From: a virus
Taxonomy: Duplodnaviria > Caudoviricetes
Reading direction: 5' to 3' (one strand)
DNA: 64,000 bases
Virus record (IMG/VR): IMGVR_UViG_3300020045_003522
Location: 4,362-68,361 of that record
The position numbers and the translations under genes were made by a program. A model generated the notes under the pieces. The model was not told where the DNA came from and did no database searches. It saw only the letters and a program-made list of their open reading frames with translations. Shown piece by piece: positions 1 through 64,000 of this stretch; the first letter of the stretch is position 1, and each line of letters begins with the position of its first letter.

Positions 1-1181
1 GACTTTTGCCGGCCAGCGTTGTTCGATGATGCACTGCCATCCCTTGAACTGGCTGCGCATTCTTGTGTCATTGTTAAATCAATTGTGCTCGCTCCGTTAC
101 CAACATCAACGATATTTGTAATCCCGTTACCAGTGGCAAAGCTTGTCCAAATATTGTAACCAGTGTTTAAAGCTCCAAGTCCTGAAGTCTGTGGACTAAC
201 ATAGTACCTCGTGCCTGACTGGTTGATTGTAGTGAGAAGCGTTGCCAACCTAGAAAGTAACGCTGTCTTTGGTGCTCCGCTCGATAGCGCGTCTACCTGT
301 TGTTTAGATTCGCGATAGTCGACAATATCAAGTGTCGCCTCTGCATTATCCGTGAATTGTGTCGCCTGAAGTGTTGCGTCTTTATTGAACTTTGCCGCGA
401 ATTGGAAGAAATTATACTCAGCGGTTGCCGGGTTGTAAACATGGTCGTTCCATATTCCTGAGTTGTGTGAATCAGAAGCACCCGTGTAATAATAACTACC
501 ACGCGCTGCTGGTGTTTCTTCACGCCATGCACTAAAGTCTCCGTTTGCCCAATATAATGATCCTCCAATTGTCTCTCCAAATGTGCCATCATTTGTACCA
601 TGATGCTGCCAAAACCCTATACCGTAGTAATTCGCCCAACCAGTTTGGAATGATGGCCCTGAAATCGGTATAACTGATGCTATCTGTGAGTATCGTGCTT
701 GTAGAATATTATAAGCCCCAATCGCTCCACCACTTAAACCGGTATAAGAAATTCTATTAGGATCATACTTTACTCCATCCGCTGTTAATTCTGTTAAGAT
801 ATCATCAAAATGCCCAGTATTTGGGTCTCCATCACCAACCGTATACTCACAAACGACTACAATGTGATCATAAGTTAAATCATCCCACGACCCATTATTG
901 AGGTAGTAATAAAGCCCTTCGCCTTCATTTACCCGGTTCGCCCAGGTGCGCATTCCGTAACCACCAAAAAAAACCATCAATGGTAAACTTCCCGCCGCCG
1001 CCTGGTCGTAACCCCTCGGTTTGTAAATGTAATATTCCCGTCCTGATTGGTAGTTACCACCACTTGCGAAAGATGGAGCGGATAGAGTCGTATTCCCAAA
1101 CGCACCACGATAAGAATTAACAAGTAACTGCCCGTTACAGGAAAGTGAAAATAAAAGAAGTACGTAAATTAATATCCGCAT
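1..1181 (-). CDS. Signal-peptide-bearing alpha/beta-hydrolase (esterase/peptidase, COG4099-like); runs off the window edge
   Basis: Absent from the ORF track; translated by hand from ATG 1181 and open to base 1. MRILIYVLLLFSLSCNG/Q leader, DPNRISYTGLSGGA nucleophile elbow, FWQHHGTND (Asp), SHNSGIW (His). TAATG overlap with the upstream gene. Confidence 0.8.
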   Translation of the reverse strand, partial: MRILIYVLLLFSLSCNGQLLVNSYRGAFGNTTLSAPSFASGGNYQSGREYYIYKPRGYDQAAAGSLPLMVFFGGYGMRTWANRVNEGEGLYYYLNNGSWDDLTYDHIVVVCEYTVGDGDPNTGHFDDILTELTADGVKYDPNRISYTGLSGGAIGAYNILQARYSQIASVIPISGPSFQTGWANYYGIGFWQHHGTNDGTFGETIGGSLYWANGDFSAWREETPAARGSYYYTGASDSHNSGIWNDHVYNPATAEYNFFQFAAKFNKDATLQATQFTDNAEATLDIVDYRESKQQVDALSSGAPKTALLSRLATLLTTINQSGTRYYVSPQTSGLGALNTGYNIWTSFATGNGITNIVDVGNGASTIDLTMTQECAASSRDGSASSNNAGRQK

Positions 1182-2221
1182 TAGTATCCGATTAAGGTTA
1201 CTTTAAGACCGGCTGCAGCAGTAGCGCCGTCAACCGAAACAATATCCACTGTTATCACCGAATCGTCAGATATCGCGGCATCTGAAATAACTACCGGCGT
1301 CGCCGCTGTTGTACTTGTCGTCTCTGTATTGTCAATAGTTAAGTTTGTGGAAAATATTGTAGTCCCGTTTTCCTTTACATTTATGGTTACCACTGTACCG
1401 GATGATTGAGCGGTTGTGAGCGATGCCCGAACGCCTGTCAAAGTCAAAGCGTAAGGCATTCTAAAAGTTACTTTTGCGGTTCCGGTCGTTAATGCTGTAA
1501 CCTCATCAGAAGCCGCTGCCATAAATGCTTTGTTAGCTGCCATTTGGCGAACTTCTCCGCTTGGAGTTTTCCAATACGGCAAATCATTAGCACTGTTGGA
1601 ATAAAATAAACCGCCGCCGGTCGGATTTCCTGAAGGGTTAGTTAAGGCTGTTTTAATGTAAACAACCCCAGCGCCGCTTCCATAAGAAGGAGTACCACCA
1701 ACCAAAGAAGTATTTGTTCGTGATGCTGTTAATCCACCATTAAGTTCTACAGAGTTTGGGTTTAATAGAACGACCCCGCTTACTCCACCAGCTCCTAAAT
1801 TCATTGCCCCTTGTGAGCTGACCACTAGAACTGCATCACTTGTAGAGTTAACCGCAGATAAGGTTTTTATAGCATCTGAATTGCTCGCGCTACCTAAAGT
1901 TAAAGCCGCTGTACTTGAAGAAAAGAACCCCGAAGCAACTGCGTTAGTCCCGTTAGACTTCATTAACTCATTGCTTGCTGCTGCGTTGGTTATGCCTCCA
2001 CCTGAATACTGAGGAATGTTTAAAGTCCCTGATGTGTACGTTGCCGCTCCGCTTGTTCCTGTTGTGGTTAAAGTGAAAGGTAATGCCCAAGTAGGTGGAG
2101 TAGAGCTTCCGTTACTTAAAGCAACTTGACCAGCCGTTCCGCCGTACGTTACATTTCCAAGCTGACCAAAGGAGTGAATTGAAATCAGTAGAAGAAATAA
2201 ATTGATTAATATTTTTTTCAT
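1181..2221 (-). CDS. Tail fibre-like protein with Sec signal peptide (module A)
   Basis: G/S/T-rich fibre motifs (LTTTGTSGAATYTSGTLNIPQY); C-terminal TTGTAKVTFRMPYALTLTGVRASL beta-sandwich common in phage fibres; leader MKKILINLFLLLISIHSFG/Q. Confidence 0.7.
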   Translation of the reverse strand: MKKILINLFLLLISIHSFGQLGNVTYGGTAGQVALSNGSSTPPTWALPFTLTTTGTSGAATYTSGTLNIPQYSGGGITNAAASNELMKSNGTNAVASGFFSSSTAALTLGSASNSDAIKTLSAVNSTSDAVLVVSSQGAMNLGAGGVSGVVLLNPNSVELNGGLTASRTNTSLVGGTPSYGSGAGVVYIKTALTNPSGNPTGGGLFYSNSANDLPYWKTPSGEVRQMAANKAFMAAASDEVTALTTGTAKVTFRMPYALTLTGVRASLTTAQSSGTVVTINVKENGTTIFSTNLTIDNTETTSTTAATPVVISDAAISDDSVITVDIVSVDGATAAAGLKVTLIGY

Positions 2222-2224
2222 TAT

Positions 2225-3727
2225 TTAAAGCCCTGCGGCGGTTAGTGCGTTGTGTAAAATTGTATAGTCCATTGTGGAAGCTTTGCCTATCTGTACAGAC
2301 TTGTAACCGAACCACCAATTATCTTGAAATGTTCCGGAGAGAACACGACCTCCAAATCCAGTAGGCTGATCCACTAATACTTGCGGGCCTGTGATTGTGT
2401 GTGGCGTACCAAACAAAACACCATTCTTAATGAATTGCATTTGATCACCAATTACCTGCATACCTATTCTGTCACCAACCGTGAAGTTAGCCGCAGCCGT
2501 TGTTATCTCGTCACCTGATTCTGTATTGAATCTTCCTACAATGTTTGATCCATCTCTTCTTAATGAAAATGCAGTTGTGCCATCGTCCGCACCAAATAAA
2601 TATCCGGGGTTATCCTCAAGGTCTGACGTGGTTAGATGAAGCATGACAAACATATCATCAACTTCAGCTTCCCTAAATGTTATTGCTGGATATATCCCTG
2701 TCAATGGCCGAGAAAAAACACTTGCCGCATACGTAACAGTCTCAGCCTCGAAAAATAAAGAAAGGTTTCCCATGGAATGTAAATAAGAGAAATCAATAGT
2801 CTGATCTCTCACATCACCAACCGGCCCTAACGCAAGAAAATCTAAATCCCAAATCAATGTATCTAATGACTGAGATAAAACTCTGAACTTTTCTTTTTTC
2901 GTCGAATCAATATCTTCAAAGAAACACGACGCTATTTGTGCGGCGACTTTCGGAAGTTTACGCGAATTTATTAACGCTCTTGAAAACATTTTTCCGGCTT
3001 CGATGCATCCGTCTGCATTCATGTGGTTCGCGTCATAAAAATATCCGGCTGCGTGAATGGCTTGATAATTAAAAGCATACCTCACTCTGTTGTTATTCTC
3101 AACAAGATCTTTAATCAATCTTTTAATATCTGATGTTCCAACCTGATTAGGAGTTGACAACGCCGGAGATACTACAAATACTCTTGATCCCGGAAACTCT
3201 GTTAGTATTGTTTCGTAATACTGTTCATGAAATGCAACCACGCTCGCAATAGGTTGATCTCTATCATTGATACCGATAGAAGAAATAATATCAATACCTG
3301 TCAAGTGTTGATCATGCATAAATGCTTTCACTACAGGTAAGTACTGTTCAAAGTATCCGCCATCCTCAACCCACTCTTCTGCTGTTGATCCGGCCACAGC
3401 CATATTCAAAATCATAGGCTTGAATCCAGTGGCTTCGTAGTAGTGTATACCAAACGCCGGGAAGATTGTTCCGACGGTAGCCCCCATTGCGTCTGACATA
3501 TCAGTATCGGTTATCTCAGTCACTTCCCGCGTGATTCTGTTAACCTGAAAGACTGTATTAGGATCAGGCTCAGGGCCAGCGGTTGCGTTAGGAGCGGCAA
3601 CTATAGAATCTCCAAAGCCGACAATCGCACGCTTGCCGTCACTCGTTACAAAGATTTGAAACTTCTCGTTTACCTGCCCATGCGCAAGGGCACTAGAAAG
3701 GAGTATTAATAAAATTATATTTTTCAT
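2225..3727 (-). CDS. SGNH/GDSL esterase domain protein with Sec signal peptide
   Basis: Block motifs GFGDSI, NMAVAGST, IGIND, DANH; leader MKNIILLILLSSALAHG/Q; beta-rich C-terminal half. Confidence 0.75.
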   Translation of the reverse strand: MKNIILLILLSSALAHGQVNEKFQIFVTSDGKRAIVGFGDSIVAAPNATAGPEPDPNTVFQVNRITREVTEITDTDMSDAMGATVGTIFPAFGIHYYEATGFKPMILNMAVAGSTAEEWVEDGGYFEQYLPVVKAFMHDQHLTGIDIISSIGINDRDQPIASVVAFHEQYYETILTEFPGSRVFVVSPALSTPNQVGTSDIKRLIKDLVENNNRVRYAFNYQAIHAAGYFYDANHMNADGCIEAGKMFSRALINSRKLPKVAAQIASCFFEDIDSTKKEKFRVLSQSLDTLIWDLDFLALGPVGDVRDQTIDFSYLHSMGNLSLFFEAETVTYAASVFSRPLTGIYPAITFREAEVDDMFVMLHLTTSDLEDNPGYLFGADDGTTAFSLRRDGSNIVGRFNTESGDEITTAAANFTVGDRIGMQVIGDQMQFIKNGVLFGTPHTITGPQVLVDQPTGFGGRVLSGTFQDNWWFGYKSVQIGKASTMDYTILHNALTAAGL

Positions 3728-5754
3728 CTTACCACTACCGTTTTAGCTGTCTCTTTAATCACTTCGTTTGTTCCAGCACTTGCCTGTACAGTTACAATTA
3801 AATTATTATTAAGGTTCATAGTAGCAGCTCCGGCACTATACGAAATCATATTATAAGCTGTCGAATTATTTGTTGAAAGCTTTACGTTACATTTCTGTGT
3901 TGCTGCACCTGTACGTATGATCTGGATTTCTAAGGTCCAATAATTAGTACCAGAAGAAAGAACAAAATTACCGCTATCAAATATTGTACTACCTTCAAAG
4001 TAAACTCGTATCCTTTTATCGTTAGCGCTACTTGTAAAAGTGCCAGATAATTTTGACTCTACAGATTCACCATCAACCACTAAAGTATTTGCTGGCACAT
4101 CGTAATTATATAAATCTGTTTCAGTTGTACCACTATTAGTGGTTTGTGAAGTGTTGGTATTTAGTACATTTTGAGCAATAGCCTGTACAGATGTATTACC
4201 ATATTGGTCAACAACAATATTTTTATAAGCTAATGCGCTCCCCGACACAAGAGATGGCATTTGTATATTACCAAGATAGTCTATGGTAAGCCTCGAAAGG
4301 TCAGCAAATCCAACACGAAAATATAACGACCCGGAATTGTTCGCGCTTATTGATAAACCATTTGGTGCATTACTGTATAACAACCCTGAGTTTGGTAGAT
4401 AGCCGTTGGCTGTAGCTTTTGTTCCAATGTAAGTTTGATAATCTGCGTCATTAATTCCGTATACAAATGATCCTGTAGCCGTACTAGTATTATCAGCAAT
4501 TAAGTAACTACCCGAAGATGATGATTTTGTAAGTGTTAAAGATGTTGTACTCATAGTTAAATCAGCACTTCCTGCCGCTGTGTTAGTTCCCGTGCCGACA
4601 AGTACTTGACCCGTCGAAACCGTTCCGCTAAGACCATCACCCCACTCAGGGATCAATCCTGCGCTAACCCTTAACACCTTACCAGCGGTGCTGATTGGCA
4701 ACCTCGCAGCAGCGCCACCTGTAGTACCATAAATTAAATCGCCCTCGGTAGTTATCGGGCTTTCAAAAGCGTCTGCGCCAACTCCACTAACAGTAATAAT
4801 TGGAGCGGTAGAAGATATATATAAAATCGTTCCTGTCTCACCGGGCGCTAGTACCGAAGCCCCCTCAGAAGTCACGCCGGTATCATCTACAAAATTAACA
4901 TCATCCGTTCCTTTATTAACCAATTCAATTTTTGTATCCAGAATAAGATTGTCAATGGTTAGATCAATTGGCGACGAGCTATCAAATATTATAACGTTGT
5001 TGTTGTCAGTCTGCACCGTTGCGCCATCCGCTGTTAATATTCTATAAACGTTCTCTACGTCCGAAGCTAACACAGGGCCACCACCGCCTCCTGAAATAGA
5101 ACTTACCGCCCTTCTTACTACTGACTTATCAGAGTTTTTTATAGCTAATACATATGCTGCAGTGTCGAGTGCCGGGAGAGTTCCGGGTAGTTTTATTTGA
5201 CCTGATCCACGGGTTAATGTTACGTCAGTTCCAACGCTCACGTTTCTATCGCCGTAAGTTGCCACCGTGCCTCCTGTGGTTGTTGTAACGTTACCTCCTG
5301 AAGTCTGTCCTAATCTTGTAGTCCCTGATTCTGCAACAAATCCAGACCCTGCGACAATATTAATATGACCTAAGTTGCCAATATCAATATGACCCATGTC
5401 AGTGATTTCTAACGTTGGGTTTGTTCCTGTTCCGTCAATTATAACGTTGTTACTTAATACAGAACCAGCGTCTAATACTTGTTGTAGTGTAGGGGTTGAG
5501 CCTGAACCACCACCAAAGCTAAAAACATGATCGTACCCTGAACCGTTATAAAAATCCCAGTGAGGTGTAGCAGCTTGTGCATTCCAAAAGAAGTCACCGT
5601 AATTTTGCCCGTGTCTTGTTGCCGAAGCTGAAATATGCGCCGCCGAGTCAGTTACCACACGGGTAAATACACTGCTAAAAGCCGCGCTACCAACCTGACC
5701 GAAAGAAGCAATTACGCTCGTTACAAATATTAAACTAAGAATTATTTTTTTCAT
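3724..5754 (-). CDS. Tail fibre-like protein with Sec signal peptide (module A)
   Basis: Gly linkers; PTLQQVLDAG and ITTEGDLIYG fibre motifs; shares an internal domain with 44722..47451; leader MKKIILSLIFVTSVIASFG/Q. Confidence 0.7.
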   Translation of the reverse strand: MKKIILSLIFVTSVIASFGQVGSAAFSSVFTRVVTDSAAHISASATRHGQNYGDFFWNAQAATPHWDFYNGSGYDHVFSFGGGSGSTPTLQQVLDAGSVLSNNVIIDGTGTNPTLEITDMGHIDIGNLGHINIVAGSGFVAESGTTRLGQTSGGNVTTTTGGTVATYGDRNVSVGTDVTLTRGSGQIKLPGTLPALDTAAYVLAIKNSDKSVVRRAVSSISGGGGGPVLASDVENVYRILTADGATVQTDNNNVIIFDSSSPIDLTIDNLILDTKIELVNKGTDDVNFVDDTGVTSEGASVLAPGETGTILYISSTAPIITVSGVGADAFESPITTEGDLIYGTTGGAAARLPISTAGKVLRVSAGLIPEWGDGLSGTVSTGQVLVGTGTNTAAGSADLTMSTTSLTLTKSSSSGSYLIADNTSTATGSFVYGINDADYQTYIGTKATANGYLPNSGLLYSNAPNGLSISANNSGSLYFRVGFADLSRLTIDYLGNIQMPSLVSGSALAYKNIVVDQYGNTSVQAIAQNVLNTNTSQTTNSGTTETDLYNYDVPANTLVVDGESVESKLSGTFTSSANDKRIRVYFEGSTIFDSGNFVLSSGTNYWTLEIQIIRTGAATQKCNVKLSTNNSTAYNMISYSAGAATMNLNNNLIVTVQASAGTNEVIKETAKTVVVR

Positions 5755-6188
5755 AACTCAGATTCTTTCTTTTTGAAAAACTTCCTTACCTTTTTAAATC
5801 CGAATATAAAGGCATCCCATACCACTCCTGACCCTACTAAGTACAAATCATTCCAACCAAGTTTTGCCTCCACTCCAAACAAAGGAGCAAGTGGATCAAC
5901 ACTTAAATTTCTAGCTCCTATCCAGAGTAGTAGAAAAATACAACCAAGCGAACCGATCCATGTTTCGTAATGAGTTTTAGCGTACATCTTTAAAGTAACA
6001 GGACTTTTTAAAATCATTCTCACGCCGTTAGCTAAAAGTGTTTTCGAGTTATCATCTAACCCATTACTTGCATTAATGTATTTTACAATTTCAGGTTCGT
6101 ACTCGCTGCCGTCTCCCTCTTGTTTTACTACACTAAATTCGGCCCAATTCCATAGAAACCAACCGAGTATGCTAATGAAGAAATTCAT
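5751..6188 (-). CDS. Membrane protein (about 3 TM, basic C-tail) inside the tail module
   Basis: Three hydrophobic segments and KKVRKFFKKK tail; positional counterpart of 47762..48157. Confidence 0.6.
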   Translation of the reverse strand: MNFFISILGWFLWNWAEFSVVKQEGDGSEYEPEIVKYINASNGLDDNSKTLLANGVRMILKSPVTLKMYAKTHYETWIGSLGCIFLLLWIGARNLSVDPLAPLFGVEAKLGWNDLYLVGSGVVWDAFIFGFKKVRKFFKKKESEL

Positions 6189-6192
6189 AATT

Positions 6193-6660
6193 TTATACGT
6201 AAGCGTTTTGAGATATATCTATTTTCCAGTTAGTCCCATCAAAAACAGCGTGACCTTTGAAGCTCCCAGTTCCGCTTGGCTCCCATTCTTTTGATCCTGT
6301 CGCCTCCCATCTTGAGTCATCCATTGTAACAGTTGACGGGAATGTTAGTATAGCAGCAACGTTAGAGATGTTCAAAACAAAATCAAATTCTAATGCCTCA
6401 GAGTCATTTGAGAACGCAATAGTTTTCGGAGTTGCAAAAGATGTTAATCCCCAGAAAGTTCTTTTCTGTTTTAACTCGAAATCGAAAGTTATTGTACTGC
6501 CAGTTGTTGCGGGTGTTACCACATCAAGCACAAGGCAAAAGCTATCGATCATGTTTACAAGCATGTTTCTTACTCGTAGTTTTGTATTAGCTCCTACTGC
6601 TGTTTCATCCCGTATTACGTTGGCCTCTGTTGTTAATTCGGCTTTAGTTTTTATACTCAT
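6193..6660 (-). CDS. Minor tail protein / fibre adaptor
   Basis: N-terminal VIRDETAVGANTKLRV shared with 47451..47762; position before the fibre genes. Confidence 0.55.
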   Translation of the reverse strand: MSIKTKAELTTEANVIRDETAVGANTKLRVRNMLVNMIDSFCLVLDVVTPATTGSTITFDFELKQKRTFWGLTSFATPKTIAFSNDSEALEFDFVLNISNVAAILTFPSTVTMDDSRWEATGSKEWEPSGTGSFKGHAVFDGTNWKIDISQNAYV

Positions 6661-7943
6661 ATTACATTGTGGGTATAGCTGTTTTTATGTGTAAGCATTA
6701 TTTGCGCAGGCTTTAGGTTATATTTTTGATCTCTCTTTGTCAGTTCATACGACCCGCCATCTAATGAAATCTCAATATCGTTAACTAACACGCTTCCGCT
6801 TATTGAGTGCTGAAGTATCAATAATACTTTTCTATGCATGTATCTTGGCAAATCATTTAATATCAGATTTGATTTTTCTTTCAGCGTTGAAGCAGTGTTT
6901 ATAACCATTTCAGTAAGTTCCGAAACCTTTTCAGTTGTGGCGAAATCAGGTTCAACAAACTGACCATCTAAATCTATTGAGAAATACGGAGAGTCTTCAT
7001 CGTAAATTAACCCAGCAAAATTATTGATTGATCTGAATTGAATTACTACCCTTCCGTCATGGTTAGAATTAACCCATTCATAAACAAATTCAACCGAATC
7101 AGAATAAAATAATTCTATTTCATCTTCAAGATCAACAGCCTTTTGAATTATTTTAAATGTCAAAAACTTATTACATAATGAATAATCGTATGGCGAAAAT
7201 GAAACAGAGTTTAAATAGTAATTTGCTGGCACCGCTGGCACTACTGCTGTCGTCTGAGTGCCCGATACAGTGTTGATAATGATATCAATGTCGGACCCAT
7301 CACTAACTTCTACACCTATTTTTGTTTCTGTTCCAAGTGATACGAATGTCAACGTAACAGAATCAGTGCCACCAGGACTTGCTGGAGTTGTTTCGCTAAC
7401 GGTTTGTATTACATTGAACGAATTGTCATAAGCTCTAAGGTATAATGTTCTTGGATTACTTGTGCCCGAGTTGTAGAGTTTTGTATATGTTATCGTAATG
7501 CTGTAAGTGTAGCCTAAAATAAATGCAAATCCTGAATGTAATATTTCCGATTCACCAGGTGTAAACGGACCTGACCCCATAACATTAACACCAGGCGTCG
7601 CGCTAAGTATCCAATCTGCTAAAGATGGCGATATACTTCTTGTTAACCACGTGCTTAGGGCAGATATAGACATGGCTGACGTTACGCCTCCACTCGATGG
7701 TATTCCGTCATCAGTCTGAGTGAAATTAATTGTTTCAACCTCTTCCCCGTCCTCTAAAATCGATAGTCTTAATTCCTGATCGTCATCCGCGCCGCCTAAA
7801 ACTTGCAACTTTCTTAACCCTGTGCAAAGAAACTTTTGATGAAAGCAAGCGTCTTCCGTGTATGCTTCCTGCTTTATATTAAAGCTTTCCTCGCCTGTAG
7901 GCCAAAATTGAATTTCGCTTGCGTTAGATACTTGAAAGCTCAT
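6657..7943 (-). CDS. Distal tail / baseplate-like protein (module A)
   Basis: Co-linear paralogue of 48159..49436; downstream of tape measure and tail-tip genes. Confidence 0.55.
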   Translation of the reverse strand: MSFQVSNASEIQFWPTGEESFNIKQEAYTEDACFHQKFLCTGLRKLQVLGGADDDQELRLSILEDGEEVETINFTQTDDGIPSSGGVTSAMSISALSTWLTRSISPSLADWILSATPGVNVMGSGPFTPGESEILHSGFAFILGYTYSITITYTKLYNSGTSNPRTLYLRAYDNSFNVIQTVSETTPASPGGTDSVTLTFVSLGTETKIGVEVSDGSDIDIIINTVSGTQTTAVVPAVPANYYLNSVSFSPYDYSLCNKFLTFKIIQKAVDLEDEIELFYSDSVEFVYEWVNSNHDGRVVIQFRSINNFAGLIYDEDSPYFSIDLDGQFVEPDFATTEKVSELTEMVINTASTLKEKSNLILNDLPRYMHRKVLLILQHSISGSVLVNDIEISLDGGSYELTKRDQKYNLKPAQIMLTHKNSYTHNVI

Positions 7944-7961
7944 TTCAGGAAATTAATGTAT

Positions 7962-7991
7962 CAAAATTAAGAAAAGTTTTCATATTGGGAA
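7962..7991 (-). promoter_or_regulatory. Putative internal late promoter (Bacteroidota -7 box TAATTTTG plus upstream TTCCCA box)
   Basis: Minus strand TTCCCAATATGAAAACTTTTCT-TAATTTTG; near-identical element with the same 16-nt spacing at 49453..49482. Confidence 0.55.
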
Positions 7992-8001
7992 TAGTTTTCA
8001 T

Positions 8002-10578
8002 TTATGGAGTTTCATAATCACCAAACGAAAAGTCGAACGTAGCGTCCCATGTACGCCCACCTGAGAAGATCAGTCCGCCAGGTGGAACTGTGAGAATATC
8101 AAACTCGTTTTTAAACTTCCCTATTATCTTGACTTGTCCGCTCATTATCTCGAATTGCATGTCGTCAATAAAAAAAGGCTCATGATCTTCCTGTGATTGG
8201 CTTATGCCGATAGCTAAATTTCTATTTGCATCGATGGTTTTGAACTGCTCAAATGTTAAATAGTGCTCAATTTCAAAGATTTTAGGTATCCATAGGTAAG
8301 TCGAACCTACTGTAATATCAGAGTTTTCGGCCAAAGGATTACCACCGTAGTCATCCGGCGCTGATCCTGAAACCATTTCAGAAACCATATCATAGTTCCC
8401 CTCGCCACCGGTAAACCTGAATACCGTTCCGATGTACTTTTGAAGTCCACCTGACAAGTAATCTAACCAACGCAGGAAGAATCGTGCCGGTGTGTGGTGT
8501 TTATTATAGCGGCTGGCCTCGTTCAGTAGGTTGGTTACGCTGTCAAAGTCTTCGTTTAACCTTGGCGTGTAAGCATTTGGGCCTGTTCTGGTTACCTCAA
8601 TAACCCCTATGTTGTCATCAAATTTATAATCAGCCGACAATGTTTTTCTAGTCCTTCGTGCTTGTTCAATTGTAAGCCCCTGAAATATCCAGGTAGTAAT
8701 GTTAGTAAATACCCGACCGATGTTTTTTAAAATAGACGCTGATGTTCTGGAATACGTGTCATCAATCCCAAAATTATCCTCGGTTTTACCAGTGGAAGCA
8801 CCCATTTTTGCCCCGTTGAAATAGTCTGGCCCGTACTTCCTTTTGATCCTTTGAACCCCTGAAAGTAATGTTGACATTGATGTCCCGTCGTATGCACTTC
8901 TTTTTGTCCTTATTACAATCCTATCATCTCCATCAATAGTTTCGTACCCCAAAGAAAGATTAAACATAGGATTAGCACCCTCCCAAAAATCCTTAAAAGA
9001 GATAGAAAAAAGTTTTTCTGATAATGTATAACCCCTGGCGTGGATAAGTTTTATTAGCGCGTTTTTCCACCAATCCCCAGAATAATCGTAAATCCTTGCC
9101 TGTGTGTAAGGACTCCCAAGTAATTCACTGTGAAACTTATCTGGTTCGGTTATTCGATCACAAATTGATGCGGCAACATCGTGTTGAAGAAATGATTGAA
9201 CTGTTGTGTCTTCGTATTCAGATGCCAGGTCGAACGTTACTAAAGAATCAGTAATACCACCAAAAATTCTATTCAAATCTACTGTACCGCCGCCGACCCC
9301 GTTTATATCGCCTGTGAAATCTATATAAGTTCTTATCGTATCGCCTGCCAATAAATCAAACTGAGTACTGCCTGATAGATTGAAATCAAATTCAGGCATG
9401 TGGATATCCATAGTTAACGAGAATGCTTGACTCAATGTAAAAGAGTCAATTAAAACTGCGGTATCCCTGTTCTTTTGTGCATAAAGTTTTATATCCCAGT
9501 CCACGGTACCGTCCTGCGGAGTTGTGAAACTAAGCAATATACTCATTGCTAAATCAAGATCGAAAGTAACATCAATCAACCCTTTATCGACTTGCATTTC
9601 AATAACGTCAACTACATCGGTTAAATTGGTTGGGCTTAAGAATGGTATTGAGTATGAGTTTACTATTTCTTTTCGGTTCAGGTTTGCGGTCTGCCCTGAT
9701 ACAAATCCAAAGTTCCCATTTTGTTTTAATACAACATCCGAAACATAGTTATAAGATGCCCAAACAATATTAGTTACCCCAATAGTAACAGGGTAGGTTT
9801 GTTGTTTCCAAACGGTTCCTGCCTGCCCGCCGTATCTTATCTTTACAATAGCCCCCTCAAGTTCTATGTCTGTATTCGCATCGGGTGAACGTGTCCACGC
9901 GCCTGAAGATTGAACCCATTTACCGTTTTCTTTTGCATCAGATTGATCTTTTAACAGCGTCGTCGTTCCTGCTATTCCTACAAACCCGTCTATTATCTGA
10001 AGTCCTGAAAGAGTAACATTAGCAGTAGATGCGCAATCACAATCATCCAACGTTTCTGTCTCTCCACTATGTCCATCATAGGTAGTAACCTTTCTGATTA
10101 CCTGGGATGGCATTTGCAAAGTCTCAGGAGTGTATACCGTAACCGCAGCACCATCTAAACTTAGTGGCGATTGAATATTTACCGGAACATCGTAACGGCT
10201 TATAAAATTACGCCACATTCCGGTCTGTACCGGTGTAAATTCTAGGTAGTGATCCAATTCTAACCCCTCTACGATAGTCTGAATGCCGACCTCGCCCGTG
10301 TAAAGCGTTTCGAAAACATAACCATCTACTGAGTATTCAACTAAAACATCAATAACGGCATCAGGCCCGTAAACAGCCTCGATATTCTTTATCCAATCCC
10401 TACGCCCGTCTTGCGTTCCGTTAGATCCGTATGCGCGAAAAGGGCTTTTAAACTCCTTTACAAGTGTGTGAAATTCTACGTGTCTGGACAATCCAATAAT
10501 AGCCGATACCAATCCTTCCGGTTCGCTGGGCGTTACAGTGCCTTCAATTGCGTGTGTTAGCGTAGTCCTCCACCTCAT
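8002..10578 (-). CDS. Tail tip/hub protein (module A)
   Basis: Follows the tape measure gene; start MRWR at 10578 (TAATG overlap) matches the paralogue 49493..52114; contains an ANVTLSGLQIIDG...KDQSDAKENG structural motif. Confidence 0.65.
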   Translation of the reverse strand: MRWRTTLTHAIEGTVTPSEPEGLVSAIIGLSRHVEFHTLVKEFKSPFRAYGSNGTQDGRRDWIKNIEAVYGPDAVIDVLVEYSVDGYVFETLYTGEVGIQTIVEGLELDHYLEFTPVQTGMWRNFISRYDVPVNIQSPLSLDGAAVTVYTPETLQMPSQVIRKVTTYDGHSGETETLDDCDCASTANVTLSGLQIIDGFVGIAGTTTLLKDQSDAKENGKWVQSSGAWTRSPDANTDIELEGAIVKIRYGGQAGTVWKQQTYPVTIGVTNIVWASYNYVSDVVLKQNGNFGFVSGQTANLNRKEIVNSYSIPFLSPTNLTDVVDVIEMQVDKGLIDVTFDLDLAMSILLSFTTPQDGTVDWDIKLYAQKNRDTAVLIDSFTLSQAFSLTMDIHMPEFDFNLSGSTQFDLLAGDTIRTYIDFTGDINGVGGGTVDLNRIFGGITDSLVTFDLASEYEDTTVQSFLQHDVAASICDRITEPDKFHSELLGSPYTQARIYDYSGDWWKNALIKLIHARGYTLSEKLFSISFKDFWEGANPMFNLSLGYETIDGDDRIVIRTKRSAYDGTSMSTLLSGVQRIKRKYGPDYFNGAKMGASTGKTEDNFGIDDTYSRTSASILKNIGRVFTNITTWIFQGLTIEQARRTRKTLSADYKFDDNIGVIEVTRTGPNAYTPRLNEDFDSVTNLLNEASRYNKHHTPARFFLRWLDYLSGGLQKYIGTVFRFTGGEGNYDMVSEMVSGSAPDDYGGNPLAENSDITVGSTYLWIPKIFEIEHYLTFEQFKTIDANRNLAIGISQSQEDHEPFFIDDMQFEIMSGQVKIIGKFKNEFDILTVPPGGLIFSGGRTWDATFDFSFGDYETP

Positions 10579-13043
10579 TAAGACCAATATTTACCTAAGT
10601 TTATACTACGTCTTATCTTAACATTACCTTTCGCGTCCTCCATTGCTTCATAAATAGTCGATCCACTCCGAACTAATGAAGGTGCTTTTGCAGGCTTTAT
10701 ATTTTGTAGGTTGTTATTTACTTGTTTCAACTCATGCAATAATGCCGGATCGCTACTCGTTACTTGCCTGCTTCCTCCGTTTTGTTGTAATGCACCCATT
10801 GCCAGCATGCGCATAGTTTTATCGTGTGGAACTATTTCTGTTCCACGTGGAATATCCATGATAGTGGCCGATGAAGGAGTAAGCTCCATTCCGCCGCCTG
10901 GTTTAATCATTAACTCTGTTCCTAATTCCCCTACTTGCGCGAATCCGCCAGGGTGGTTATCTGTACCTTTGAAGTATGAAGGTATAGGTTGTGAAGCTAT
11001 AGCCGCTATTTCAACCGCGCCAGCTGCTGCCGCAAGTATCGCCAAATATGGAGTCCCTAATAATTTCGTAACAGCCAAAGCAGTGTTTATAACAGCCTCT
11101 GCCAATGCCAATGCCTTATTTATTTGCGCTGACTTACGGGCCTCTGCTCTGCGTCTTTTTTCTAATTCAAGTTCCTTTAAAGCTGCCTGAGCCTTTAATC
11201 TGGTCTTAGCTTCCTCATTATCTCCCGCCGCAATTAAATCCTGTTGCAATCTTTCCTCATTGGCTGTGCTTTCCGCGTCAAGTTCTTGGATTCTTTTCGC
11301 TGATATATTTGCGAATATCTGGCCTATATTTCCCGCAAAGGCGTTGAATTGGTCTTGTACGTCTTGGATTATACCTACCCACTTTTCGCGCATCTTCTCA
11401 AATTGAAATGATGCTGTTTCGCTTACCTTTTCAAAAGCAGGACCGAAATACGCAACGATATTTTTAGCTGTCTCTTTAGCGGATCCTGAAAGATCAATAT
11501 TTTTCTTTATGGTTTTATCGATCTCTTTGCCGGCCGCTGTCATTCGGTCGGTTATGGCTTTTTCTTTTTCGGCCTCACCTTTCTTTTCCTCCTCGTCAAG
11601 TGATTTTAATTGCTTCCTGAACTTTACCGTATTATCAAACCGTAGCTTTTCAGCATCAGTTACCCGCGCTTGAGCCTCAGCAACTTCTTTCAGTGCTTCT
11701 TTGTCGTCACCATTCGCGTCTCTTTTTAGTTTTGCAAGCGTTAAAGAAAGACGGGCAAACGCAACTTCCCTATCAGATAGTTGAGTTTCTAATGCAATGG
11801 CTTCCTCTAATGCCTTTCGTTTTGCAGCACCTTCTAAAGTAATTGCTTCCTCCCTAAGCTTGGCAACTTTTAGATTAGTTTCGGCACGTTCAACAATTAA
11901 TTTCCTTTCTTCAGCATCTATTTTTGCCTGAACTGCGGCTATCTTATTTCCGTAAGCAATGCCCGCATCGACCAGTTTAGTGGTTTCGTTAATTAGTCCT
12001 TTGATCTTATCGGTGGCGTTCTCCACTCCCAGCCCTACTTTAGCAGCGGCATCTACCGCAACCTTTCCAGCTTCCGCGAATTGTCCTTTGAATAATAATC
12101 CGATGGCCTTACCTAGTTGTGGAATTAGTTCAAGCAACCCGACAAACCTATTTACGATCTGATCTTTAAAGAAATTTCCTATATCCTTAAGGGCTTGTTG
12201 TGGGTTAGTGAAGGCATCAAATAACGCCTCACCTACTGCCTCAACAACGTTCATGAACTGTTCGAATATAGCTGCACCAACGGCTGTAATTTTGTTTAAA
12301 CGGTTCTGTCCTTCTTCTGATCCTTTGAAATAAGATGTCAAGGCAAATAAAGAAGCACCCAAAGCCGCTACAACTATTCCGATAGGAGTAGCTATGAACG
12401 CTAAAGAAGCCTTAAACATTCCGTAAATACCATTAGCAGCACCGGCTGCACCTGGGGCGATCTGCTGAAAAGATGCCCCGGCACGCTTAAATGAGTTTTC
12501 GTAATCCCCTACATTATCCCGGAAATTTCCCAAGTTACCGTTGAGCGCCTTAACAGATGCGTCCTGCTGTTTGATTATGGCCTCAAGTTGTTTGCCTTCC
12601 TTGGATGCACGCGCCTCTTCTGTCGCAAGCTCCCTGTATGCTGCCCGATTCTTTGCTAGAGCTGCTTCCAATTGTTTTAACGAAGAGTTTTGTGCGTTTA
12701 TGGATTGCGCGTTCTTTTCCCCTAACGTAGTGGCGTCTTTCGTTGCCTGCTTCACATCGTTCAGGGCTTTTTGTTTTGCCCGGTATGCTTCAGTGTTACG
12801 TGCATTCGCGGTTTCAATTTGCTTCTCTACCTTCTGTAATTCGATTTGAGCCAATGAAAGTTTTTCGGTTTCTTCCCTCATCGACTTAGTAGACTCTGCT
12901 GCCTTGATGTTCGTGCCCGCCTCCTTGCCTGCCTTGATTAAATTCATCAACGCAGCGGTGGCAACATCAAAGTTTTGTGCAAGCTCTAATGGGGAGGCAA
13001 GTGCTTCCTGGGAAATAAGATCAGGTTTATTTATTTCTGCCAT
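10578..13043 (-). CDS. Tape measure protein (module A)
   Basis: Ala/Lys/Glu coiled-coil, central hydrophobic helices, C-terminal FKGTDNHPGGFAQVGELGTELM motif typical of TMPs. Confidence 0.85.
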   Translation of the reverse strand: MAEINKPDLISQEALASPLELAQNFDVATAALMNLIKAGKEAGTNIKAAESTKSMREETEKLSLAQIELQKVEKQIETANARNTEAYRAKQKALNDVKQATKDATTLGEKNAQSINAQNSSLKQLEAALAKNRAAYRELATEEARASKEGKQLEAIIKQQDASVKALNGNLGNFRDNVGDYENSFKRAGASFQQIAPGAAGAANGIYGMFKASLAFIATPIGIVVAALGASLFALTSYFKGSEEGQNRLNKITAVGAAIFEQFMNVVEAVGEALFDAFTNPQQALKDIGNFFKDQIVNRFVGLLELIPQLGKAIGLLFKGQFAEAGKVAVDAAAKVGLGVENATDKIKGLINETTKLVDAGIAYGNKIAAVQAKIDAEERKLIVERAETNLKVAKLREEAITLEGAAKRKALEEAIALETQLSDREVAFARLSLTLAKLKRDANGDDKEALKEVAEAQARVTDAEKLRFDNTVKFRKQLKSLDEEEKKGEAEKEKAITDRMTAAGKEIDKTIKKNIDLSGSAKETAKNIVAYFGPAFEKVSETASFQFEKMREKWVGIIQDVQDQFNAFAGNIGQIFANISAKRIQELDAESTANEERLQQDLIAAGDNEEAKTRLKAQAALKELELEKRRRAEARKSAQINKALALAEAVINTALAVTKLLGTPYLAILAAAAGAVEIAAIASQPIPSYFKGTDNHPGGFAQVGELGTELMIKPGGGMELTPSSATIMDIPRGTEIVPHDKTMRMLAMGALQQNGGSRQVTSSDPALLHELKQVNNNLQNIKPAKAPSLVRSGSTIYEAMEDAKGNVKIRRSINLGKYWS

Positions 13044-13713
13044 TCGCTTTGTTGTTAGCCTCCTGTTGCGCCCTTTCTTTTGCCTTTAATATTTTTTGAT
13101 ACTCATTGTATGCCGATAGTTTAACCGTATCCGGTACAGTAAACCCGAGAGCAAAATTCAAATGAGCCATTACTTCCTCGAATCCGTGTGCCTTCGTTTC
13201 TCCCCGCGCTTCAAACATCCTTTGAAGCTCCTTTTCTTTCATGATTGCCCGAGTTACAAGGTTTTCGCACTTGTGCAATCCATCGGTAACACTATCCATT
13301 ATTGTTTGAGGGCTTGTTGTGTCGATCAAGTACCCTTTATTTTTTAAATCCGATATGTACTCCCAATCAATAAAAAACCTAGTCAGCGCTACCAGAATAA
13401 GCGTAGCCCTTATAGTTGTGTGGTCGTTCATCAGTAACGAATAACCTTTCATTAATTGAAAGAATGCGTTATACTGATTCGTGCCAGTTTCTTTTTCCTG
13501 CCTCTTTACTAAAGTTTCCCATGCCTCTAAACAAGTTTCCGAATTGCTTTCACCTTCTTTTACCAATTTAAGAAAGTTTCCAGAATTGGCAATATAAATG
13601 TATAGCTTTAAGGTTATGTCCTCATACGTGTATAAAGTTGCGGAGGAACTTTTGAAGGTCTTCCAAAACATAAGACCGCGCAAAATCGGTGAGGTTTGTT
13701 TTATTGAGTCCAT
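13027..13713 (-). CDS. Pre-TMP protein, possible tail assembly chaperone (module A)
   Basis: Paralogue of 54605..55282; start set at the MDS shared by both copies (MFWK at 13671 also possible). Confidence 0.55.
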   Translation of the reverse strand: MDSIKQTSPILRGLMFWKTFKSSSATLYTYEDITLKLYIYIANSGNFLKLVKEGESNSETCLEAWETLVKRQEKETGTNQYNAFFQLMKGYSLLMNDHTTIRATLILVALTRFFIDWEYISDLKNKGYLIDTTSPQTIMDSVTDGLHKCENLVTRAIMKEKELQRMFEARGETKAHGFEEVMAHLNFALGFTVPDTVKLSAYNEYQKILKAKERAQQEANNKANGRNK

Positions 13714-14068
13714 AAATATCATCCGGGTTTTCTCCTTTCGATTCCAATAGATCCGCAATCTTTCCTGTCTTTCGGTCGCTTGATTCAAATACTACTGGAA
13801 ACTTTTCAGCCTTCACAAAAAAGCCTCTGTAAAAATCCCCTGTATCAAACAAAGTCATTGGCCCGGCCTGCTTACCAAATACCTCTACCGATCTTCTTGA
13901 GTACGGCGGTAGCTTCTTTCCTTTCGAATCCTCACCGCCGAATAACTGATCGGTGTTCATGTTCGTAGCAGCCTGTTCGTTACTTTGAACCGCTATCAAA
14001 ACTTCCTTCTCCATCCTTTCGGGTGTGAGTTGGTGAAGTTTAGAAGTCAGTTCAAGTAATTTCCCCAT
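13622..14068 (-). CDS. Virion morphogenesis / neck-tail completion protein (module A)
   Basis: LFDTGDFYRG motif like Mu gpG-type morphogenesis proteins; start MGKLL shared with 55191..55637. Confidence 0.6.
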   Translation of the reverse strand: MGKLLELTSKLHQLTPERMEKEVLIAVQSNEQAATNMNTDQLFGGEDSKGKKLPPYSRRSVEVFGKQAGPMTLFDTGDFYRGFFVKAEKFPVVFESSDRKTGKIADLLESKGENPDDIYGLNKTNLTDFARSYVLEDLQKFLRNFIHV

Positions 14069-14075
14069 AAAGTAA

Positions 14076-14096
14076 GGGCGAGCTTTCACCCGCCCC
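14076..14096 (-). terminator. GC-rich GAAA-loop hairpin after the major tail gene (attenuator/stabiliser)
   Basis: GGGCGGG-TGAAAG-CTCGCCC followed by a weak T-run; identical hairpin at 55645..55664. Confidence 0.55.
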
Positions 14097-14115
14097 CAAT
14101 AAACAAACCCAAAGA

Positions 14116-14988
14116 CTAAGGGAACGGTACGGTTAATGTCGTTGCTGCCGACTCATATTCTGAAGTCGAAAGAACTTGTACAGTTCCGGTTGCTAATGCA
14201 GTTCCAGTAAGCGTGTAACGTCCAGGTGTAGCACTGACAGCCGCCGCAACGATTGTTTGCGTAGATCCGTCAGAAGCTTTCACGACCTTGAAATTAGCGG
14301 TTACCAATCCAAGTACAGCGGTATCATCGCAATGAGTTGCAACGTCTACAGTGATAACGGTAGTAGTCGCTGAAACCAAAGTGACATCAACATCAACTAT
14401 AGACACAAGCTCGTTGATGAAATCAACCGCGTTATACATGTACCCGTTTTTGTTAAGCTCTTTGCTATCAGCAAAAGCAACAACAACAGGGGATTTTGTA
14501 GATACTGTGCCATCATTGAACTTGAACCCTTCAGGATTCAAAAGCTGAATTGACAAACCGGCGAAATCACCATTTGACAAAAGCGTGCCGATCAGGTAAC
14601 CGTTTTCATCTCTCAAAAATGCTCTACCGTTTGTTCTCTTATGTGTGTACATTGCTTTGTGCAAGCAAAGGTTTTCACTCATTGAGAAACGGAAACGGTA
14701 TTTGTTATCCTTTACCGCGAGGTAAGCCAAAGGCGTATCCTCGTATACAGGAGCAACCGAAATATCTTCAACCAACTTAAACGCTGGCCATACATAAATA
14801 CGGCTTGTTTGAGTCAGGTTGACTAATGCGGCTTCCAAGTACGCTTGTACTGCTGCATCGCCAGAAGCGAGTGTAGCAGCGGGAATAACGAAGCTCGTAG
14901 GAGTTTCAATCATCCCTGTTAACATGCCTGGCAACTCATTACAGTTTACCAGACCTAAGTTTTTAATATCTTCTGCTGTGCATGCCAT
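14116..14988 (-). CDS. Major tail protein (module A)
   Basis: Size, position between neck genes and TMP, C-terminal Ig-like segment; paralogue of 55672..56562. Confidence 0.7.
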   Translation of the reverse strand: MACTAEDIKNLGLVNCNELPGMLTGMIETPTSFVIPAATLASGDAAVQAYLEAALVNLTQTSRIYVWPAFKLVEDISVAPVYEDTPLAYLAVKDNKYRFRFSMSENLCLHKAMYTHKRTNGRAFLRDENGYLIGTLLSNGDFAGLSIQLLNPEGFKFNDGTVSTKSPVVVAFADSKELNKNGYMYNAVDFINELVSIVDVDVTLVSATTTVITVDVATHCDDTAVLGLVTANFKVVKASDGSTQTIVAAAVSATPGRYTLTGTALATGTVQVLSTSEYESAATTLTVPFP

Positions 14989-14989
14989 T

Positions 14990-15532
14990 TTAGCAATATT
15001 TTATTTTGTTGTTAATACGTAAATTTGTCAACTCAACCGCGTCTAGCGGTGTGTTGAATACATAAGCTATGTTCCCTTGTGTTGCTTCTACTCCGTGGTG
15101 TAACATATCCCTTTTCGTGTGCGGAGGTGTCCCCATATCCCCATCCCAGGTAAACCCGAAACGTTTTAAGCGATCCAAAAACAACTCGTAAAGAGGGTAA
15201 AGAATTGGCTTTACTACATTCGTATAACGATTTGGAGCGTCATACTCTTTTTTAGTGTGGTCCAAAATCGCTATATTTAAATTGTAGTTCACAAGCCCGT
15301 TTTTTACATCTTCATTGGTTGGTAGTCGCAACGCTATGGCTGGGTAAACTTTCCCTTTGTTTGATCCGCTGTCTCTTTTTATCATCTGGCTGTTTATCTC
15401 TACAGGTGTTCCGTAGAAAAAATACGGTGAATCTAGTCCGGCTTCAATGCCCCACTTCGCCGCGTCCTTCGCGCTTAAGTTTCGCATTGAAACTACAACC
15501 TCTTCGATTTGTTCAGGAATACTTTTTATCAT
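14990..15532 (-). CDS. Tail terminator-like protein (module A)
   Basis: Immediately upstream of the major tail gene; nearly identical to 56575..57117. Confidence 0.55.
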   Translation of the reverse strand: MIKSIPEQIEEVVVSMRNLSAKDAAKWGIEAGLDSPYFFYGTPVEINSQMIKRDSGSNKGKVYPAIALRLPTNEDVKNGLVNYNLNIAILDHTKKEYDAPNRYTNVVKPILYPLYELFLDRLKRFGFTWDGDMGTPPHTKRDMLHHGVEATQGNIAYVFNTPLDAVELTNLRINNKIKYC

Positions 15533-16239
15533 ATCCCAAAAGTGTTTCGTGTTGGTTGTTCACTAAATTCGTACGCCAGATAATCAGGAAAGTCCTGGAA
15601 TGTTTCGTCAAACGTGTCATCAAAAGTGCCGTCAGCGAAGTTTGTGTAGTACAAGTACCCGTAAAGAGTATTGTAAATCTGACATGCTCCACCCACTTTG
15701 TGGCTCCAATCATTCCACGCCCGACAAATCTGTACCCCAGGATCAACAGGAATATTGTTCTCTGTTTTCGGAGTCACGAAACCATTACCGGTTAATTGTT
15801 GTGCGGTGTACTCTACCCAGCGCGAGAAGATCAAAGCTGTTAAAGCCTTGACCATTCCCGCCCATCGGTAGTATTTGCCGCTAACTAGGTAGGTGTTCCC
15901 GTTCTTCAAAAGTAACCATCTGTTACCAGTTTCAATAAGCGTCCAATCAGAACCCGCGACAGGGGCAGTACCGGTTTGCACCGTTAATGCCTCCCAAACA
16001 TCATTGCCGTACACGTATTGATCACCGATAACAGTCGGAACAGTAGAAACCCACGCATCGGGCAGATCATTAAGCCCGGATATAAAAGCATCATAAAGGT
16101 TATCGCCCAAAACTTCACGCAAAAATACCTCTTCCTCAGCATCGATAAACGATTGGAACTCTTCCCCTAAACCAGGTATTGGCATAGAAGGAAGTCTATA
16201 AGGTAATGTGTTGAAGCTTGTGGCGGCGTTTACGAACAT
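15529..16239 (-). CDS. Head-tail adaptor/connector (module A)
   Basis: Position after the capsid genes; FIDAEEEVFLREVLGDNLY helix; paralogue of 57114..57818. Confidence 0.55.
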   Translation of the reverse strand: MFVNAATSFNTLPYRLPSMPIPGLGEEFQSFIDAEEEVFLREVLGDNLYDAFISGLNDLPDAWVSTVPTVIGDQYVYGNDVWEALTVQTGTAPVAGSDWTLIETGNRWLLLKNGNTYLVSGKYYRWAGMVKALTALIFSRWVEYTAQQLTGNGFVTPKTENNIPVDPGVQICRAWNDWSHKVGGACQIYNTLYGYLYYTNFADGTFDDTFDETFQDFPDYLAYEFSEQPTRNTFGI

Positions 16240-16241
16240 AG

Positions 16242-16682
16242 CTATTTTGCTCTAAACAGTTTAGCGGCGATAGTCGCACTCATTGTGCCGGTGCCGGTCC
16301 ATGTTACCCTATAATAAGGAAACGGAGATCCTGCTAGTCGGTAGTGATAAGTGTTAGTTGCATCAGTTGCCGTAATGGTAGCGAGCGCGGTTTGTGTGTC
16401 AACCGTATTCATAGCTTTCCAGTTTGTGCCATCAATGCTACCCTGTAGAGTAATTGTACCGCCAACAGTTCCGCTAATCTTTGTCACTATAATCCAAATA
16501 GTGGTTGATGTTGCGGGAGCTGGACTGATTGCGTTTAGTGTTGATACATACGCAGTTGCTGTGTTTGTAACAGTATCAGTAGCGAATGAGTAAGGACTCA
16601 AAAAGCTATAAACCTGTGCCTTTGTTTCGATCGCTGAGAAGGCTACCAACCCAACGAATAAAAGTATAATTAACTTTTTCAT
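16242..16682 (-). CDS. Beta-sandwich capsid decoration-like protein with Sec signal peptide (module A)
   Basis: Leader MKKLIILLFVGLVAFSAIETKA/Q; ITLQGSIDGTNW and PFPYYRV motifs; two genes downstream of the capsid gene. Confidence 0.6.
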   Translation of the reverse strand: MKKLIILLFVGLVAFSAIETKAQVYSFLSPYSFATDTVTNTATAYVSTLNAISPAPATSTTIWIIVTKISGTVGGTITLQGSIDGTNWKAMNTVDTQTALATITATDATNTYHYRLAGSPFPYYRVTWTGTGTMSATIAAKLFRAK

Positions 16683-16685
16683 TTG

Positions 16686-16907
16686 TTATTCTTTGATTTT
16701 AACCCAGCCTCGTTCTACAAGCATGTCAGCAGTCTTTTTCGCAATCTCGAACTCATCACCATCTTTGTGATAAGGATCACCTTTTAAAGACACTACTGTA
16801 ACAGCGGTATCAATAACGGCATCTTTCGGAATTACAAACTCTGTTGCCTCTTGAACACCTTCACCGACTACGGTTACTTCTTGTTCTTCTTTTTTAGCTT
16901 TTCTCAT
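16686..16907 (-). CDS. Small head-associated protein (module A)
   Basis: Directly after the capsid gene; paralogue of 58265..58486. Confidence 0.6.
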   Translation of the reverse strand: MRKAKKEEQEVTVVGEGVQEATEFVIPKDAVIDTAVTVVSLKGDPYHKDGDEFEIAKKTADMLVERGWVKIKE

Positions 16908-16909
16908 GA

Positions 16910-18175
16910 TTAAGGTATTGCGATTGCGGTTTTAACGTCAGCAATTTGGTCGTACACAAATGCAGCAGCGTGGTTTTCGCTGTAGAATTGGTGGAAACGA
17001 GTTTCGGCAATGAACGTCACTAAGTTTTTAGTGAAGTCATCATTCTCCCATCCTGGCGCAAATCTGAAATCTTTGTATATCAAAGTTTTCAGTGCATCCA
17101 CCGCGAATGCCAAAATATCACCCGCAGTAATGTTGTAATCTTCGATCACAAAACCACCAGGTATAGGGCGCAAATTCAAGCCCATGTAATTACCTGCGCT
17201 GATTGCTTTGGACATTTCCATGTTCGCAACATCCACCGGATTCATCGCAACTAAGATAGGGCCGTCAATGTATGAAGCTCTGATTTGAGCGATCATTGCG
17301 CGGGCAACATCCCAGTTGTTAGGGTTTTGAGTTTGAATACCTGTCAAAGTGTATGCAGCAGCATAGTTACGGATACCAGCAGGATCAGTAGACGATGCGG
17401 CATTAGTACTCATCAACACGCGGTTGATTTCAAACTTCAATTGATAGTACAATTCATCCTGAATGTAGGAAGTCATACCGTCAACATCTTCCAAAAGTTC
17501 GGTCGCAACCTTCAAAGAAACCGCCACCTTCTTAGCCACTGATTTCTCAACAGTAAGAGTAAAGGAAACTTTAGGTTTTGCTCCACCTGGCGCAAGGAAA
17601 TCAGCAGCACCGGATGCAGCAGGCACTTTCTTGTTTACCCATGTGTAAGTCTCAAGATTGGTTCTGCCTTTTGGAAGCAAGTCCCAAAGTGTTGGCTGAA
17701 TACGAAGCAAGTCGATAACCTGCGAGCCTTGACGGATCAAAGGACCAGCACCCATAGTAACAGTATTCGTAAATACAGTTGTAGGGGTCATTGGAGAATC
17801 AGCGGCACGGATTTCGAGAGGATCAAGATCCGCTTTTTGTCCACCTTTGATTTTCTTGATCGCATCAGCGTTTCTTTTCTGCCAGGTTTCAACTTGAGCG
17901 CGAAGGGATAAATCTTCTGGCTTGTTTGCATTTTCGGCTTTCATTTTGGTGATTTCCTCACCCTGTTTGATGATCATGGAACGCAGTCCTTTTTCATCTT
18001 CGCCAAGCAATTCTTTGATCTTGTCAATCGGCAAATCTTTCATTGCCTCCCGCACCTGAAGTTCTACCGCTGCTTTTTCAAGCGAATCAGGCAAATCATT
18101 GAAACGCTTTTCCAGGTCTTCAACCAGCTTTAGGTTGTCGCCTGTTAATCCGTCTTTCTTGAATGTAATTTTCAT
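16910..18175 (-). CDS. Major capsid protein, HK97 fold with N-terminal delta (scaffold) domain (module A)
   Basis: Coiled-coil N-terminus; KKVAVSLKVATELLEDV; FTKNLVTFIAETRF; follows the protease. Confidence 0.9.
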   Translation of the reverse strand: MKITFKKDGLTGDNLKLVEDLEKRFNDLPDSLEKAAVELQVREAMKDLPIDKIKELLGEDEKGLRSMIIKQGEEITKMKAENANKPEDLSLRAQVETWQKRNADAIKKIKGGQKADLDPLEIRAADSPMTPTTVFTNTVTMGAGPLIRQGSQVIDLLRIQPTLWDLLPKGRTNLETYTWVNKKVPAASGAADFLAPGGAKPKVSFTLTVEKSVAKKVAVSLKVATELLEDVDGMTSYIQDELYYQLKFEINRVLMSTNAASSTDPAGIRNYAAAYTLTGIQTQNPNNWDVARAMIAQIRASYIDGPILVAMNPVDVANMEMSKAISAGNYMGLNLRPIPGGFVIEDYNITAGDILAFAVDALKTLIYKDFRFAPGWENDDFTKNLVTFIAETRFHQFYSENHAAAFVYDQIADVKTAIAIP

Positions 18176-18178
18176 TGT

Positions 18179-18943
18179 TTAAAATTCGTTTAAGTTTAAT
18201 TTATACTCACCAACCGAGTGCAGACCGTCTTCGTTGTTCGGTTTGAGCGGATTAACATCCGGCTTTAGCGAAGCGATTGAAATATGTCTTTTAATCAGTT
18301 GTCGTAATTCTAATTGTCTTGACCGTGGTAATGACTTAATAAAGTCCTCTGTATCATCGATCAGATTTTCTTTTTCTTGGATGACTTGTTCCGGTGAACG
18401 CATCGCATAAGTTTCTGCATTGCTGCCAAACGTTACTACCGAACCTTCCATTAGTTCAATCTCGTAAAGCAAAACAGCGTCTGCGTTTTCATCGTATTCA
18501 ACCTTGTCCCAGATGTAGTTAAATCCTACAGAGAATTGATTTAGCGTACCAGAACGAATTTGCTTTAACTCCCTTTCACCGATCGGGATGTCATCCAAAG
18601 CAGCCTCGAAATAAAGCCCGTAATCATCCTCTTTAAGTACAGTGAATTGCCCCGTTGGGTTATCGGTTTCATGTTGCCATAAGTGAGCAATCTTTTGCTT
18701 TGCATCAGACTTTGGCCCGCGATCTTTAATAGAACGTGAACAACATCCTTTTACAAAAATGGTATCGTATGTATCCTTAACACCCCAAACAATCAGGTAA
18801 CCTTTAACGGTTCGGTCAGCTTCAACAACATCAACCTTCAAATCAACTATCTGTAGGTTGCCGTCTTTGTCAACATACGATCCGCTCATTGTCACGGGTG
18901 CGGAACGTAGTTTTAAGTCTTGTATTTTTTGATGTGTTTTCAT
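18179..18943 (-). CDS. HK97-family prohead protease (module A)
   Basis: LWQH (His), QFSVGF (Ser), LMEGSVVTFGSN; lies between portal and capsid. Confidence 0.9.
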   Translation of the reverse strand: MKTHQKIQDLKLRSAPVTMSGSYVDKDGNLQIVDLKVDVVEADRTVKGYLIVWGVKDTYDTIFVKGCCSRSIKDRGPKSDAKQKIAHLWQHETDNPTGQFTVLKEDDYGLYFEAALDDIPIGERELKQIRSGTLNQFSVGFNYIWDKVEYDENADAVLLYEIELMEGSVVTFGSNAETYAMRSPEQVIQEKENLIDDTEDFIKSLPRSRQLELRQLIKRHISIASLKPDVNPLKPNNEDGLHSVGEYKLNLNEF

Positions 18944-20415
18944 GGCAATACTGGTTTACTTACCAATTTACTAGCGTCTTCAGGGTTCATTCCAAACAAT
19001 ATAACGAGACCATTTTTCTTACCTTCTTCATCTAATGCAGGATTTGCCAGCAGGTCAATAAGTGATTGCGTCCCCCCAACTCCAAGCTTAACAGCCAAAG
19101 GATCAGTGCCAGCGCCAGCCTTATAAGTGTCACCATCTGGCACAGTGTCGTAACCTCTTGCGGTTAACCATTGATTTTTAGTAATCAGGTTATTTGAATA
19201 CTCTAATGAAAGGGCTTGGTCCAAAGTATTGGCCGCCTCTGCTTGCATTTTTGCATCTTCCTGAAGCGCAGCGATATGCAAGAAATTACCTACAATCTTT
19301 GCGTTGTTTTCTGCTGCTTTAAAGAACTTGTTATACTTGTTTAAGTCTTTAGTATTGTTTGGTATAACGTTGTTTTGGTATACCGCTTTTGCCGCTGTGT
19401 TACTGTTTGCGAATGTTGCGTCTATTTCCTCATAAAGAACATAAGGAAACCCATAACGATGGCAAATAGCTTTTTCGCCCGCTGTCACTGTTGGAATGAT
19501 TCCCAATTGATTTACATCGTAAGACATTGGATTCCATCGCGCTGGCGTGCGAGAAATTACGTATTGATATTGCGCAAGGGTTAATCCGTATTGTTGCAAC
19601 GATGCCTGAAGCTCTTCCTTTTCTTTTGTCGTCATTGGCAATACGCCCCCAACATCTGATTTGCTTTCGTGACTTATAAAGCCTAATGGGCCGCGCTTAG
19701 TAAGCAAAACATTGTTGGCCTCCATTGCCCGGCAAATGTTAGATACTGCCATGTCCAGACCAACCAAACGAGACTGAGGTAACAGAAAATCGGTTTCCTC
19801 ATCCTGCATGAATGAGTCTTCAAGTATAATAACTTGGTCAGATGTGAATTTAAAATCTTTACCTAAAATACACACCTTCCACTCTTTGACTATTTCGCCT
19901 GTGGTCTTTGTGAATATTATTTGATTTGTGCTTTCTCCTTCAAATAACCATGGGGGCAAATTTATCATTGAGGTGGCATAATCAGGGGGCATGCCGCTAG
20001 GTACAAATGGAAGTACCGGGCAGAACCCGAATACCTTTTTATAAATCATTTGCTGTCCCCTGAACTGTTCCCATGATTGCATAGGGTTAGGTTGTAGTAA
20101 TAATTTATTCATCCTCACAGCCCATTCAGAGGTAGCAAAATTTTCCTTGCCTTTTCCTGTAGACCTTAGAATCTCAACCGTACCAGTAATGTCGTATTCA
20201 GCCAATCTATCAACCACTGAAGCGACAGGGTAGCAATAATCATAAGCATACTTTTGCATTTGCTTAGACTTCAAACCCAGCCACGTGGCCTGATCGCCTT
20301 TTATTTGAACAGTACCATGGTTTGAATCTGTGGGGATAAAATCTATTCCTGAAGGGTTCCTGTATAGGTTTACGCCTGCTATAGTGCCAAAAAGATTTGA
20401 GATATAACCACTCAT
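18940..20415 (-). CDS. Portal protein (module A)
   Basis: LLQPNPMQSWEQF and KAICHRYGFP motifs; downstream of terL. Confidence 0.9.
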   Translation of the reverse strand: MSGYISNLFGTIAGVNLYRNPSGIDFIPTDSNHGTVQIKGDQATWLGLKSKQMQKYAYDYCYPVASVVDRLAEYDITGTVEILRSTGKGKENFATSEWAVRMNKLLLQPNPMQSWEQFRGQQMIYKKVFGFCPVLPFVPSGMPPDYATSMINLPPWLFEGESTNQIIFTKTTGEIVKEWKVCILGKDFKFTSDQVIILEDSFMQDEETDFLLPQSRLVGLDMAVSNICRAMEANNVLLTKRGPLGFISHESKSDVGGVLPMTTKEKEELQASLQQYGLTLAQYQYVISRTPARWNPMSYDVNQLGIIPTVTAGEKAICHRYGFPYVLYEEIDATFANSNTAAKAVYQNNVIPNNTKDLNKYNKFFKAAENNAKIVGNFLHIAALQEDAKMQAEAANTLDQALSLEYSNNLITKNQWLTARGYDTVPDGDTYKAGAGTDPLAVKLGVGGTQSLIDLLANPALDEEGKKNGLVILFGMNPEDASKLVSKPVLP

Positions 20416-20522
20416 AACTCAGGTGGTTTAGGCTTATAGTAGGTTTTAATTGCGGCAATAACAGCCCACTCGATAACACGGGCGGCCAGGATAGCGGAAA
20501 GGACAGAAAAGAATATCTGCAT
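20412..20522 (-). CDS. 36-aa single-TM micro-protein upstream of the portal
   Basis: Hand-translated MQIFFSVLSAILAARVIEWAVIAAIKTYYKPKPPEL; ATGA overlap with the portal; conserved at 61795..61941. Confidence 0.7.
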   Translation of the reverse strand: MQIFFSVLSAILAARVIEWAVIAAIKTYYKPKPPEL

Positions 20523-20591
20523 TAATTCCTATTTTGGTATAAAAATATACCAACAAAAGAAACTATCCTAATTTGGGAAAGATTTATTTAT

Positions 20592-21773
20592 TTAAGACGG
20601 TGATCTATAGAAGTGGGTTGAAATACCATACCTGATTTCATCCATGTGGTGGTTATCAACATCGCTCGGCACGTTTATGAACTTACCGGTTATCGGATCT
20701 TTCATCCACATATACTTTTTTCGCTCATAGTCGATGTTTTTAGAGCTTTCGGTATAGAATATGTTATACTCGTTAACTTTAGATATGCCAGGCGATATGC
20801 TATTCGGTCCCTTTCTTGCGGGTAGTGCCAACATTTCCAACCTTCGCAGCTCTCTTATCATATCACCGTCATGCTCACAGTATATTGGATCATCTGGCCC
20901 GAACCCTTCTTTTGAATAAAGTCCGTGTATCTGCCTGGCGGTTAACCCTGGGCTGTAACATAACTCATGAATGTAAATATTCTCGCCTATCCGGCACATC
21001 CTGGAACCTGCCGTTGGGTCATTTGTATACCCAAAGTCTAATGCCCCGAACTTTGGTTCGTTCCATGGAAAGTCTTTATCAGGTATCATTCGCCAATTAG
21101 GGTAAATAATCCCAGAAAGATTACCGGTTAACCCACGGGCGTACACACGCCAAAGTTCCTTATCCTGTATGTTCTCGGTTTTGTCGTGGTCTTTCTGATC
21201 AAGGAAAGGGTTATGCCTATGGTCCGAAATAATTAACTGAACGGCAGCGTTTAGATCATTGATTTTTGGAGTGGTCCCTATAAGTTTCTCATGTGCCCAG
21301 AACGGTGCTGATGGGTTATAATCAACGAACGTCCTTATACGGGTACGTTTTGCCATCTGCCAGAATATAGGCCACGCAACCCCGTTCGCTTCATTAACGA
21401 ATAAGTATTGCCGCTTACCTTGCTTCGCGTTCTGTTCATCGGTAGCCCCGACAAACTCCATTATCCAGCCGGTTTTAAAGGTGATGGTCCGGTCGGTAAC
21501 GTTCCAATTCTTTATCTGTGATTCAGCGTAAGGACTTGAATTGATGATTGTTTGAAAAGTCCGATATGCTCCCTTTTTAGAGTTGGGGACACTTTCGGAT
21601 AGTATTGTTATGATTGGATCTGATTCGGGAGCCTTGCCAGTTGCGGCAATCATGACCAAGAGCTGAATGATGCTGTAGGTTTTTCCGCTATCAGTCCCGC
21701 CCTGATTTATTACTATGTCAGCAGTAGATTGCTGATTCTTATGGAATACCGGTCCGCAACCTTTGGCAAACAT
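20592..21773 (-). CDS. terL: Terminase large subunit (PBSX/Terminase_3-like), module A
   Basis: Walker A NQGGTDSGKT, Walker B LFVNEAN, nuclease LDFGYTNDPTA and HHMDEIRY. Confidence 0.92.
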   Translation of the reverse strand: MFAKGCGPVFHKNQQSTADIVINQGGTDSGKTYSIIQLLVMIAATGKAPESDPIITILSESVPNSKKGAYRTFQTIINSSPYAESQIKNWNVTDRTITFKTGWIMEFVGATDEQNAKQGKRQYLFVNEANGVAWPIFWQMAKRTRIRTFVDYNPSAPFWAHEKLIGTTPKINDLNAAVQLIISDHRHNPFLDQKDHDKTENIQDKELWRVYARGLTGNLSGIIYPNWRMIPDKDFPWNEPKFGALDFGYTNDPTAGSRMCRIGENIYIHELCYSPGLTARQIHGLYSKEGFGPDDPIYCEHDGDMIRELRRLEMLALPARKGPNSISPGISKVNEYNIFYTESSKNIDYERKKYMWMKDPITGKFINVPSDVDNHHMDEIRYGISTHFYRSPS

Positions 21774-21836
21774 TATTTGGTTATGGCTTTATCTGATCTG
21801 TGTACGATTCGCATTTTTGAACCTTTAAACCAAATT

Positions 21837-22394
21837 TTATTTTACTTCATCCTCACTATCAGATAGCGGAGGTGCGTTATTGTACACATTTATAGGTGGA
21901 GGGCTTTGTATCTTCTCACCACCTGATGTGTGGTCGATCTCTGTCTTGTCTGACCATCCCATATTTTTTAAAGCGAAGATAGCACCTACTGTTCCGGTCT
22001 TTGTTCCCATCATATTCTCATACAAATTCTCGATTTTAGACCTTGCCGCTTTTATAGCGTACCCAAACCCTTCTTTCTTTTCGTACTTATAAAACGCGTC
22101 ACGGCTCATAAATCCAAGAAAAAGAGTTAATCCTGTAATTGTAGGGCGGTTTTCGTAAACTTCAATTCCTCTTGCTTTGCGCTGTTCTTTGGTGGCATCC
22201 TCCTCGAATAGAGAAAAATATTCCTTAACCATGTTTTCAAGGTCTTCAACTTTGGTAAAGAAGGGCGGCCTTCCTCCATTGTCTGCATGATCCTTAGTCT
22301 CCACGAACTTATTCCCCTCCGATAGATTCGGGTTAACCTGTTCCGGACCTTTGAAGGCTTCTTTTATAGTCTCTATGGTTTCCTTATTCTCCAT
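21837..22394 (-). CDS. terS: Terminase small subunit (P22 gp3-like), module A
   Basis: GRPP..EDLE..EYF..PTITGLTLFLG..AIFALKNMGWSDK pattern; upstream of terL. Confidence 0.85.
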   Translation of the reverse strand: MENKETIETIKEAFKGPEQVNPNLSEGNKFVETKDHADNGGRPPFFTKVEDLENMVKEYFSLFEEDATKEQRKARGIEVYENRPTITGLTLFLGFMSRDAFYKYEKKEGFGYAIKAARSKIENLYENMMGTKTGTVGAIFALKNMGWSDKTEIDHTSGGEKIQSPPPINVYNNAPPLSDSEDEVK

Positions 22395-22668
22395 AACTCA
22401 TTGATTTACAGAGTTTTTTGAACTGTTTATTAGCCTCTTCAAGATGGAAAGCTAGTTTCTGTGGGGCTTGCATTGCCTCTTTCGTAAGGATGTCGGAAGC
22501 TTTTATTTTATGGGATTTCCGGCCCCATATCAAATAACCTACTCCCAGCCCTGAAAGTAACGAGCTACCGAATAGTATTGAAAACATTACCGCGTTATTA
22601 TCCATTATTAAATCATTACTATGTTCATGCCTTGTCTTTTGAATGGGTATACCGCACCACGCAAGCAA
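22384..22668 (-). CDS. Small membrane protein
   Basis: One TM; start probably MDNN; stop overlaps the terS start. Confidence 0.5.
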   Translation of the reverse strand: MLAWCGIPIQKTRHEHSNDLIMDNNAVMFSILFGSSLLSGLGVGYLIWGRKSHKIKASDILTKEAMQAPQKLAFHLEEANKQFKKLCKSMSYGE

Positions 22669-22826
22669 TTTGAATCGCCTATAATAGTGACTGAACCTAT
22701 TTTTATTTGTCCTAGTTCGTTTTTTGGGTAATCAAGTGATCGGTAGTCAATAGGATTAACTAAAATAAAATCAGGCTCTTTTGCTTGAATCTTTGCCAAT
22801 ACCTGTATAAGAATTCTATTCTCCAT
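22608..22826 (-). CDS. Hypothetical protein
   Basis: ORF in a tightly packed operon. Confidence 0.5.
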   Translation of the reverse strand: MENRILIQVLAKIQAKEPDFILVNPIDYRSLDYPKNELGQIKIGSVTIIGDSNCLRGAVYPFKRQGMNIVMI

Positions 22827-23082
22827 TCCAGATCTCTTTTAAAAGTTGAAATAGGCCACGTTTTGGCTTGATTAGCGATAGTGAGCCTTTATAGTTACCG
22901 ATCATGCACATGTCGTTTTTGATCATTTCTACCGCCCTGTGCGCCTCTTTAATCTGCCTGTCAAGTTCTTGCGCCTCATACATTAATCCGGTTTCAAAAA
23001 TTATTTTACCGCTTCGCATCAACTCTCGACGGATGGCTGAAAGTCTTTCCATCTTGGCTATTGTTTCTTCTGATGGTTTCAT
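22816..23082 (-). CDS. Hypothetical protein
   Basis: C-terminus LLKEIWNGE matches the partial ORF at 63910..64000 (LLKDIWNGE). Confidence 0.6.
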   Translation of the reverse strand: MKPSEETIAKMERLSAIRRELMRSGKIIFETGLMYEAQELDRQIKEAHRAVEMIKNDMCMIGNYKGSLSLIKPKRGLFQLLKEIWNGE

Positions 23083-23336
23083 AAACGTGTCTGTAGGTCT
23101 GGTTGAGTAACTTTAACACCTTCTGTTTTTTCACCTTTGTATTCCTTCCAAGCGTTTACAAGGTCGTCAAATTGATCTTCATTATTAGGGTGATCCGTCC
23201 AAAACTCTGTTTTATCTTGAACTAATTGGAATTGAACGTAAAATGTCATTCCTATTAAAGGATCAATACTTACGATCTTACTCAGATCAACATAAGAACC
23301 CCACTTTGTTAGATAAATGCTATCCATTATGCCCAA
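23079..23336 (-). CDS. Hypothetical protein
   Basis: ORF in operon with overlapping stop/start. Confidence 0.5.
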   Translation of the reverse strand: MGIMDSIYLTKWGSYVDLSKIVSIDPLIGMTFYVQFQLVQDKTEFWTDHPNNEDQFDDLVNAWKEYKGEKTEGVKVTQPDLQTRL

Positions 23337-23482
23337 TATTCGTTAATTACTTGATTGGTGTTTAACCCAAGATCGTGCAAAACCTTTCTGATTCTAAGCC
23401 TGTAATGCTTATCCATTGATACGTAAATCAATCCAACTGTATTTCGTGGAGGTGCCGCACATTGTGGTTCCATATCGCGAAT

Positions 23483-23722
23483 TTAATTAAAAATAACTCC
23501 GAAAACAATGTCTCCAAGCTTATATCCAACCCACGACCAGAATCCAAGCCAAACGATTAATCCTATGACAAAGCACACCTTTTGTTCAAGCGTCATTTTT
23601 CGTTCAATCCGCTTAAACCCGCTCCTAAACTTTACCTTCATTTCTTCCGGTATCTGGTTTATCGTTAAAAGATATTCCAGATAATCTTCGGGTGTTTTTA
23701 CTTCGTCTGGGAGTAGGCTCAT
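23483..23722 (-). CDS. Small membrane protein
   Basis: C-terminal TM. Confidence 0.5.
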   Translation of the reverse strand: MSLLPDEVKTPEDYLEYLLTINQIPEEMKVKFRSGFKRIERKMTLEQKVCFVIGLIVWLGFWSWVGYKLGDIVFGVIFN

Positions 23723-23934
23723 TCTTCAGGCTTTAATCCGTGTCCAATTCTCACTACGTTCTGCATGATCTTTTTAAAATGATCGAGTTTATCATTTTGG
23801 TCAGCGGCATACCAAATAAAATTACCAATGTCCAAAAGTCCTAATCCTATTGCCAATCCATATCCAGCGTAGTGCCAAATTATGGCCCATGAGATAACTT
23901 TTAATACTGTTGATATTGTGAGCCCGTTTTTCAT
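23719..23934 (-). CDS. Small membrane protein
   Basis: Hydrophobic N-terminal half. Confidence 0.5.
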   Translation of the reverse strand: MKNGLTISTVLKVISWAIIWHYAGYGLAIGLGLLDIGNFIWYAADQNDKLDHFKKIMQNVVRIGHGLKPEE

Positions 23935-23937
23935 TCG

Positions 23938-24219
23938 CTAAATAGTTATCTTTTTAATCTTATCCCCTTCAATTAAAAAAGCTTTGTTCTTTCTGATAAA
24001 CATGGTAGCCGGTTTAAAATACGTCTTTTCGCCTTGAATTACGTAGACATTGTAATACCAAAGTTTGCCTTTTCTAATGGCTGCCAGGGTCTTAAGTTTA
24101 GAAACGGCTTCCGCGTGATTTCTGGCTTCCATCCACATAACTCCTTTTTTGAAGTTTATTGTTTGGGCTGATGCCGTGAACGAAATCAGGGCCAGAATGA
24201 TGTAAATTAGTTTTTTCAT
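23938..24219 (-). CDS. Small exported protein
   Basis: Start moved to MKKLIYIILALISFTASA/Q at 24219. Confidence 0.55.
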   Translation of the reverse strand: MKKLIYIILALISFTASAQTINFKKGVMWMEARNHAEAVSKLKTLAAIRKGKLWYYNVYVIQGEKTYFKPATMFIRKNKAFLIEGDKIKKITI

Positions 24220-24296
24220 ATTGCTTCTCGTTTTCTGCTTCATGGGTCAAAAATTCAATATATTATTCTGTTTTGTTGGCTTCACGCGGTTGATGA

Positions 24297-24680
24297 CTAC
24301 CATTTTATTCTGTCAATCATTCTAAAAGCTTCGTCGGAAATCAGATATCCTTCTTCGTTTTCGGTCACTACATCATTGTGAACCACTTGCAAAATGCCTT
24401 TGAAGTGCTTGTTCTCTTTCCTCAACTCAGAGATCAGTGTAGCATTATTGTCGTTTATTTCGCTGAGTCTTGAAATTAACTCGTAAGCTGTTTTTCTATC
24501 GGCTTCAATCTCCTTTAATCGATCACGAAACTGGCTTGAGTGCATTTCGGCTGCTTCCGTAAGTTTATCCATCCTATAATTACAACCGGTGTTTTCGGTT
24601 AAGGATACCCAATCGATATGATTGTACCTTTTTGCTATCTCATCTTTGCAAGCTTCTAGTGTTAAGTATGGTTCATTCAT
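24297..24680 (-). CDS. Hypothetical coiled-coil protein
   Basis: ORF in operon. Confidence 0.5.
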   Translation of the reverse strand: MNEPYLTLEACKDEIAKRYNHIDWVSLTENTGCNYRMDKLTEAAEMHSSQFRDRLKEIEADRKTAYELISRLSEINDNNATLISELRKENKHFKGILQVVHNDVVTENEEGYLISDEAFRMIDRIKW

Positions 24681-24682
24681 GG

Positions 24683-24955
24683 CTAATTGATTTGAATTTG
24701 GATTGGTTTCTTTAGAGTATGTCCCGATATTTCTTCAAACTTATCGATAGCGTCTGGATGTATATGAACTTTTAAATGCGCTCGATTGCAACTGTTTTGT
24801 TTACGAGTATATTCATGCGCATCCATTGACCAAATAGTAGTGAATGAAGCTTGCGTAATTATTGCTGCATACATTAAATTGGCCATTTTAGCCGTTGACA
24901 TACTGAATTCACAATCCATGTAAACAAAATCCTCTTTTTTGTAAAAAGTCTTCAT
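24683..24955 (-). CDS. Hypothetical protein
   Basis: ORF in operon. Confidence 0.5.
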   Translation of the reverse strand: MKTFYKKEDFVYMDCEFSMSTAKMANLMYAAIITQASFTTIWSMDAHEYTRKQNSCNRAHLKVHIHPDAIDKFEEISGHTLKKPIQIQIN

Positions 24956-24961
24956 TGCTTG

Positions 24962-25357
24962 TTAGATTTGGTTTTGACCGTTTCTTGATACACTAATGCC
25001 TTTTTCAATTGCTTCTTTGCTGTGTTCCGTGTAATAAATATGATGGTTCCTACAAACAGCCATGAAGAAATTCGTATCCAGTAGTCTTTCACCTTCTTTT
25101 CCACGTTGATGATGGACATCCTGACTTCTTTGGTCACAGTCTTCAACCTCGCACATCGGATACAGGGCTAGGTATTCGTTCCGTAGCTTCATGTATTCAG
25201 CGTTCTGGACAGCCCTCTTTTCAGATACCTTGTTAACCGGTTTAACTACCTTTGGCTTTGCCCTGTCCGCTTTTCTTCTAGCGTGGTTACAAGTAGCACA
25301 AAGCATTAGTTCTTTGTTCTCAACCCTGTCAGATCCACATTCAACGCATTCAAGCAT
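24962..25357 (-). CDS. Zn-binding HNH-like nuclease
   Basis: CVEC..CATC; CEVEDC..DVHH..VCRNHH motif. Confidence 0.6.
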   Translation of the reverse strand: MLECVECGSDRVENKELMLCATCNHARRKADRAKPKVVKPVNKVSEKRAVQNAEYMKLRNEYLALYPMCEVEDCDQRSQDVHHQRGKEGERLLDTNFFMAVCRNHHIYYTEHSKEAIEKGISVSRNGQNQI

Positions 25358-25386
25358 CGCTATTTTGTTTGTCTTTTATCATAGAA

Positions 25387-25593
25387 TCAAATTTTCAAAA
25401 ACTCATCGAATGATTGACCTGGCACATACTCAACATCAGTTCTGTACCCTTTGCAGTGGTCAACGGCCATTTGCGCGTATTTTTCCATTAATTCGTTTAG
25501 GATTATTTCTCTTCCGTCATCAAATTTTATAATGAACTCAGTCGCGTTTCCTTGTATTACGCTTTGTTTCCTTAAAAATTTAGTTGCGTTCAT
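25387..25593 (-). CDS. Hypothetical protein
   Basis: ORF in operon. Confidence 0.5.
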   Translation of the reverse strand: MNATKFLRKQSVIQGNATEFIIKFDDGREIILNELMEKYAQMAVDHCKGYRTDVEYVPGQSFDEFLKI

Positions 25594-25602
25594 ACTATCA
25601 GT

Positions 25603-25956
25603 TTAATTTGTTACCGGCTTACAAACGAAGTCAATCACCTTAACCGCGAACGGCTTTAAAAATTTGATGGTTACCGGCAAGGCGTGGAACACAAACCAAA
25701 CCAAGATCATGACAGTTGCCAATCCTATACAAGCCCAGCAAACGTAAAATAAAGGCCTGTAAACCAACGAAAGCCAAAGCGACACGGTAGCCAGGATTAA
25801 CCAAGTTAACGCGCCACCGAGCAAAAGAGGCGTGCTTAGTAGCCCTTGAAATAGTTTGTTGTCAGCCTCATAAGCTTCCTGTATCTCATTGAGGGTAAAA
25901 TGTTCTCGGGTTGGTTTCATATATTCGGGGTCATAAGGGTTTTCGAGGTAGTTCAT
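25603..25956 (-). CDS. Membrane protein
   Basis: Two long hydrophobic segments. Confidence 0.55.
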   Translation of the reverse strand: MNYLENPYDPEYMKPTREHFTLNEIQEAYEADNKLFQGLLSTPLLLGGALTWLILATVSLWLSLVYRPLFYVCWACIGLATVMILVWFVFHALPVTIKFLKPFAVKVIDFVCKPVTN

Positions 25957-25983
25957 CTTAGTTATCTTTAGAGGTTGAAAAAT

Positions 25984-26142
25984 TCATTTCTTTTTAAGAT
26001 TTTTACCCACAACCATGCGATCAGTTTCGCCTTTTAAAAGCATCTCCACATAGTTGTTAAATGGTCGTTTTACTAGAATAGCTTCTTCTTTGAGTTCTTC
26101 TATTAGTTCCGGGTCAAACTTGAATGTCTGTAGTTTTTTCAT
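25984..26142 (-). CDS. 52-aa ribbon-helix-helix (Arc/MetJ-like) DNA-binding protein
   Basis: Hand-translated MKKLQTFKFDPELIEELKEEAILVKRPFNNYVEMLLKGETDRMVVGKNLKKK; beta-strand plus helix-helix pattern; ATGA overlap with the upstream gene. Confidence 0.7.
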   Translation of the reverse strand: MKKLQTFKFDPELIEELKEEAILVKRPFNNYVEMLLKGETDRMVVGKNLKKK

Positions 26143-26411
26143 GGGTGGAAAGATTCAGCATATTTTTGCCCTTCGTCATTTGCCGCGAGTACTGCGTTGT
26201 ATCGCACTCTGGCCTGCTCCGAGTTGGCAGCAACAACGGTTTCAACTTCTGATAACCCACGCACCGCACGGAAGTCTAAAGACACAACGATTATGCCTTG
26301 CCAATCGCGACCAACCAGATACGCTTTATCTTCGCGTGTTGATGCGAAAGAATCATCGCGGTAAGCTGCCTTTATTTCCTTGTAAGTGTCCATAATCGAT
26401 TGGCGTTTCAT
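26139..26411 (-). CDS. 90-aa hypothetical protein coupled to the RHH gene
   Basis: Own promoter-like element upstream; stop overlaps the RHH start. Confidence 0.55.
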   Translation of the reverse strand: MKRQSIMDTYKEIKAAYRDDSFASTREDKAYLVGRDWQGIIVVSLDFRAVRGLSEVETVVAANSEQARVRYNAVLAANDEGQKYAESFHP

Positions 26412-26430
26412 ATTGCTGTTCGTTTAATTA

Positions 26431-26466
26431 CAATACATAGGTACAACTTAGATACATCCATGTCAA
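26431..26466 (-). promoter_or_regulatory. Putative early promoter TTG-N24-TATGTATTG
   Basis: Same ACCTATGYATTGT core and 24-nt spacing as 34318..34354 on the plus strand. Confidence 0.5.
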
Positions 26467-26474
26467 GTCTTTTC

Positions 26475-26705
26475 TTATTTATTTTCCTCCCCCTTAGATT
26501 CTGGCTTAAAATCGATGGTTGCGGTGTTGAGACGGTGCCACTTTCGGGATGAGTAATCGAATAAAGCTTCTAATATCTCATCGTTACTCAGTTCAATAGC
26601 GATTTGTTTTACCTCTTCGAAGCGTCTTTTTACCTCAGGATGAGCAAACGGCTTTCTGACAATATCGGCAGATCCAAAGTCTATAAGTTTTTGGCTGTTT
26701 GACAT
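26475..26705 (-). CDS. Hypothetical protein
   Basis: ORF in operon. Confidence 0.45.
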   Translation of the reverse strand: MSNSQKLIDFGSADIVRKPFAHPEVKRRFEEVKQIAIELSNDEILEALFDYSSRKWHRLNTATIDFKPESKGEENK

Positions 26706-26732
26706 AGCTATGTGTACAGTTTATAGGGTTCA

Positions 26733-26930
26733 TTAGCTTAAACTTTGATCCACTTTAGTGAGGTTATAAACTTTCGACATCTTATCCAGGCTATCCCGGA
26801 AATACTGCTTGCCTTTCTCGGTCATTGAATCAGTCTCCCAGAAAACAGCCGTGCGCCAAAATGCGTAACCTTTCAAATAGGGGTGGCGCTGCTCGCTGCC
26901 TACCGTTAAACTTCTTTTCTTGTTGGACAT
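26733..26930 (-). CDS. Hypothetical protein
   Basis: ORF in operon. Confidence 0.45.
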   Translation of the reverse strand: MSNKKRSLTVGSEQRHPYLKGYAFWRTAVFWETDSMTEKGKQYFRDSLDKMSKVYNLTKVDQSLS

Positions 26931-26941
26931 AGTGTTTTTAT

Positions 26942-27679
26942 TTAAGTGTTAGAAATTGCTTTGAAAATCTCAAATGCTATTTGTGGCACGATTGCGTTTC
27001 CGTATCCGTGTATAACTTCCGTATCCAATTCTTTGGAAAACCCATCATCCATTCGTACATCTGCATAGCTTGAAAAGCGGTTAAACCGTTTAAGTGGCAC
27101 TGATATAGGGTTTTGTCTTGATGTTCGTTCTGGAAGTATTTTTTGTAAGATTCCACCCGTTTTAATATAATCTTTCCATCGGTGCTCGCGGGAGTAGGCC
27201 ACTCCATAAAGTCGCTCTCTGAGGTGTGGAAATCCGAATTGGGTAGCATAAAACAATCTCCATTCACAGTCATACCCGAGCTTGGAAAGATCGCATAGGA
27301 CTGTTTCAAATCCTCTACTAAGCAACATTGAGCTGTTTTCAAAGACGATGATTCCAGGTCTAATTTCCCCCACAATACGGGCGTATTCTTTCCAAAGTCC
27401 TGACCTTTCCCCTTTAATGCCTTTCGCTGCGCCTCCTTGATTTTTGGCAATGCTAATGTCTTGACATGGGAATCCACCGGAAATAATGTCAATTCTACCG
27501 TTATATTTTCTTCCATCGAATTCGCTAATGTCTCCATAACTATCTGAATTTGGGAAATGATTTTTTAATACTATTTGCTTTGATTCAATCCATTCACAGT
27601 GAAACACGTTTTCCCACCCCATCCACTCAGCCGCCAAATCAAAGCCTCCAATGCCCGAAAACAAACTACCGTGTCTCAT
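26942..27679 (-). CDS. C5-cytosine DNA methyltransferase, alpha-type subunit
   Basis: Motif I LFSGIGG, IV GGFPCQ, VI FENS, VIII HLRERLY, X GYGNAIVPQIA; no motif IX in this frame. Confidence 0.9.
   Translation of the reverse strand: MRHGSLFSGIGGFDLAAEWMGWENVFHCEWIESKQIVLKNHFPNSDSYGDISEFDGRKYNGRIDIISGGFPCQDISIAKNQGGAAKGIKGERSGLWKEYARIVGEIRPGIIVFENSSMLLSRGFETVLCDLSKLGYDCEWRLFYATQFGFPHLRERLYGVAYSREHRWKDYIKTGGILQKILPERTSRQNPISVPLKRFNRFSSYADVRMDDGFSKELDTEVIHGYGNAIVPQIAFEIFKAISNT
26977..27537 (-). CDS. Nested alternative-frame methyltransferase beta-type subunit (M.EcoHK31I-like)
   Basis: 186 codons open wholly inside the MTase gene; WPTP and MYEWMMGFPKNW (motif IX-like). Confidence 0.7.
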   Translation of the reverse strand: METLANSMEENITVELTLFPVDSHVKTLALPKIKEAQRKALKGKGQDFGKNTPVLWGKLDLESSSLKTAQCCLVEDLKQSYAIFPSSGMTVNGDCFMLPNSDFHTSESDFMEWPTPASTDGKIILKRVESYKKYFQNEHQDKTLYQCHLNGLTAFQAMQMYEWMMGFPKNWIRKLYTDTETQSCHK

Positions 27680-27690
27680 CTTGTTGTTGT

Positions 27691-27858
27691 TTACTGTTTA
27701 GTCAAAACTTGGTATTTACCATCTACTTTCTGAAATATGCTGCTATTTATTCCTTTTGAAATTGCTTCCCGTTGAATCTTTTTTGCGGTATTTATAAAGT
27801 TTGGATACGCCCAAACCTCCTTACCTTTCTTATTCAATTTGTTAACTTTGTACTTCAT
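27691..27858 (-). CDS. 55-aa basic hypothetical protein
   Basis: Hand-translated MKYKVNKLNKKGKEVWAYPNF...; fills the intergenic gap. Confidence 0.45.
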   Translation of the reverse strand: MKYKVNKLNKKGKEVWAYPNFINTAKKIQREAISKGINSSIFQKVDGKYQVLTKQ

Positions 27859-27881
27859 CTTGTGTGTTTTTAAATTAGCGA

Positions 27882-28154
27882 CTAATCGTAAATACTTGGA
27901 ATCACAGTTACAAAAGGCTCATCGTTAGGTCTAAATCCGTCCTCTTTGGAGAATGTCCCGTAGGTTATATGACAACGAACTTCTTTAGATCCGTACTCAT
28001 AAACCGTTTTATATCCAAATCTTTTACAAACTCTTTCGGCCTGCGCTTCATAATCGTTTTTCATTTCCTTAGTGAAAAATCCTGCCTTACAAAGTGGCCC
28101 AAACGGGAAGAACTCTTTCATAAATCGTTTCAAAACTCCGTTATCGTCTTTCAT
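27882..28154 (-). CDS. Hypothetical protein
   Basis: ORF in operon. Confidence 0.5.
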   Translation of the reverse strand: MKDDNGVLKRFMKEFFPFGPLCKAGFFTKEMKNDYEAQAERVCKRFGYKTVYEYGSKEVRCHITYGTFSKEDGFRPNDEPFVTVIPSIYD

Positions 28155-28189
28155 ACTTTTATAATTAGCTTATAGACAGGGACTAAAAA

Positions 28190-28576
28190 TCAAAATTTCA
28201 TTATTACATTGTTGTTGCCTAGCTTTTTAAAGCCTCGTTTCTTAATCAGGTGTTTCATAAATGGTTTGTTCATGATCTCCAATATTTTTAGGTCTTTCTT
28301 ATCGCGCATGCATGAAGATTCAAACCACTGCAAGACATCTTCAAAATGACCGTTACCGGGTGCTTTATTGTCAATCGCAAGTATGTCGTAGCTTGTCGAG
28401 GTACATGCCCATAAGCCCTCACAAGTACCAACACGAAAGCGCATGAAGTTAGTAGCTGGCATAAATCCTGGCAACGGCTCCCAATCGGCAACTTCAAAGT
28501 CAAGACGATGTTTGGTTATAAAAGCATTTGATTGCCTCATTACCGTCTGCTCGCTGATCTCTTGTGCGTGTTTCAT
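28190..28576 (-). CDS. Possible GNAT-fold protein
   Basis: DNKAPGNGHF resembles an acetyl-CoA-binding loop; N...L.KRGF ending. Confidence 0.35.
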   Translation of the reverse strand: MKHAQEISEQTVMRQSNAFITKHRLDFEVADWEPLPGFMPATNFMRFRVGTCEGLWACTSTSYDILAIDNKAPGNGHFEDVLQWFESSCMRDKKDLKILEIMNKPFMKHLIKKRGFKKLGNNNVIMKF

Positions 28577-28594
28577 TATCAGTAGTTTAAAAGG

Positions 28595-28789
28595 TTAATC
28601 GTTGGTTAATTTTAATTTTTTACATTCGATTTCTGTGAAGCAATATGATTGACCACAAACTAAGTTAGCACCCATGTATATTGAATTGTCTGATTTTTCA
28701 ATTACTTCCTTTATGGTTACGTGCGAACCTATTTTATATCTATGATGTGATAGATTCTTAGTGATTAAAACTACATCGCCTTTTTTCAT
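28595..28789 (-). CDS. Hypothetical protein
   Basis: ORF in operon. Confidence 0.45.
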   Translation of the reverse strand: MKKGDVVLITKNLSHHRYKIGSHVTIKEVIEKSDNSIYMGANLVCGQSYCFTEIECKKLKLTND

Positions 28790-28821
28790 AGTGTTCTTTG
28801 TTAGTTCTTTTAATGACAGGG

Positions 28822-29253
28822 TTAAACAAGCTTCAGTTCTTCACCGGTTAAGGCAAAATAAAGGTTTTGAAGTTGGTGAAGGTTTTGAATATTTACTCTG
28901 GCACTTTCTGTTGATTTTTCATGATCAGGTTTATAATATATAAATCCATAACCCATAAAATCACAAAATGAATTACTTGGAAATATTTTTATCCACCCAA
29001 TCGAATAACTTAAAGTTCTAGGCAAATCATCTCTACCCCACTTTTCAAACCCGAACTTTAATAGCCATTCTTCTGTGAGGGGTATAGGTTGAAATTGAAA
29101 TTTATGTATTCCGGCTTCTGTTTCAAATTTGAATGCATCCCAGATAGTTCTAATCGAACATTCTTCTATTCCGGTTGATTCTCCTTCAAATAGTCTTTCA
29201 ATCCAGTTTCCAATTCTCAGTTCGTTTGCTTTCATATTATTTTGGTTAAACAT
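28822..29253 (-). CDS. Conserved phage hypothetical protein
   Basis: ANELRIGNW..PIPLTEEWLLKFGF..HQLQNLYFALTGEEL pattern. Confidence 0.6.
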   Translation of the reverse strand: MFNQNNMKANELRIGNWIERLFEGESTGIEECSIRTIWDAFKFETEAGIHKFQFQPIPLTEEWLLKFGFEKWGRDDLPRTLSYSIGWIKIFPSNSFCDFMGYGFIYYKPDHEKSTESARVNIQNLHQLQNLYFALTGEELKLV

Positions 29254-29268
29254 TATTCTCGTTCCAAA

Positions 29269-29496
29269 TTAAAATCTTGTGTTCTTTATTAGCGTTCCTT
29301 GTTCATCGCGTTGGATAATCAAAACGTTTCCTACATCTCGAAACTTATTAACCGTCCGTTGGTAAACCTTGTCGGCCTCTTCTTTCAAGTAGTAAGCGAA
29401 TTTACGACTTTTGTAGAATCCTTTGTCTAAGTAGATAACCTCTACCTCGTTCATGGTCCGATGGTGTGCATCAGAATGGGAGTTCGTCTGTGTCAT
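29269..29496 (-). CDS. Hypothetical protein
   Basis: ORF overlapping the helicase end. Confidence 0.45.
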   Translation of the reverse strand: MTQTNSHSDAHHRTMNEVEVIYLDKGFYKSRKFAYYLKEEADKVYQRTVNKFRDVGNVLIIQRDEQGTLIKNTRF

Positions 29497-31201
29497 GTTC
29501 TGGTTCGTTAAAGTTGTTTATTAATTTCGGTTCTGGATGTACCCAGTTTGTATAATCAGGATTAACGGTGTAGTATCGGCCGGTCTTTCCATCCCATAAA
29601 TATTCAATCAACCCGACTTCGCCCCAATACTTAAACTTCACCTTTTGGATATGCACATCGCTTTGCCCGGGTGCTTTTTTGTAAACAGTCCATCCACAAT
29701 CAGCCTTGTTAAAAAAGTGAGCAGATCCAGAGATCGAATAAAGATTTGGGACCACATAATTACCGTCCTTATCCTTTTCCATTTTGGTAGGGTGAGCTAC
29801 TATAAATCCATGGACGCTGTTCTTTTTGTTGAAATTACTAATCTTGTCAAGAGTTTCGGAAATGTATTTTGTTTCAGCGCCCGTGTATTGGTGGTCCAGT
29901 TTATTCCACGGATCAATCACATACCAATTAATGCCATGGCGCAAAACTGCTTTCCGGATATGTTCCAAAACATTCTCGAGATTAAATCCGTCATCAGGAT
30001 ACACCCAAAAAACATGTTCACTCAACCAATCCTTTACCCCGTTTATTTCAGCTTCTTTGCTTTCCCAGAAGTTTACGCCAGTGGTTTTCTCCACAAGTTT
30101 GATGATATGCATGGATGTTGGCCAGTTCTCCGGACTGAAGTAAGCGCCCTTCAAACCATAGTCAATACCTAGTTCAATTAAAAGTTGGTCCAAGTGTTCG
30201 CTTTTGCCATGGCCAGGAATGCCGGTAATGATCGAAGTGTATCCCGGGTGAATAGTAACGTAGTTTCCGAACGGTGCACGCGGCTTCCATCCTTTAGGGA
30301 ATCCATTCTTTCGGATGTGAAGTAAATCATCCCAGAAATTACCAACTTCGTATACTCCTAGTAATGGGTAAGGCTTCGAAAGACTCAAAAGGTACTCACG
30401 GCTTACTTTAAACCCCGCACAAAGCACTTCGTTAATATCCTTATGATCGGGAAGGGTTACCCGGTTGCATCGCTCTAAACCGATCCTGCGAGCTAATTCA
30501 TCACCCAGTTGATTCCCAACCGCATCCTTGTCTGTCAGGATGTAAACCTTTTCTACATCTTCGAAGTAAGTCCAGCACGAATCAAGGTAGTCCAGATTGT
30601 TGTTGACCTTGTTACCACCAGCCGGGACCGAACAGCAATTTGTTATACCAGCCTGAACCATGGTCAAACAATCTATTTCACCTTCAACTATCCAGATTTC
30701 TTTCTGGTCCTTAATCCCGTCAAGATTGTAAAATATCTTTTGAGCATCCTTCACTAATCTGAAATTTTTGTCTCGATCCCGGTATTTGATGTTTATCAAT
30801 TGTCCGTCACGGAAATAGTTAAAGCAAATTGCACCTACATTCTTTTCAACCTGTGGCATCCAGACCGTGCCGGCCGTAACTTTCATGGACCGTAATGTAT
30901 CGGAAGTAATGTTTCTGCTTTGAAACCATTCCAAAACCTTATCCGGAAGATCTGTTTTGTTCTCCCATGCCGGCCGAACATAAACTTTGTGGTCTTCATT
31001 CTTTCGATAGAAAGACGCTTGGCAGTTCTGGCATTTACCCAATCCAGTGTCGGCATTGAACGAGAAAACCTTTTTGTTTTTGTTCTGTGGCTTCCTGTCG
31101 TCACTGCATGCCGGACATTTTTGCGGGTTCTCACCTGCATGCTTAACCTCAATCTGGTATTCAACCCGGGTAGCCTTTTCAACTATGGTTTCGATTGTCA
31201 T
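29471..31201 (-). CDS. Bifunctional primase-helicase (T7 gp4/Twinkle-like)
   Basis: Zn finger CPAC/CQNC, TOPRIM IVEGEIDCL and TDKD, Walker A GIPGHGKS, VIDPWNKL, IVAHPTK. Confidence 0.92.
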   Translation of the reverse strand: MTIETIVEKATRVEYQIEVKHAGENPQKCPACSDDRKPQNKNKKVFSFNADTGLGKCQNCQASFYRKNEDHKVYVRPAWENKTDLPDKVLEWFQSRNITSDTLRSMKVTAGTVWMPQVEKNVGAICFNYFRDGQLINIKYRDRDKNFRLVKDAQKIFYNLDGIKDQKEIWIVEGEIDCLTMVQAGITNCCSVPAGGNKVNNNLDYLDSCWTYFEDVEKVYILTDKDAVGNQLGDELARRIGLERCNRVTLPDHKDINEVLCAGFKVSREYLLSLSKPYPLLGVYEVGNFWDDLLHIRKNGFPKGWKPRAPFGNYVTIHPGYTSIITGIPGHGKSEHLDQLLIELGIDYGLKGAYFSPENWPTSMHIIKLVEKTTGVNFWESKEAEINGVKDWLSEHVFWVYPDDGFNLENVLEHIRKAVLRHGINWYVIDPWNKLDHQYTGAETKYISETLDKISNFNKKNSVHGFIVAHPTKMEKDKDGNYVVPNLYSISGSAHFFNKADCGWTVYKKAPGQSDVHIQKVKFKYWGEVGLIEYLWDGKTGRYYTVNPDYTNWVHPEPKLINNFNEPEHDTDELPF

Positions 31202-31923
31202 GATACGAACTTAGATTTTTTTGAAATTGATTTACCATTACCGTTCATGTGAAAATTTCGGAAAGAATTATAAACATGATCATCATCATCAAAAACTCGC
31301 CCCGGATTTTCTTTCATGAACTCGTCAAACTTAATCCATCCCGATTTTTCGAATCCATCAATTTGATCTTTTGAAAAATATTCCCTGAGATCGTATATCA
31401 ATTTAATCTTATCCCCTGTATAAACCTTTCTGACAGAAATTTGAAATCCATTCTTAACACCAAAAACAGAAAACTCTTGTTCTTGGTTTATTGGTTCATT
31501 GGTTAATTGGTTTATTGGTTTATCTATAGGACTATTGCTTTGGCCATTGCCTTGCCCTATGCTAGCAATTTGCTTTGCCGCATGCTTTATTATTGCTTTG
31601 TCCAATGCTTTGCCGTTTTTAGGTTTAGCAATTTGTAAGCTTATTATGTTTGCTGAGTACTGATTTAATGACTTTTGAATCAACTTAAAAAAACCCCATT
31701 CAACGAGATCATTAAAATATCTGATGTACGTTTGGTGTTTTTTAATACCTATTGCATCCATGGCCATCCGGGTAGGGAATCCAAATTTTTCTTTCCATCC
31801 CAACCTATTACAATGTTCTATAGCAAAGAAAAAAATAGCAGAATGATTAGGACTAACCTTTTCAGGGTTTTCAAATGACCAATCAAACCAGGCACGCGAA
31901 AGTTGATATCCGTTAATTTCCAT
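31198..31923 (-). CDS. Replication initiator-like protein (winged HTH)
   Basis: Upstream of the primase-helicase; conserved-looking N-terminus followed by a repeat-encoded linker. Confidence 0.6.
   Translation of the reverse strand: MEINGYQLSRAWFDWSFENPEKVSPNHSAIFFFAIEHCNRLGWKEKFGFPTRMAMDAIGIKKHQTYIRYFNDLVEWGFFKLIQKSLNQYSANIISLQIAKPKNGKALDKAIIKHAAKQIASIGQGNGQSNSPIDKPINQLTNEPINQEQEFSVFGVKNGFQISVRKVYTGDKIKLIYDLREYFSKDQIDGFEKSGWIKFDEFMKENPGRVFDDDDHVYNSFRNFHMNGNGKSISKKSKFVS
31483..31522. repeat. Five tandem 8-bp repeats TTGGTT(T/C/A)A, putative origin iterons
   Basis: ttggttta ttggttca ttggttaa ttggttta ttggttta inside the initiator gene; several TGCTTT repeats at about 31535-31615. Confidence 0.6.
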
Positions 31924-32375
31924 TACCCACGTATTTGGTTTAGTATTTTATTAAACTCACGATTAATCTCTGAATTATGTAACGGATCAAATCGCTTTGA
32001 TAGCGCACAAGTAAGTCGGCTTAATTTGTTTCTGGTTATCCCGAGTCTATGTAGATATCGCCTCTCGAAAACATCAAAGTTTTTTAAAAACTCTTCCCGT
32101 TCGTGACACTCAGAACACAGGGTAATTAATACATCATCATCGTAATCCCATGGCATTGTATTTATTTCATAAAAATGATGGTGAACTTCTAAAACACAAT
32201 CTCTAGCCTCACATTCCCTGCATTGATAATTATCCCGCTTTAAAATTTCCTTTCTTTTCACATCCCATTCAGGACGTTTCAAAAGTTCCTCGTATCTGGT
32301 CATAAAAAAATCCCTTTCCGGTTCGGCCTGTAGAAGAGACCTCCCCAGAAAGGGATGTTTAAAATTTCTTTTCAC
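31923..32375 (-). CDS. HNH endonuclease-like protein
   Basis: RDNYQCREC..LEVHH..LITLCSECH. Confidence 0.8.
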   Translation of the reverse strand: MKRNFKHPFLGRSLLQAEPERDFFMTRYEELLKRPEWDVKRKEILKRDNYQCRECEARDCVLEVHHHFYEINTMPWDYDDDVLITLCSECHEREEFLKNFDVFERRYLHRLGITRNKLSRLTCALSKRFDPLHNSEINREFNKILNQIRG

Positions 32376-32425
32376 CGTCTTCTACCCGGTATCACGCTGA
32401 TCCTTTCAGCGCATGTTCAAATATA

Positions 32426-32617
32426 CTACTTCCAATACTTTTTCACAGCATCATTAAAAACTTTTTTAGAGTGCTTACCTTCGCCTAGTGTCATCATCAA
32501 ATCATTAAACTCCTGGCCTACAATAGCAAGCATGTGCCTACGCTCTGGATTAGTCTCAGTCCTTAGCTTTACTTTACACTGATCTACCACCTTCTTACAT
32601 TCGTCTGTTACGCTCAT
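32426..32617 (-). CDS. Hypothetical protein
   Basis: ORF in operon. Confidence 0.45.
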   Translation of the reverse strand: MSVTDECKKVVDQCKVKLRTETNPERRHMLAIVGQEFNDLMMTLGEGKHSKKVFNDAVKKYWK

Positions 32618-32622
32618 AAAAA

Positions 32623-32793
32623 CTAATCTTGAATTACCTCTAATTGAGAACCTTTAAATAATGGTAGTGAATAATAACCTCCTCCACTTCCTTTTGTTCT
32701 AACGATATAAAAACGATCATCAAGCAAACTTTCAACATGATAAACCCATCCTATAATCCCATTTGATTTAACTTTTACTTTTACCGTTTTCAT
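32623..32793 (-). CDS. 56-aa hypothetical protein
   Basis: Hand-translated MKTVKVKVKSNGIIGWVYHVE...; fills the gap. Confidence 0.45.
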   Translation of the reverse strand: MKTVKVKVKSNGIIGWVYHVESLLDDRFYIVRTKGSGGGYYSLPLFKGSQLEVIQD

Positions 32794-32821
32794 AATCTTG
32801 AATTACCATGAATCAAAATAA

Positions 32822-33238
32822 TTACTGTTCTTTATGCCACTTGATGAACTTTAATACAGCGCCATTGATAGATTGTAATTTTGTTACGTCTGTATAAAAA
32901 AGATCAATGTCATTCATTCCGGTGAATCTAACATAGGAGAATATTCTACATTCATTTGATGTTATCTGCACTTTAAATCGATAGCTACCAAATTTAATTG
33001 TTTCAATCTTCTCCACCACAGGCATAATCCAATCCCATGAAGTATCGTAGTTATGTTCAAATGCCTTCAACGATTCCTTAACTTGTTTTTCTGATGACGC
33101 TCCGCAAGTCCATTCTTTCGCAGTTTTATATGCCGGATAAAAACAGAAACCGCGATACCAGTCTTTGCCTGATGGTGTTGTCGTTTTCTCTATTCGCATT
33201 CCCATAAACTCCGCTATCAATTCGTTATCCGTTTTCAT
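32822..33238 (-). CDS. Conserved phage hypothetical protein
   Basis: NELIAEFMG..YDTSWDWIMPVVEKIE pattern. Confidence 0.6.
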   Translation of the reverse strand: MKTDNELIAEFMGMRIEKTTTPSGKDWYRGFCFYPAYKTAKEWTCGASSEKQVKESLKAFEHNYDTSWDWIMPVVEKIETIKFGSYRFKVQITSNECRIFSYVRFTGMNDIDLFYTDVTKLQSINGAVLKFIKWHKEQ

Positions 33239-33261
33239 TGTCTTCAGTCTTTTATAGAGGG

Positions 33262-33450
33262 CTAAATACTATCTACTTGTTTTAACATCTCGGAGTATTC
33301 AATTTTATAAGTCTTTTTAAACCACTTTTTAAAATGGTAAGGACATAAATTTAAACCATCCTCCTGTTGGAATTTAGCTTCCTTGCCACATATAACGCGC
33401 ATCTTTCGACCGTATCCGTTTTGCTTTTTATTTCTCTCGCATGTTAACAT
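33262..33450 (-). CDS. Small Cys/His-containing protein
   Basis: ORF in operon. Confidence 0.45.
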   Translation of the reverse strand: MLTCERNKKQNGYGRKMRVICGKEAKFQQEDGLNLCPYHFKKWFKKTYKIEYSEMLKQVDSI

Positions 33451-33482
33451 TTGAATGTTGTTAGTTAATGAAAAGTAAAAAG

Positions 33483-33610
33483 AGAAGGAGGCAGGATTTC
33501 CTCATTAACCAGTGCGAGTTACGTATACCCATGACCAGTCACTTATACTTTACCTGCATGATCGCGTCCGATCTCGTTGCCTTAGCGTCTCACAATTCCG
33601 CCACTCCTTC
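33483..33610 (-). ncRNA. tRNA-like RNA candidate (acceptor, D and T stems; no anticodon arm; T-loop insertion)
   Basis: GAAGGAG/CTCCTTC 7-bp stem, TG-GCG-GAATTGTGAGA-CGC D-arm, GATCG/CGATC hairpin, GCAGG/CCTGC T-stem; no encoded CCA. Confidence 0.45.
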
Positions 33611-33630
33611 TTTTATCTTAAATGCTGCAA

Positions 33631-33846
33631 TCAAAGCTTCTCTATCTCGGTTTTTACGTTGATCCAATAATTAGTACTATCGACCGGTGAATTTTCAATA
33701 AGAAAATCTAACGCTATTTGAGCGCATCGTTTTGCATCCGTTAAAACATCCACTTCATCTCTTGGCGAATCGTGGTAACAATCCCATCCAGGAACGCACG
33801 GAATAAACTTATTAACTAACTCTTTTGCCTCACTATCTGCTGTCAT
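33631..33846 (-). CDS. Hypothetical protein
   Basis: ORF in operon. Confidence 0.5.
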   Translation of the reverse strand: MTADSEAKELVNKFIPCVPGWDCYHDSPRDEVDVLTDAKRCAQIALDFLIENSPVDSTNYWINVKTEIEKL

Positions 33847-33876
33847 AAATACTGGTTTAACTTGTTCAAACTAAAT

Positions 33877-34078
33877 CCCCGTCTTTCCGGGGTGTCAATC
33901 GCATTCTTAGTCAGGCGCGATTTTTTCCTTAACACTTCGTTCCGCGTGTCGGAGTAGCTTTCGTTAGCCAAATTATAGCTTTGGTCGGCATTCAACGGTT
34001 CGAGTGCTACTAGCAAACAGGTCTTTCCCTGAAGTCATTGCCTGATTTTTCCACCGGTTAAGGTATGGTTATACAGGC
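33877..34078 (-). ncRNA. Multi-hairpin structured RNA candidate
   Basis: About 200-nt GC-richer intergenic region with at least five stems; two carry GAAAGA loops (CAGG/CCTG and CCCCG/CGGGG). Confidence 0.4.
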
Positions 34079-34087
34079 GAACCAATC

Positions 34088-34270
34088 TTAAATATATCTT
34101 TGAGCATAAACTTTATCGCCCTTCCTTATTACAATTAATTTCTCAGCCCTTCTTTTATTGAACTGGGAAATAAATTGATGCGGGTACTTTTCCGCGCTCC
34201 CTGTTAATTGTGCTTTTTGCCCTATTTTAAGGGTGTTAAAAGCATGTAATGGTTTTCGTCCTGCGTTCAT
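34088..34270 (-). CDS. Small basic protein, first gene of the leftward early operon (possible regulator)
   Basis: Start moved to MNAGRK; diverges from the plus-strand operon. Confidence 0.45.
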   Translation of the reverse strand: MNAGRKPLHAFNTLKIGQKAQLTGSAEKYPHQFISQFNKRRAEKLIVIRKGDKVYAQRYI

Positions 34271-34317
34271 GGATGTAAAATAGAACAAAAGAAATTTAAG
34301 AAACAATAATTATTTTA

Positions 34318-34354
34318 TTTGTTTAGTAAATATTTTATTCCGACCTATGCATTG
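34318..34354 (+). promoter_or_regulatory. Putative early promoter TTTG-N24-TATGCATTG
   Basis: In the AT-rich divergent intergenic region; matches the element at 26431..26466. Confidence 0.5.
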
Positions 34355-34370
34355 TCAAACGGAAACAACT

Positions 34371-34478
34371 ATGGTAAACACTACAGACCAATGGAACAAT
34401 GACCTCGGAGATGACGAACTCGAAACAGATCAGTTCGATGACGATACGGAACGGGATCAACCAGACGAGGAGGAGTAA
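34371..34478 (+). CDS. 35-aa highly acidic peptide
   Basis: Hand-translated MVNTTDQWNNDLGDDELETDQFDDDTERDQPDEEE (16 D/E, 1 R). Confidence 0.6.
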   Translation: MVNTTDQWNNDLGDDELETDQFDDDTERDQPDEEE

Positions 34479-34494
34479 CTAAACAATTAAAGAT

Positions 34495-34758
34495 ATGAAT
34501 AACCTATGGATTAAATTAACTGAGTCTCCTGGTAATATGCCAGATTGTGATTGCTGGGTAACAGATGGGAAAATTGTGTTTTTCTCGCCTGAGGGTGAGT
34601 TTATACCACTTAACAACTATACTCATTATATGGTTGCAGAAAAGCCACAACCACCAACAGAAAGCAATCCCGACCTTTTTCAAATGATGGGCATATCTGA
34701 TAAGCCAGTTAATCAAGAATTGAAAGAACTATTCGAATCCTTTAACCCTAATCTTTAA
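34495..34758 (+). CDS. Hypothetical protein (DUF551-like)
   Basis: WIKLTESP..MP..THYM pattern. Confidence 0.45.
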   Translation: MNNLWIKLTESPGNMPDCDCWVTDGKIVFFSPEGEFIPLNNYTHYMVAEKPQPPTESNPDLFQMMGISDKPVNQELKELFESFNPNL

Positions 34759-34768
34759 CTGAAACTAT

Positions 34769-34993
34769 ATGAACGAAACAAAATTAATTGACTTTGACAA
34801 AGAAACTCTTTCGGAAATGTCATATGTAATTGCAGGTCGCATTGCTTTTCTTCAGGAGTTAATAGAAGAAAAATGGAGTCCTGCAAACCGTCTTGAAATT
34901 CAAATTAGAATAGATAGAGCTATGGAATTTAGAACCCAATTGCTCCACGCTTTCTCTGTTGTAAAAGAACGTGAACGAGTAGTGTCTAATTGA
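34769..34993 (+). CDS. Hypothetical protein
   Basis: ORF in operon. Confidence 0.5.
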   Translation: MNETKLIDFDKETLSEMSYVIAGRIAFLQELIEEKWSPANRLEIQIRIDRAMEFRTQLLHAFSVVKERERVVSN

Positions 34994-35015
34994 GTATAAA
35001 CTAACCATAACCAAC

Positions 35016-35375
35016 ATGACAGAAACACCAAAAACACCAGTAACACACTGGAAGAAACTAACGAACCCGAACTATATCGGAGCGCATGATTTGCAACCAG
35101 GGCAGGAGGTTAAGATTACTATCAAGTCAGTTGCAAAAGAAATGGTAAAAGGATCTGACGGAAAGGATGAACAATGCGTAGTCGCTCAACTTCAAGGAAC
35201 TGCTACAGGCAAGCCAATGATTTTGAATAAGACCAACATGAAGATCATTGCAAAGGTTTTGGATACGCCTTACATTGAAGAATGGGCAGGTAAGTCGGTT
35301 ATTATTTACGGGGCAAAGGTTAAGGCATTTGGCGAGATGGTTGAAGCTCTTCGTGTAAAGAATCAAAAGGTATGA
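35016..35375 (+). CDS. ssDNA-binding/annealing-like recombination protein
   Basis: THWKK..NPNYIGAHDL..PMILNKTN..EEWAGK..ALRV pattern, coupled to the exonuclease. Confidence 0.55.
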   Translation: MTETPKTPVTHWKKLTNPNYIGAHDLQPGQEVKITIKSVAKEMVKGSDGKDEQCVVAQLQGTATGKPMILNKTNMKIIAKVLDTPYIEEWAGKSVIIYGAKVKAFGEMVEALRVKNQKV

Positions 35376-36016
35376 GCGATTTAGCTATAGACACATTCCC
35401 GCCAGAAAGATTCGGTTTGGTTACTGGCTCAAGATGTACACCTTTAGTTCCGTCTGGCGAAGCAAAGAGCGGTATGATTACACTAGGAAAAGAACTAGCA
35501 AAGGAAAAATATTTTAGAACTTATGATGAAATAAGCACATGGCAAATGGATCATGGTAAGATGGCTGAAATGGATGCCTTTCAATATTACATGGATCATT
35601 ACGACTCGAATATAAAGAAGGGTGAATTTGGTTTTGATGGTGATGTTGGATGGAGTCCAGACGCTGAACATGAAACAGAAGATTACGGTATCGATTGGAA
35701 AGCACCCACAACGTTAACAAACTTTTTAAGTTATCTGACGGATGGAATATCAACCGCTGAGTATAACCAATGCCAGCTTTACATGATGGGTAGAAATAAA
35801 GATCGCTGGTTAATTGCATCCTTCCTTATAGAAACTCAGAAAATGAATGAGAATGGATTAACTTATCCAGTTCCTTTTAACAAAAGAATGATATTGACTG
35901 AGGTAAAAAGGGATTGGTATTGGCAAGAAAAATTCAAAAAGAACCTTCCTTTCGTTGTGTATGAAAGGGAAAAATATGTAGAAATGTATAAACTAAAATT
36001 TGATAAAAATGTCTAA
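35372..36016 (+). CDS. YqaJ/lambda-exonuclease-like nuclease
   Basis: RFGLVTGSR, MDHGKMAE, GWSPD, IDWKAP, YNQCQLYM. Confidence 0.75.
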   Translation: MSDLAIDTFPPERFGLVTGSRCTPLVPSGEAKSGMITLGKELAKEKYFRTYDEISTWQMDHGKMAEMDAFQYYMDHYDSNIKKGEFGFDGDVGWSPDAEHETEDYGIDWKAPTTLTNFLSYLTDGISTAEYNQCQLYMMGRNKDRWLIASFLIETQKMNENGLTYPVPFNKRMILTEVKRDWYWQEKFKKNLPFVVYEREKYVEMYKLKFDKNV

Positions 36017-37022
36017 CCAATTACAAGAAATCGAAACTAAAGAAGTTCAAATAACAAAGGCGCAATTCTATGCAGCTAAGTTTGAACCGTTCAAAAGTAA
36101 AATCGCTGACATTAACGAGCGTACAAAAACAATCAATTACGAATCGCCAACCGATGAAGACGCATTTCGTTCCCGTGAGTTGAGAATAGAGGCCATGAAG
36201 GTTCGCACAACCTCAGAGAAAGAAAAAGACTCGTTGAAAGAAAGCCTTTTAACTGAAGGTAAGTTGATTCAAAACGAATTCAATTTGGTAAAAGGTATCT
36301 GTGAAGAAACAGAAAGCAAGCTGGCAAAAGTTGAAAAGTTCCGTGAAGCTGAACTGGCCAGACAAAAGCAAATCCTAAAGGATGAACGTACCGCAATTTT
36401 AAAGCAATACGTTGATGATGTGAACATATTCCCGATTGACGTAATGAGTCAAGAGGCTTTTGATTCACTGGTAACAGGTCAAAGACTCGCATACGAAGCC
36501 CGTGTAGCCGCGTTTGAAAAAGCTGAACAGGAACGCCTAGAAAAAGAAAAAGCAGAGGCTGAGGCAAAGGAGGCGCAAAGATTGGAGAATATCCGATTGA
36601 AGGAAGAAGCCGACAAGAGAGAGAAAGAAATTGCAGAAGAACGCGCCAAAGCAGAAGCGGAACGTAAGGCAATCGAAGCGAAGGCGGCCAAAGAAAAGGC
36701 TGAAGCTGATAAGAAATTGAAGGCTCAAAAAGAAGCGAACGATAAACTTCAGGCAGAGATTAAAGCCAAAGCAGAAGCTGAATTGAAATCCAAACAGGAA
36801 AAGGAAGCAAAGGAGAAAGCCGAAAAACTTGCCAAAGAAAAGGAAGAGAAAGAAGCCGCCAAAGCTCCCGACAAAATAAAGCTTCAAAAATGGGTTGACC
36901 TCATGCAATTGCCGACTTCGCCAACCGAAATGTCAATGGAATCACTAGCGACTGCCAGTGAGATTGCTTTAAAATTCCTCTCTTTCAAAGATTGGGCAAC
37001 GAAAAAAGTAAGCGAAATTTAA
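36009..37022 (+). CDS. Long E/K/A coiled-coil protein
   Basis: Low-complexity charged helix following the recombination genes; start MSNQ. Confidence 0.65.
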   Translation: MSNQLQEIETKEVQITKAQFYAAKFEPFKSKIADINERTKTINYESPTDEDAFRSRELRIEAMKVRTTSEKEKDSLKESLLTEGKLIQNEFNLVKGICEETESKLAKVEKFREAELARQKQILKDERTAILKQYVDDVNIFPIDVMSQEAFDSLVTGQRLAYEARVAAFEKAEQERLEKEKAEAEAKEAQRLENIRLKEEADKREKEIAEERAKAEAERKAIEAKAAKEKAEADKKLKAQKEANDKLQAEIKAKAEAELKSKQEKEAKEKAEKLAKEKEEKEAAKAPDKIKLQKWVDLMQLPTSPTEMSMESLATASEIALKFLSFKDWATKKVSEI

Positions 37023-37026
37023 GACT

Positions 37027-37088
37027 TTAGCCAGGCGGGCTAATCATAGGTTTAGTTCCGGGGCGGTGCTCTGATCGGTGGCCGCCCC
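37027..37088 (+). other. Pair of GC-rich stem-loops in an intergenic region
   Basis: TTAGCC/GGCTAA and GGGGCGG/CCGCCCC followed by ATTTTATT. Confidence 0.45.
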
Positions 37089-37118
37089 TCATTTTATTAT
37101 TCACTAAAACACAAGAAG

Positions 37119-37538
37119 ATGAACACATTAACAACACAACAAACTTTTGAAGACGCGGTTTTAAAAACGGTAATGTTTTGGAGCGATAAATCTTTCAGAA
37201 CTTCATTCAATCAGAACAACGGAGACGATTCTCCAAATGGTAGAATGGCTTTTATGCTTATGAATTTTGTTGCCAACAAAGCGCAAGAATCTGTATCTGA
37301 TGACAAAATAAAAATGTTTGAAGATAAGCTGACAGAACTATTGAAAGAGGATCATGAACAGGTTAAATGGGGATTGGAATTAAGTGTTGATTACAACCCA
37401 TGTGATAAGTTATACCTGGCAGCTAAATTTGCAGGTATTGATCCTTCATGTTTCCCATGTAAAACTTTTACAAGGATTGAAAAAGATTTATCTGTAACTG
37501 CTAAATATCAATACGGTGGTCAATTCATAAAACTGTAA
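37119..37538 (+). CDS. Hypothetical protein
   Basis: ORF with A-rich leader. Confidence 0.55.
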   Translation: MNTLTTQQTFEDAVLKTVMFWSDKSFRTSFNQNNGDDSPNGRMAFMLMNFVANKAQESVSDDKIKMFEDKLTELLKEDHEQVKWGLELSVDYNPCDKLYLAAKFAGIDPSCFPCKTFTRIEKDLSVTAKYQYGGQFIKL

Positions 37539-37540
37539 CC

Positions 37541-37771
37541 ATGAAGCCAACAGAAACACCGCAATGGAAACGCGCCCTTGAAAGAATGCAGAAAGGTTAT
37601 TATCTTACAAGTCTAAGCGCACGAACTGATCTTGGTATTATTTCTTTTCCAAAAAGAATAACTGAGCTTAGAAAACGTGGACACAAGATCGAACAAGAGC
37701 CAATAACCGTTCGAACAAGATACGGTAAAGTCAGAGTCAATCAATATTGGATGATCCCTGTAAAATTATGA
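37541..37771 (+). CDS. Small winged HTH protein
   Basis: LTSLSARTDLGIISFPKRITELRKRGHKI pattern. Confidence 0.6.
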   Translation: MKPTETPQWKRALERMQKGYYLTSLSARTDLGIISFPKRITELRKRGHKIEQEPITVRTRYGKVRVNQYWMIPVKL

Positions 37772-38054
37772 GACCAAGAACAGAAAAGCCTTATGAACAC
37801 GTTTGGAGCAGCGACATTAAACAGACTGATTTCAGAATCATTATACTAAAATTCTGTGCGCCTGGTTTCTTTTGGGTAGGGGGAATCTGGCTTCTATACT
37901 TGTTTAACCACCCTGTTAATGATATGCTCTACAAGATTATTAAATACTTATGGTTATGACATAAGGCCGGACGACCCGCGCACCTATGACTTTGTTAAAA
38001 AGTATTTCACATGGGATAGCGTGGACTCCGGCTTTTACTTTAAAACTAAAAACT

Positions 38055-38450
38055 ATGAAAACACTAACACTTATTTTACTGCTCGTTTCCGGGGTTGCGT
38101 TTGGCCAAGATATTAAACTTGATACTGGAATGACTTTTTCAACTAACTGGACATCTGTAAAATATTACGCGCTAACTGTTCAAGATTCAACAGAAACTAT
38201 TTTCCAGATAGGCGCTGATTCATTGGGTAACTTAGATTACAATGATATTTTTGTCTCGGATTCACTTAAGGCGATCATCAAATTAGCTGAGTGGGTTAAA
38301 TCAAGTAGTGATCAGTGGCATCTTGAATCCAGAAAACTTGAAGCCGCAGAGGATATTTTAAGAAACATTACCGAAGAAGGTTTTGTTACCAATTGGAAGA
38401 AATGGCACAAGGCCGTCAAGCGTTACAAAGAGGTTTACAAAGAAGATTAA
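38055..38450 (+). CDS. Exported protein
   Basis: Start moved to MKTLTLILLLVSGVAFG/Q. Confidence 0.55.
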   Translation: MKTLTLILLLVSGVAFGQDIKLDTGMTFSTNWTSVKYYALTVQDSTETIFQIGADSLGNLDYNDIFVSDSLKAIIKLAEWVKSSSDQWHLESRKLEAAEDILRNITEEGFVTNWKKWHKAVKRYKEVYKED

Positions 38451-38474
38451 CTTCACTTTTAAATAGAAACAGAG

Positions 38475-38693
38475 ATGAGTAAACAGTTTTTAGAGAATTT
38501 ACTTTCAATAAATTGTGCTTACAATTTTAAGGAAGAGGCAAGAGATAAAACAACAACACTACATAAATGCTACTCAACTACATGCATGTTGAATCAGGAT
38601 AAAGAAGTATCGAAATATATTCAGCAAAAAGGATGTGTAATTTATAAAAAAGATTTTGTTAAATCTGTTATTGATAGAAAAGTTAAAACCTAA
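38475..38693 (+). CDS. Hypothetical protein; last plus-strand gene
   Basis: Converges on the lysis operon with an 11-bp gap. Confidence 0.45.
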   Translation: MSKQFLENLLSINCAYNFKEEARDKTTTLHKCYSTTCMLNQDKEVSKYIQQKGCVIYKKDFVKSVIDRKVKT

Positions 38694-38704
38694 GTAGACG
38701 GTAC

Positions 38705-39304
38705 TCAATCCTTAATTATTTCAAAAAGCAGAACGGCTGCAACTATTCCGGTTGTGACCTTCCAAAAAGTTTTTAATCCGCGCTCTTTTCGAATGGTCTT
38801 ATCCTTCTCAACTATTACATCCTCAAGGTGAATTATTATTTCTCCTTTTACTTTAAGTTGTTCATCTTTTGAATGTAGAATATCTCTAAAGGCTTCGTTC
38901 ATGGTAACCTTATCGAGTTCTAAAGCCTTTTTTTCATCTGTTGCCGCTTTGTCTGCAATGCTATCCTTATGAACAAAGTCCTTTACATCTGGATTTGTCT
39001 GCACAATATCGGCTATTTTATTTAGGGCTTTATCCGCTTCTTTCCTTGCCTTCGTTTCCGCTACTTTTGAGGCAGTTGCACGCGCTTCCATTTGTAATGA
39101 GTCTTTTATCCAGCGTTGCCTTTTCTCCTCACCATCGTTGCGTATTGCCACAAGTTCGCGTTCTTTCTCGTTGATCTTATCTTTCAGGATTTGTTCGCTG
39201 TTGTCCTCCTTTATTGATTGCTTCGAGCATTGGGTAATTGAAAGGGCTATTACAAGCCCGATAATGATGATGTACGGTATTAGCTTTAAGAAATTTATTT
39301 GCAT
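38705..39304 (-). CDS. Spanin-like protein (N-terminal hydrophobic helix ending TQC, coiled-coil, C-terminal TM)
   Basis: MQINFLKLIPYIIIIGLVIALSITQC; C-terminus KTFWKVTTGIVAAVLLFEIIKD; last gene of the lysis region. Confidence 0.6.
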   Translation of the reverse strand: MQINFLKLIPYIIIIGLVIALSITQCSKQSIKEDNSEQILKDKINEKERELVAIRNDGEEKRQRWIKDSLQMEARATASKVAETKARKEADKALNKIADIVQTNPDVKDFVHKDSIADKAATDEKKALELDKVTMNEAFRDILHSKDEQLKVKGEIIIHLEDVIVEKDKTIRKERGLKTFWKVTTGIVAAVLLFEIIKD

Positions 39305-39388
39305 ATCCTAATTTATTTTCCGAAATTGCATCCGTTATGCTACTACAAGTCTTTCGGATTCCTTGCATAAGATACCCGATAAGCAAAT

Positions 39389-39423
39389 AAAGGCCGCTCG
39401 ACTCCATGTTTTGCGGCCTTTTT
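39389..39423. terminator. Bidirectional intrinsic terminator-like hairpin
   Basis: AAGGCCGC...GCGGCCTT flanked by A- and T-runs. Confidence 0.6.
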
Positions 39424-39437
39424 ACTAACCACTACAA

Positions 39438-39824
39438 TCAGTTTCTTATATACAAAACAATTATCGAAAAGACCATTACCACAAAACAAAGCACCTTTGC
39501 AATAAAATGTGCTTCCATACCTACGACCTTAAAAAACCTATCTATGAAACCGGAATCGCCTTCTGAGTTGTCGTAGTACATTAATGGATTATTGCGAACG
39601 AAATTAAGTGCAAGCTCAAAGAATATCCAGAAGCTTGTAACCTGAAATATTAAAATAGGTAGCCAATCATAAACATTGTGAGGGTTAAACAAAGCCGCGT
39701 GAAGTATTGCGACCATTCCGCGAACAATAAAAACTATAATGTAATTAGGCTTGTGTCCGTTTCTGTCAATGTAGACGTTTACGGCTATTGGAATAAGCCA
39801 AAGCAGGAGAAATAAGGTTATCAT
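39438..39824 (-). CDS. Multi-pass membrane protein (lysis region)
   Basis: About 4 TM segments. Confidence 0.55.
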   Translation of the reverse strand: MITLFLLLWLIPIAVNVYIDRNGHKPNYIIVFIVRGMVAILHAALFNPHNVYDWLPILIFQVTSFWIFFELALNFVRNNPLMYYDNSEGDSGFIDRFFKVVGMEAHFIAKVLCFVVMVFSIIVLYIRN

Positions 39825-40231
39825 AATGATGTAGCTTTCTTTTTAATTTCTAACTCCCATTCATCAGGCATATTAGCCGCCATCCAATCAAGTTTAACCG
39901 TTGAGCTTTCGAGTATCGGTTGGTTACTATTTATGTTTGCTAGTCTCGATCCTACAAGTAAACAGCCTTTTGAATGAGCCGGTTGTACTCCTCGGTGAAT
40001 CAGTATACCGGAACGACCAGGAACCTTTGGAAGTCTGAAATAAATGTACGGACGGTCTGGTTTTGGTTGCTGCTTAATGACTTGGTAAATCCCTTCCGGA
40101 ATACAGGAAACAGAACGATTATTATTTTTCCACGGCAACTCTAAAATTTTTGCTATTACCTCTTCACCATCGTAAAGACTGCCTAGCGTTCTATCTTCAA
40201 GGTAAACCCGTTCTAATGTGTATCGTTTCAT
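39821..40231 (-). CDS. DUF5675-family protein, putative endolysin (L,D-transpeptidase-like fold)
   Basis: TLGSLY..ILELPW..SCIPEGIY..VPGRSGILIHRG..HSKGCLLVG. Confidence 0.75.
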   Translation of the reverse strand: MKRYTLERVYLEDRTLGSLYDGEEVIAKILELPWKNNNRSVSCIPEGIYQVIKQQPKPDRPYIYFRLPKVPGRSGILIHRGVQPAHSKGCLLVGSRLANINSNQPILESSTVKLDWMAANMPDEWELEIKKKATSL

Positions 40232-40527
40232 CCTCCTCGTTTGTTACGTGTATCCCTTGCGTCCTGCTTTAAATCGTAAACATCGTCCTTAATGTTGTGG
40301 ATCTCGTTTTCGTGAACCTTTAGCATAGATTTTAAATCCATTGAAATATCTTTTAATGATTCTGTCATTGTGAAAGTCCGCTCGAAATTCTCATCTATCT
40401 GAACGTGTTTGACTTCATGCTCTTTAGCAAGCTTTCTAATGTTCCAAGCGATCAACGCAAAGAAAAGAACCAATAGAAGGATGCCCCAATTGCTATCTCT
40501 GATAAGAACCTCAACTATATCAATCAT
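40228..40527 (-). CDS. Holin/anti-holin-like single-TM coiled-coil protein
   Basis: N-terminal TM, charged C-terminus; upstream of the endolysin candidate. Confidence 0.55.
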   Translation of the reverse strand: MIDIVEVLIRDSNWGILLLVLFFALIAWNIRKLAKEHEVKHVQIDENFERTFTMTESLKDISMDLKSMLKVHENEIHNIKDDVYDLKQDARDTRNKRGG

Positions 40528-40897
40528 AAAAAAGAGATTTAACTATTATAAATAACATTACGATTGCCGCAATGAGTGTGTAAGAAGCAGGCACTAAATT
40601 GAACAGGTAGAAAAATGTGCCATTGTAGTAAAGCACATAATCAATAAGGTATCCAAGAAATAGTAAAGTGAATACCAAAAAGTTTTTATTCAAAGTGATA
40701 AGGTAAAGGCAGTAAGTAACGATAACTAAAGCGCATCGCTCCCCAGCATAGGTAATATGACCGTCCTTTGAAATCTGAATTTCTGGCCTAAATGGTATCA
40801 ATCCCATTTCGAGTGTAGAATTTACAGAATAAAGTAGGTGAATATTCCACATACAAAAGGCAGCAAAAAGCAATATGTACGAAAACTTTAAGCGCAT
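40520..40897 (-). CDS. Multi-pass membrane protein (lysis region)
   Basis: About 4 TM segments. Confidence 0.55.
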   Translation of the reverse strand: MRLKFSYILLFAAFCMWNIHLLYSVNSTLEMGLIPFRPEIQISKDGHITYAGERCALVIVTYCLYLITLNKNFLVFTLLFLGYLIDYVLYYNGTFFYLFNLVPASYTLIAAIVMLFIIVKSLFYD

Positions 40898-41046
40898 TAT
40901 CTTGGACCTGGTGTTACTGGTGGCGGTGGTGGCGGATCGGTAGCCAATGTGGTAATATTACCGTGTGACTTCCATGTAATTACTCCGGTTTCTTCGTTTA
41001 AAGTACCTTCGTATTTACAACTCTTTTTCTTTATTTTTTTTGCCAT
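40897..41046 (-). CDS. 49-aa basic/poly-Pro micro-protein
   Basis: Hand-translated MAKKIKKKSCKYEGTLNEETGVITWKSHGNITTLATDPPPPPPVTPGPR; TAATG overlap with the next gene. Confidence 0.55.
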   Translation of the reverse strand: MAKKIKKKSCKYEGTLNEETGVITWKSHGNITTLATDPPPPPPVTPGPR

Positions 41047-41169
41047 TGTTCTGTTTTTTTAAAATCATTCTATTTCGTCTCGCATCTCTAGCAAGCTTAG
41101 TTGTCCAAGTCAAAAGAACGGCTAACAGGATAAAAGTCATCACAACAAAACTCATCACATAGGTTCTAG

Positions 41170-41940
41170 TTAATATTCTTTACCGTTTGCGTCTATAAAA
41201 ATAATCTTTCCTGTTGAAACTTCAACCTGAGTTTTTACAATATCAATTCTTGAGGGTGTAGGTGGCTCTGGTTCGGATGGAATAAGGCTTTTAAACCACT
41301 TGTAAATAGTTGTATTGCCTAATTCCGGTCTATCGGTTAATGAGTACGCAACATCCCATGTAGAGCCTGAGTGCGTTCCGCCTTTTATGATCGTCCATAT
41401 CGGAGCAGGATTTGCCCCGACTGAGTTCATACCATTGATAGGACGTAACCCATCTGAAGGTGGCACTCCGGTATCTTTATCACCATGTATCCCCCAAACC
41501 GCAATTTGTTTCGATGCTGTTTTCTTCGCCAAATTGTAATCACCCTTACAACTCACAGGGACTATTGCAGTGATTAATTTTTCAGTATTTTGATACGACC
41601 CGTCCCAACTTCCATCTCCACCCATCGATAACCCTGTAAGAAGTCGGTACTCGCTTTTGTAATTTGATTTCACATACTGGAGAAACATAATAATTTCAGG
41701 ATTATAGCCCCACCGACCCTTTATTTGTTGAGGACAAAGCAATGTGAATCCTGGTAAGTAACTCATACCGGCTTGCTTTAATAATTTTGGCAATCCGTTC
41801 TTTTGAATTTTGGGCAAGTCAGGAGTAGTTGAAGTTTCTCCGCTACCATGCAAAAATATAATTACAGGCGCGTCCGGTAGATTAGGGTCTTTGTATTCGT
41901 AGAACCAAAGTACTCCACTGGGTTGTTTTAGAGTTATCAT
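41170..41940 (-). CDS. Alpha/beta-hydrolase (COG4099-like esterase/peptidase), no signal peptide
   Basis: IIFLHGSGE, LTGLSMGG, WGIHGDKD, GGTH; Pro-rich C-terminal linker. Confidence 0.85.
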   Translation of the reverse strand: MITLKQPSGVLWFYEYKDPNLPDAPVIIFLHGSGETSTTPDLPKIQKNGLPKLLKQAGMSYLPGFTLLCPQQIKGRWGYNPEIIMFLQYVKSNYKSEYRLLTGLSMGGDGSWDGSYQNTEKLITAIVPVSCKGDYNLAKKTASKQIAVWGIHGDKDTGVPPSDGLRPINGMNSVGANPAPIWTIIKGGTHSGSTWDVAYSLTDRPELGNTTIYKWFKSLIPSEPEPPTPSRIDIVKTQVEVSTGKIIFIDANGKEY

Positions 41941-42287
41941 TTACTTTTGGTTTTAATCTTTATCTTCTTAATCCCGTTCTCTTTCATGTACCGGATAATA
42001 TCAACTTCGTTTTTTATCTGTACCTCCTTCAACCGTTTTTCAATGTATGATATTACATTTTCGCTTGAAAGAGATAATCTTAAATCTGATTGACCGTATT
42101 CAGTAACTAGAGGCAAAAGTGATTTAGAAAAATAAACACTCTCGCCATTCCACGGGATTAATGTGTAATTTGGATTAGGTAATAATGTGATGCTATCGCT
42201 ATAAAATACATGAGTCGAATCAAATGTAATCGTCTGCGCACTGGCAAAGCTCGAAATAAGGAAGAGTAAAAAGATTAGTTTTTTCAT
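41937..42287 (-). CDS. Small exported protein
   Basis: Leader MKKLIFLLFLISSFASA/Q. Confidence 0.6.
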   Translation of the reverse strand: MKKLIFLLFLISSFASAQTITFDSTHVFYSDSITLLPNPNYTLIPWNGESVYFSKSLLPLVTEYGQSDLRLSLSSENVISYIEKRLKEVQIKNEVDIIRYMKENGIKKIKIKTKSK

Positions 42288-44725
42288 TTTCGTATTTTAT
42301 TAGCCTGTTGATTTACCATCCAAACTCCCGTATTTATCCATTTAGGTACAAAATATTCCATCTTTAAAGCCTCCAAATTAGGTTGATCAAATCTTAGTTC
42401 ATACCGTCCTGTATAAGAATCTACAAATCCCTTAAAAACAGAATTTGAAAACTCGCCATTTGATGACTCGTACTTATTTGCTCCTACGAAGATAGAAATA
42501 TTTTTGCTTATTAAATGGTCATCTAATAGCCCCTTACTTGAGATAGTCACAGACTTAAAAGTACTATCGGATTTAATAACCTTTGAACGGTCTAATTTTA
42601 ATAATACGCTTTGCCCGTTTGTTAACTGAATTGATGGGTTTGTCAAAGTCAAATTACCGTTAGCGGTTATCTTTATTGTACTCCCATACTGTGGATTTGC
42701 TGAAGTTTTTGTATTTCCAGTGTAAACCCTAGCTATGATATTGTTAATAGTTCCACTTGTTATATACTCATCATGCGCGAAATCTACCTCTAAAGTATTT
42801 GGTAGTGTTCCAAGATTGTTAAACGTTGAACTTCCGACAACCTTAACCACTGATCCAGACTTGCCTTTAATATCCTGAATAAATCCTTTTCCTCTGTTGT
42901 CTGAAATCTCTGAGACTACATTTACATTCTCCCCTACTATCGTATTACTCACAGTGCCAGCCGTTGAAGTTGAATTATCTAAGCAAAACTGATAACAAAG
43001 AACATCAGTATTTTTAATTGTTAGTAAACTAGTGCTTTCCTCTAATGGACTTTGACCTTGACCGGAAGAAAATAAAGTAAATTCTTTGGAAGGTACTGAA
43101 AGGTTATCGATAAAAACATTTTTACTCTTAGTGAAAGCGAAAAACGTTCCTCCTCTTGTTCCTGTTAGATTTGATCCTGGTACATAATCATTGAATCTAT
43201 TCGCTAATATTCTGCTATTCGTTATTGTTACACTGTTACCACTTGCCGCGCCTTGATTCTGAATCATCACATTAGGATGTAATGTTGAATCAATATTGAA
43301 AGTACAATTATCAAAAACGAAATCAGTGCTATCTAAAAGATTTATAGTCTTGGTAAAAGTAACGTTTCTAAAAGTCATGTTCTTTTGTCCATGTGCATAG
43401 CGTTGATTATTAGCAGTCATGTTATTGATTGACCCGTAATTTATTGTAGTACTATGCCTTAGAAGTGTTAGTAAAGGTGAATTAATAGTGTCTATAATAG
43501 TTGGCATTGTGTTAGAAGCGTAGAAGTCATACTCTCCACTACCTGATGCGTTTATGTTTCTGTAGTAAGAAAATTGACCAGTTGATGGCCCGCGTCCTGA
43601 TGAGTATTGCCTCCAACTTGCTGAAGTATTATTGATCAAATTTAAAACTCCGTAACATTTTACGATGATTGAGTCATGCATGTAACCACCGGCTCCATAG
43701 TTTCCAGTGGTTTCTAAACTTGCAATAGCCCCTGCGACATAACCACCAGACTCAATCATGTTTAAATAATCGTTTATCGTTACAGTCTGTCCTCCTGCTA
43801 TACCTCGATTAAAAAATGAAAGCGAAACAACACCACGATAGAAAGTAACCCGCGTTAGATTAAGTTTACCCGATGCCATTGATAAGGCTATTTGTTGATT
43901 TATGTTCTCAAATGTTACATCGGTGAAATTACCAGTATAGTTAACCGGAATTGCTGAACCTGGAAAAGGAGTTGAGTAAAAAGAGTTAGTGTAGTTTGCT
44001 TTTATAATCCACGACTTTCCATAAGCTAAATAATCTTGTTCACTAATGCTTTCAGGGAATGAAGTTCCTACCCACACGTTTAAACCTTGTGCGTCCGGTG
44101 GTATTGAAGCTGATATATTGTTTACTGTTATTATAGACGTCAAAGAATCAACTGATACAATAGTATTAACTTCACCCAATACCGCGCGAGTCCATGCGTA
44201 CCAAAGTTTATTACCTACCTTCCAATCTGACCACTTACGAACTTGGCCGATGATCTGAATTTTATTCGGTTGTTTTAAAACGCATGCATAAGTTTCGAAG
44301 AGATTATTTTTTTGCGCTGTCTTAAATTTTATACCTTTTACTATGTGAGTATCACCATATCTAGGTTCTATAAATATAGTTTCAGGTTGGTTGTATTGAG
44401 GGACAAAAGGATAAAGTACTATCGTTGAATTTCTTCCATTCAAATTCAAATTCCCCTTTATTGAAGTACCTCCAATATAAACTTCTAAAGTTTTATTTTG
44501 AATTGAATAACTTCTATTTTCTAATATAGCTTTTAATGTGCTGTAATTCGTTTGCCTGATTACTTTTATCTCTTCAAAACTCTTTTCTGGAAATAGTTTT
44601 TCTAACTCACCATATACTAAACCATCCTGAATTTCTTCATTTCTTTTCCCATAGTTCATAATAACAGACCTTGAAATTTGACCATAACATGAAGTACACA
44701 ACAGGAAAATAAAAATAAACCTCAT
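42284..44725 (-). CDS. Beta-helix depolymerase/tailspike-like protein with signal peptide
   Basis: Leader MRFIFIFLLCTSCYG/Q; N/T/I-rich repeats (TFENIN, TFRNVTF, VFDNCTF); visibly AT-rich DNA. Confidence 0.55.
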   Translation of the reverse strand: MRFIFIFLLCTSCYGQISRSVIMNYGKRNEEIQDGLVYGELEKLFPEKSFEEIKVIRQTNYSTLKAILENRSYSIQNKTLEVYIGGTSIKGNLNLNGRNSTIVLYPFVPQYNQPETIFIEPRYGDTHIVKGIKFKTAQKNNLFETYACVLKQPNKIQIIGQVRKWSDWKVGNKLWYAWTRAVLGEVNTIVSVDSLTSIITVNNISASIPPDAQGLNVWVGTSFPESISEQDYLAYGKSWIIKANYTNSFYSTPFPGSAIPVNYTGNFTDVTFENINQQIALSMASGKLNLTRVTFYRGVVSLSFFNRGIAGGQTVTINDYLNMIESGGYVAGAIASLETTGNYGAGGYMHDSIIVKCYGVLNLINNTSASWRQYSSGRGPSTGQFSYYRNINASGSGEYDFYASNTMPTIIDTINSPLLTLLRHSTTINYGSINNMTANNQRYAHGQKNMTFRNVTFTKTINLLDSTDFVFDNCTFNIDSTLHPNVMIQNQGAASGNSVTITNSRILANRFNDYVPGSNLTGTRGGTFFAFTKSKNVFIDNLSVPSKEFTLFSSGQGQSPLEESTSLLTIKNTDVLCYQFCLDNSTSTAGTVSNTIVGENVNVVSEISDNRGKGFIQDIKGKSGSVVKVVGSSTFNNLGTLPNTLEVDFAHDEYITSGTINNIIARVYTGNTKTSANPQYGSTIKITANGNLTLTNPSIQLTNGQSVLLKLDRSKVIKSDSTFKSVTISSKGLLDDHLISKNISIFVGANKYESSNGEFSNSVFKGFVDSYTGRYELRFDQPNLEALKMEYFVPKWINTGVWMVNQQANKIRK

Positions 44726-47451
44726 AAACCGGATAACTTAATCCAGTTAGCTCCATTTGATTGGACTGATGTAGTGCCAATGGTTGCCATAATTAAAGTT
44801 GTTGGTGTTGCTGTTACATTTACAAAAGTCTGTGAAGATGTTGTTGCTAATGTGATTGTTCCAGCTCCACTATTAACAATATGATAAATACGTCCGGTTA
44901 TACCAGCTGCTGTTGGTAGAGTAACCTGGAACGTATTTGCTGTGCATTCAATTGTGTAGTCATTCACAGTGGCTGTATAGTTAGCCGTCTTTGCTACATA
45001 ACCTCCAGCAAAAGAACCTGCTGTTGTTAGTGTAGAATTTGGTGTTGCTGTAGCGAAACCACTCAAAGAAGCCGTAGGCACTGATAATATCCCGTAGTGC
45101 GTTCCTGTTACACTTGTTACAGTTGGGTTATAATTAATACCAGTTACGTTACCAAGCACAGAGGTATAAGTAGGAATAATGTCAAGAACTTTAACCGCTC
45201 CGCTTGCTGTTGAAGTCTGGTTAATAGTCCATATAAAATTACTATGTGACATTGTACCGGTTCCTGAAGATGGACTGAATGTCCCACCCCTATGCCCGAA
45301 TAGAGTTCTATCTCCTGATGTGCTTGTTATCGTTGCTGTAGCTCTTAATGCTGTTGCTGTACCTCCCGCATCTGGAGTTCTGTTATGGCTTATTACATAT
45401 TGATTTGATGCTAGTGTCGCTGATGCATATGATATATCGAAATAACCAAATGTAGTTGCCGAGTTAACCATAACCCCATCGCCACGAGCTGAGAATATTG
45501 TACCAACAGCACTATCTTCGATTCTCATCCCAAAACTTGCACTAGTTGTTGTTCCTGATCTGAAGTAAGCCGCTGTAGGATTACCACCTATTGAAGTTCC
45601 TAAAACCTTTAAGGCAATACTAGATACTGTAGAAAATCCTCCCGTTGCGTGAGTTGGTTTAATTACTAAGGCATTTAGTTCCTGAGTATTTGCTCCTGCT
45701 GTTACTGATGGGCTTATCTCAAAAGGTTCAACAATGTGTGAAACAGTTCCATCTCCTGTAATAGTTGGTGAGTGTATTTCATGTGAATCTAAATCTGATG
45801 CTGCTGTAAACGTTCCGTTATAATTAAGTCTATTTACTGCACTTGAAGTAATTGTAGTCGTTCCGGTTAATGTAGTCGTTCCTGTTGTGTTCCAAAAAGG
45901 AGCCGTACCAGTAATAGCCGAATTAAAGTTTGTCCATGATGGAGTTCCTAAAAATGTCAAAACTCCCGTTCCTGTTGTTGTTGTCGATGGGGCTACTCCT
46001 GCGCCTCCTCCAATTACCAAAGAGTTAGCTGCCAAAGCTGCTGAACTTGCCCACGTTGAACCACTTGAAAAATAAGGTATGCCTCCACTTGTCCCCGCAA
46101 CTGTTAAAGCTGGTGTAGTTGTCGCGTTTGCAACCGATATTAATCCTCCAGTAAATCCAACACTAGTAACCGTTCCACCTGTACCTGCCAAAGCTAAAGG
46201 CGCGGTAGTTGTTTCGTACTGAAGAACTAATGTAGATCCGGCTGCAATAGTGTTTGGAGTTGGTGCTGTGGCTGTTCCGCTAACTAAAGTAACCGTTCCT
46301 GATCCTATGTTGATGTAGGTTATAACACTCTCATCAGTCAAAGCATCAACTGTAATATTAAAAGTACCATTCAAATAAACCGTGTGAAGATTATCTGATT
46401 GTAAAGTAGATGTGTTCGTTGTCGCTGTTCTGGCAACGTTCAAGGCACTTACTAAATCAGTGTTTTCTAAAAGTTTACCTGATAGCGTTGTACCTGTTCC
46501 ATCATAGTAAGCAATCTCTCCGTCTGTACCTGAGTTTACGGTGCCTGTTCCGCCTCCACCTGATCCAATGGGAACCACCGGCCTCCATCCATGACTATTA
46601 ACACCATCATTAAACAACATTATAATTTCACTTGGTTGTAACGTTAAGTTACTCCCCCCAAGAAAAAATCTATTCTCAACACTTGAACTTCCGCTTTCAT
46701 CAACTAACGTTAAGGTATTCGTATCATCGTAATTTTGGATGATCCTTAACTGTGAACCTCCAAATTGTAGTCCGGTAATTTGATAGTTACCATTAGCTAC
46801 GAACCTGCATAACATGTTCCCATTGCTTGGACTATAATTATTTACATCTCCAGTTAATGCGCTTGCACTTATATTTGGGATTAATTCTTTTAATAAGAGT
46901 GAGTACATTTCAAACTGACCAGTAGATCCGTTAAACTTATCAGTTCCGGCAGTTCCAAAAATAACATCTCCATCAGGTTCAACTTTAAATATAGGATCAA
47001 TAGCACCTGTAGCAAATGAAAAATAATTACCATTAATGTCTATATCAACATCGGAAGTAATTACTGGGTCAACTGTTATAACGTCCTGAAGTCCTTGTGA
47101 AGCTCCGCCTGAACCTGTTCCCTCAAGTTGGTAATAGGCACCTCCGTTTGAATAGCTAAGTTTGTAAATGGTGTTAACATCTAACTCACTGCCAGCTAAA
47201 ACTTCCCACGAATCACCATCCCATGCGCGTATAGGAGCTGCTCCGATTGAGTTTATATTTATTGTTGCTGCGCCTGGGTTAGTGTTCCCAAACTTTACAT
47301 AAACAACTGAGTTATTGTATGAAGTTAGTGCGGTTACATTTGTTGTATAGGTGCCTGTTCCTGATGTTGGAACCCAACGATTAAACAAAGATTGAGAGAA
47401 TGAAGCGATTGAAACAACCGCAAATAATATAGATATGAGTATTTTTTTCAT
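44722..47451 (-). CDS. Long tail fibre-like protein with Sec signal peptide (module B)
   Basis: Leader MKKILISILFAVVSIASFS/Q; GTVTSVG..TTPALTV repeats; C-terminal KTANYTATVNDYTI..VTLPTAAG fibre domain. Confidence 0.7.
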   Translation of the reverse strand: MKKILISILFAVVSIASFSQSLFNRWVPTSGTGTYTTNVTALTSYNNSVVYVKFGNTNPGAATININSIGAAPIRAWDGDSWEVLAGSELDVNTIYKLSYSNGGAYYQLEGTGSGGASQGLQDVITVDPVITSDVDIDINGNYFSFATGAIDPIFKVEPDGDVIFGTAGTDKFNGSTGQFEMYSLLLKELIPNISASALTGDVNNYSPSNGNMLCRFVANGNYQITGLQFGGSQLRIIQNYDDTNTLTLVDESGSSSVENRFFLGGSNLTLQPSEIIMLFNDGVNSHGWRPVVPIGSGGGGTGTVNSGTDGEIAYYDGTGTTLSGKLLENTDLVSALNVARTATTNTSTLQSDNLHTVYLNGTFNITVDALTDESVITYINIGSGTVTLVSGTATAPTPNTIAAGSTLVLQYETTTAPLALAGTGGTVTSVGFTGGLISVANATTTPALTVAGTSGGIPYFSSGSTWASSAALAANSLVIGGGAGVAPSTTTTGTGVLTFLGTPSWTNFNSAITGTAPFWNTTGTTTLTGTTTITSSAVNRLNYNGTFTAASDLDSHEIHSPTITGDGTVSHIVEPFEISPSVTAGANTQELNALVIKPTHATGGFSTVSSIALKVLGTSIGGNPTAAYFRSGTTTSASFGMRIEDSAVGTIFSARGDGVMVNSATTFGYFDISYASATLASNQYVISHNRTPDAGGTATALRATATITSTSGDRTLFGHRGGTFSPSSGTGTMSHSNFIWTINQTSTASGAVKVLDIIPTYTSVLGNVTGINYNPTVTSVTGTHYGILSVPTASLSGFATATPNSTLTTAGSFAGGYVAKTANYTATVNDYTIECTANTFQVTLPTAAGITGRIYHIVNSGAGTITLATTSSQTFVNVTATPTTLIMATIGTTSVQSNGANWIKLSGL

Positions 47452-47762
47452 TATGGTTTGATTATAAAGTCTTCAAAATCTTCTGCCCCTGCTACTAATG
47501 CTACCATCCATGCTGCTGCCGGAACGTAATCAGCATCGCCCAAAGTACCATGATCATCTAATGCAATGTAAAGTGTCGGTGCATCTGATACCGGAAAATC
47601 CCCTCCATTGTCCGCAAAGTTCCAAGTCTTTAAAGTAAGCTTTGAATCTATAACATCGTTTAGTATGTTGTAAACACGAAGCTTTGTATTTGCACCTATG
47701 GCAGTTTCATCCCTGATAACCGCTGCCTGTGCCTTTAGTAGAGTATCCGATTTAGCTGCCAT
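47451..47762 (-). CDS. Minor tail protein / fibre adaptor (module B)
   Basis: N-terminal VIRDETAIGANTKLRV shared with 6193..6660; different C-terminus. Confidence 0.55.
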   Translation of the reverse strand: MAAKSDTLLKAQAAVIRDETAIGANTKLRVYNILNDVIDSKLTLKTWNFADNGGDFPVSDAPTLYIALDDHGTLGDADYVPAAAWMVALVAGAEDFEDFIIKP

Positions 47763-48157
47763 TATTTTGTAGGTGTTGGTTGGTCGGTTGTTCCGTTTGC
47801 TATATCTGTCTGGGTTGTTTTGTAATCTATAGCATTGTTTACCCTCTTATTTACCACTGAGAAAATCCTACTCGCTATGTCAGCACTCGAATACCCAACA
47901 AAAGCAAAAGCGATCTTTAAATAATTTTGTACTATAGGATTAAAATTTATTGCTTCATGGATAAAGAACATAAACATAATTATGGTAACAACCGAGATAC
48001 TATGCGAAACCCAGTCATCTAAAAGATATTCCTTTACACTGAATTTCACATTTGCCTTTTTTGCTTTATCCTGAATGCTTTTAATTTTCAAAAGCATCTG
48101 TAAAAGCATCCCTAAAAATGCTATGAAAAATAAAATTGCGTAGTCTACTGTTTCCAT
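47762..48157 (-). CDS. Membrane protein (about 3 TM) inside the tail module
   Basis: Hydrophobic segments; counterpart of 5751..6188. Confidence 0.6.
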   Translation of the reverse strand: METVDYAILFFIAFLGMLLQMLLKIKSIQDKAKKANVKFSVKEYLLDDWVSHSISVVTIIMFMFFIHEAINFNPIVQNYLKIAFAFVGYSSADIASRIFSVVNKRVNNAIDYKTTQTDIANGTTDQPTPTK

Positions 48158-48158
48158 A

Positions 48159-49436
48159 TTAAATTACGTTATGTATGTAGCTGTATTTATGAGTCAATAC
48201 TATTTCAGCCGGACGCGGTTTGTAAGTTTGTGGTCTTCCTCCTAATTCATACGAACCACCATCCAATGAAATTTCAGTATCGTTAACAATCACACTACCA
48301 CTTGCAGCATGTTGTAAGGCCCCTAAAATCTTCCTATGCATGTATCTTGGCGCATCATTGATTATTAATTTTGTTCCTTCCTTCAATGTTGAAGCGGTAT
48401 TAAGAACCATTTCAGTAAGATCCATTACCTTTTCAGTAGTTTTAAAATCAGGCTCTACAAATTGTCCATCGATCTCTATTGAAAAATAAGGTGAAGAATC
48501 ATCGTAGATAAGACCGTCACAATTTTGAATTGATCGGAATTGAATTACAACCCTGCCAGAATGATTTGAATTTGCCCAAACTGAAGGGAAATAAACCGTA
48601 TCAGAATAGAACAACTCCACTTCATCTTCAGGATCAACAGCCTTTTGAATTACTTTGAAGCTTAAATATTTGTTACAAAGGCTGTAATCATAAGGAGAAA
48701 ACGAAACAGAGTTTAAATAGTAAGAACCTGGAACCGCTGGGATTACAGGTGTTGTTTGATCTCCTGCTATATCATCGATTGTTATCGTTACGTTGGCCGC
48801 TGATGAGTGATAAAACCCAACCCTTGAATAACCAGATAAAGCAACGAATGTTAATGTTATCGAATTTGCTCCAGCACTATCAGCGTTTGATTGGTTTTCC
48901 ACTATGTTAAACCCTGAATCCATTATAGTCAAAACGGATGTGCGAGGGTTTCCAGACCCTGAATTAACAACACGTGTATAATCAATTGTTATCTCATAAG
49001 TATTACCTACAACAAAAGCATAATTGCAATAGATGTCCTCTGATGTCTTTACTCCAAGCCCACCGGTGCCCGGCAGTGTGACATTTGGCGCAACTCCTGT
49101 AGTCCAATCTACCAAAGCAGGGCTTATACTTCTGCTTACCCATGTAGACAAAGCCGGCAATGTTATTGCGCTTGTAACTCCTCCGCTTGATGGTGTTCCG
49201 TTACTTGTTTGTGTGTAATCAATTGTTTCAACCTCTACACCATTTTCCTGAATTGAAAGCCTTAACTCCTCATCATCATCTGCCCCGCCTAAAACCTGCA
49301 ATCGCCTTAACCCAGTGCAAAGAAACTTTTCGTGAAAACAATTATCGTCGGTATAACCTAAAACTTCTGTATTGCAGGAAGATTGCCCTGTTGGGGTAAA
49401 CTTTATTTCGCTTGATGGTGAGATTTGATAACTCAT
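48159..49436 (-). CDS. Distal tail / baseplate-like protein (module B)
   Basis: Paralogue of 6657..7943. Confidence 0.55.
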   Translation of the reverse strand: MSYQISPSSEIKFTPTGQSSCNTEVLGYTDDNCFHEKFLCTGLRRLQVLGGADDDEELRLSIQENGVEVETIDYTQTSNGTPSSGGVTSAITLPALSTWVSRSISPALVDWTTGVAPNVTLPGTGGLGVKTSEDIYCNYAFVVGNTYEITIDYTRVVNSGSGNPRTSVLTIMDSGFNIVENQSNADSAGANSITLTFVALSGYSRVGFYHSSAANVTITIDDIAGDQTTPVIPAVPGSYYLNSVSFSPYDYSLCNKYLSFKVIQKAVDPEDEVELFYSDTVYFPSVWANSNHSGRVVIQFRSIQNCDGLIYDDSSPYFSIEIDGQFVEPDFKTTEKVMDLTEMVLNTASTLKEGTKLIINDAPRYMHRKILGALQHAASGSVIVNDTEISLDGGSYELGGRPQTYKPRPAEIVLTHKYSYIHNVI

Positions 49437-49452
49437 ATTAAACGCCTCAGTT

Positions 49453-49482
49453 CAAAAGTAAGAATAATTTTCATATTGGGAA
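49453..49482 (-). promoter_or_regulatory. Putative internal late promoter (TACTTTTG -7 box plus TTCCCA box)
   Basis: TTCCCAATATGAAAATTATTCT-TACTTTTG; conserved with 7962..7991. Confidence 0.55.
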
Positions 49483-49492
49483 AGTCTTTTCA

Positions 49493-52114
49493 TTATGGTG
49501 TAGGTGCGTCTCCGAACGTACTGTCAAACGTTTCATCCCAGGTTCTACCACTACCAAAAATTTGTGAACCAGGTGGGACGGTAACAATATCAAACTCATT
49601 TTTAAACTTTCCGGTTATCCGAACCATCCCGCTCATAATTTCAAATTGAAGATCGTCAATAAAAAAAGGCTCATGATCATCATCAGTTTGGCTTATGCCT
49701 ATCGCTAAATTTCTGTTTTCGTCTATGGTTTTAAACTCATCAAATGTCAAATAGTGGTCAATCTCGAATATTTTAGGTATCCATAAGTATATCGTACCTA
49801 CTAAAATGTCAGCATTTTCGGCTAATACGTTACCATCGTAATCATCAGGTGCCGACCCTGAAACCATTGTCGATGTCATATCGTAATTCCCTTCGCCCCC
49901 TGTGAATCGGAAAACAGTTCCTAAGTACTTTTGAAGGCCACCGGACAAGTAATTCAACCAGCGAAGTTTAAATCTTTGAGGGGTATGGTGTTTGTTGTAC
50001 CTGGTTTCTTCGTTTAAAAGATTAGTAACAGCGGTAAAATCCTCGTTTAAACGGGGTGAATATTGTCCATCGCCTGTACGTGTGGACTCAATTACAAAGG
50101 TATCATCGTCAAATTTATAGTCAGCCGATTTGATTCGTGTAGTTCTTCGAGCTTGTTCGATTGTTAATCCCTGAAAAATCCAATTGGTTAGGTAGGTATA
50201 AACCCGCCCGATGTTCTTTAATATCGTTGCTGATGTTGTTTTTTGCGGATCATCTATACCAGAAATGTCTTCAGTCTTACCTTTTGAGGCTCCTAAATTA
50301 GTTCCATTGAAGTAGTCAGGTCCGTACTTTCTTTTGATCCTTTGCACACCGGAAAGCAAAACAGACATTGAACTACTGTCGTAAGCCTCGGCCTTAGTTC
50401 GCAAAACAATCCTTTCAACTCCGTCAATAGTTTCATAACCCAAAGATGAATTGAACATAGGATCGTGGCCTTCCCACCAATCCTTCATTGACATACTAAA
50501 AAGCTTTTCTGCCAATGTATAACCACGGGCATGCACTCCTTTTAAAAGTAGGTTGTTCCACCATGAACCAGCCTCATCATAAACGCGTGCTTTGGTGTAT
50601 TCACTTCCAATCACAGGAGCGTAGAACTTATCCGGTTCGGTTATACGGTCGCATATCATTGCTGCTACATCGTGTTGAGTAAATGCAGGAGCTTCAGTAT
50701 CTGGTTGTGTTGACTTTATGAAGAAAGAAATATTTGAATCCTCTACCCCTCCATAAATTACCAATGTGTTTAAAGTTCCAGATGAACCTCCTCTAGGAAA
50801 TTCAATGAATTGCTGAACATAAATAGTAATAATATCCCCAGGCTGAACATTTACTTCATGTGTTCCTGTTAATGAAAAAGGTGTTAATTCACCAATAGTA
50901 GGGGGTACCGTAGATTGAAAGTTTGAATCTAAAACCTCCGGAGTATCATTGTTTTTCTTAAAATATAGTTCGGTTGTAACATCAAATGAGTCAACCGGAC
51001 CTGGTGCTGTAGTGTATGTAAAGTCAGCACGCATCTTTATCGGGATGTCGTAATCAATTACCATTAACCCGTAATCTTCCTGAACCTCGATTACATTAAC
51101 AATTGAATCAGGTGTTACAGGTGTTGTACTGGTACTTTCAAAGGTTGAAGTATAAGGCAACGAAAACGAATCATTAATCTCATTTATTATCTGATTAACA
51201 AATGGAGTATAGAACAGGTAGAAAAGGAAACCGATATTTATTGATGAAGGTAGTTCGTAAATTATAAAATCATCTTCAGGTAAATACTCAGTAAAATCAA
51301 TATCATCCGTTCCAATTACAGGGGATGCAGTTCTTTGTTTGAAAATCTTATCCTTATTTACCGTTCCAAGTTGTACAGTAAATATTGCGTCCTCCATTTC
51401 AGCATCGGTATTATTATCCGTTGCGCGGGTCCATGCGCCTGAACTTGCATTATAAACCCCGTTTTCTGTTGCGTCCGATTGATCTTTTACCCCTACCCTA
51501 TCCCCTGTTACTGTTAAACCTCCGTCAATAGTTTGTAGTCCTGATAGCGTAATGTTTGCAGTTGTTGCATACTTTACTAAAGCCATTGTATCAGGGTCGC
51601 GCATGGTCCCAGTGTACAATGTTTCTTTATTGATGATCTGACTAGGTAAATTTAAAGTTTCCGGATCATAAACCGTAACCGATGCCCCGTCTAAACTTAA
51701 ATCCGATTGAATATTAACAGGCACATCGAAACGACTCACAAAGTTTCTCCACATGCCATTTTGAACAGGTGTAAATTCTAAGTAATGATCGATTTCAAGC
51801 CCTTCAATGAATGTTTGAATACCTACTTCACCTGTATAAAGAACCTCGAAAGTATAATTATCTGGGGCATACTCAACGGTAACACCTATAACCGAATCAG
51901 GTCCATAAGTCGCTTCAATATTTTTCAACCAATCGCGTCTACCGTCCTGAGTCCCGTTCGATCCATATGCACGAAAGGGTGTTTTAAATTCCTTTACAAG
52001 CGTGTGAAACATCGGATGTCTACTGAGTCCAATGATAGCAGAAGTTAAGCCCTCAAACTCAGAAGGGGTTACCGTTCCTTCAATCGCATGTGTTAGGGTA
52101 AGTCTCCACCTCAT
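49493..52114 (-). CDS. Tail tip/hub protein (module B)
   Basis: Paralogue of 8002..10578 with a divergent central domain. Confidence 0.65.
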   Translation of the reverse strand: MRWRLTLTHAIEGTVTPSEFEGLTSAIIGLSRHPMFHTLVKEFKTPFRAYGSNGTQDGRRDWLKNIEATYGPDSVIGVTVEYAPDNYTFEVLYTGEVGIQTFIEGLEIDHYLEFTPVQNGMWRNFVSRFDVPVNIQSDLSLDGASVTVYDPETLNLPSQIINKETLYTGTMRDPDTMALVKYATTANITLSGLQTIDGGLTVTGDRVGVKDQSDATENGVYNASSGAWTRATDNNTDAEMEDAIFTVQLGTVNKDKIFKQRTASPVIGTDDIDFTEYLPEDDFIIYELPSSINIGFLFYLFYTPFVNQIINEINDSFSLPYTSTFESTSTTPVTPDSIVNVIEVQEDYGLMVIDYDIPIKMRADFTYTTAPGPVDSFDVTTELYFKKNNDTPEVLDSNFQSTVPPTIGELTPFSLTGTHEVNVQPGDIITIYVQQFIEFPRGGSSGTLNTLVIYGGVEDSNISFFIKSTQPDTEAPAFTQHDVAAMICDRITEPDKFYAPVIGSEYTKARVYDEAGSWWNNLLLKGVHARGYTLAEKLFSMSMKDWWEGHDPMFNSSLGYETIDGVERIVLRTKAEAYDSSSMSVLLSGVQRIKRKYGPDYFNGTNLGASKGKTEDISGIDDPQKTTSATILKNIGRVYTYLTNWIFQGLTIEQARRTTRIKSADYKFDDDTFVIESTRTGDGQYSPRLNEDFTAVTNLLNEETRYNKHHTPQRFKLRWLNYLSGGLQKYLGTVFRFTGGEGNYDMTSTMVSGSAPDDYDGNVLAENADILVGTIYLWIPKIFEIDHYLTFDEFKTIDENRNLAIGISQTDDDHEPFFIDDLQFEIMSGMVRITGKFKNEFDIVTVPPGSQIFGSGRTWDETFDSTFGDAPTP

Positions 52115-54612
52115 TGCTTAATGAATTTACCCAAATTAATTTCCTTCCTGATCTTGATATTGCCTTTTGAATCTTCAATGGCCGCGTAAATAGTACCTAC
52201 AGAATTTACAAAGCTTGGCTGTTTCGGGTGCTTAATGTTCTGTAAATTATGATTCACATTCTTTAACTCCTGAAGCAAAGCCGGATCGCTACTCGTTACT
52301 TGTCGGCCTCCTCCGTTTCTTTCCAAAGCTCCCATTGCCAGCATTCGCATAGTCCTATCATGTGGAACAATTTCGGTTCCCCGTGGAACATCCATAAGTG
52401 TAGCTACTGAAGGCGTAAGCTCCCAATCACTACCTGGTTTTCGCATTAACTCGGTGCCTTGCTCTCCAACAAAAGCTAATCCTCCAGGTGCCGAATCTGT
52501 TCCTTTAAAGAACTGAGGTATAGGAGTTGCAATAATGGCCGCGAGTTGTGCCCCTGCTAATGCCGCTGATAAAGCAGCCAAAGCAAACCCAGCCGGACCT
52601 ACTGCCAACATAGCTGTAATTGATTTTGCTAAGTTGATAGTTGCTGAAACAATAGCCAAAGCCTTGTCAAGTATTGCGGTCTTTCTCTTTTCTTCGCGCT
52701 TTCTTCTCTCAATAGCCGCCTCATCTTTCTCGGCTTTTAGTCTTAATCTTTCTTTTGCAGCCTCATTATCGCCAGCCAAAAGCAAATCCTTTTCTAGCTT
52801 TTCCTGTATCGCTTCACTTTCTTTATCTAAAGCCTGTAATCTTCTTTCTGAAATACCTGAGAATATCTGAAATGTAGCTGATGCAAAATCATCAAAGTAT
52901 TGCTGAACAACACCAAGTTGTGCAGATATCCCCGCCATAGTTTCCCTAAACTTTTCAGCTATTTTATCACTTGCGGATACTACTACTTTTTCTACTTCGC
53001 CATAAGCAGCATTAAAATACGCGACAATTTCATCGGTTGTGCTTTTTGTTGAAGCTGAAAGATCAGCGTTTTTCTTTATGGTTTTATCAATAGCCTCGCC
53101 CGCTTTATCCATTCGGTCGGTTATAGCTTTTGTTTTTGCTTTTTCCTCATCAATTTCCTTTTGATTTAGAGCCTCAATTTGCTTTCTAAATTTGAAAGTA
53201 TTGTCGTTAGCAAGTTTTTGAGCGCGATACAATTCAGCTTCGGCTTCGGCTTGCTCAAGTAAAGCATCTTTCTCATCCCCGTTAGCTTTTACTTTCAAAG
53301 AAGAAAGTTTAAACTTCAATTGAGCAAACTGGAATTCTTTATCAGATAAGTTCTGCTCTAAAGCAATAGCATCCTCAAGGGCTTTCTTTCTTGCTTTACC
53401 CTCTAGAGATATTGCCGCCTCCCTTAGCTTCGCAACTTCTAAATCACTTTTTGCTCGTTGTACTATTAGTTCGCGGTTTCTTTTATCAATGTCAGCCTCT
53501 AGTTTTGCTATGGCATTGCCATAAGAAACACCCTGATCTACTAATTTTTTTGTCTCATCGATTAGGCCACCAATTTTAGCGGTAGCATTCTCTACCCCTG
53601 TAGTGACCTTTGCCACAGCATCAAAAGCAACCTTGCCAGCTTCTTTAAAATTACCCTCGAAAAGAAGTTTGATAGATTTTCCTAACTGTGGAATTAATTC
53701 AAACATCCCAACGAATCGGTTTACAATATTCTGAACTAAGAAATTACCAAAGTCTTTTATTGCTTGTACAGGATCGGTGAACGCATCGTAAATAGCTTCG
53801 CCTATAGCCTCGACAACGTTCATGAACTGCTCAAATATAGCTGCACCAACGGCTGTGATTTTGTTTAAACGGTTTTGCCCTTCCTCTGATCCTTTGAAAT
53901 AAGATGTAAGAGCGAAGATTGCAGCGCCTAAAGCGGCCACAACTAAACCTATCGGAGTAGCTATGAATGCAATTGAAGCCTTTACCATTCCTAAAATACC
54001 TTGTGCCGCGCTTGCTGCGCCTGGTGCTATCTGTTGGAACGCTCCTCCAGCACGTTTAAAAGAACCTTCGTAATCCCCTACATTGTCACGAAAATTACCT
54101 AACGATCCGTTAATTTGCTTAACGCTTTTATCCTGTTGATCTATGATTGATTTTAATTGAACGCCTTCCTTTGAAGCTCTCGCCTCTTCATTAGATAAAG
54201 CAGCATAAGCCGCACGATTCTTTGCGAGTGCCGCCTGAAGTTCTTTTAATGATGCATTTTGCGCGTTAATAGATTGCGCATTCTTTTCTCCTAAAGTTGT
54301 AGCGTCTTTAGTTGCGGTCTTTATATCGTTCAGGGCTTTTTGTTTATCCCTGTAGGCTTGAGTATTACGGGCGTTGGCAGTTTCTATTTGCTTCTCAACC
54401 TTCTGTAATTCGATTTGTGATAGTGTGAGCTTTTCAGTTTCTTCCCTTACTTCCTTTGTTGATTGAGCAGCTTTTAAATTGATACCGATAGCCTTGCCAG
54501 CATCGGCCAAACCTTTTACCGCAATGGTCGCACCTTCAATGTCTTTGGTGAACTCTTTGATATCGTCAAAGACTTCTTGCCCTAAGATTTCCCTTTTTCC
54601 TATCTCAGCCAT
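52111..54612 (-). CDS. Tape measure protein (module B)
   Basis: Paralogue of 10578..13043; FFKGTDSAPGGLAFVGEQGTELM. Confidence 0.85.
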   Translation of the reverse strand: MAEIGKREILGQEVFDDIKEFTKDIEGATIAVKGLADAGKAIGINLKAAQSTKEVREETEKLTLSQIELQKVEKQIETANARNTQAYRDKQKALNDIKTATKDATTLGEKNAQSINAQNASLKELQAALAKNRAAYAALSNEEARASKEGVQLKSIIDQQDKSVKQINGSLGNFRDNVGDYEGSFKRAGGAFQQIAPGAASAAQGILGMVKASIAFIATPIGLVVAALGAAIFALTSYFKGSEEGQNRLNKITAVGAAIFEQFMNVVEAIGEAIYDAFTDPVQAIKDFGNFLVQNIVNRFVGMFELIPQLGKSIKLLFEGNFKEAGKVAFDAVAKVTTGVENATAKIGGLIDETKKLVDQGVSYGNAIAKLEADIDKRNRELIVQRAKSDLEVAKLREAAISLEGKARKKALEDAIALEQNLSDKEFQFAQLKFKLSSLKVKANGDEKDALLEQAEAEAELYRAQKLANDNTFKFRKQIEALNQKEIDEEKAKTKAITDRMDKAGEAIDKTIKKNADLSASTKSTTDEIVAYFNAAYGEVEKVVVSASDKIAEKFRETMAGISAQLGVVQQYFDDFASATFQIFSGISERRLQALDKESEAIQEKLEKDLLLAGDNEAAKERLRLKAEKDEAAIERRKREEKRKTAILDKALAIVSATINLAKSITAMLAVGPAGFALAALSAALAGAQLAAIIATPIPQFFKGTDSAPGGLAFVGEQGTELMRKPGSDWELTPSVATLMDVPRGTEIVPHDRTMRMLAMGALERNGGGRQVTSSDPALLQELKNVNHNLQNIKHPKQPSFVNSVGTIYAAIEDSKGNIKIRKEINLGKFIKQ

Positions 54613-55282
54613 TGCGTTTTTTGTTAGCCTCTTCTTGTGCCCTCTCCCTTGCTTTTAATATTTTTTGATACTCATTGTATGCTGATAGTTTAATCGTATC
54701 CGGTACGGTAAACCCTAGAGCAAAATTCAAGTGAGCCATTATCTCTTCAAATCCGTGTGCCTTACCTTCGCCCCTTGCTTCAAACATCCTTTGAAGTTCT
54801 TTTTCTTTCATTGTGGCCTTTGTCACTAGGTTTTCACACTTGCGTAACCCAGCTTCTACGCTTGCCATTATTGTTTCTGGGCTCGTTGTATCGATAACAT
54901 ACCCCCTCTTTTTTAATTCAACTATGTACTCCCAGTCGATAAAGAACCTTGTTAACGCTACCAAAATAAGCGTTGCCCTTATCGTTGTGTGGTCATTCAT
55001 TAGTATCGAATAACCTTTCATCAACTGGAAAAACGCGCTATATTGATTCGTTCCGGTTTCTTTTTCGTGCCTCTTTATCAGTTGTTCCCATGCATCTAAA
55101 CACTTTTCTGAATCTACTTCCCCTTCTTTTACCAATTTAAGAAAGTTTCCCGAATTTGCAATATCAATATAAAGCTTTAGAGTGATATCTTCATACGTGT
55201 ATAAACTTTCGTAGGAACTTTTGAATGTCTTCCAGAACATAAGCCCGCGCAAAATCGGTGAGGTTTGTTTTGTTGAGTCCAT
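54605..55282 (-). CDS. Pre-TMP protein, possible tail assembly chaperone (module B)
   Basis: Paralogue of 13027..13713. Confidence 0.55.
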   Translation of the reverse strand: MDSTKQTSPILRGLMFWKTFKSSYESLYTYEDITLKLYIDIANSGNFLKLVKEGEVDSEKCLDAWEQLIKRHEKETGTNQYSAFFQLMKGYSILMNDHTTIRATLILVALTRFFIDWEYIVELKKRGYVIDTTSPETIMASVEAGLRKCENLVTKATMKEKELQRMFEARGEGKAHGFEEIMAHLNFALGFTVPDTIKLSAYNEYQKILKARERAQEEANKKRNG

Positions 55283-55637
55283 AAATATCGTCCGGGTTAG
55301 TTCCTTTTGACTCCAATAAGTCGGCTATCTTTCCTGTTTTACGGTCGCTTGATTCGAATACTACAGGGAATTTGTCAGTCTTTACAAAGAAGCCTCGATA
55401 GAAATCACCTGTATCAAATAAAGTCATTGGACCTGCCTCTTTCCCAAATACCTCTACCGATCTTCTGGAATAAGGTGGTAGCTTTTTACCTTTTGAATCT
55501 TCACCGGCAAATAACTGGTCGGTGTTCATGTTGGTAATCACTTCCTCGTTTTCTTTTATGATCACTAGCAAACCTCTCTCCATCCTTTCGGGTGTGAGTT
55601 GGTGCAGTTTTGAAGTGAGTTCAAGTAGTTTTCCCAT
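55191..55637 (-). CDS. Virion morphogenesis / neck-tail completion protein (module B)
   Basis: LFDTGDFYRG motif; paralogue of 13622..14068. Confidence 0.6.
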   Translation of the reverse strand: MGKLLELTSKLHQLTPERMERGLLVIIKENEEVITNMNTDQLFAGEDSKGKKLPPYSRRSVEVFGKEAGPMTLFDTGDFYRGFFVKTDKFPVVFESSDRKTGKIADLLESKGTNPDDIYGLNKTNLTDFARAYVLEDIQKFLRKFIHV

Positions 55638-55644
55638 AATTTAA

Positions 55645-55664
55645 GGGCGAGCTTTCACCCGCCC
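55645..55664 (-). terminator. GC-rich GAAA-loop hairpin after the major tail gene
   Basis: Identical to 14076..14096. Confidence 0.55.
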
Positions 55665-55671
55665 CGTTTTA

Positions 55672-56562
55672 CTATGGAATGTTAACAGTGGCAGCGCCTA
55701 GAGATTCGTAGGACTGAATACTCAGAACATCAGGAGCCTTTAGGTTGATAGTACCATCAACAAACAGGTCGCCTGATTGTAGTATTTTATACTGACCCGG
55801 GATACTTGCGTGCGCTGTGATTGATGTAATCGTTACAGCAACACCGGAAGCATTAAGGTAAGTAAAGTCAGCCGCAACTAATCCAGTCACACCTGTTTGG
55901 TCGCAATCAGTAGCCACAAGAACGTCAATGTCGCCTGCGTCTGTGATTGTTACAACGGTTACGTTTACATCAACGATAGATTCAAGCTCGTTAATAAAGC
56001 TTGATGCGTCAAACATATACCCGTTTTTGTTTAGCTCAATGCTTTGTGAAAGAGCCACCACAACAGGGGATTTAGTTGAAACTGAACCGTCATTAAATTT
56101 GAAACCTTCAGGATTTAAGAGCTGAATTGAAAGGCCAGCGAAATCACCGTTAGACAAAAGAGTTCCCAATAAGAAACCGTTTTGATCTTTCAAAAATACT
56201 CTACCGTTCTTTCTGTAGTGAGTGTAAATTGCTTTGTGTAGACAAAGGTTTTCGCTCATTGAAAAACGGAAACGGTATTTGTTTTTCTGCACATCGATGA
56301 AAGCCAAAGGCGTATCTTCGTATACAGGTGCCACTGATATATCCTCTACCAATTTGAAAGGAGGCCAGTAGAAAATTCTATCTGCGATTGGGTCAAGTAG
56401 AGCCGCCTCAAGATACGCTTGTACTGCTGCTGCCCCCGATGCGAGAGTAGCGGCTGGTATTACGAAATCTGAGTTAGTCTCTATCATGCCGTCCATAAGT
56501 CCAGGCAGTTCATTACACCGCGATAGACCTAAATTTTTTGCTTCTTCAGTTGTACAAGCCAT
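55672..56562 (-). CDS. Major tail protein (module B)
   Basis: Paralogue of 14116..14988; different C-terminal Ig-like part. Confidence 0.7.
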   Translation of the reverse strand: MACTTEEAKNLGLSRCNELPGLMDGMIETNSDFVIPAATLASGAAAVQAYLEAALLDPIADRIFYWPPFKLVEDISVAPVYEDTPLAFIDVQKNKYRFRFSMSENLCLHKAIYTHYRKNGRVFLKDQNGFLLGTLLSNGDFAGLSIQLLNPEGFKFNDGSVSTKSPVVVALSQSIELNKNGYMFDASSFINELESIVDVNVTVVTITDAGDIDVLVATDCDQTGVTGLVAADFTYLNASGVAVTITSITAHASIPGQYKILQSGDLFVDGTINLKAPDVLSIQSYESLGAATVNIP

Positions 56563-56574
56563 GATATTTTATTT

Positions 56575-57117
56575 TTAGCAGTATTTGATTTTATTATTGA
56601 TTCTTAAATTCGTCAACTCAACCGCGTCAAGAGGTTGATTAAATACGTACGCTTTATTCCCTTGCGTTTCTTCTACTCCGTGGTGTAACATATCCCGCTT
56701 TGTGTGTGGTGGTGTTCCCATGTCACCATCCCAAGTAAACCCGAACCGCTTCAAACGATCTAAAAACAACTCATAAAGAGGGTAAAGAATAGGCTTTACA
56801 ACATTCAAATAACGATCAGGCGCATCATAAGTAACCTTTGTTTGTGATAAAATCGCTATGTTCAAATTGTAATTCACCAATCCGTTTTTTACATCTTCAT
56901 TCGTTGGCAGTCGTAACGCGATAGCCGGGTAAACTTTACCTTTGGTAGATCCCTTATCTCTGTCAATCATCTGCCTGTTCATCTCTACAGGTGTGCCGTA
57001 GAAATAATAAGGTGAATCTAATCCGGCCGTAATGCCCCACTTTGCCGCGTCTTTCGCGCTTAAGTTTCGCATTGAAACCACAACCTCTTCAATCTGTTCA
57101 GGAATACTTTTTATCAT
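56575..57117 (-). CDS. Tail terminator-like protein (module B)
   Basis: Nearly identical to 14990..15532. Confidence 0.55.
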   Translation of the reverse strand: MIKSIPEQIEEVVVSMRNLSAKDAAKWGITAGLDSPYYFYGTPVEMNRQMIDRDKGSTKGKVYPAIALRLPTNEDVKNGLVNYNLNIAILSQTKVTYDAPDRYLNVVKPILYPLYELFLDRLKRFGFTWDGDMGTPPHTKRDMLHHGVEETQGNKAYVFNQPLDAVELTNLRINNKIKYC

Positions 57118-57818
57118 ATCCCGAAAGTGTTTCGTTTAGGCTGCTCACCAAATTCATAAGCCAGATAATCATTGAAGTCTTGGAACGTTGAATCAAACGT
57201 GTCATCGAAAGTTCCTGAAGCAAAGTTTGTGTAATACAGATACCCATAAAGAGTATTGACCTGATTACATACGCCCCCTACTTTTTCGCTCCAATCATTC
57301 CACGCTCGGCAAATCAAAGTTCCAGGATCAAACGGAATATTGTTTTCGGTCTTTGGGGTCACAGTTCCATTGACGGTTTGTTGGAAAACATTATACTCAG
57401 TCCATCTGGAATAGATCAAAGCCTTTAAAGTCTTGACCATTCCATACCATCGGTAGTACTTTCCGTTAGCCAAATAGGTTGAGCCGTTCTTCAACAGTAA
57501 CCACCTGTTATTAGCTTCAATAAGTTCCCAATCAGAACCCTCCACAGGAACCGTTCCAGTCTGAACCGTTAACGCTTTCCATACATCATTGCCGTAAACA
57601 TATTGCTGATTGATAACAGTGGCTACAGTCGAAACCCACAAACCAGGCAGACCATTAAGCCCGGAAATAAAAGCATCGTAAAGGTTATCGCCCAAAACTT
57701 CACGCAAATACATTTCCTCTTCAGCATCAATAAAGTTCTGAAATTCTTCTGCCGCGCCTGTTGCCAGACTTGGAAGTCGATAAGGTAAAACGTTGAAGTC
57801 TTGAGCGGTAACGAACAT
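57114..57818 (-). CDS. Head-tail adaptor/connector (module B)
   Basis: Paralogue of 15529..16239. Confidence 0.55.
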   Translation of the reverse strand: MFVTAQDFNVLPYRLPSLATGAAEEFQNFIDAEEEMYLREVLGDNLYDAFISGLNGLPGLWVSTVATVINQQYVYGNDVWKALTVQTGTVPVEGSDWELIEANNRWLLLKNGSTYLANGKYYRWYGMVKTLKALIYSRWTEYNVFQQTVNGTVTPKTENNIPFDPGTLICRAWNDWSEKVGGVCNQVNTLYGYLYYTNFASGTFDDTFDSTFQDFNDYLAYEFGEQPKRNTFGI

Positions 57819-57821
57819 ATC

Positions 57822-58259
57822 TTATTTTGATCTAAATAGTTTAGCGGTAAAACTTGCACTCATCGTACCGGTACCGGTCCAGCTCACCCTATAGTAAGGC
57901 ATCGGGCTCCCTGAAATAATCCAGTGATAAGTATTACTTGCGTCCGTTGCTGTAATAGTAGCGAGTGCAGTAGCTGTATTAGGCGTGTTTAATGCCTTCC
58001 AGTTCGTGCCGTCAATACTGCCCTGCAATGTGAGTGTTCCGCCAACAGTTCCGCTTAACTTAGTAACCGCAACCCAAACGGTAGTCGTTACCGCTGGTGC
58101 AGCACTTACTGCATTACGAGTTGTAAGCGTTCCTACGCCTCCGTTAGTCACAGTGTCACTAGCCGCGTAAGGGCTTAGCGCATTCGTGAGGCTGTAAACT
58201 TGTGCGTTCGCTGAGAAGGCTACCAACCCAACGAATAAAAGTGTTATTAACTTTTTCAT
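57822..58259 (-). CDS. Beta-sandwich capsid decoration-like protein with Sec signal peptide (module B)
   Basis: Leader MKKLITLLFVGLVAFSANA/Q; paralogue of 16242..16682. Confidence 0.6.
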   Translation of the reverse strand: MKKLITLLFVGLVAFSANAQVYSLTNALSPYAASDTVTNGGVGTLTTRNAVSAAPAVTTTVWVAVTKLSGTVGGTLTLQGSIDGTNWKALNTPNTATALATITATDASNTYHWIISGSPMPYYRVSWTGTGTMSASFTAKLFRSK

Positions 58260-58264
58260 TTTTG

Positions 58265-58486
58265 TTATTTGATTTTAACCCAGCCTCGTTCTTGTAACAA
58301 TTCAGCGGTTCTTTTTGCCATTTGAAATTCCTCTCCATCCTTATGATAAGGATCACCAGCCAGTGATACTACCGTTACCGATACATCAATGATGGCATCT
58401 TTAGGAACTTGAAACTCAGTCTGAACCACTTCTTGAACATCTTCGCCAACTTTGGTTACTTCTTGTTCTTCTTTTTTCTTAGCCAT
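58265..58486 (-). CDS. Small head-associated protein (module B)
   Basis: Paralogue of 16686..16907. Confidence 0.6.
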   Translation of the reverse strand: MAKKKEEQEVTKVGEDVQEVVQTEFQVPKDAIIDVSVTVVSLAGDPYHKDGEEFQMAKRTAELLQERGWVKIK

Positions 58487-58488
58487 AA

Positions 58489-59739
58489 TTAAGGGATTGC
58501 AATTGCTGTTTTAACATTTGCAATGGTATCGTAAACGAAAGCCGCTGCATGGTTATCACTGTGGAATTGGTGGAAACGAGTTTCCGCAATAACAGTCACT
58601 AAGTTTTTAGTGAAGTCGTCATTTTCCCAACCGTATGCAACTCTGAAAGGCTTGTAAATTAATGTCTTCAAAGCGTCAACAGCGAATGCAAGTACAGAAC
58701 CGGCAGCGATGTTGTAATCTTCGATCAAGAATCCACCAGGGATAGGACGAAGATTTAAGCCCATGTATTGACCTTGGCTAATAGCCTTAGACATTTCCAT
58801 GTTCGCAACATCAACAGGGTGCATAACAACCATGATAGGACCGTCAATATATGAAGCTCTTATTTGAGCGATCAAAGCGCGGGCAACATCCCAGTTATTG
58901 GGATTTGAAGTTTCAATACCTGTCAATGTGTAAGCAGCCGCAAAAGAACGGATACCAGCCGGATCAGTTGCAGAAGCAGCAGCAGCACCCATAAGGATAC
59001 TATTAACATGCGCCTTTAATTGATACACCAATTCCGATTCGATGTACGAGGTCATACCGTCAATATCTTCCAAAAGTTCAGTAGCTACTTTCATAGATAC
59101 CGCAACTTTTTTCGCGTTAGACTTTTCAGTCTCAAGCGTGAATGACACTTTAGGCTTCGCTCCACCTGGCGCCAAGAAGTCAGCAGCACCGGAGTTTGCA
59201 GGGACTTTCTTGTTAACCCATGTGTAGGTTTCAAGGTTGGTCGATCCTTTAGCAATCAAATCCCACAAAGTAGGCTGAATACGAAGTAAATCAATAACCG
59301 GTGAACCTTGACGGATTAAAGCGCCAGCGCCCAAAGTAACGGTATTTGTGAATACAGTTGTTGGGGTCATTGGAGAATCGGCAGCCTTTATTTCCATCGG
59401 TTCCAAATCTGCTTTGGTCCCTGATTTAATCTTCTTGATTGCTTCAGCGTTCTTTTCAAACCATGATTTAACCTGGCCACGTACGCTAACATCTTGAGGC
59501 TTGCTTTCGGCAGCGCCTTTCAGCTTAGTGATTTCTTCACCTTGAGCGGTCATAATTGCAAATACTCCCGACTTTTCATCGAATAAGCTTTTCAACTTTG
59601 CCGCGTCAATACCTTCAAACGCTTTCATTTTCTCAACGACAGCCGCGTCCAGCTCTGCCTTTGTTTGGAAACCTTTCTTCGAAAGCATTTCCTCAGTTTG
59701 GGATTTTATTTTACCCAAAAGAATTTCTTCTTCGTTCAT
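58489..59739 (-). CDS. Major capsid protein, HK97 fold (module B)
   Basis: Co-linear with capsid A from AADSPMTPTT onward; divergent N-terminal delta domain. Confidence 0.9.
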   Translation of the reverse strand: MNEEEILLGKIKSQTEEMLSKKGFQTKAELDAAVVEKMKAFEGIDAAKLKSLFDEKSGVFAIMTAQGEEITKLKGAAESKPQDVSVRGQVKSWFEKNAEAIKKIKSGTKADLEPMEIKAADSPMTPTTVFTNTVTLGAGALIRQGSPVIDLLRIQPTLWDLIAKGSTNLETYTWVNKKVPANSGAADFLAPGGAKPKVSFTLETEKSNAKKVAVSMKVATELLEDIDGMTSYIESELVYQLKAHVNSILMGAAAASATDPAGIRSFAAAYTLTGIETSNPNNWDVARALIAQIRASYIDGPIMVVMHPVDVANMEMSKAISQGQYMGLNLRPIPGGFLIEDYNIAAGSVLAFAVDALKTLIYKPFRVAYGWENDDFTKNLVTVIAETRFHQFHSDNHAAAFVYDTIANVKTAIAIP

Positions 59740-60398
59740 TAGTAAATTTTTTTCGTGTTTAACAATTCGTTTAGTCCTTTTATCGGATTATGTGTTCCCG
59801 ATCCTTCAGGGTTATGTGTTGCCTGAAGCTCCTTTATTTTGTGTATAATAAATTCAATCTGTTTTCCTTTCGAGTTGCTTACATCAAACTTCTTTAAATA
59901 AAGTTCTAAGTCTGCAATTGATACATCATCGAAAGATTTCATTCCAAGTAGGGGGGTTTCTGGATTCATCCCCAGTCCAACGGTACTATATTCGTACATC
60001 TTCAATTCAAATATTTCCTCCCCGCGACCACGAGACTTGCCTTTTATTGTCTCGTATCCGAATGAATGTTCTAGCGTCTTACCGTGTTCTTTGAAAAACT
60101 TGTAGTCGCTGAATAGGTCGCGCGAAATTTGTTTCTCAAGATTTAAAGCGGATTCAACAACAGCATGTTTATCTGTTTCGTACATCTTAACAGGCAGTCC
60201 GACATTAGCCATTTGCTTTAAAGAATGGTCCATGTAGTGCTTAATCCTATCACCGCCCTCTTTGAACGTGCGAGTAAAAGCACCTTTACGAACTATATCC
60301 CCGCCCATATCTTCGTTATCAAAACGAGATATCGCGATTGTAACTATGCCTTTTTCGGCAACGTCAACAACTTCAGACTTTAGGCTCTTGTATTTCAT
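59739..60398 (-). CDS. HK97-family prohead protease (module B)
   Basis: GDIVRKGAFTRT, YMDH (His), EHSFGY (Ser), YEYSTVGLGMNPET. Confidence 0.88.
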   Translation of the reverse strand: MKYKSLKSEVVDVAEKGIVTIAISRFDNEDMGGDIVRKGAFTRTFKEGGDRIKHYMDHSLKQMANVGLPVKMYETDKHAVVESALNLEKQISRDLFSDYKFFKEHGKTLEHSFGYETIKGKSRGRGEEIFELKMYEYSTVGLGMNPETPLLGMKSFDDVSIADLELYLKKFDVSNSKGKQIEFIIHKIKELQATHNPEGSGTHNPIKGLNELLNTKKIY

Positions 60399-61798
60399 AC
60401 TTCTTCTTGATTTTGTTCTGTACCTGTTCCTGGTAACTCTTCTGTGGTGTCGGTTTCTGCAATAGGTCGTTCAGCCATTGGCTTAACCTCGTCTTTTTTG
60501 TATTTGTCTCCATCTGGTCCTATGGTATCGTAACCCCTGGCGGTTAACCACATGTTACGGGTTATTAAATTGTTATCGTATTCGAGTAAAAGTGAATCGT
60601 TTTGAGCTTTTGCAGCTTGTGCCTCAAGTAATGCGTCCTCCTGAAGTGCTGCCACTTTCAAGAAATTACCAACAATCTTTGCGTTGTTGTCTGCTGCTTT
60701 AAAGAACTTGTTATACTTGTTCAGGTCCTTTGTGTTGTTTGGGATAACATTGTTAACATATACACCCTTTTCAGCATTCAAACCATTTGCATAAGTCGCG
60801 TCTTGTTGTTCAAATAACGTGTAAGGGAATCCGTAACGGTGGCAAATTGCTTTAGATCCTGAGATTACTGTAGGATCAATACCCAACTCAGTAACGTTAA
60901 AACTCATCGGGTTCCAAGTGGCCGGACTGCGACTTATAACATACTGATATTGTGCAAGCGATAGCCCGTATTGAGTTAACGAATCCTGTAGGTCTTTCTT
61001 TTCTTTATCCTGCATCGGCAATGTAGACCCCATTCCATCTTTCCCGCCATTACCTGAAATAAACCCTAACGGACCGCGCTTTGTAAGCAAAACGTTGTTA
61101 GCCTCCATCGCTCTACAGATATTACTAACAGCCATATCAAGCCCAACTAAACGCGATTGAGGTAAAAGGAAATCTGTTTGCTCATCCTGCATGAATGAGT
61201 CCTCAAGTATAATTATCTGATCGTGCCTAAACTTGAATGACTTACCTAAGATTGTAACCTTCCATTCCTTTATAATTTCTTCAGGCTTGGAAGTGAAAAT
61301 AAGGTTCTTTGTGCTTTCGAAATCAAATAACCACGGGGGTAAATTGATCATCGAAGTAGCAAATTCAGGTGGCATTCCGGCTGGCACGAATGGCAATACA
61401 GGACAAAACCCGAACACCTTTTTGTAGATTACCTGTTGACCTCTAAACTGCTCCCATGATTGCATAGGGTTAGGATTGGAGAGTAAAGCATTCATCCTGT
61501 TAGCCCATTCAGAAGTAGCAAAGTTTTCCTTACCCTTACCCGTGGACCTTAGAATCTCAATCGTTCCGGTAATGTCGTACTCTGCCAACCTATCAACAAC
61601 CGAAGCCAAAGGGTAGCAATAATCATACGCGTACTTTTGTTGCTGCTTGTCTTTTAATCCCAGCCACGAACAGTTATCGCCTTTTATCTCGATTGTTTGC
61701 CCTTTGTCATTGTAAGGGATAAATGAAACGCCTGAATCTACATGGCCAAAATTAGGACCCGCGATAGTGCCGAACATATTATTTAAGAATCCTCTCAT
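60395..61798 (-). CDS. Portal protein (module B)
   Basis: Paralogue of 18940..20415 with a different C-terminus. Confidence 0.9.
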   Translation of the reverse strand: MRGFLNNMFGTIAGPNFGHVDSGVSFIPYNDKGQTIEIKGDNCSWLGLKDKQQQKYAYDYCYPLASVVDRLAEYDITGTIEILRSTGKGKENFATSEWANRMNALLSNPNPMQSWEQFRGQQVIYKKVFGFCPVLPFVPAGMPPEFATSMINLPPWLFDFESTKNLIFTSKPEEIIKEWKVTILGKSFKFRHDQIIILEDSFMQDEQTDFLLPQSRLVGLDMAVSNICRAMEANNVLLTKRGPLGFISGNGGKDGMGSTLPMQDKEKKDLQDSLTQYGLSLAQYQYVISRSPATWNPMSFNVTELGIDPTVISGSKAICHRYGFPYTLFEQQDATYANGLNAEKGVYVNNVIPNNTKDLNKYNKFFKAADNNAKIVGNFLKVAALQEDALLEAQAAKAQNDSLLLEYDNNLITRNMWLTARGYDTIGPDGDKYKKDEVKPMAERPIAETDTTEELPGTGTEQNQEEV

Positions 61799-61941
61799 TG
61801 TCTGGTGCGGTTAAATTCCTTCACCTTCTCAATTAGCTTCTTATCTTGGTATTCTTTATACGTTTTAACGGATGCGATTATAAGCCACTCGATAACACGC
61901 GCGGCCAGTATAGCGGAAAGGACAGAAAAGAATATCTGCAT
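61795..61941 (-). CDS. 48-aa single-TM micro-protein upstream of the portal
   Basis: Hand-translated MQIFFSVLSAILAARVIEWLIIASVKTYKEYQDKKLIEKVKEFNRTRQ; ATGA overlap with the portal. Confidence 0.7.
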   Translation of the reverse strand: MQIFFSVLSAILAARVIEWLIIASVKTYKEYQDKKLIEKVKEFNRTRQ

Positions 61942-62012
61942 TAATTTCCTTGATTTTGTATCAAAGTAAGAAAATGTAATGCGTATTTCCTAAAGTGGGA
62001 ATAATTATTTAT

Positions 62013-63194
62013 TTAAGAACTGTTTCTATAGAAGTGTGAGTATATCCCAAATCGGATAGCATCTAGTAAATGTTCGTTACCTTCTGATGGTACATTCATA
62101 AACTTACCATTGGCCGGGTCTTTCATCCACATATAACGCTTTCTTTCAAAGTCTATGTTCTTGGATGATTCTGTAAAGAAAATATTGTACTCCTTTACTT
62201 TTGCTATCCCAGCCTTTATTGATCCTGGTCCTTTATGTGCCGCTATCATGAAAAGGTTAAATGGGTCAGAACGTAATTGCCTGATCATGTCCGGGTCATG
62301 TTCTGAATAGATAGGTGTTTCGCTTGTAAAGTTGCTCGACTTGAAAAGCGTGTTAATTTGAACCGGAGTCATAGCCGGTTGATAACAAAGCTCATGTACG
62401 TAGATGTTATTCGCAATCTTCACCATGTTAACCGCTGCCGTGGGGTCATTAGTATACCCGTAGTCAATCCCGCCAAACCTTCCATCTTCTGTCCATGGGT
62501 ACTCGCTGTCTGGTATCATCTTCCAATTTGTATAAATCAATCCTGAAAGATTACCGGTTAACCCACGGGCGTACACGCGCCAAAGTTCCGGATCTTTTAT
62601 TCCCTCTATTTCAGCGTGCTGTTGCTCTGTGAGGAAAGGATTGTGCCTATGATCTGAGATGATTAACTCAACTGTCTTGGAAAGATCGTTTGATTTCGCT
62701 GTGGTGCCTATTAGTTTTTCATGTGCCCAGAACGGACTTGAAGGATTATAATCACAATACACCCTAACGCGGGTACGGGATGCTATTTGTCGGAATATTT
62801 GCCAAGTAACCCCGTTTGCCTCATTAAAGAAAGCGTATTGCCTTTTACCTTGCTTTGCTTTTTGCTCGCTGTCGTACGCTGTAAACTCAAGTATCCATCC
62901 TGATGTAAAAGTTATTGTTCGCTCAGTTTTGTTCCATTCCTTGATATAGCTTCTTAATGATGGGCTCGCGTTGCATTGTTCTTCAAACTTTCGATATGCA
63001 CCCTTCTTTGAATCGGGAACGGTCTGACTAATTACCGTAATTATTGGATCTTCTAATGGCGCTGCGGTAGTACATAAATAAGCAAGTACCTGAATAATCG
63101 CAACGGTCTTACCTGCGTCTTGGCCCCCCTGATTTATTACAATCCCAGCCTGTGAGTTTAGATTCTTATGGAAAAGAGGGCCAGAGTTAAACAC
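62013..63194 (-). CDS. terL: Terminase large subunit (module B)
   Basis: Walker A NQGGQDAGKT, Walker B FFNEAN, IDYGYTNDPTA, HLLDAIRF. Confidence 0.92.
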   Translation of the reverse strand: MFNSGPLFHKNLNSQAGIVINQGGQDAGKTVAIIQVLAYLCTTAAPLEDPIITVISQTVPDSKKGAYRKFEEQCNASPSLRSYIKEWNKTERTITFTSGWILEFTAYDSEQKAKQGKRQYAFFNEANGVTWQIFRQIASRTRVRVYCDYNPSSPFWAHEKLIGTTAKSNDLSKTVELIISDHRHNPFLTEQQHAEIEGIKDPELWRVYARGLTGNLSGLIYTNWKMIPDSEYPWTEDGRFGGIDYGYTNDPTAAVNMVKIANNIYVHELCYQPAMTPVQINTLFKSSNFTSETPIYSEHDPDMIRQLRSDPFNLFMIAAHKGPGSIKAGIAKVKEYNIFFTESSKNIDFERKRYMWMKDPANGKFMNVPSEGNEHLLDAIRFGIYSHFYRNSS

Positions 63195-63229
63195 ACAGAA
63201 TTAAATTTTGTTTTGTTGTATTGGCGCGG

Positions 63230-63742
63230 TTACTGACCATCATTTAATTTGGTTTGTTGTACTTCTGATTCATCCCCAGCAAATGGAGGTGCGCCTGAAT
63301 AAACGTTGATCGGTGGGGGGCTTTGTATTTTTTCACCACCTGATGTGTGGTCGATCTCTGTCTTGTCCGACCATCCCATATTTTTTAAAGCGAAGATAGC
63401 ACCTACTGTTCCGGTCTTAGTTCCCATCATATTCTCATAAAGATTCTCGATTTTAGAGCGTGCGGCTTTTATAGCGTACCCAAACCCTTCTTTCTTTTCG
63501 TACTTGTAAAACGCGTCTCGGCTCATAAATCCAAGAAAAAGAGTCAATCCTGTTATCGTTGGGCGGTTTTCGTAAACCTCTATACCCCTGGCCTTGCGCT
63601 GTTCTTTTGTGGTCTCCTCCTCGAATAATTCAAAGTACTCCTTTACCATGTTTTCAAGATCCTCGACTTTAGTAAAATAAGGCGGCCTGCCTCCATTGTC
63701 GGCATGCTCCTTAGTCTCTATGGTTTCCTTATTCTCCATCAA
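63230..63742 (-). CDS. terS: Terminase small subunit (P22 gp3-like), module B
   Basis: 104 consecutive residues identical to terS A. Confidence 0.85.
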   Translation of the reverse strand: MMENKETIETKEHADNGGRPPYFTKVEDLENMVKEYFELFEEETTKEQRKARGIEVYENRPTITGLTLFLGFMSRDAFYKYEKKEGFGYAIKAARSKIENLYENMMGTKTGTVGAIFALKNMGWSDKTEIDHTSGGEKIQSPPPINVYSGAPPFAGDESEVQQTKLNDGQ

Positions 63743-63909
63743 AATCCCCAGTAAAGTTTAAATCCATTATCGTCTAAATCTGTTGCGGTATTATATCCAG
63801 CTGACAAAAGTAGTCTAATGTCTTAATCATTTGCCATGCGCTTCGTGGCCTAATAACGCCTTTTACTTTAGCGTTTCGCTTGCCTTCGTTTAATACCTTC
63901 CAAGTAATT

Positions 63910-64000
63910 TTATTCTCCATTCCAGATATCCTTTAAAAGTTTGAAAACAGGGTAAAGGAAGTGCTTTTTTGGGTGTCCTACTATCGCTAAAGCATGTTCA
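63910..64000 (-). CDS. 3' end of a homologue of 22816..23082
   Basis: Hand-translated ...KKHFLYPVFKLLKDIWNGE*. Confidence 0.55.
   Translation of the reverse strand, partial: EHALAIVGHPKKHFLYPVFKLLKDIWNGE

Follow-up and report, generated by a model that had tools for sequence, protein, structure and literature searches.

The record analyzed here is a linear JGI/IMG virus record of 68,361 bp, and the window is its right-hand 64 kb, with window base 64000 being the record's final base. Window coordinates refer to this 64-kb stretch and contig coordinates to the whole 68,361-bp record. Self-BLASTN of the whole contig revealed collinear same-strand matches between window ~6660-22400 and ~48160-63740, at offsets of 41.4 to 41.6 kb and with 71 to 76% DNA identity; the longest exact match inside the contig is 28 bp. 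The matches correspond to two morphogenesis modules, A and B, on either side of a single-copy middle (Table 1).

Table 1. Features of the 64-kb window (window coordinates).
Feature	Position	Strand	Basis or remark
Distal tail and fiber genes, unit A	1-6188	-	ORFs; no B counterparts in all-against-all BLASTP
Conserved morphogenesis module A	6193-22394	-	PHROG matches, pairing with module B
Further module A genes	8002-10587 and 6657-7943	-	
Tape measure A	10578-13043	-	
Overlapping tail-chaperone ORFs, module A	13027-14089	-	
Major capsid A	16910-18175	-	Head-tail and tail genes next in order
Protease A	18179-18943	-	
Portal A	18940-20415	-	
terL-A	20592-21773	-	
terS-A	21837-22394	-	PHROG
Early/replication region, single-copy	22395-34306	-	PHROG; collinear with L114 and G006
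DNA methyltransferase	26942-27679	-	PHROG
Primase/helicase	29471-31201	-	PHROG
HNH endonuclease	31923-32375	-	PHROG
Divergent point, early genes (-) versus reverse arm (+)	34307-34371		
Reverse arm	34372-38693	+	PHROG
119-aa protein, arm	35016-35375	+	
Exonuclease, arm	35372-36016	+	PHROG
340-aa protein, arm	36000-37022	+	
139-aa protein, arm	37119-37538	+	
154-aa orphan, arm	37986-38450	+	
72-aa ORF, arm end	38476-38693	+	
Convergent gap, arm end versus cassette B end	38694-38704		11 bp
Post-tail small-gene cassette B, putative lysis cassette	38705-40897	-	Pfam
DUF5675 protein, cassette B	39821-40231	-	Pfam; membrane proteins alongside
Esterase B, alpha/beta-hydrolase	41170-41940	-	GLSMGG motif
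Distal tail and fiber genes, unit B	41937-48157	-	
Conserved morphogenesis module B	48159-63742	-	Self-BLASTN, protein pairing, PHROG
Module B tail genes, including tape measure	52111-54612 (tape measure)	-	
Capsid B	58489-59739	-	
Protease B	59739-60398	-	
Portal B	60395-61798	-	
terL-B	62013-63194	-	
terS-B	63230-63742	-	
Start of second early region	63743-64000	-	Homologue of 22816-23082; contig stops here

Fourteen of the 15 A/B gene pairs tested encode proteins that are 62 to 92% identical and of near-equal lengths, with no internal stops. The PHROG families common to both modules are those of terS (phrog_606), terL (phrog_2), the protease (phrog_80), and the major head protein (phrog_10). 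Synonymous sites between A and B are near saturation or saturated; wherever dS is unsaturated, dN/dS is 0.07 to 0.15, and for terS dS is 0.66 and dN/dS is 0.09. Both modules are under purifying selection. An earlier note on this DNA had described two intact, diverged modules running from terS to the tail about 41.4 kb apart, with no premature stop in either copy and with largely synonymous differences in terS, and our measurements bear it out on each of these points. Its statement that every gene occurs twice goes too far: identity between the two proteases is just 27%, almost nothing is common to the distal tail regions (window 1-6188 versus 41937-48157), and the post-tail cassettes are not homologous by all-against-all BLASTP. 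PHROG yielded no names for the distal tail and fiber genes of unit A, which runs on to the left of the window with esterase A and lysis cassette A (contig 720-4020). Esterase A resembles solved esterases (E ~2e-4) and is 28% identical to esterase B.

The modules are separated by an early region, which also has many small ORFs, and by a reverse arm found at the same position and in the same orientation in the relatives L114, G001, G002, and G006. The 340-aa gene lies beside the exonuclease gene, in a position like that of an annealing-protein gene, and the phages probably encode an annealing protein besides the exonuclease. The 154-aa arm protein had no relative among 5.8 billion protein clusters searched, and IMG/VR scans with the 340-aa and a 199-aa protein retrieved nothing. 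Proteins of the middle are mostly singletons at 90% identity in a 15-billion-protein collection. The 11-bp gap that the earlier note had placed at 38693/38705, between the convergent ends of the arm and cassette B, is present in the sequence. In G006 the corresponding ends overlap (41577 and 41563), and tight or overlapping convergent ends are native to this phage group. Exact-protein look-ups with the two genes flanking the gap came back empty, and scans for terminators and promoters at the convergent junctions gave nothing above shuffled controls.

Comparison with L114 (43 kb) showed that its early genes are like those beside A (primase, 58% identity; HNH, 67%); next come an arm, with the 119-aa protein at 94%, and a B-like cassette, in the order and orientation of window 24962-40897; three homologues of cassette B genes at the matching position are 88%, 40%, and 38% identical. 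G006 is collinear with window 23938-26930, and the sequence at the divergent point of G006 aligns with window 34355-34417 at 81% identity. The single-copy middle is collinear with single-module relatives of 42 to 43 kb, and therefore the A-middle-B order is that of one circular genome read past one turn. GC content is 0.38 in the early region and arm, 0.377 in the B-unique parts, and 0.41 to 0.42 in those of A. GC and tetranucleotide composition were considered as a guide to whether the early region and arm belong to A or to B, and we rejected this, because the same early-below-late GC offset is seen in single-module relatives, which makes GC uninformative on the A/B origin of the middle.

Repeat-bounded relatives measure 39.4, 41.2, 42.1, and 44.6 kb, and a Logan contig relative measures 43.0 kb, each with a single structural module; relatives whose capsid protein is 58 to 80% identical are repeat-bounded genomes of 39 to 41 kb. 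The record far exceeds these repeat-bounded or near-complete relatives (39.4 to 44.6 kb); for this group of Bacteroidota-associated phages, it is ~1.65 genome lengths long. Exactly one capsid gene was found in each of the 31 related records that reach 30 kb or more, and two are present here. Ns are absent from the record, which excludes a scaffolding join. A megablast search of GenBank phages with the whole window retrieved nothing. The group consists of diverse, integrase-less, Bacteroidota-associated phages of 39 to 45 kb and is strongly mosaic, with terminase, protease, fiber, and lysis genes swapped freely within a fixed arm/early/late layout. G006, the head and tail genes of which are unrelated, shares 38- to 70-bp blocks at 100% identity with the early region and is 79 to 87% identical to lysis cassette A.

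TerL-A is 80% identical to terL of G002, an independent 41-kb phage, and 62% identical to terL-B. In the terL phylogeny it is sister to the G002 protein (SH-aLRT 99) and a grouping of A with B is rejected (p-AU 0.0008), which argues against duplication in place. For the portal, the best tree pairs B with G001, yet an A+B clade is unrejected (p-AU 0.48). For terL, the copies are not mutual closest relatives, as in-genome duplication would have them be. The terL tree also bears on the proposal that the record is part of a single phage genome, longer than 68 kb, whose two morphogenesis modules would build two types of particle. Such a genome would account for two intact modules under purifying selection with differing distal tail genes. 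However, the two terL copies do not group as sisters, the right edge holds the beginning of another early region, and every one of the 31 related records carries a single capsid gene; moreover, capsid relatives at 58 to 80% identity package 39 to 41 kb, and 68 to 83 kb would be a misfit in the same head. We regard a two-particle genome as very unlikely indeed.

We then considered the contig ends. Upstream of terS-B, window 63892-64000 holds the 3' end of a homologue of the gene at 22816-23082, and no repeat boundary is visible at the right contig end. To the left of window base 1 lies a second lysis cassette (contig 720-3170), with an M15 endolysin at contig 1420-1854. The left contig end itself, outside the window, consists of 0.73 kb from a third relative, in inverted orientation. 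Its plus-strand run, composed of an esterase C terminus, a membrane protein of 69 aa, and a holin-like gene cut off after 59 of its 139 residues, joins a minus-strand gene (contig 720-1145) tail-to-tail via two truncated genes. The minus-strand gene ends ~27 residues short relative to its three homologues, and homology on both sides of the join stops within contig 726-733. No other copy of the esterase fragment was found, and exact 40- and 44-mers from both contig ends had no match in JGI metagenome contigs. Periodic continuation would have cassette A converging on an intact second arm end; inverted late-operon-type genes occupy that place instead. The earlier note was right that the gene upstream of terS-B is homologous to one upstream of terS-A and right to suggest from this that another early region starts there; the second lysis cassette left of base 1, which it had predicted for a dimer, is also present. 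What a dimer predicts for the left flank is found in part, the cassette being there and a second arm or replication region being replaced by the truncated, inverted fragment.

Both ends are relevant to the idea that the contig is a real head-to-tail heteroconcatemer or cointegrate, in which two related phages recombined once in one cell in the shared early/arm stretch and the product was abundant enough to assemble. The exact head-to-tail order and the collinearity of the middle with single-module relatives are as a homologous crossover would give, and the second lysis cassette at the left and the early region beginning at the right are as predicted. The strong mosaicism of the group also fits. 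As the phages encode an exonuclease in the arm and, in the adjoining 340-aa gene, a probable annealing protein, two genomes infecting the same cell could plausibly recombine. Mixed replicative concatemers of co-infecting phages are transient intracellular intermediates that are not expected to dominate an assembly. The contig resembles them in its head-to-tail units, in a switch that would lie at a homologous position, and in the phage-encoded exonuclease. However, packaging reduces such molecules to unit length, monomers should greatly outnumber them, the contig shows neither circle closure nor periodic continuation at the left, where the inverted fragment lies, and two modules are present in no other record of the group. 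A heteroconcatemer is an unlikely account of the record. Under it, the contig would represent a real DNA molecule, a mixed dimer or concatemer made by in vivo homologous recombination between co-infecting Bacteroidota siphophages ~25% diverged, with different tail fibers and lysis cassettes.

If one host carried two related temperate phages as tandem prophages or as a stable dimeric episome, two related genomes would also lie side by side in the same orientation, as in double lysogens. Tandem and multiple lysogeny is a well-known phenomenon, and distant relatives of the capsid gene do lie inside large Bacteroidota genome scaffolds (L095 to L104). Such an arrangement requires att junctions, flanking host DNA, and a site for an integrase (or host Xer), and this contig showed none of the three. 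Phage_integrase (PF00589) and Resolvase (PF00239) had no match in the whole contig, while they do match control genomes, and both are also absent from the records of four related phages, of which three are rated complete; tyrosine and serine recombinases are thus lacking from the contig and the related records searched. The 68-kb contig contains no tRNA genes, no host genes, and no att-like or direct repeats at the unit borders, although flanks may lie beyond its ends. This agrees with the absence of integrase, att-like repeats, and host genes in the earlier note. Close relatives were found solely as phage-sized contigs of ~40 kb, and we consider tandem prophages quite improbable.

The reading that we favor, with a probability of roughly 70%, is that the record is a composite metagenomic contig to which several mosaic phages present together contributed. 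Metagenome assembly most likely strung together a pair of related phages, each of ~41 kb, as opposed to one virus with two kits for building particles. In favor of this reading are the length of the record, the collinearity of the middle with single-module relatives, the two terL lineages, the lack of integration machinery, the truncated join at the left end, the sequence shared with G006, and the over-length contigs described with CheckV. Of the three possibilities that the earlier note had offered without choosing, a natural heterodimer, one genome building two virion types, and an assembly chimera, this favors the third. The genomes of the group assemble as circles of ~41 kb and keep to a single layout, made up of a short reverse arm, the divergent point, early genes, terS, head, tail, esterase, and lysis genes, the last converging on the arm end. 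The contig reads like ~1.65 turns of that circular map, passing in gene direction from the late genes of lineage B through one arm and one early region to the late genes of lineage A. As the path runs through the late genes of B and then those of A, the contig appears to string together two distinct phages of the same sample. The switch between genomes would lie within the single-copy middle, at a point where the two phages are homologous, and the 0.73-kb inverted scrap of a third relative is attached at the left end. We infer that the assembler, or else library preparation, produced the joins, and that they did not arise in a cell.

Some observations count against a composite contig. No stretch identical between A and B and able to mislead an assembler is visible, given the 28-bp longest match, and any crossing point would fall in the part present only once. 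The portal tree, with its unrejected A+B clade, counts against it too, as do the absence of Ns, of a repeat boundary at the right end, and of A or B as a separate single-genome contig, which our searches did not find.

Concatenated genomes in over-length IMG/VR contigs were described with CheckV and judged to be probable assembly artifacts; those cases were the same genome repeated and were detected by a k-mer frequency above 1 (PMC8116208). Like them, the present record is a viral contig far over the expected length, with more than one turn of a circularly assembling genome. Unlike them, its two turns are ~25% different in DNA, and it is not a repeat of one genome. With turns this different and so short a longest exact repeat, the k-mer check would pass the record, and the completeness given for it is 100.

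If the record is an artifact, it calls for caution, as its turns are too diverged for k-mer-based concatemer checks and yet it was scored "100% complete"; such a record would inflate inferences of genome size, gene content, and host range. If the join is real, the contig would be a snapshot of a recombination intermediate exchanging whole late modules in mosaic phage populations, of moderate interest for the origin of phage mosaicism.

Analysis of the left part of the contig also revealed an inverted 172-bp repeat (contig 86-257 versus 3174-3345), the copies of which are only 70% identical. A diversity-generating retroelement was rejected because the mismatches show no adenine specificity and each copy is coding sequence, and an invertible fiber segment of the Mu G type was rejected because an invertase is absent and the repeat is merely 70% identical. 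Other over-length records met in the course of this work (54 to 108 kb) belong to unrelated phage types, without this capsid.

Self-comparison of the whole contig by BLASTN yielded collinear, same-strand matches of 71 to 76% identity between window positions ~6660-22400 and ~48160-63740, at offsets of 41.4 to 41.6 kb. In an all-against-all BLASTP analysis the proteins of the left and right morphogenesis modules (A and B) paired up from TerS through a 428-aa tail protein, with 60 to 91% identity and near-equal lengths; the proteases were the sole exception, giving no match. TerS, TerL, the protease and the major head protein belong to the same PHROG families in both modules. Tape measure A matches tape-measure families, and tape measure B was assigned by its 65% identity to A rather than by profile scan. 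None of the 15 gene pairs has an internal stop, and dN/dS is 0.07 to 0.15 across the pairs with measurable dS; dS itself ranges from 0.66 for terS to saturation for the terL, portal, tube and tape measure genes. The proposal of two diverged modules, intact and under selection, was thus borne out. Three points limit the claim that every gene occurs twice: the two proteases have only 27% identity, the distal tail genes are almost wholly different and the two post-tail cassettes are not homologous.

The portal and capsid genes that flank the proteases are 71 to 72% identical between A and B, and the protease difference looks like a local swap within otherwise similar head modules. In a Logan contig, the B-type protease is again found beside a capsid of 93% identity. 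Overlapping ORFs ahead of the tape measure have the layout usual for a tail assembly chaperone produced through programmed frameshifting; at 85 to 87% identity they belong to the best-conserved A/B pairs.

The source record is one contig of 68,361 bp (JGI/IMG), linear according to IMG/VR, with a CheckV completeness of 100, 0 Ns, and no tRNA genes found along its length. It ends with window base 64000 and extends 4,361 bp to the left of the window. IMG/VR contigs bearing capsid relatives cluster at 38 to 46 kb. Four relatives are bounded by direct terminal repeats (G001, 39.4 kb; G002, 41.2 kb; G005, 44.6 kb; G006, 42.1 kb), the last three being 100% complete per CheckV. Each of them, like the related Logan contig L114 (43.0 kb), has one structural module. 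By profile search, each of the 31 related records that are 30 kb or longer has exactly one capsid gene, versus two in the present record. Matches in genome collections indicate Bacteroidota as hosts; the best of them are contigs of phage size that were placed in metagenome-assembled genomes by binning. No tyrosine or serine recombinase was found by family search in the contig, where the earlier note had seen no integrase between the modules, or in four related records; therefore the phage group does not look integrating. Tandem prophages are very unlikely, every defining feature that could be tested being absent.

From the divergent point (window ~34306), early and late genes alike run on the minus strand. 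The early genes (HNH endonuclease, primase/helicase, methyltransferase) are followed by terS, terL, portal, protease, capsid, tail, tape measure, distal tail, esterase and a small-gene cassette. This plan, with a plus-strand arm leaving the divergent point and the late genes converging on its end, is common to G001, G002, G006 and L114; G005 has the same late-gene order, with no arm resolved. The 11-bp gap where arm and cassette B converge is present and is not suspicious, because touching or overlapping convergent ends are native in the group (G006). The last 258 bp of the window include the 3' terminal part of a gene homologous to window 22816-23082; therefore a second early region starts to the right of terS-B, as had been suggested.

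TerL-A shares 80% identity with its counterpart in G002, a complete and independent phage of 41 kb, versus only 62% with TerL-B. In the terL tree, TerL-A and G002 were sisters (SH-aLRT 99) and an A+B clade was rejected (p-AU 0.0008). The best portal topology joined B with G001 (SH-aLRT 90), the A+B constraint not being rejected (p-AU 0.48). For further genes, outside relatives were equal to or closer than the other copy. The modules are therefore two lineages of a mosaic group, of which A, at least, has a single-module sister. Duplication of the module in place was rejected on the terL result. A single genome that builds two virion types from two particle kits is very unlikely, given that phages with closely related capsids package about 40 kb, that two modules occur in none of the relatives, that the terL genes are not sisters, and that another early region opens at the right edge.

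L114 matches window 24962-40897 in order and orientation, through early genes, arm and cassette B. Its homologues are 58% (primase), 67% (HNH) and 78% (78-aa protein) identical for the early genes adjoining A, 94% (119-aa protein) and 44% (exonuclease) for the arm, and 88%, 40% and 38% for cassette B, with DNA blocks at 81 to 85% identity in all three parts alike. G006 is collinear with window 23938-26930, as far as its terminase. As the middle is collinear with single-module relatives, A-middle-B is just the order expected when a circular genome of the group is read past one turn, except that the second pass runs through another lineage's late genes. For the same reason, the A/B switch can be placed no finer than the whole single-copy stretch. 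Blocks of 38 to 70 bp, 98 to 100% identical to G006, occur at early-gene starts (window 25915-25984, 26477-26520 and 28151-28188); they look like conserved boundary sequences that would permit module exchange or assembler crossing. The head and tail genes of G006 are unrelated to those of the contig.

Beyond cassette A there is no second arm, and plus-strand late-type genes are found instead. The product of the adjoining minus-strand lysis-cassette gene stops ~27 residues before its homologues at window 39438-39824, in G006 and in L114, and is without the hydrophobic helix in which they end. Homology on either side stops within contig 726-733, 0.73 kb from the contig end, where no palindrome was found. 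This is a tail-to-tail join via two 3'-truncated lysis-cassette genes; either a contig end made chimeric by a third relative or the scar of an old illegitimate recombination could explain it, and it is at odds with a clean periodic dimer. The flanks predicted for a dimer were thus found in part: a second lysis cassette lies left of base 1 and an early region starts on the right, but the left side has no second arm.

We favor an assembly artefact over a recombinational heterodimer, with a probability of about 0.7, because the contig is not closed and has no periodic continuation, because a second, clearly non-homologous join sits at its end, because many related phages with shared exact blocks (38 to 70 bp, 100%, G006) occur in the sample series, and because metagenome assembly is known to yield over-length concatenated contigs (PMC8116208). 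The first two points also count against a real heterodimer of two phages, which remains the alternative. Against the artefact, no identical stretch where an assembler could cross between A and B was found, and neither A nor B was found as a monomer in the public collection, where nearly all middle proteins are singletons, which accounts for the latter result.

Features of the two units and of the left contig end
Feature	Coordinates	Strand	Remarks
Arm	window 34372-38693	+	shares divergent point with early genes; exonuclease and neighbours
Head-maturation proteases	window 18179-18943 (A), 59739-60398 (B)		both phrog_80; 254 vs 219 aa; 27% identical
Overlapping ORF pairs	window 13027-14089 (A), 54605-55637 (B)		upstream of tape measure
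Esterases (alpha/beta-hydrolase)	window 41170-41940 (B), contig 3172-4020 (A)	-	GLSxGG motif
DUF5675 protein	window 39821-40231	-	cassette B; sole family match there
Receiver domain protein	contig 1851-2234	-	cassette A; stand-alone response regulator; PF00072, E 4e-11
M15 (VanY-type) peptidase endolysin	contig 1420-1854	-	cassette A
Lysis-cassette gene	contig 720-1145	-	aligns with three homologues to stop codon
56-aa ORF	contig 581-751	+	matches just residues 8-66 of 139-aa G001 late-region membrane protein
69-aa membrane protein	contig 338-547	+	
Third esterase, C-terminus	contig 2-259	+ (inverted)	last 85 residues; 64% identical to esterase A, 37% to B

The DUF5675 protein may be the lysin of cassette B. 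In cassette A, the receiver domain protein lies directly upstream of the endolysin, and G006 has a 59% identical homologue at the equivalent place; a CheckY-like receiver within a phage lysis cassette is unusual. In A, B, G002 and G006 an esterase gene separates the distal tail genes from the lysis cassette; the esterases, that of A with an N-terminal signal-like segment, may be virion associated or lysis associated. Within the 241-aa gene immediately upstream of the primase/helicase lie five tandem 8-bp units (TTGGTTNA; window 31483-31523), which are iteron-like and may point to an origin of replication within an initiator gene.

Follow-up and report, generated by a model that had tools for sequence, protein, structure and literature searches.

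The window analysed here is a 64,000-nucleotide stretch of a viral contig (IMGVR_UViG_3300020045_003522, 4362-68361) carrying two virion modules, A and B. Translation of nine minus-strand ORFs reproduced exactly the starts and junctions listed in a preliminary description of this DNA; all nine open with a basic and hydrophobic leader that runs into a small-x-small motif followed by glutamine (Table 1). Three more cases share this anatomy, among them a 101-residue protein and A282. The ORF at the left edge runs on past the window, and its full product is 509 residues long. In the nine ORFs and the three further cases, a positive n-region precedes an uncharged hydrophobic core of ~8-15 residues. 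The leaders are 15-22 residues long, and the best 8-residue Kyte-Doolittle mean of their cores is 3.0-3.7. Each leader ORF starts at its first ATG, which lies 0-6 nt from the stop of the upstream gene or overlaps it by 1-4 nt. In agreement with the preliminary description, no such leader is present on the core proteins, namely TerS, TerL, portal, protease, capsid, neck, tube, TMP and the two large proteins of the baseplate region.

Table 1. Leader-bearing genes of the window and the genes that frame them; a slash marks the predicted cleavage site.
Feature	Coordinates	Strand	Leader	Remarks
A282, leader gene (282 aa)	contig 3172-4020		...AICFG/Q	first gene outside the window on its left side
A509, esterase-like leader protein	3..1181	-	MRILIYVLLLFSLSCNG/Q	window holds first 393 codons of 509 aa
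A346, leader protein with phage tail-fibre tip domain	1181..2221	-	MKKILINLFLLLISIHSFG/Q	junction ...HSFG/Q
A500, leader protein, SGNH/GDSL-like esterase	2225..3727	-	...LAHG/Q	
A676, leader-bearing mosaic fibre-like protein	3724..5754	-	...IASFG/Q	
Small membrane protein	5751..6188	-		hydrophobic N-terminus; directly upstream of first leader gene of module A
Leaderless small adaptor-like protein, module A	6193..6660	-		
A146, leader-bearing jelly-roll protein, head module A	16242..16682	-	...ETKA/Q	
73-aa post-capsid ORF, module A	16686..16907	-		
Major capsid protein, module A	16910..18175	-		leaderless; PHROG 10, E 2e-16; synteny anchor
Further leader protein, 101 aa	23938..24243	-	MKQKTRSNMKKLIYIILALISFTASA/Q	junction ...FTASA/Q; early region, outside virion modules
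B256, leaderless alpha/beta hydrolase	41170..41940	-		homolog of A282
B116, small leader protein	41937..42287	-	MKKLIFLLFLISSFASA/Q	junction ...FASA/Q
B813, leader-bearing right-handed beta-helix, tailspike/depolymerase-like	42284..44725	-	...SCYG/Q	
B909, leader-bearing mosaic fibre-like protein	44722..47451	-	...IASFS/Q	
Leaderless adaptor-like protein, module B	47451..47762	-		
Membrane protein	47762..48157	-		upstream of module B leader cluster
B145, module B copy of the leader jelly-roll protein	57822..58259	-	...FSANA/Q	70% identical to A146
Major capsid protein, module B	58489..59739	-		72% identical to module A capsid protein

In order to judge how often such leaders arise by chance, we scored them with a home-made von Heijne-style heuristic (not SignalP). 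It flagged 11 of the 96 called ORFs on the contig. Shuffling the contig's own proteins gave 2 flagged sequences in 1980, and viral loci with GC>=0.44 gave 2 in 282 ORFs; none was flagged in two other Bacteroidota siphophages, the Leeuwenhoekiella phage Arctus_1 (65 ORFs) and the Bacteroides phage B40-8 (58 ORFs). By this heuristic, the leader frequency on the contig far exceeds both the chance level and that of the control phages. Leaders are missing from the structural modules of Arctus_1, snusmum9-1 and B40-8, and the trait is patchy across Bacteroidota phages. Within the window, the leader genes are packed translationally in late operons; because they overlap their neighbours or abut them within 0-6 nt, no independent expression is evident. 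A sigma-70 promoter and terminator scan around them, which does not model Bacteroidota promoters, gave no excess over shuffles.

For the leader gene of the head modules, one detail differs from the preliminary description: in module A, a 73-aa ORF lies between the capsid and beta-sandwich genes. The A146 family comprises 599 homologs and 1024 cluster representatives. Among members having a hydrophobic segment, 193 of 194 keep the small-Gln pair; Gln23 is invariant, position -1 is Ala in 171/193 and position -3 is A/S/V/T in most, while the hydrophobic core varies freely. This pattern in the aligned sequences indicates that the leader is under purifying selection as a signal, not as a sequence. 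About one in five representatives is longer (30/150, plus 8 more with an internal leader starting at Met). These are mostly in-frame fusions of a homolog of the 73-aa ORF, the leader and the jelly-roll, and in 18 fused examples the hydrophobic segment is internal, behind a charged domain of ~60-110 residues. By synteny, the position of the gene after the capsid gene is fixed in six related loci (L001-L006) and in Pan5; in every relative examined it sits between the capsid and neck genes, and its conservation is very high. The AF2 model of A146 is a jelly-roll (pLDDT 86), and A146 is 36% identical to Pan5 gp7, whose label 'cement protein' is a supplementary-table entry ('cryo-EM or AlphaFold2') and not a solved structure; we found no PDB entry for the Pan5 cement protein. 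Like the jelly-roll cement proteins of Bordetella phage BPP-1 (3J4U) and H. pylori phage KHP40 (7DOU) and, by annotation, Pan5 gp7, A146 is a small jelly-roll whose gene adjoins the capsid gene. It is thus small, beta-rich, capsid-adjacent and cement- or decoration-like, and its capsid binding is predicted, from the Pan5 annotation only.

The tail modules carry the remaining late leader proteins. In A509, residues 134-180 weakly match the NCBIfam catalytic domain of extracellular PHA depolymerases (E 4e-6, far below cut-off), and A500 matches Pfam Lipase_GDSL at E 0.0057, likewise below cut-off. Over its C-terminal 108 residues, A346 shows 43-57% identity to the C-termini of proteins from Synechococcus, Rhodobacteraceae and Sphingomonas phages; one of these is annotated as a 'tail fiber protein', another as a 'virion structural protein', and several more are hypothetical. 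A346 also matches PHROG 27064 (E 1.8e-5). B813, modelled by AF2 from 14 homologs, forms a right-handed parallel beta-helix (pLDDT 67) whose top Foldseek PDB matches are phage tailspikes, namely LKA1 gp49 (1.8e-8), Klebsiella K64 ORF41, phi297 gp61 and K1 capsule lyase (E 1e-8 to 1e-6, probability 1.0, with low TM of ~0.2). B116 matched no family in Pfam, PHROG or NCBIfam. A676 shares its leader and first 60 mature residues with P0124 (64% identity), whose C-terminus differs, and its C-terminal 447 residues with the leaderless P0123 (51%); segments of B909 recur in L011_541, L009_789 and L011_216. Since such swapping of N-terminal and C-terminal modules is typical of fibres, we regard both proteins as fibre-like. 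Their nearest ESM Atlas clusters, which serve as leads only, are viral and fibre-like for A676 and PTL_trimer and fibre clusters for B909. The fibre and decoration character first proposed for the leader proteins is therefore supported by the B813 beta-helix, the A346 fibre-tip domain and the A146 jelly-roll with its Pan5 match.

Close homologs of several of these proteins lack leaders. In the B813 family of 17 members, the query included, only 3 have a leader and 13 are leaderless. For A500, a leaderless homolog (L011 2279-3001) shares 51% identity across 233 aa. A282 and the leaderless B256 of module B align at 28% identity over 248 aa (E 8e-17), beginning just past the leader of A282. Together with the C-terminal module of A676, these pairs indicate that the proteins can function without export. 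Upstream of the module A leader genes, the membrane protein is 42% identical to one (L009 9684-10031) that likewise precedes a leader fibre, and small TM proteins also stand before the leader clusters of phages phi19:1 (gp100) and phi46:3 (gp78). The leaderless adaptor-like proteins of the two modules have their first 40 residues in common (60% identity) and diverge after that; phi10:1 gp90, the positional analog of the module A protein, is MS/MS structural. A single weak alignment (E 3.6e-4 among 16 sequences) suggests a link between adaptor and fibre N-terminus.

The main external evidence for a link between leaders and the virion is provided by cultured Cellulophaga phages. We found leaders on all eight of the proteins phi19:1 gp101-104 and phi10:1 gp91-94, seven of them with Gln at +1, and all eight are annotated 'structural protein, experimental MS/MS' (GenBank KC821607, KC821618), although MS/MS on CsCl-purified preparations may pick up co-purifying secreted proteins or vesicles. 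The neighbouring small membrane and lysis-region proteins carry no such annotation. As in the window, the genes lie after the baseplate genes and before lysis, carry the same type of leader and stand four to five in a row, with one of them encoding a pectate-lyase beta-helix; unlike in the window, their products have no detectable sequence homology to the window proteins, and the records are silent on leaders. Because leader proteins at the equivalent position are annotated as MS/MS structural, the earlier proposal that virion accessory proteins carry Sec leaders is supported and is more than a guess. At 44-49% identity, myovirus phi4:1 gp52 and crAss-like phi14:2 gp97 contain the pectate-lyase domain found in phi19:1 gp102; both proteins are leaderless and MS-verified and have longer, different N-terminal regions. 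In phage Nekkels_1, by contrast, the match to gp102 is confined to residues 1-132, and these N-terminal ~130 residues, with the leader, show 95% identity. Judged from these alignments, the N-terminal part of gp102 behaves like a particle-binding module.

Known tailspikes bind the particle through a cytoplasmic N-terminal domain and are not known to carry a signal peptide. The tailspike depolymerases (LKA1 gp49, the P22, Sf6 and HK620 tailspikes, Klebsiella capsule depolymerases) share the right-handed beta-helix modelled for B813, but B813 opens with a predicted cleavable leader. Morons are expressed from signals of their own and do not form part of the virion. From these (lambda Lom and Bor) and from the PBSX 'exported protein' XepA of B. 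subtilis (6I56), the window genes differ in being packed in an operon and in having equivalents in virion proteomes. SAR endolysins resemble the window proteins in their use of Sec before lysis, which is predicted for the latter, and are released on membrane depolarisation; their SAR domain is a weakly hydrophobic, Gly/Ala/Ser-rich TM segment that stays uncleaved. We rejected a SAR reading of the leaders, whose strongly hydrophobic cores are Leu/Ile/Phe-rich and followed by a conserved SPI site, and whose cargo is not muralytic. The Q-rule describes Sec/SPI substrates among cellular extracytoplasmic proteins of Bacteroidetes (Bochtler 2018, PMC5837995; mBio 2023, PMC10653852). Like the window leaders, these combine a short n-region of basic character with a hydrophobic core, small residues at -3 and -1 and Gln at +1; in the window, the carriers are instead phage late-operon proteins of tailspike, fibre or capsid-accessory character. 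Our literature search found no paper describing leader-bearing phage virion proteins as a system, and the preliminary description knew of none. The nearest earlier description is a 2023 note on Porphyromonas gingivalis phages, in which Q-rule signal peptides were predicted on five genes of unknown function and read as marking envelope modifiers (Matrishin 2023, PMC10367356). That note already saw Bacteroidota phages using the host Sec route with phage-encoded Q-rule proteins; unlike the present case, it did not connect them with virion proteins, with fibre or tailspike folds, with a conserved family in the head module or with proteomics.

At the level of sequence, the leaders have every feature of Bacteroidota Sec/SPI Q-rule substrates, conserved over hundreds of homologs. 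We put at about even the chances that they are genuine Sec/SPI Q-rule pre-sequences on late-operon virion accessories, which are exported and docked at lysis. The accessories would be tailspike- or fibre-like proteins that bind receptors or cleave glycans, encoded where the tail module ends, together with the capsid-adjacent jelly-roll. We infer the steps of translocation, cleavage and pyroglutamate formation, as well as when and where docking occurs, as follows. The pre-proteins would be made late in infection, translocated by Sec and cut at small-x-small/Gln, where the new N-terminal Gln could cyclise to pyroglutamate. The mature proteins would fold in the periplasm and would meet the head-tail particle, assembled in the cytoplasm, only once holin, endolysin and spanin merge the compartments. 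Docking would proceed through the conserved mature N-terminal modules, possibly onto the small leaderless adaptor-like proteins already on the tail, and surplus protein would remain free as a diffusible enzyme. We know of no mechanism that adds fibres to tailed phages after lysis.

It is possible, if rather unlikely, that export takes place but the proteins do not become part of the particle. They would then act late as secreted enzymes (receptor-destroying esterases, lyases and beta-helix depolymerases), binding proteins or fibre-like decoys that strip or mask host surface glycans ahead of lysis and while it proceeds; progeny would then not be trapped on debris or on infected cells. Several leader proteins are enzymes or enzyme-like, Pan5 carries a leader-bearing heparin lyase at the equivalent position, and Matrishin 2023 took Q-rule phage proteins to modify the host envelope. 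Leaderless and leader-bearing forms also interchange freely, as expected if only exit from the cell were needed. Against pure secretion stand the MS/MS annotations of eight leader proteins in two phages, which adjacent non-structural proteins do not share, and the N-terminal modules, whose conservation and exchange follow the pattern of virion-anchored fibres. The core position of the highly conserved jelly-roll gene between capsid and neck argues in the same direction; our scan, which does not model Bacteroidota promoters, also showed no separate promoter or terminator.

We consider it quite improbable that the leader remains uncleaved or is used only in part, either intact in the particle as a hydrophobic plug or membrane-active tip, on a fraction of each protein that would stay cytoplasmic and be incorporated there, or as an inner-membrane tether marking an assembly site. 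The internal segment of the 18 fused jelly-roll proteins does resemble a signal-anchor more than an N-terminal signal, every tail cluster has a small membrane protein in front of it, and large, fast-folding trimers are poor post-translational Sec substrates. However, positions -3, -1 and +1 are far better conserved than the core, which fits a peptidase site and not a protein or lipid contact, and leaders this short with a mean Kyte-Doolittle value of about 3 or more are typical of cleaved signals and not of SAR or anchor segments.

Display on the infected-cell surface or on OMVs, put forward in the preliminary description, found no support; such display as lipoproteins or T9SS cargo, serving as decoys or superinfection blocks, is very improbable. 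No T9SS C-terminal domain (Por_Secre_tail/TIGR04183-type) was found in any leader protein at Pfam E<=0.01 or NCBIfam E<=0.1, profiles that a divergent domain could escape. Inspection by eye gave no clear lipobox (Cys at +1). Cys is absent from the vicinity of the site in seven of the nine ORFs; the two others, A509 (LSC-NG/Q) and B813 (CTSC-YG/Q), have Cys two to four residues before Gln and are ambiguous, and some neighbouring phage proteins elsewhere are lipoprotein-like (e.g. L009 14422-14997). Expression from late operons would, moreover, leave little time for exclusion functions. Hardly credible at all is an annotation artefact with true starts downstream of untranslated leaders, since, although A282 has a Met directly after its cleavage site, eight window leader genes have none at codons 2-60 and the only such Met of B813 is codon 23, each start is coupled to the stop of the preceding gene, and the leaders stay open across hundreds of diverged homologs.

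With export and docking at lysis as the preferred reading, part of the particles of these two related Bacteroidota phages may mature outside the cytoplasm. Tentatively, and with more doubt than confidence, we extend this reading to a two-compartment assembly spanning lineages of Bacteroidota tailed phages, in which a cytoplasmic head-tail core would receive, only in the short time following holin permeabilisation and through small adaptors already on the tail, tailspikes, fibres and a capsid cement protein; these would have passed through Sec, undergone processing by SPI and glutaminyl cyclase and reached their fold in the periplasm. If this route is real, the infectious virion would be completed during lysis.

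We translated the nine ORFs credited in the preliminary description with a leader (a basic-hydrophobic N-terminus, a small-x-small site and Gln at +1, the Bacteroidota Q-rule Sec/SPI type), and all nine were reproduced with their claimed junctions. Three further cases were counted: a 101-aa ORF, a 282-aa alpha/beta hydrolase, and the full length of ORF 3..1181, which encodes the beginning of a 509-aa protein. Leaders are missing from the core head, neck, tube and tape measure proteins, as had been stated, and from the baseplate-region proteins. A home-made heuristic (not SignalP) required K/R in the n-region, an 8-residue uncharged core with a mean Kyte-Doolittle value of at least 1.9, small residues at -3 and -1, and a site at residues 14–34. 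By this measure Gln+1 leaders occur in 11 of the contig's 96 ORFs, compared with 2/1980 shuffled versions of its proteins, 2/282 ORFs of viral loci with GC of at least 0.44, and none in Leeuwenhoekiella phage Arctus_1 (0/65) or Bacteroides phage B40-8 (0/58). Judged from their sequences, the leaders are very probably real Sec/SPI signals. In the 282-aa hydrolase a Met directly follows the predicted cleavage site (..CFG/QM..), and a second, leaderless product by internal start is conceivable. A promoter and terminator scan, in which Bacteroidota promoters were not modelled, gave no excess over shuffles.

The genes lie on a single contig of 68,361 bp, of which the window covers bases 4362–68361. 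PHROG matches identify two related HK97-type siphophage late operons (modules A and B) on the minus strand, with genes for TerS, TerL, portal, protease, capsid, neck, tube, chaperones and tape measure. The capsid proteins of the two modules are 72% identical and the jelly-roll proteins encoded after the capsid gene 70%. The contig comprises a complete phage genome and, in addition, a diverged second late operon; because relatives are typically 35–41-kb contigs, it may be a tandem arrangement or a chimera co-assembled from two strains. By capsid protein the closest cultured phages are Leeuwenhoekiella, Flavobacterium and Cellulophaga siphophages (Flavobacteriia), all at 32% identity or less. 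In the place of module A's VanY peptidase, module B encodes a DUF5675 protein, a candidate alternative endolysin. Several related phages have a CheY-like receiver-domain gene (Pfam Response_reg) in the lysis cassette, immediately upstream of the VanY-type endolysin.

Positions of the features discussed (L-numbers denote related viral loci)
Feature	Sequence	Position	Strand	Remark
Module A	window	22394 leftwards, past window edge	minus	
Module B	window	63742 to 38705	minus	
Early/replication region	window	between modules A and B		primase-helicase and C5 methylase
Leader ORF, 101 aa	window	23938-24243		
Leader-bearing alpha/beta hydrolase, 282 aa	contig	3172-4020		just left of window
Small post-capsid ORF, module A	window	16686-16907		
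Jelly-roll ORF, module A	window	16242-16682		
Small membrane protein	window	5751-6188		
Small membrane protein	window	47762-48157		
Small membrane protein	L009	9684-10031		
Small membrane protein	phi19:1	gp100		
Small membrane protein	phi46:3	gp78		
DUF5675 protein	window	39821-40231		module B lysis region; Pfam E 9e-22; PHROG 1501
CheY-like gene	contig	1851-2186		left of window
CheY-like gene	L009	16763-17155		
CheY-like gene	L014	9621-10004		
Leader protein N-terminus	phi19:1	gp101		MKKIFSILILLSCFYINA/Q
Leader protein N-terminus	phi19:1	gp102		MKKTIYILSILLLTISGVSA/Q
Leader protein N-terminus	phi19:1	gp103		MKQTISIVLFFILSLGLNA/Q
Leader protein N-terminus	phi19:1	gp104		MRNIVLILLFFNISFSFG/K
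Leader genes	Pan5 (L008, ON968456)	5945-6346, 20965-22086, 44154-44495		
Tandem jelly-roll paralogs	L067	10001-10441, 10477-10902		leader-bearing
Extended capsid ORF	L001	8253-9980		
Extended capsid ORF	L004	8164-9750		

The leader observation extends well past this contig. In Cellulophaga phage phi19:1, gp101–104 follow the baseplate genes, and the record annotates all four as structural proteins from experimental MS/MS proteomics; phi10:1 gp91–94 likewise combine leaders with MS/MS-based structural annotation. The preliminary interpretation is partly supported: MS/MS structural annotation in related cultured phages backs the proposal that virion accessory proteins carry Sec leaders. Export, cleavage and the assembly step are what we infer. 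The main alternative is that the leader proteins are secreted, never become particle-bound, and co-purify with virions. One of the four, gp102, is a pectate lyase whose catalytic part is 44–49% identical in phi4:1 gp52 (from a myovirus) and phi14:2 gp97 (from a crAss-like phage), both MS-verified and leaderless, with different and longer N-terminal regions. Phage Nekkels_1 has a counterpart, at 95% identity, of the leader-containing first ~130 residues of gp102, and the match is confined to residues 1–132, which is the behaviour of a particle-binding module. Runs of three to five leader genes occur in phi46:3, phi19:3 and Ingeline_1, and four consecutive Gln+1 leader genes on another, uncultured contig. 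In uncultured viral loci of low GC, anchored on a VanY endolysin, the final large gene ahead of lysis often encodes a Gln+1 leader protein of 660–814 aa. The trait is patchy among the phages examined: the structural genes of Arctus_1, Flavobacterium phage snusmum9-1 and Bacteroides phage B40-8 are without leaders. In the "cyanophage" Pan5, Q-rule leaders of the Bacteroidota type are present on three proteins, namely the cement protein, a heparin lyase I family member and gp64, and the Pseudanabaena host given for this phage may need re-examining; a literature search did not find a cryo-EM paper on it.

The mature parts of the tail-region leader proteins (designated by module and length in residues) resemble phage fibres, tailspikes and enzymes. 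The B813 model is a predicted right-handed beta-helix, and its top PDB matches are phage tailspikes and capsule depolymerases. The C-terminal domain of A346 shares 43–57% identity with C-terminal regions of phage proteins, of which two carry the annotation tail fibre or virion structural protein. A676 and B909 are mosaics: A676 combines a leader and first 60 mature residues shared with one protein and a C-terminal part of 447 residues shared with another, which is leaderless. In the ESM Atlas the clusters nearest to both are viral and fibre-like, with every score below 0.9, so that these are leads only. Weak matches make A500 SGNH-like and A509 esterase-like. Pfam, PHROGs and NCBIfam gave almost no matches to the nine leader proteins, a PDB sequence search none to A676, B909 or B813, and tblastn of B909 against cultured phages none; a 428-aa baseplate-region protein, searched as a single sequence or two-sequence alignment, had no relative in IMG/VR. 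We lean towards the tail-region leader proteins being virion-associated.

Relatives of these proteins occur without the leader, which counts against export being strictly required. In the B813 family 13 of 17 members, the query counted, are leaderless and otherwise collinear; leaderless relatives of the SGNH esterase and the A676 C-terminal module (51% identity) lie together on one small contig; and the alpha/beta hydrolase of module B is leaderless and its module A homolog leader-bearing. The existence of leaderless homologs indicates that the leader is an add-on, gained and lost, and the proteins function outside the cell with or without it.

Conservation of the leader was traced in the jelly-roll family. 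The 146-aa module A protein has 599 homologs in a 90%-clustered collection, and a profile search returned 1024 cluster representatives. Of the 120 homologs listed, nearly all open with MKK, then a hydrophobic stretch, then A/Q, apart from a few ORFs truncated at the N-terminus and two in which the upstream small ORF is fused on. The junction Gln is invariant in a 53-sequence alignment. Among 207 members with sufficient upstream sequence, 194 have the hydrophobic segment, followed in 193 by a small residue and Gln; 171 have Ala at -1, and A/S/V/T predominate at -3. Of the other 13, most are ORFs truncated at the N-terminus or the second domains of tandem forms. Because -3, -1 and Gln are conserved while the hydrophobic core varies freely, the pattern is the signature of a signal peptidase site rather than of a protein–protein contact, and by this measure the leaders are under selection. 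A lesser alternative is that leaders stay uncleaved or are partly retained. About one-fifth of the family representatives are longer, mostly in-frame fusions (P0138, P0111 and P0079, for example) of the small post-capsid protein (motif DPYHK..GW.K), hydrophobic segment, A/Q and jelly-roll, in which the now internal segment resembles a signal-anchor; other long forms are tandem two-domain proteins. In module A the two corresponding ORFs share a frame with only TAA CAA between them; their module B counterparts do not.

The position of the jelly-roll gene is constant in every relative examined: capsid, optional small ORF, leader protein, 233–238-aa neck protein. The protein is possibly a capsid accessory. 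A PDB sequence search with the A1 profile gave spurious repeats only. Against genome contigs the jelly-roll profile found only five phage-like contigs, within MAGs of discordant taxonomy (Calothrix, Chlamydiae, Woesearchaeota, Flammeovirgaceae). One locus, L067, has two tandem leader-bearing paralogs after the capsid gene. In L001 and L004 the capsid ORF is called with an N-terminal extension of ~100–150 residues and a hydrophobic, leader-like start, which may be genuine or come from a mis-called start (cf. Matrishin 2023 on capsid "signal peptides").

In several unrelated phages a small membrane protein gene, separate from the lysis cassette, precedes the leader cluster. In module A, L009, phi19:1, phi19:3 and phi46:3 nothing lies between it and the first leader gene; in module B an adaptor-like gene (small, leaderless) alone intervenes. 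This adaptor-like gene adjoins the membrane protein gene, and its positional analog, phi10:1 gp90, is MS-structural. In L014 the membrane protein gene precedes a leaderless 880-aa fibre, for which no homology to the 789-aa leader fibre of L009 was found. Between the 108-aa adaptor and the N-terminus of a conventional fibre on a related contig there was a single weak alignment (E 3.6e-4 in a 16-sequence set). We speculate that a small adaptor plus a leader fibre equals one conventional leaderless fibre, split in two.

In the textbook view, tailed-phage assembly is cytoplasmic throughout. Since heads and tails assemble there, the simplest reconciliation is that exported leader proteins would fold in the periplasm and dock onto particles as holin lesions merge the compartments; surplus protein would stay free as a diffusible enzyme. 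Possible reasons for export, by our own inference, are that lyase folding needs Ca2+ or an oxidising environment, that pyroglutamate protects N-termini (PMC10653852), or that the enzymes act early on the cell's own glycans. Surface display, also raised in the preliminary description, is a lesser alternative: no T9SS C-terminal domain was found with Pfam or NCBIfam, and no clear lipobox by eye. Wrongly called start codons fare worst, as the start of every leader gene is the first ATG in its ORF, 0–6 nt from or overlapping the upstream stop, and eight of the nine lack another Met in the first 60 codons (B813 has Met23).

The Q-rule is an established feature of cellular proteins (PMC5837995, PMC10653852). 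In Porphyromonas phages, Matrishin 2023 (PMC10367356) reported Q-rule signal peptides on five genes of unknown function, interpreted as envelope modifiers; a rumen-phage paper mentions in passing signal peptides only in its Bacteroides phages, and a DGR study states that phage DGR targets have none. In agreement with the earlier impression of novelty, full-text searches found no leader-bearing fibres, tailspikes or cement proteins described as a system, a provisional result as subscription journals lay mostly outside their scope. Tailspikes, decoration proteins and Q-rule secretion are of kinds already known, and we consider it rather unlikely that the pattern reflects a truly new two-compartment assembly route, with the head–tail core cytoplasmic and exported accessories joined to it at lysis. 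Both phi19:1 and phi10:1 are in culture together with their Cellulophaga hosts, so that the claim can be tested directly. Should Sec and signal peptidase I indeed handle the capsid-stabilising and receptor-binding proteins in a widespread group of Bacteroidota phages, pipelines that exclude "structural" proteins by signal peptides would mislabel the host-range determinants of these phages, and their recombinant tailspikes and depolymerases would be better made leaderless or in the periplasm. The Q-rule could also mark the host phylum of uncultured phages, with the cyanobacterial host of Pan5 already in doubt. Progeny infectivity would then rely on the host's secretion machinery, its signal peptidase and possibly its glutaminyl cyclase, each of which would be new both as a host-dependency factor and as a point of defence.
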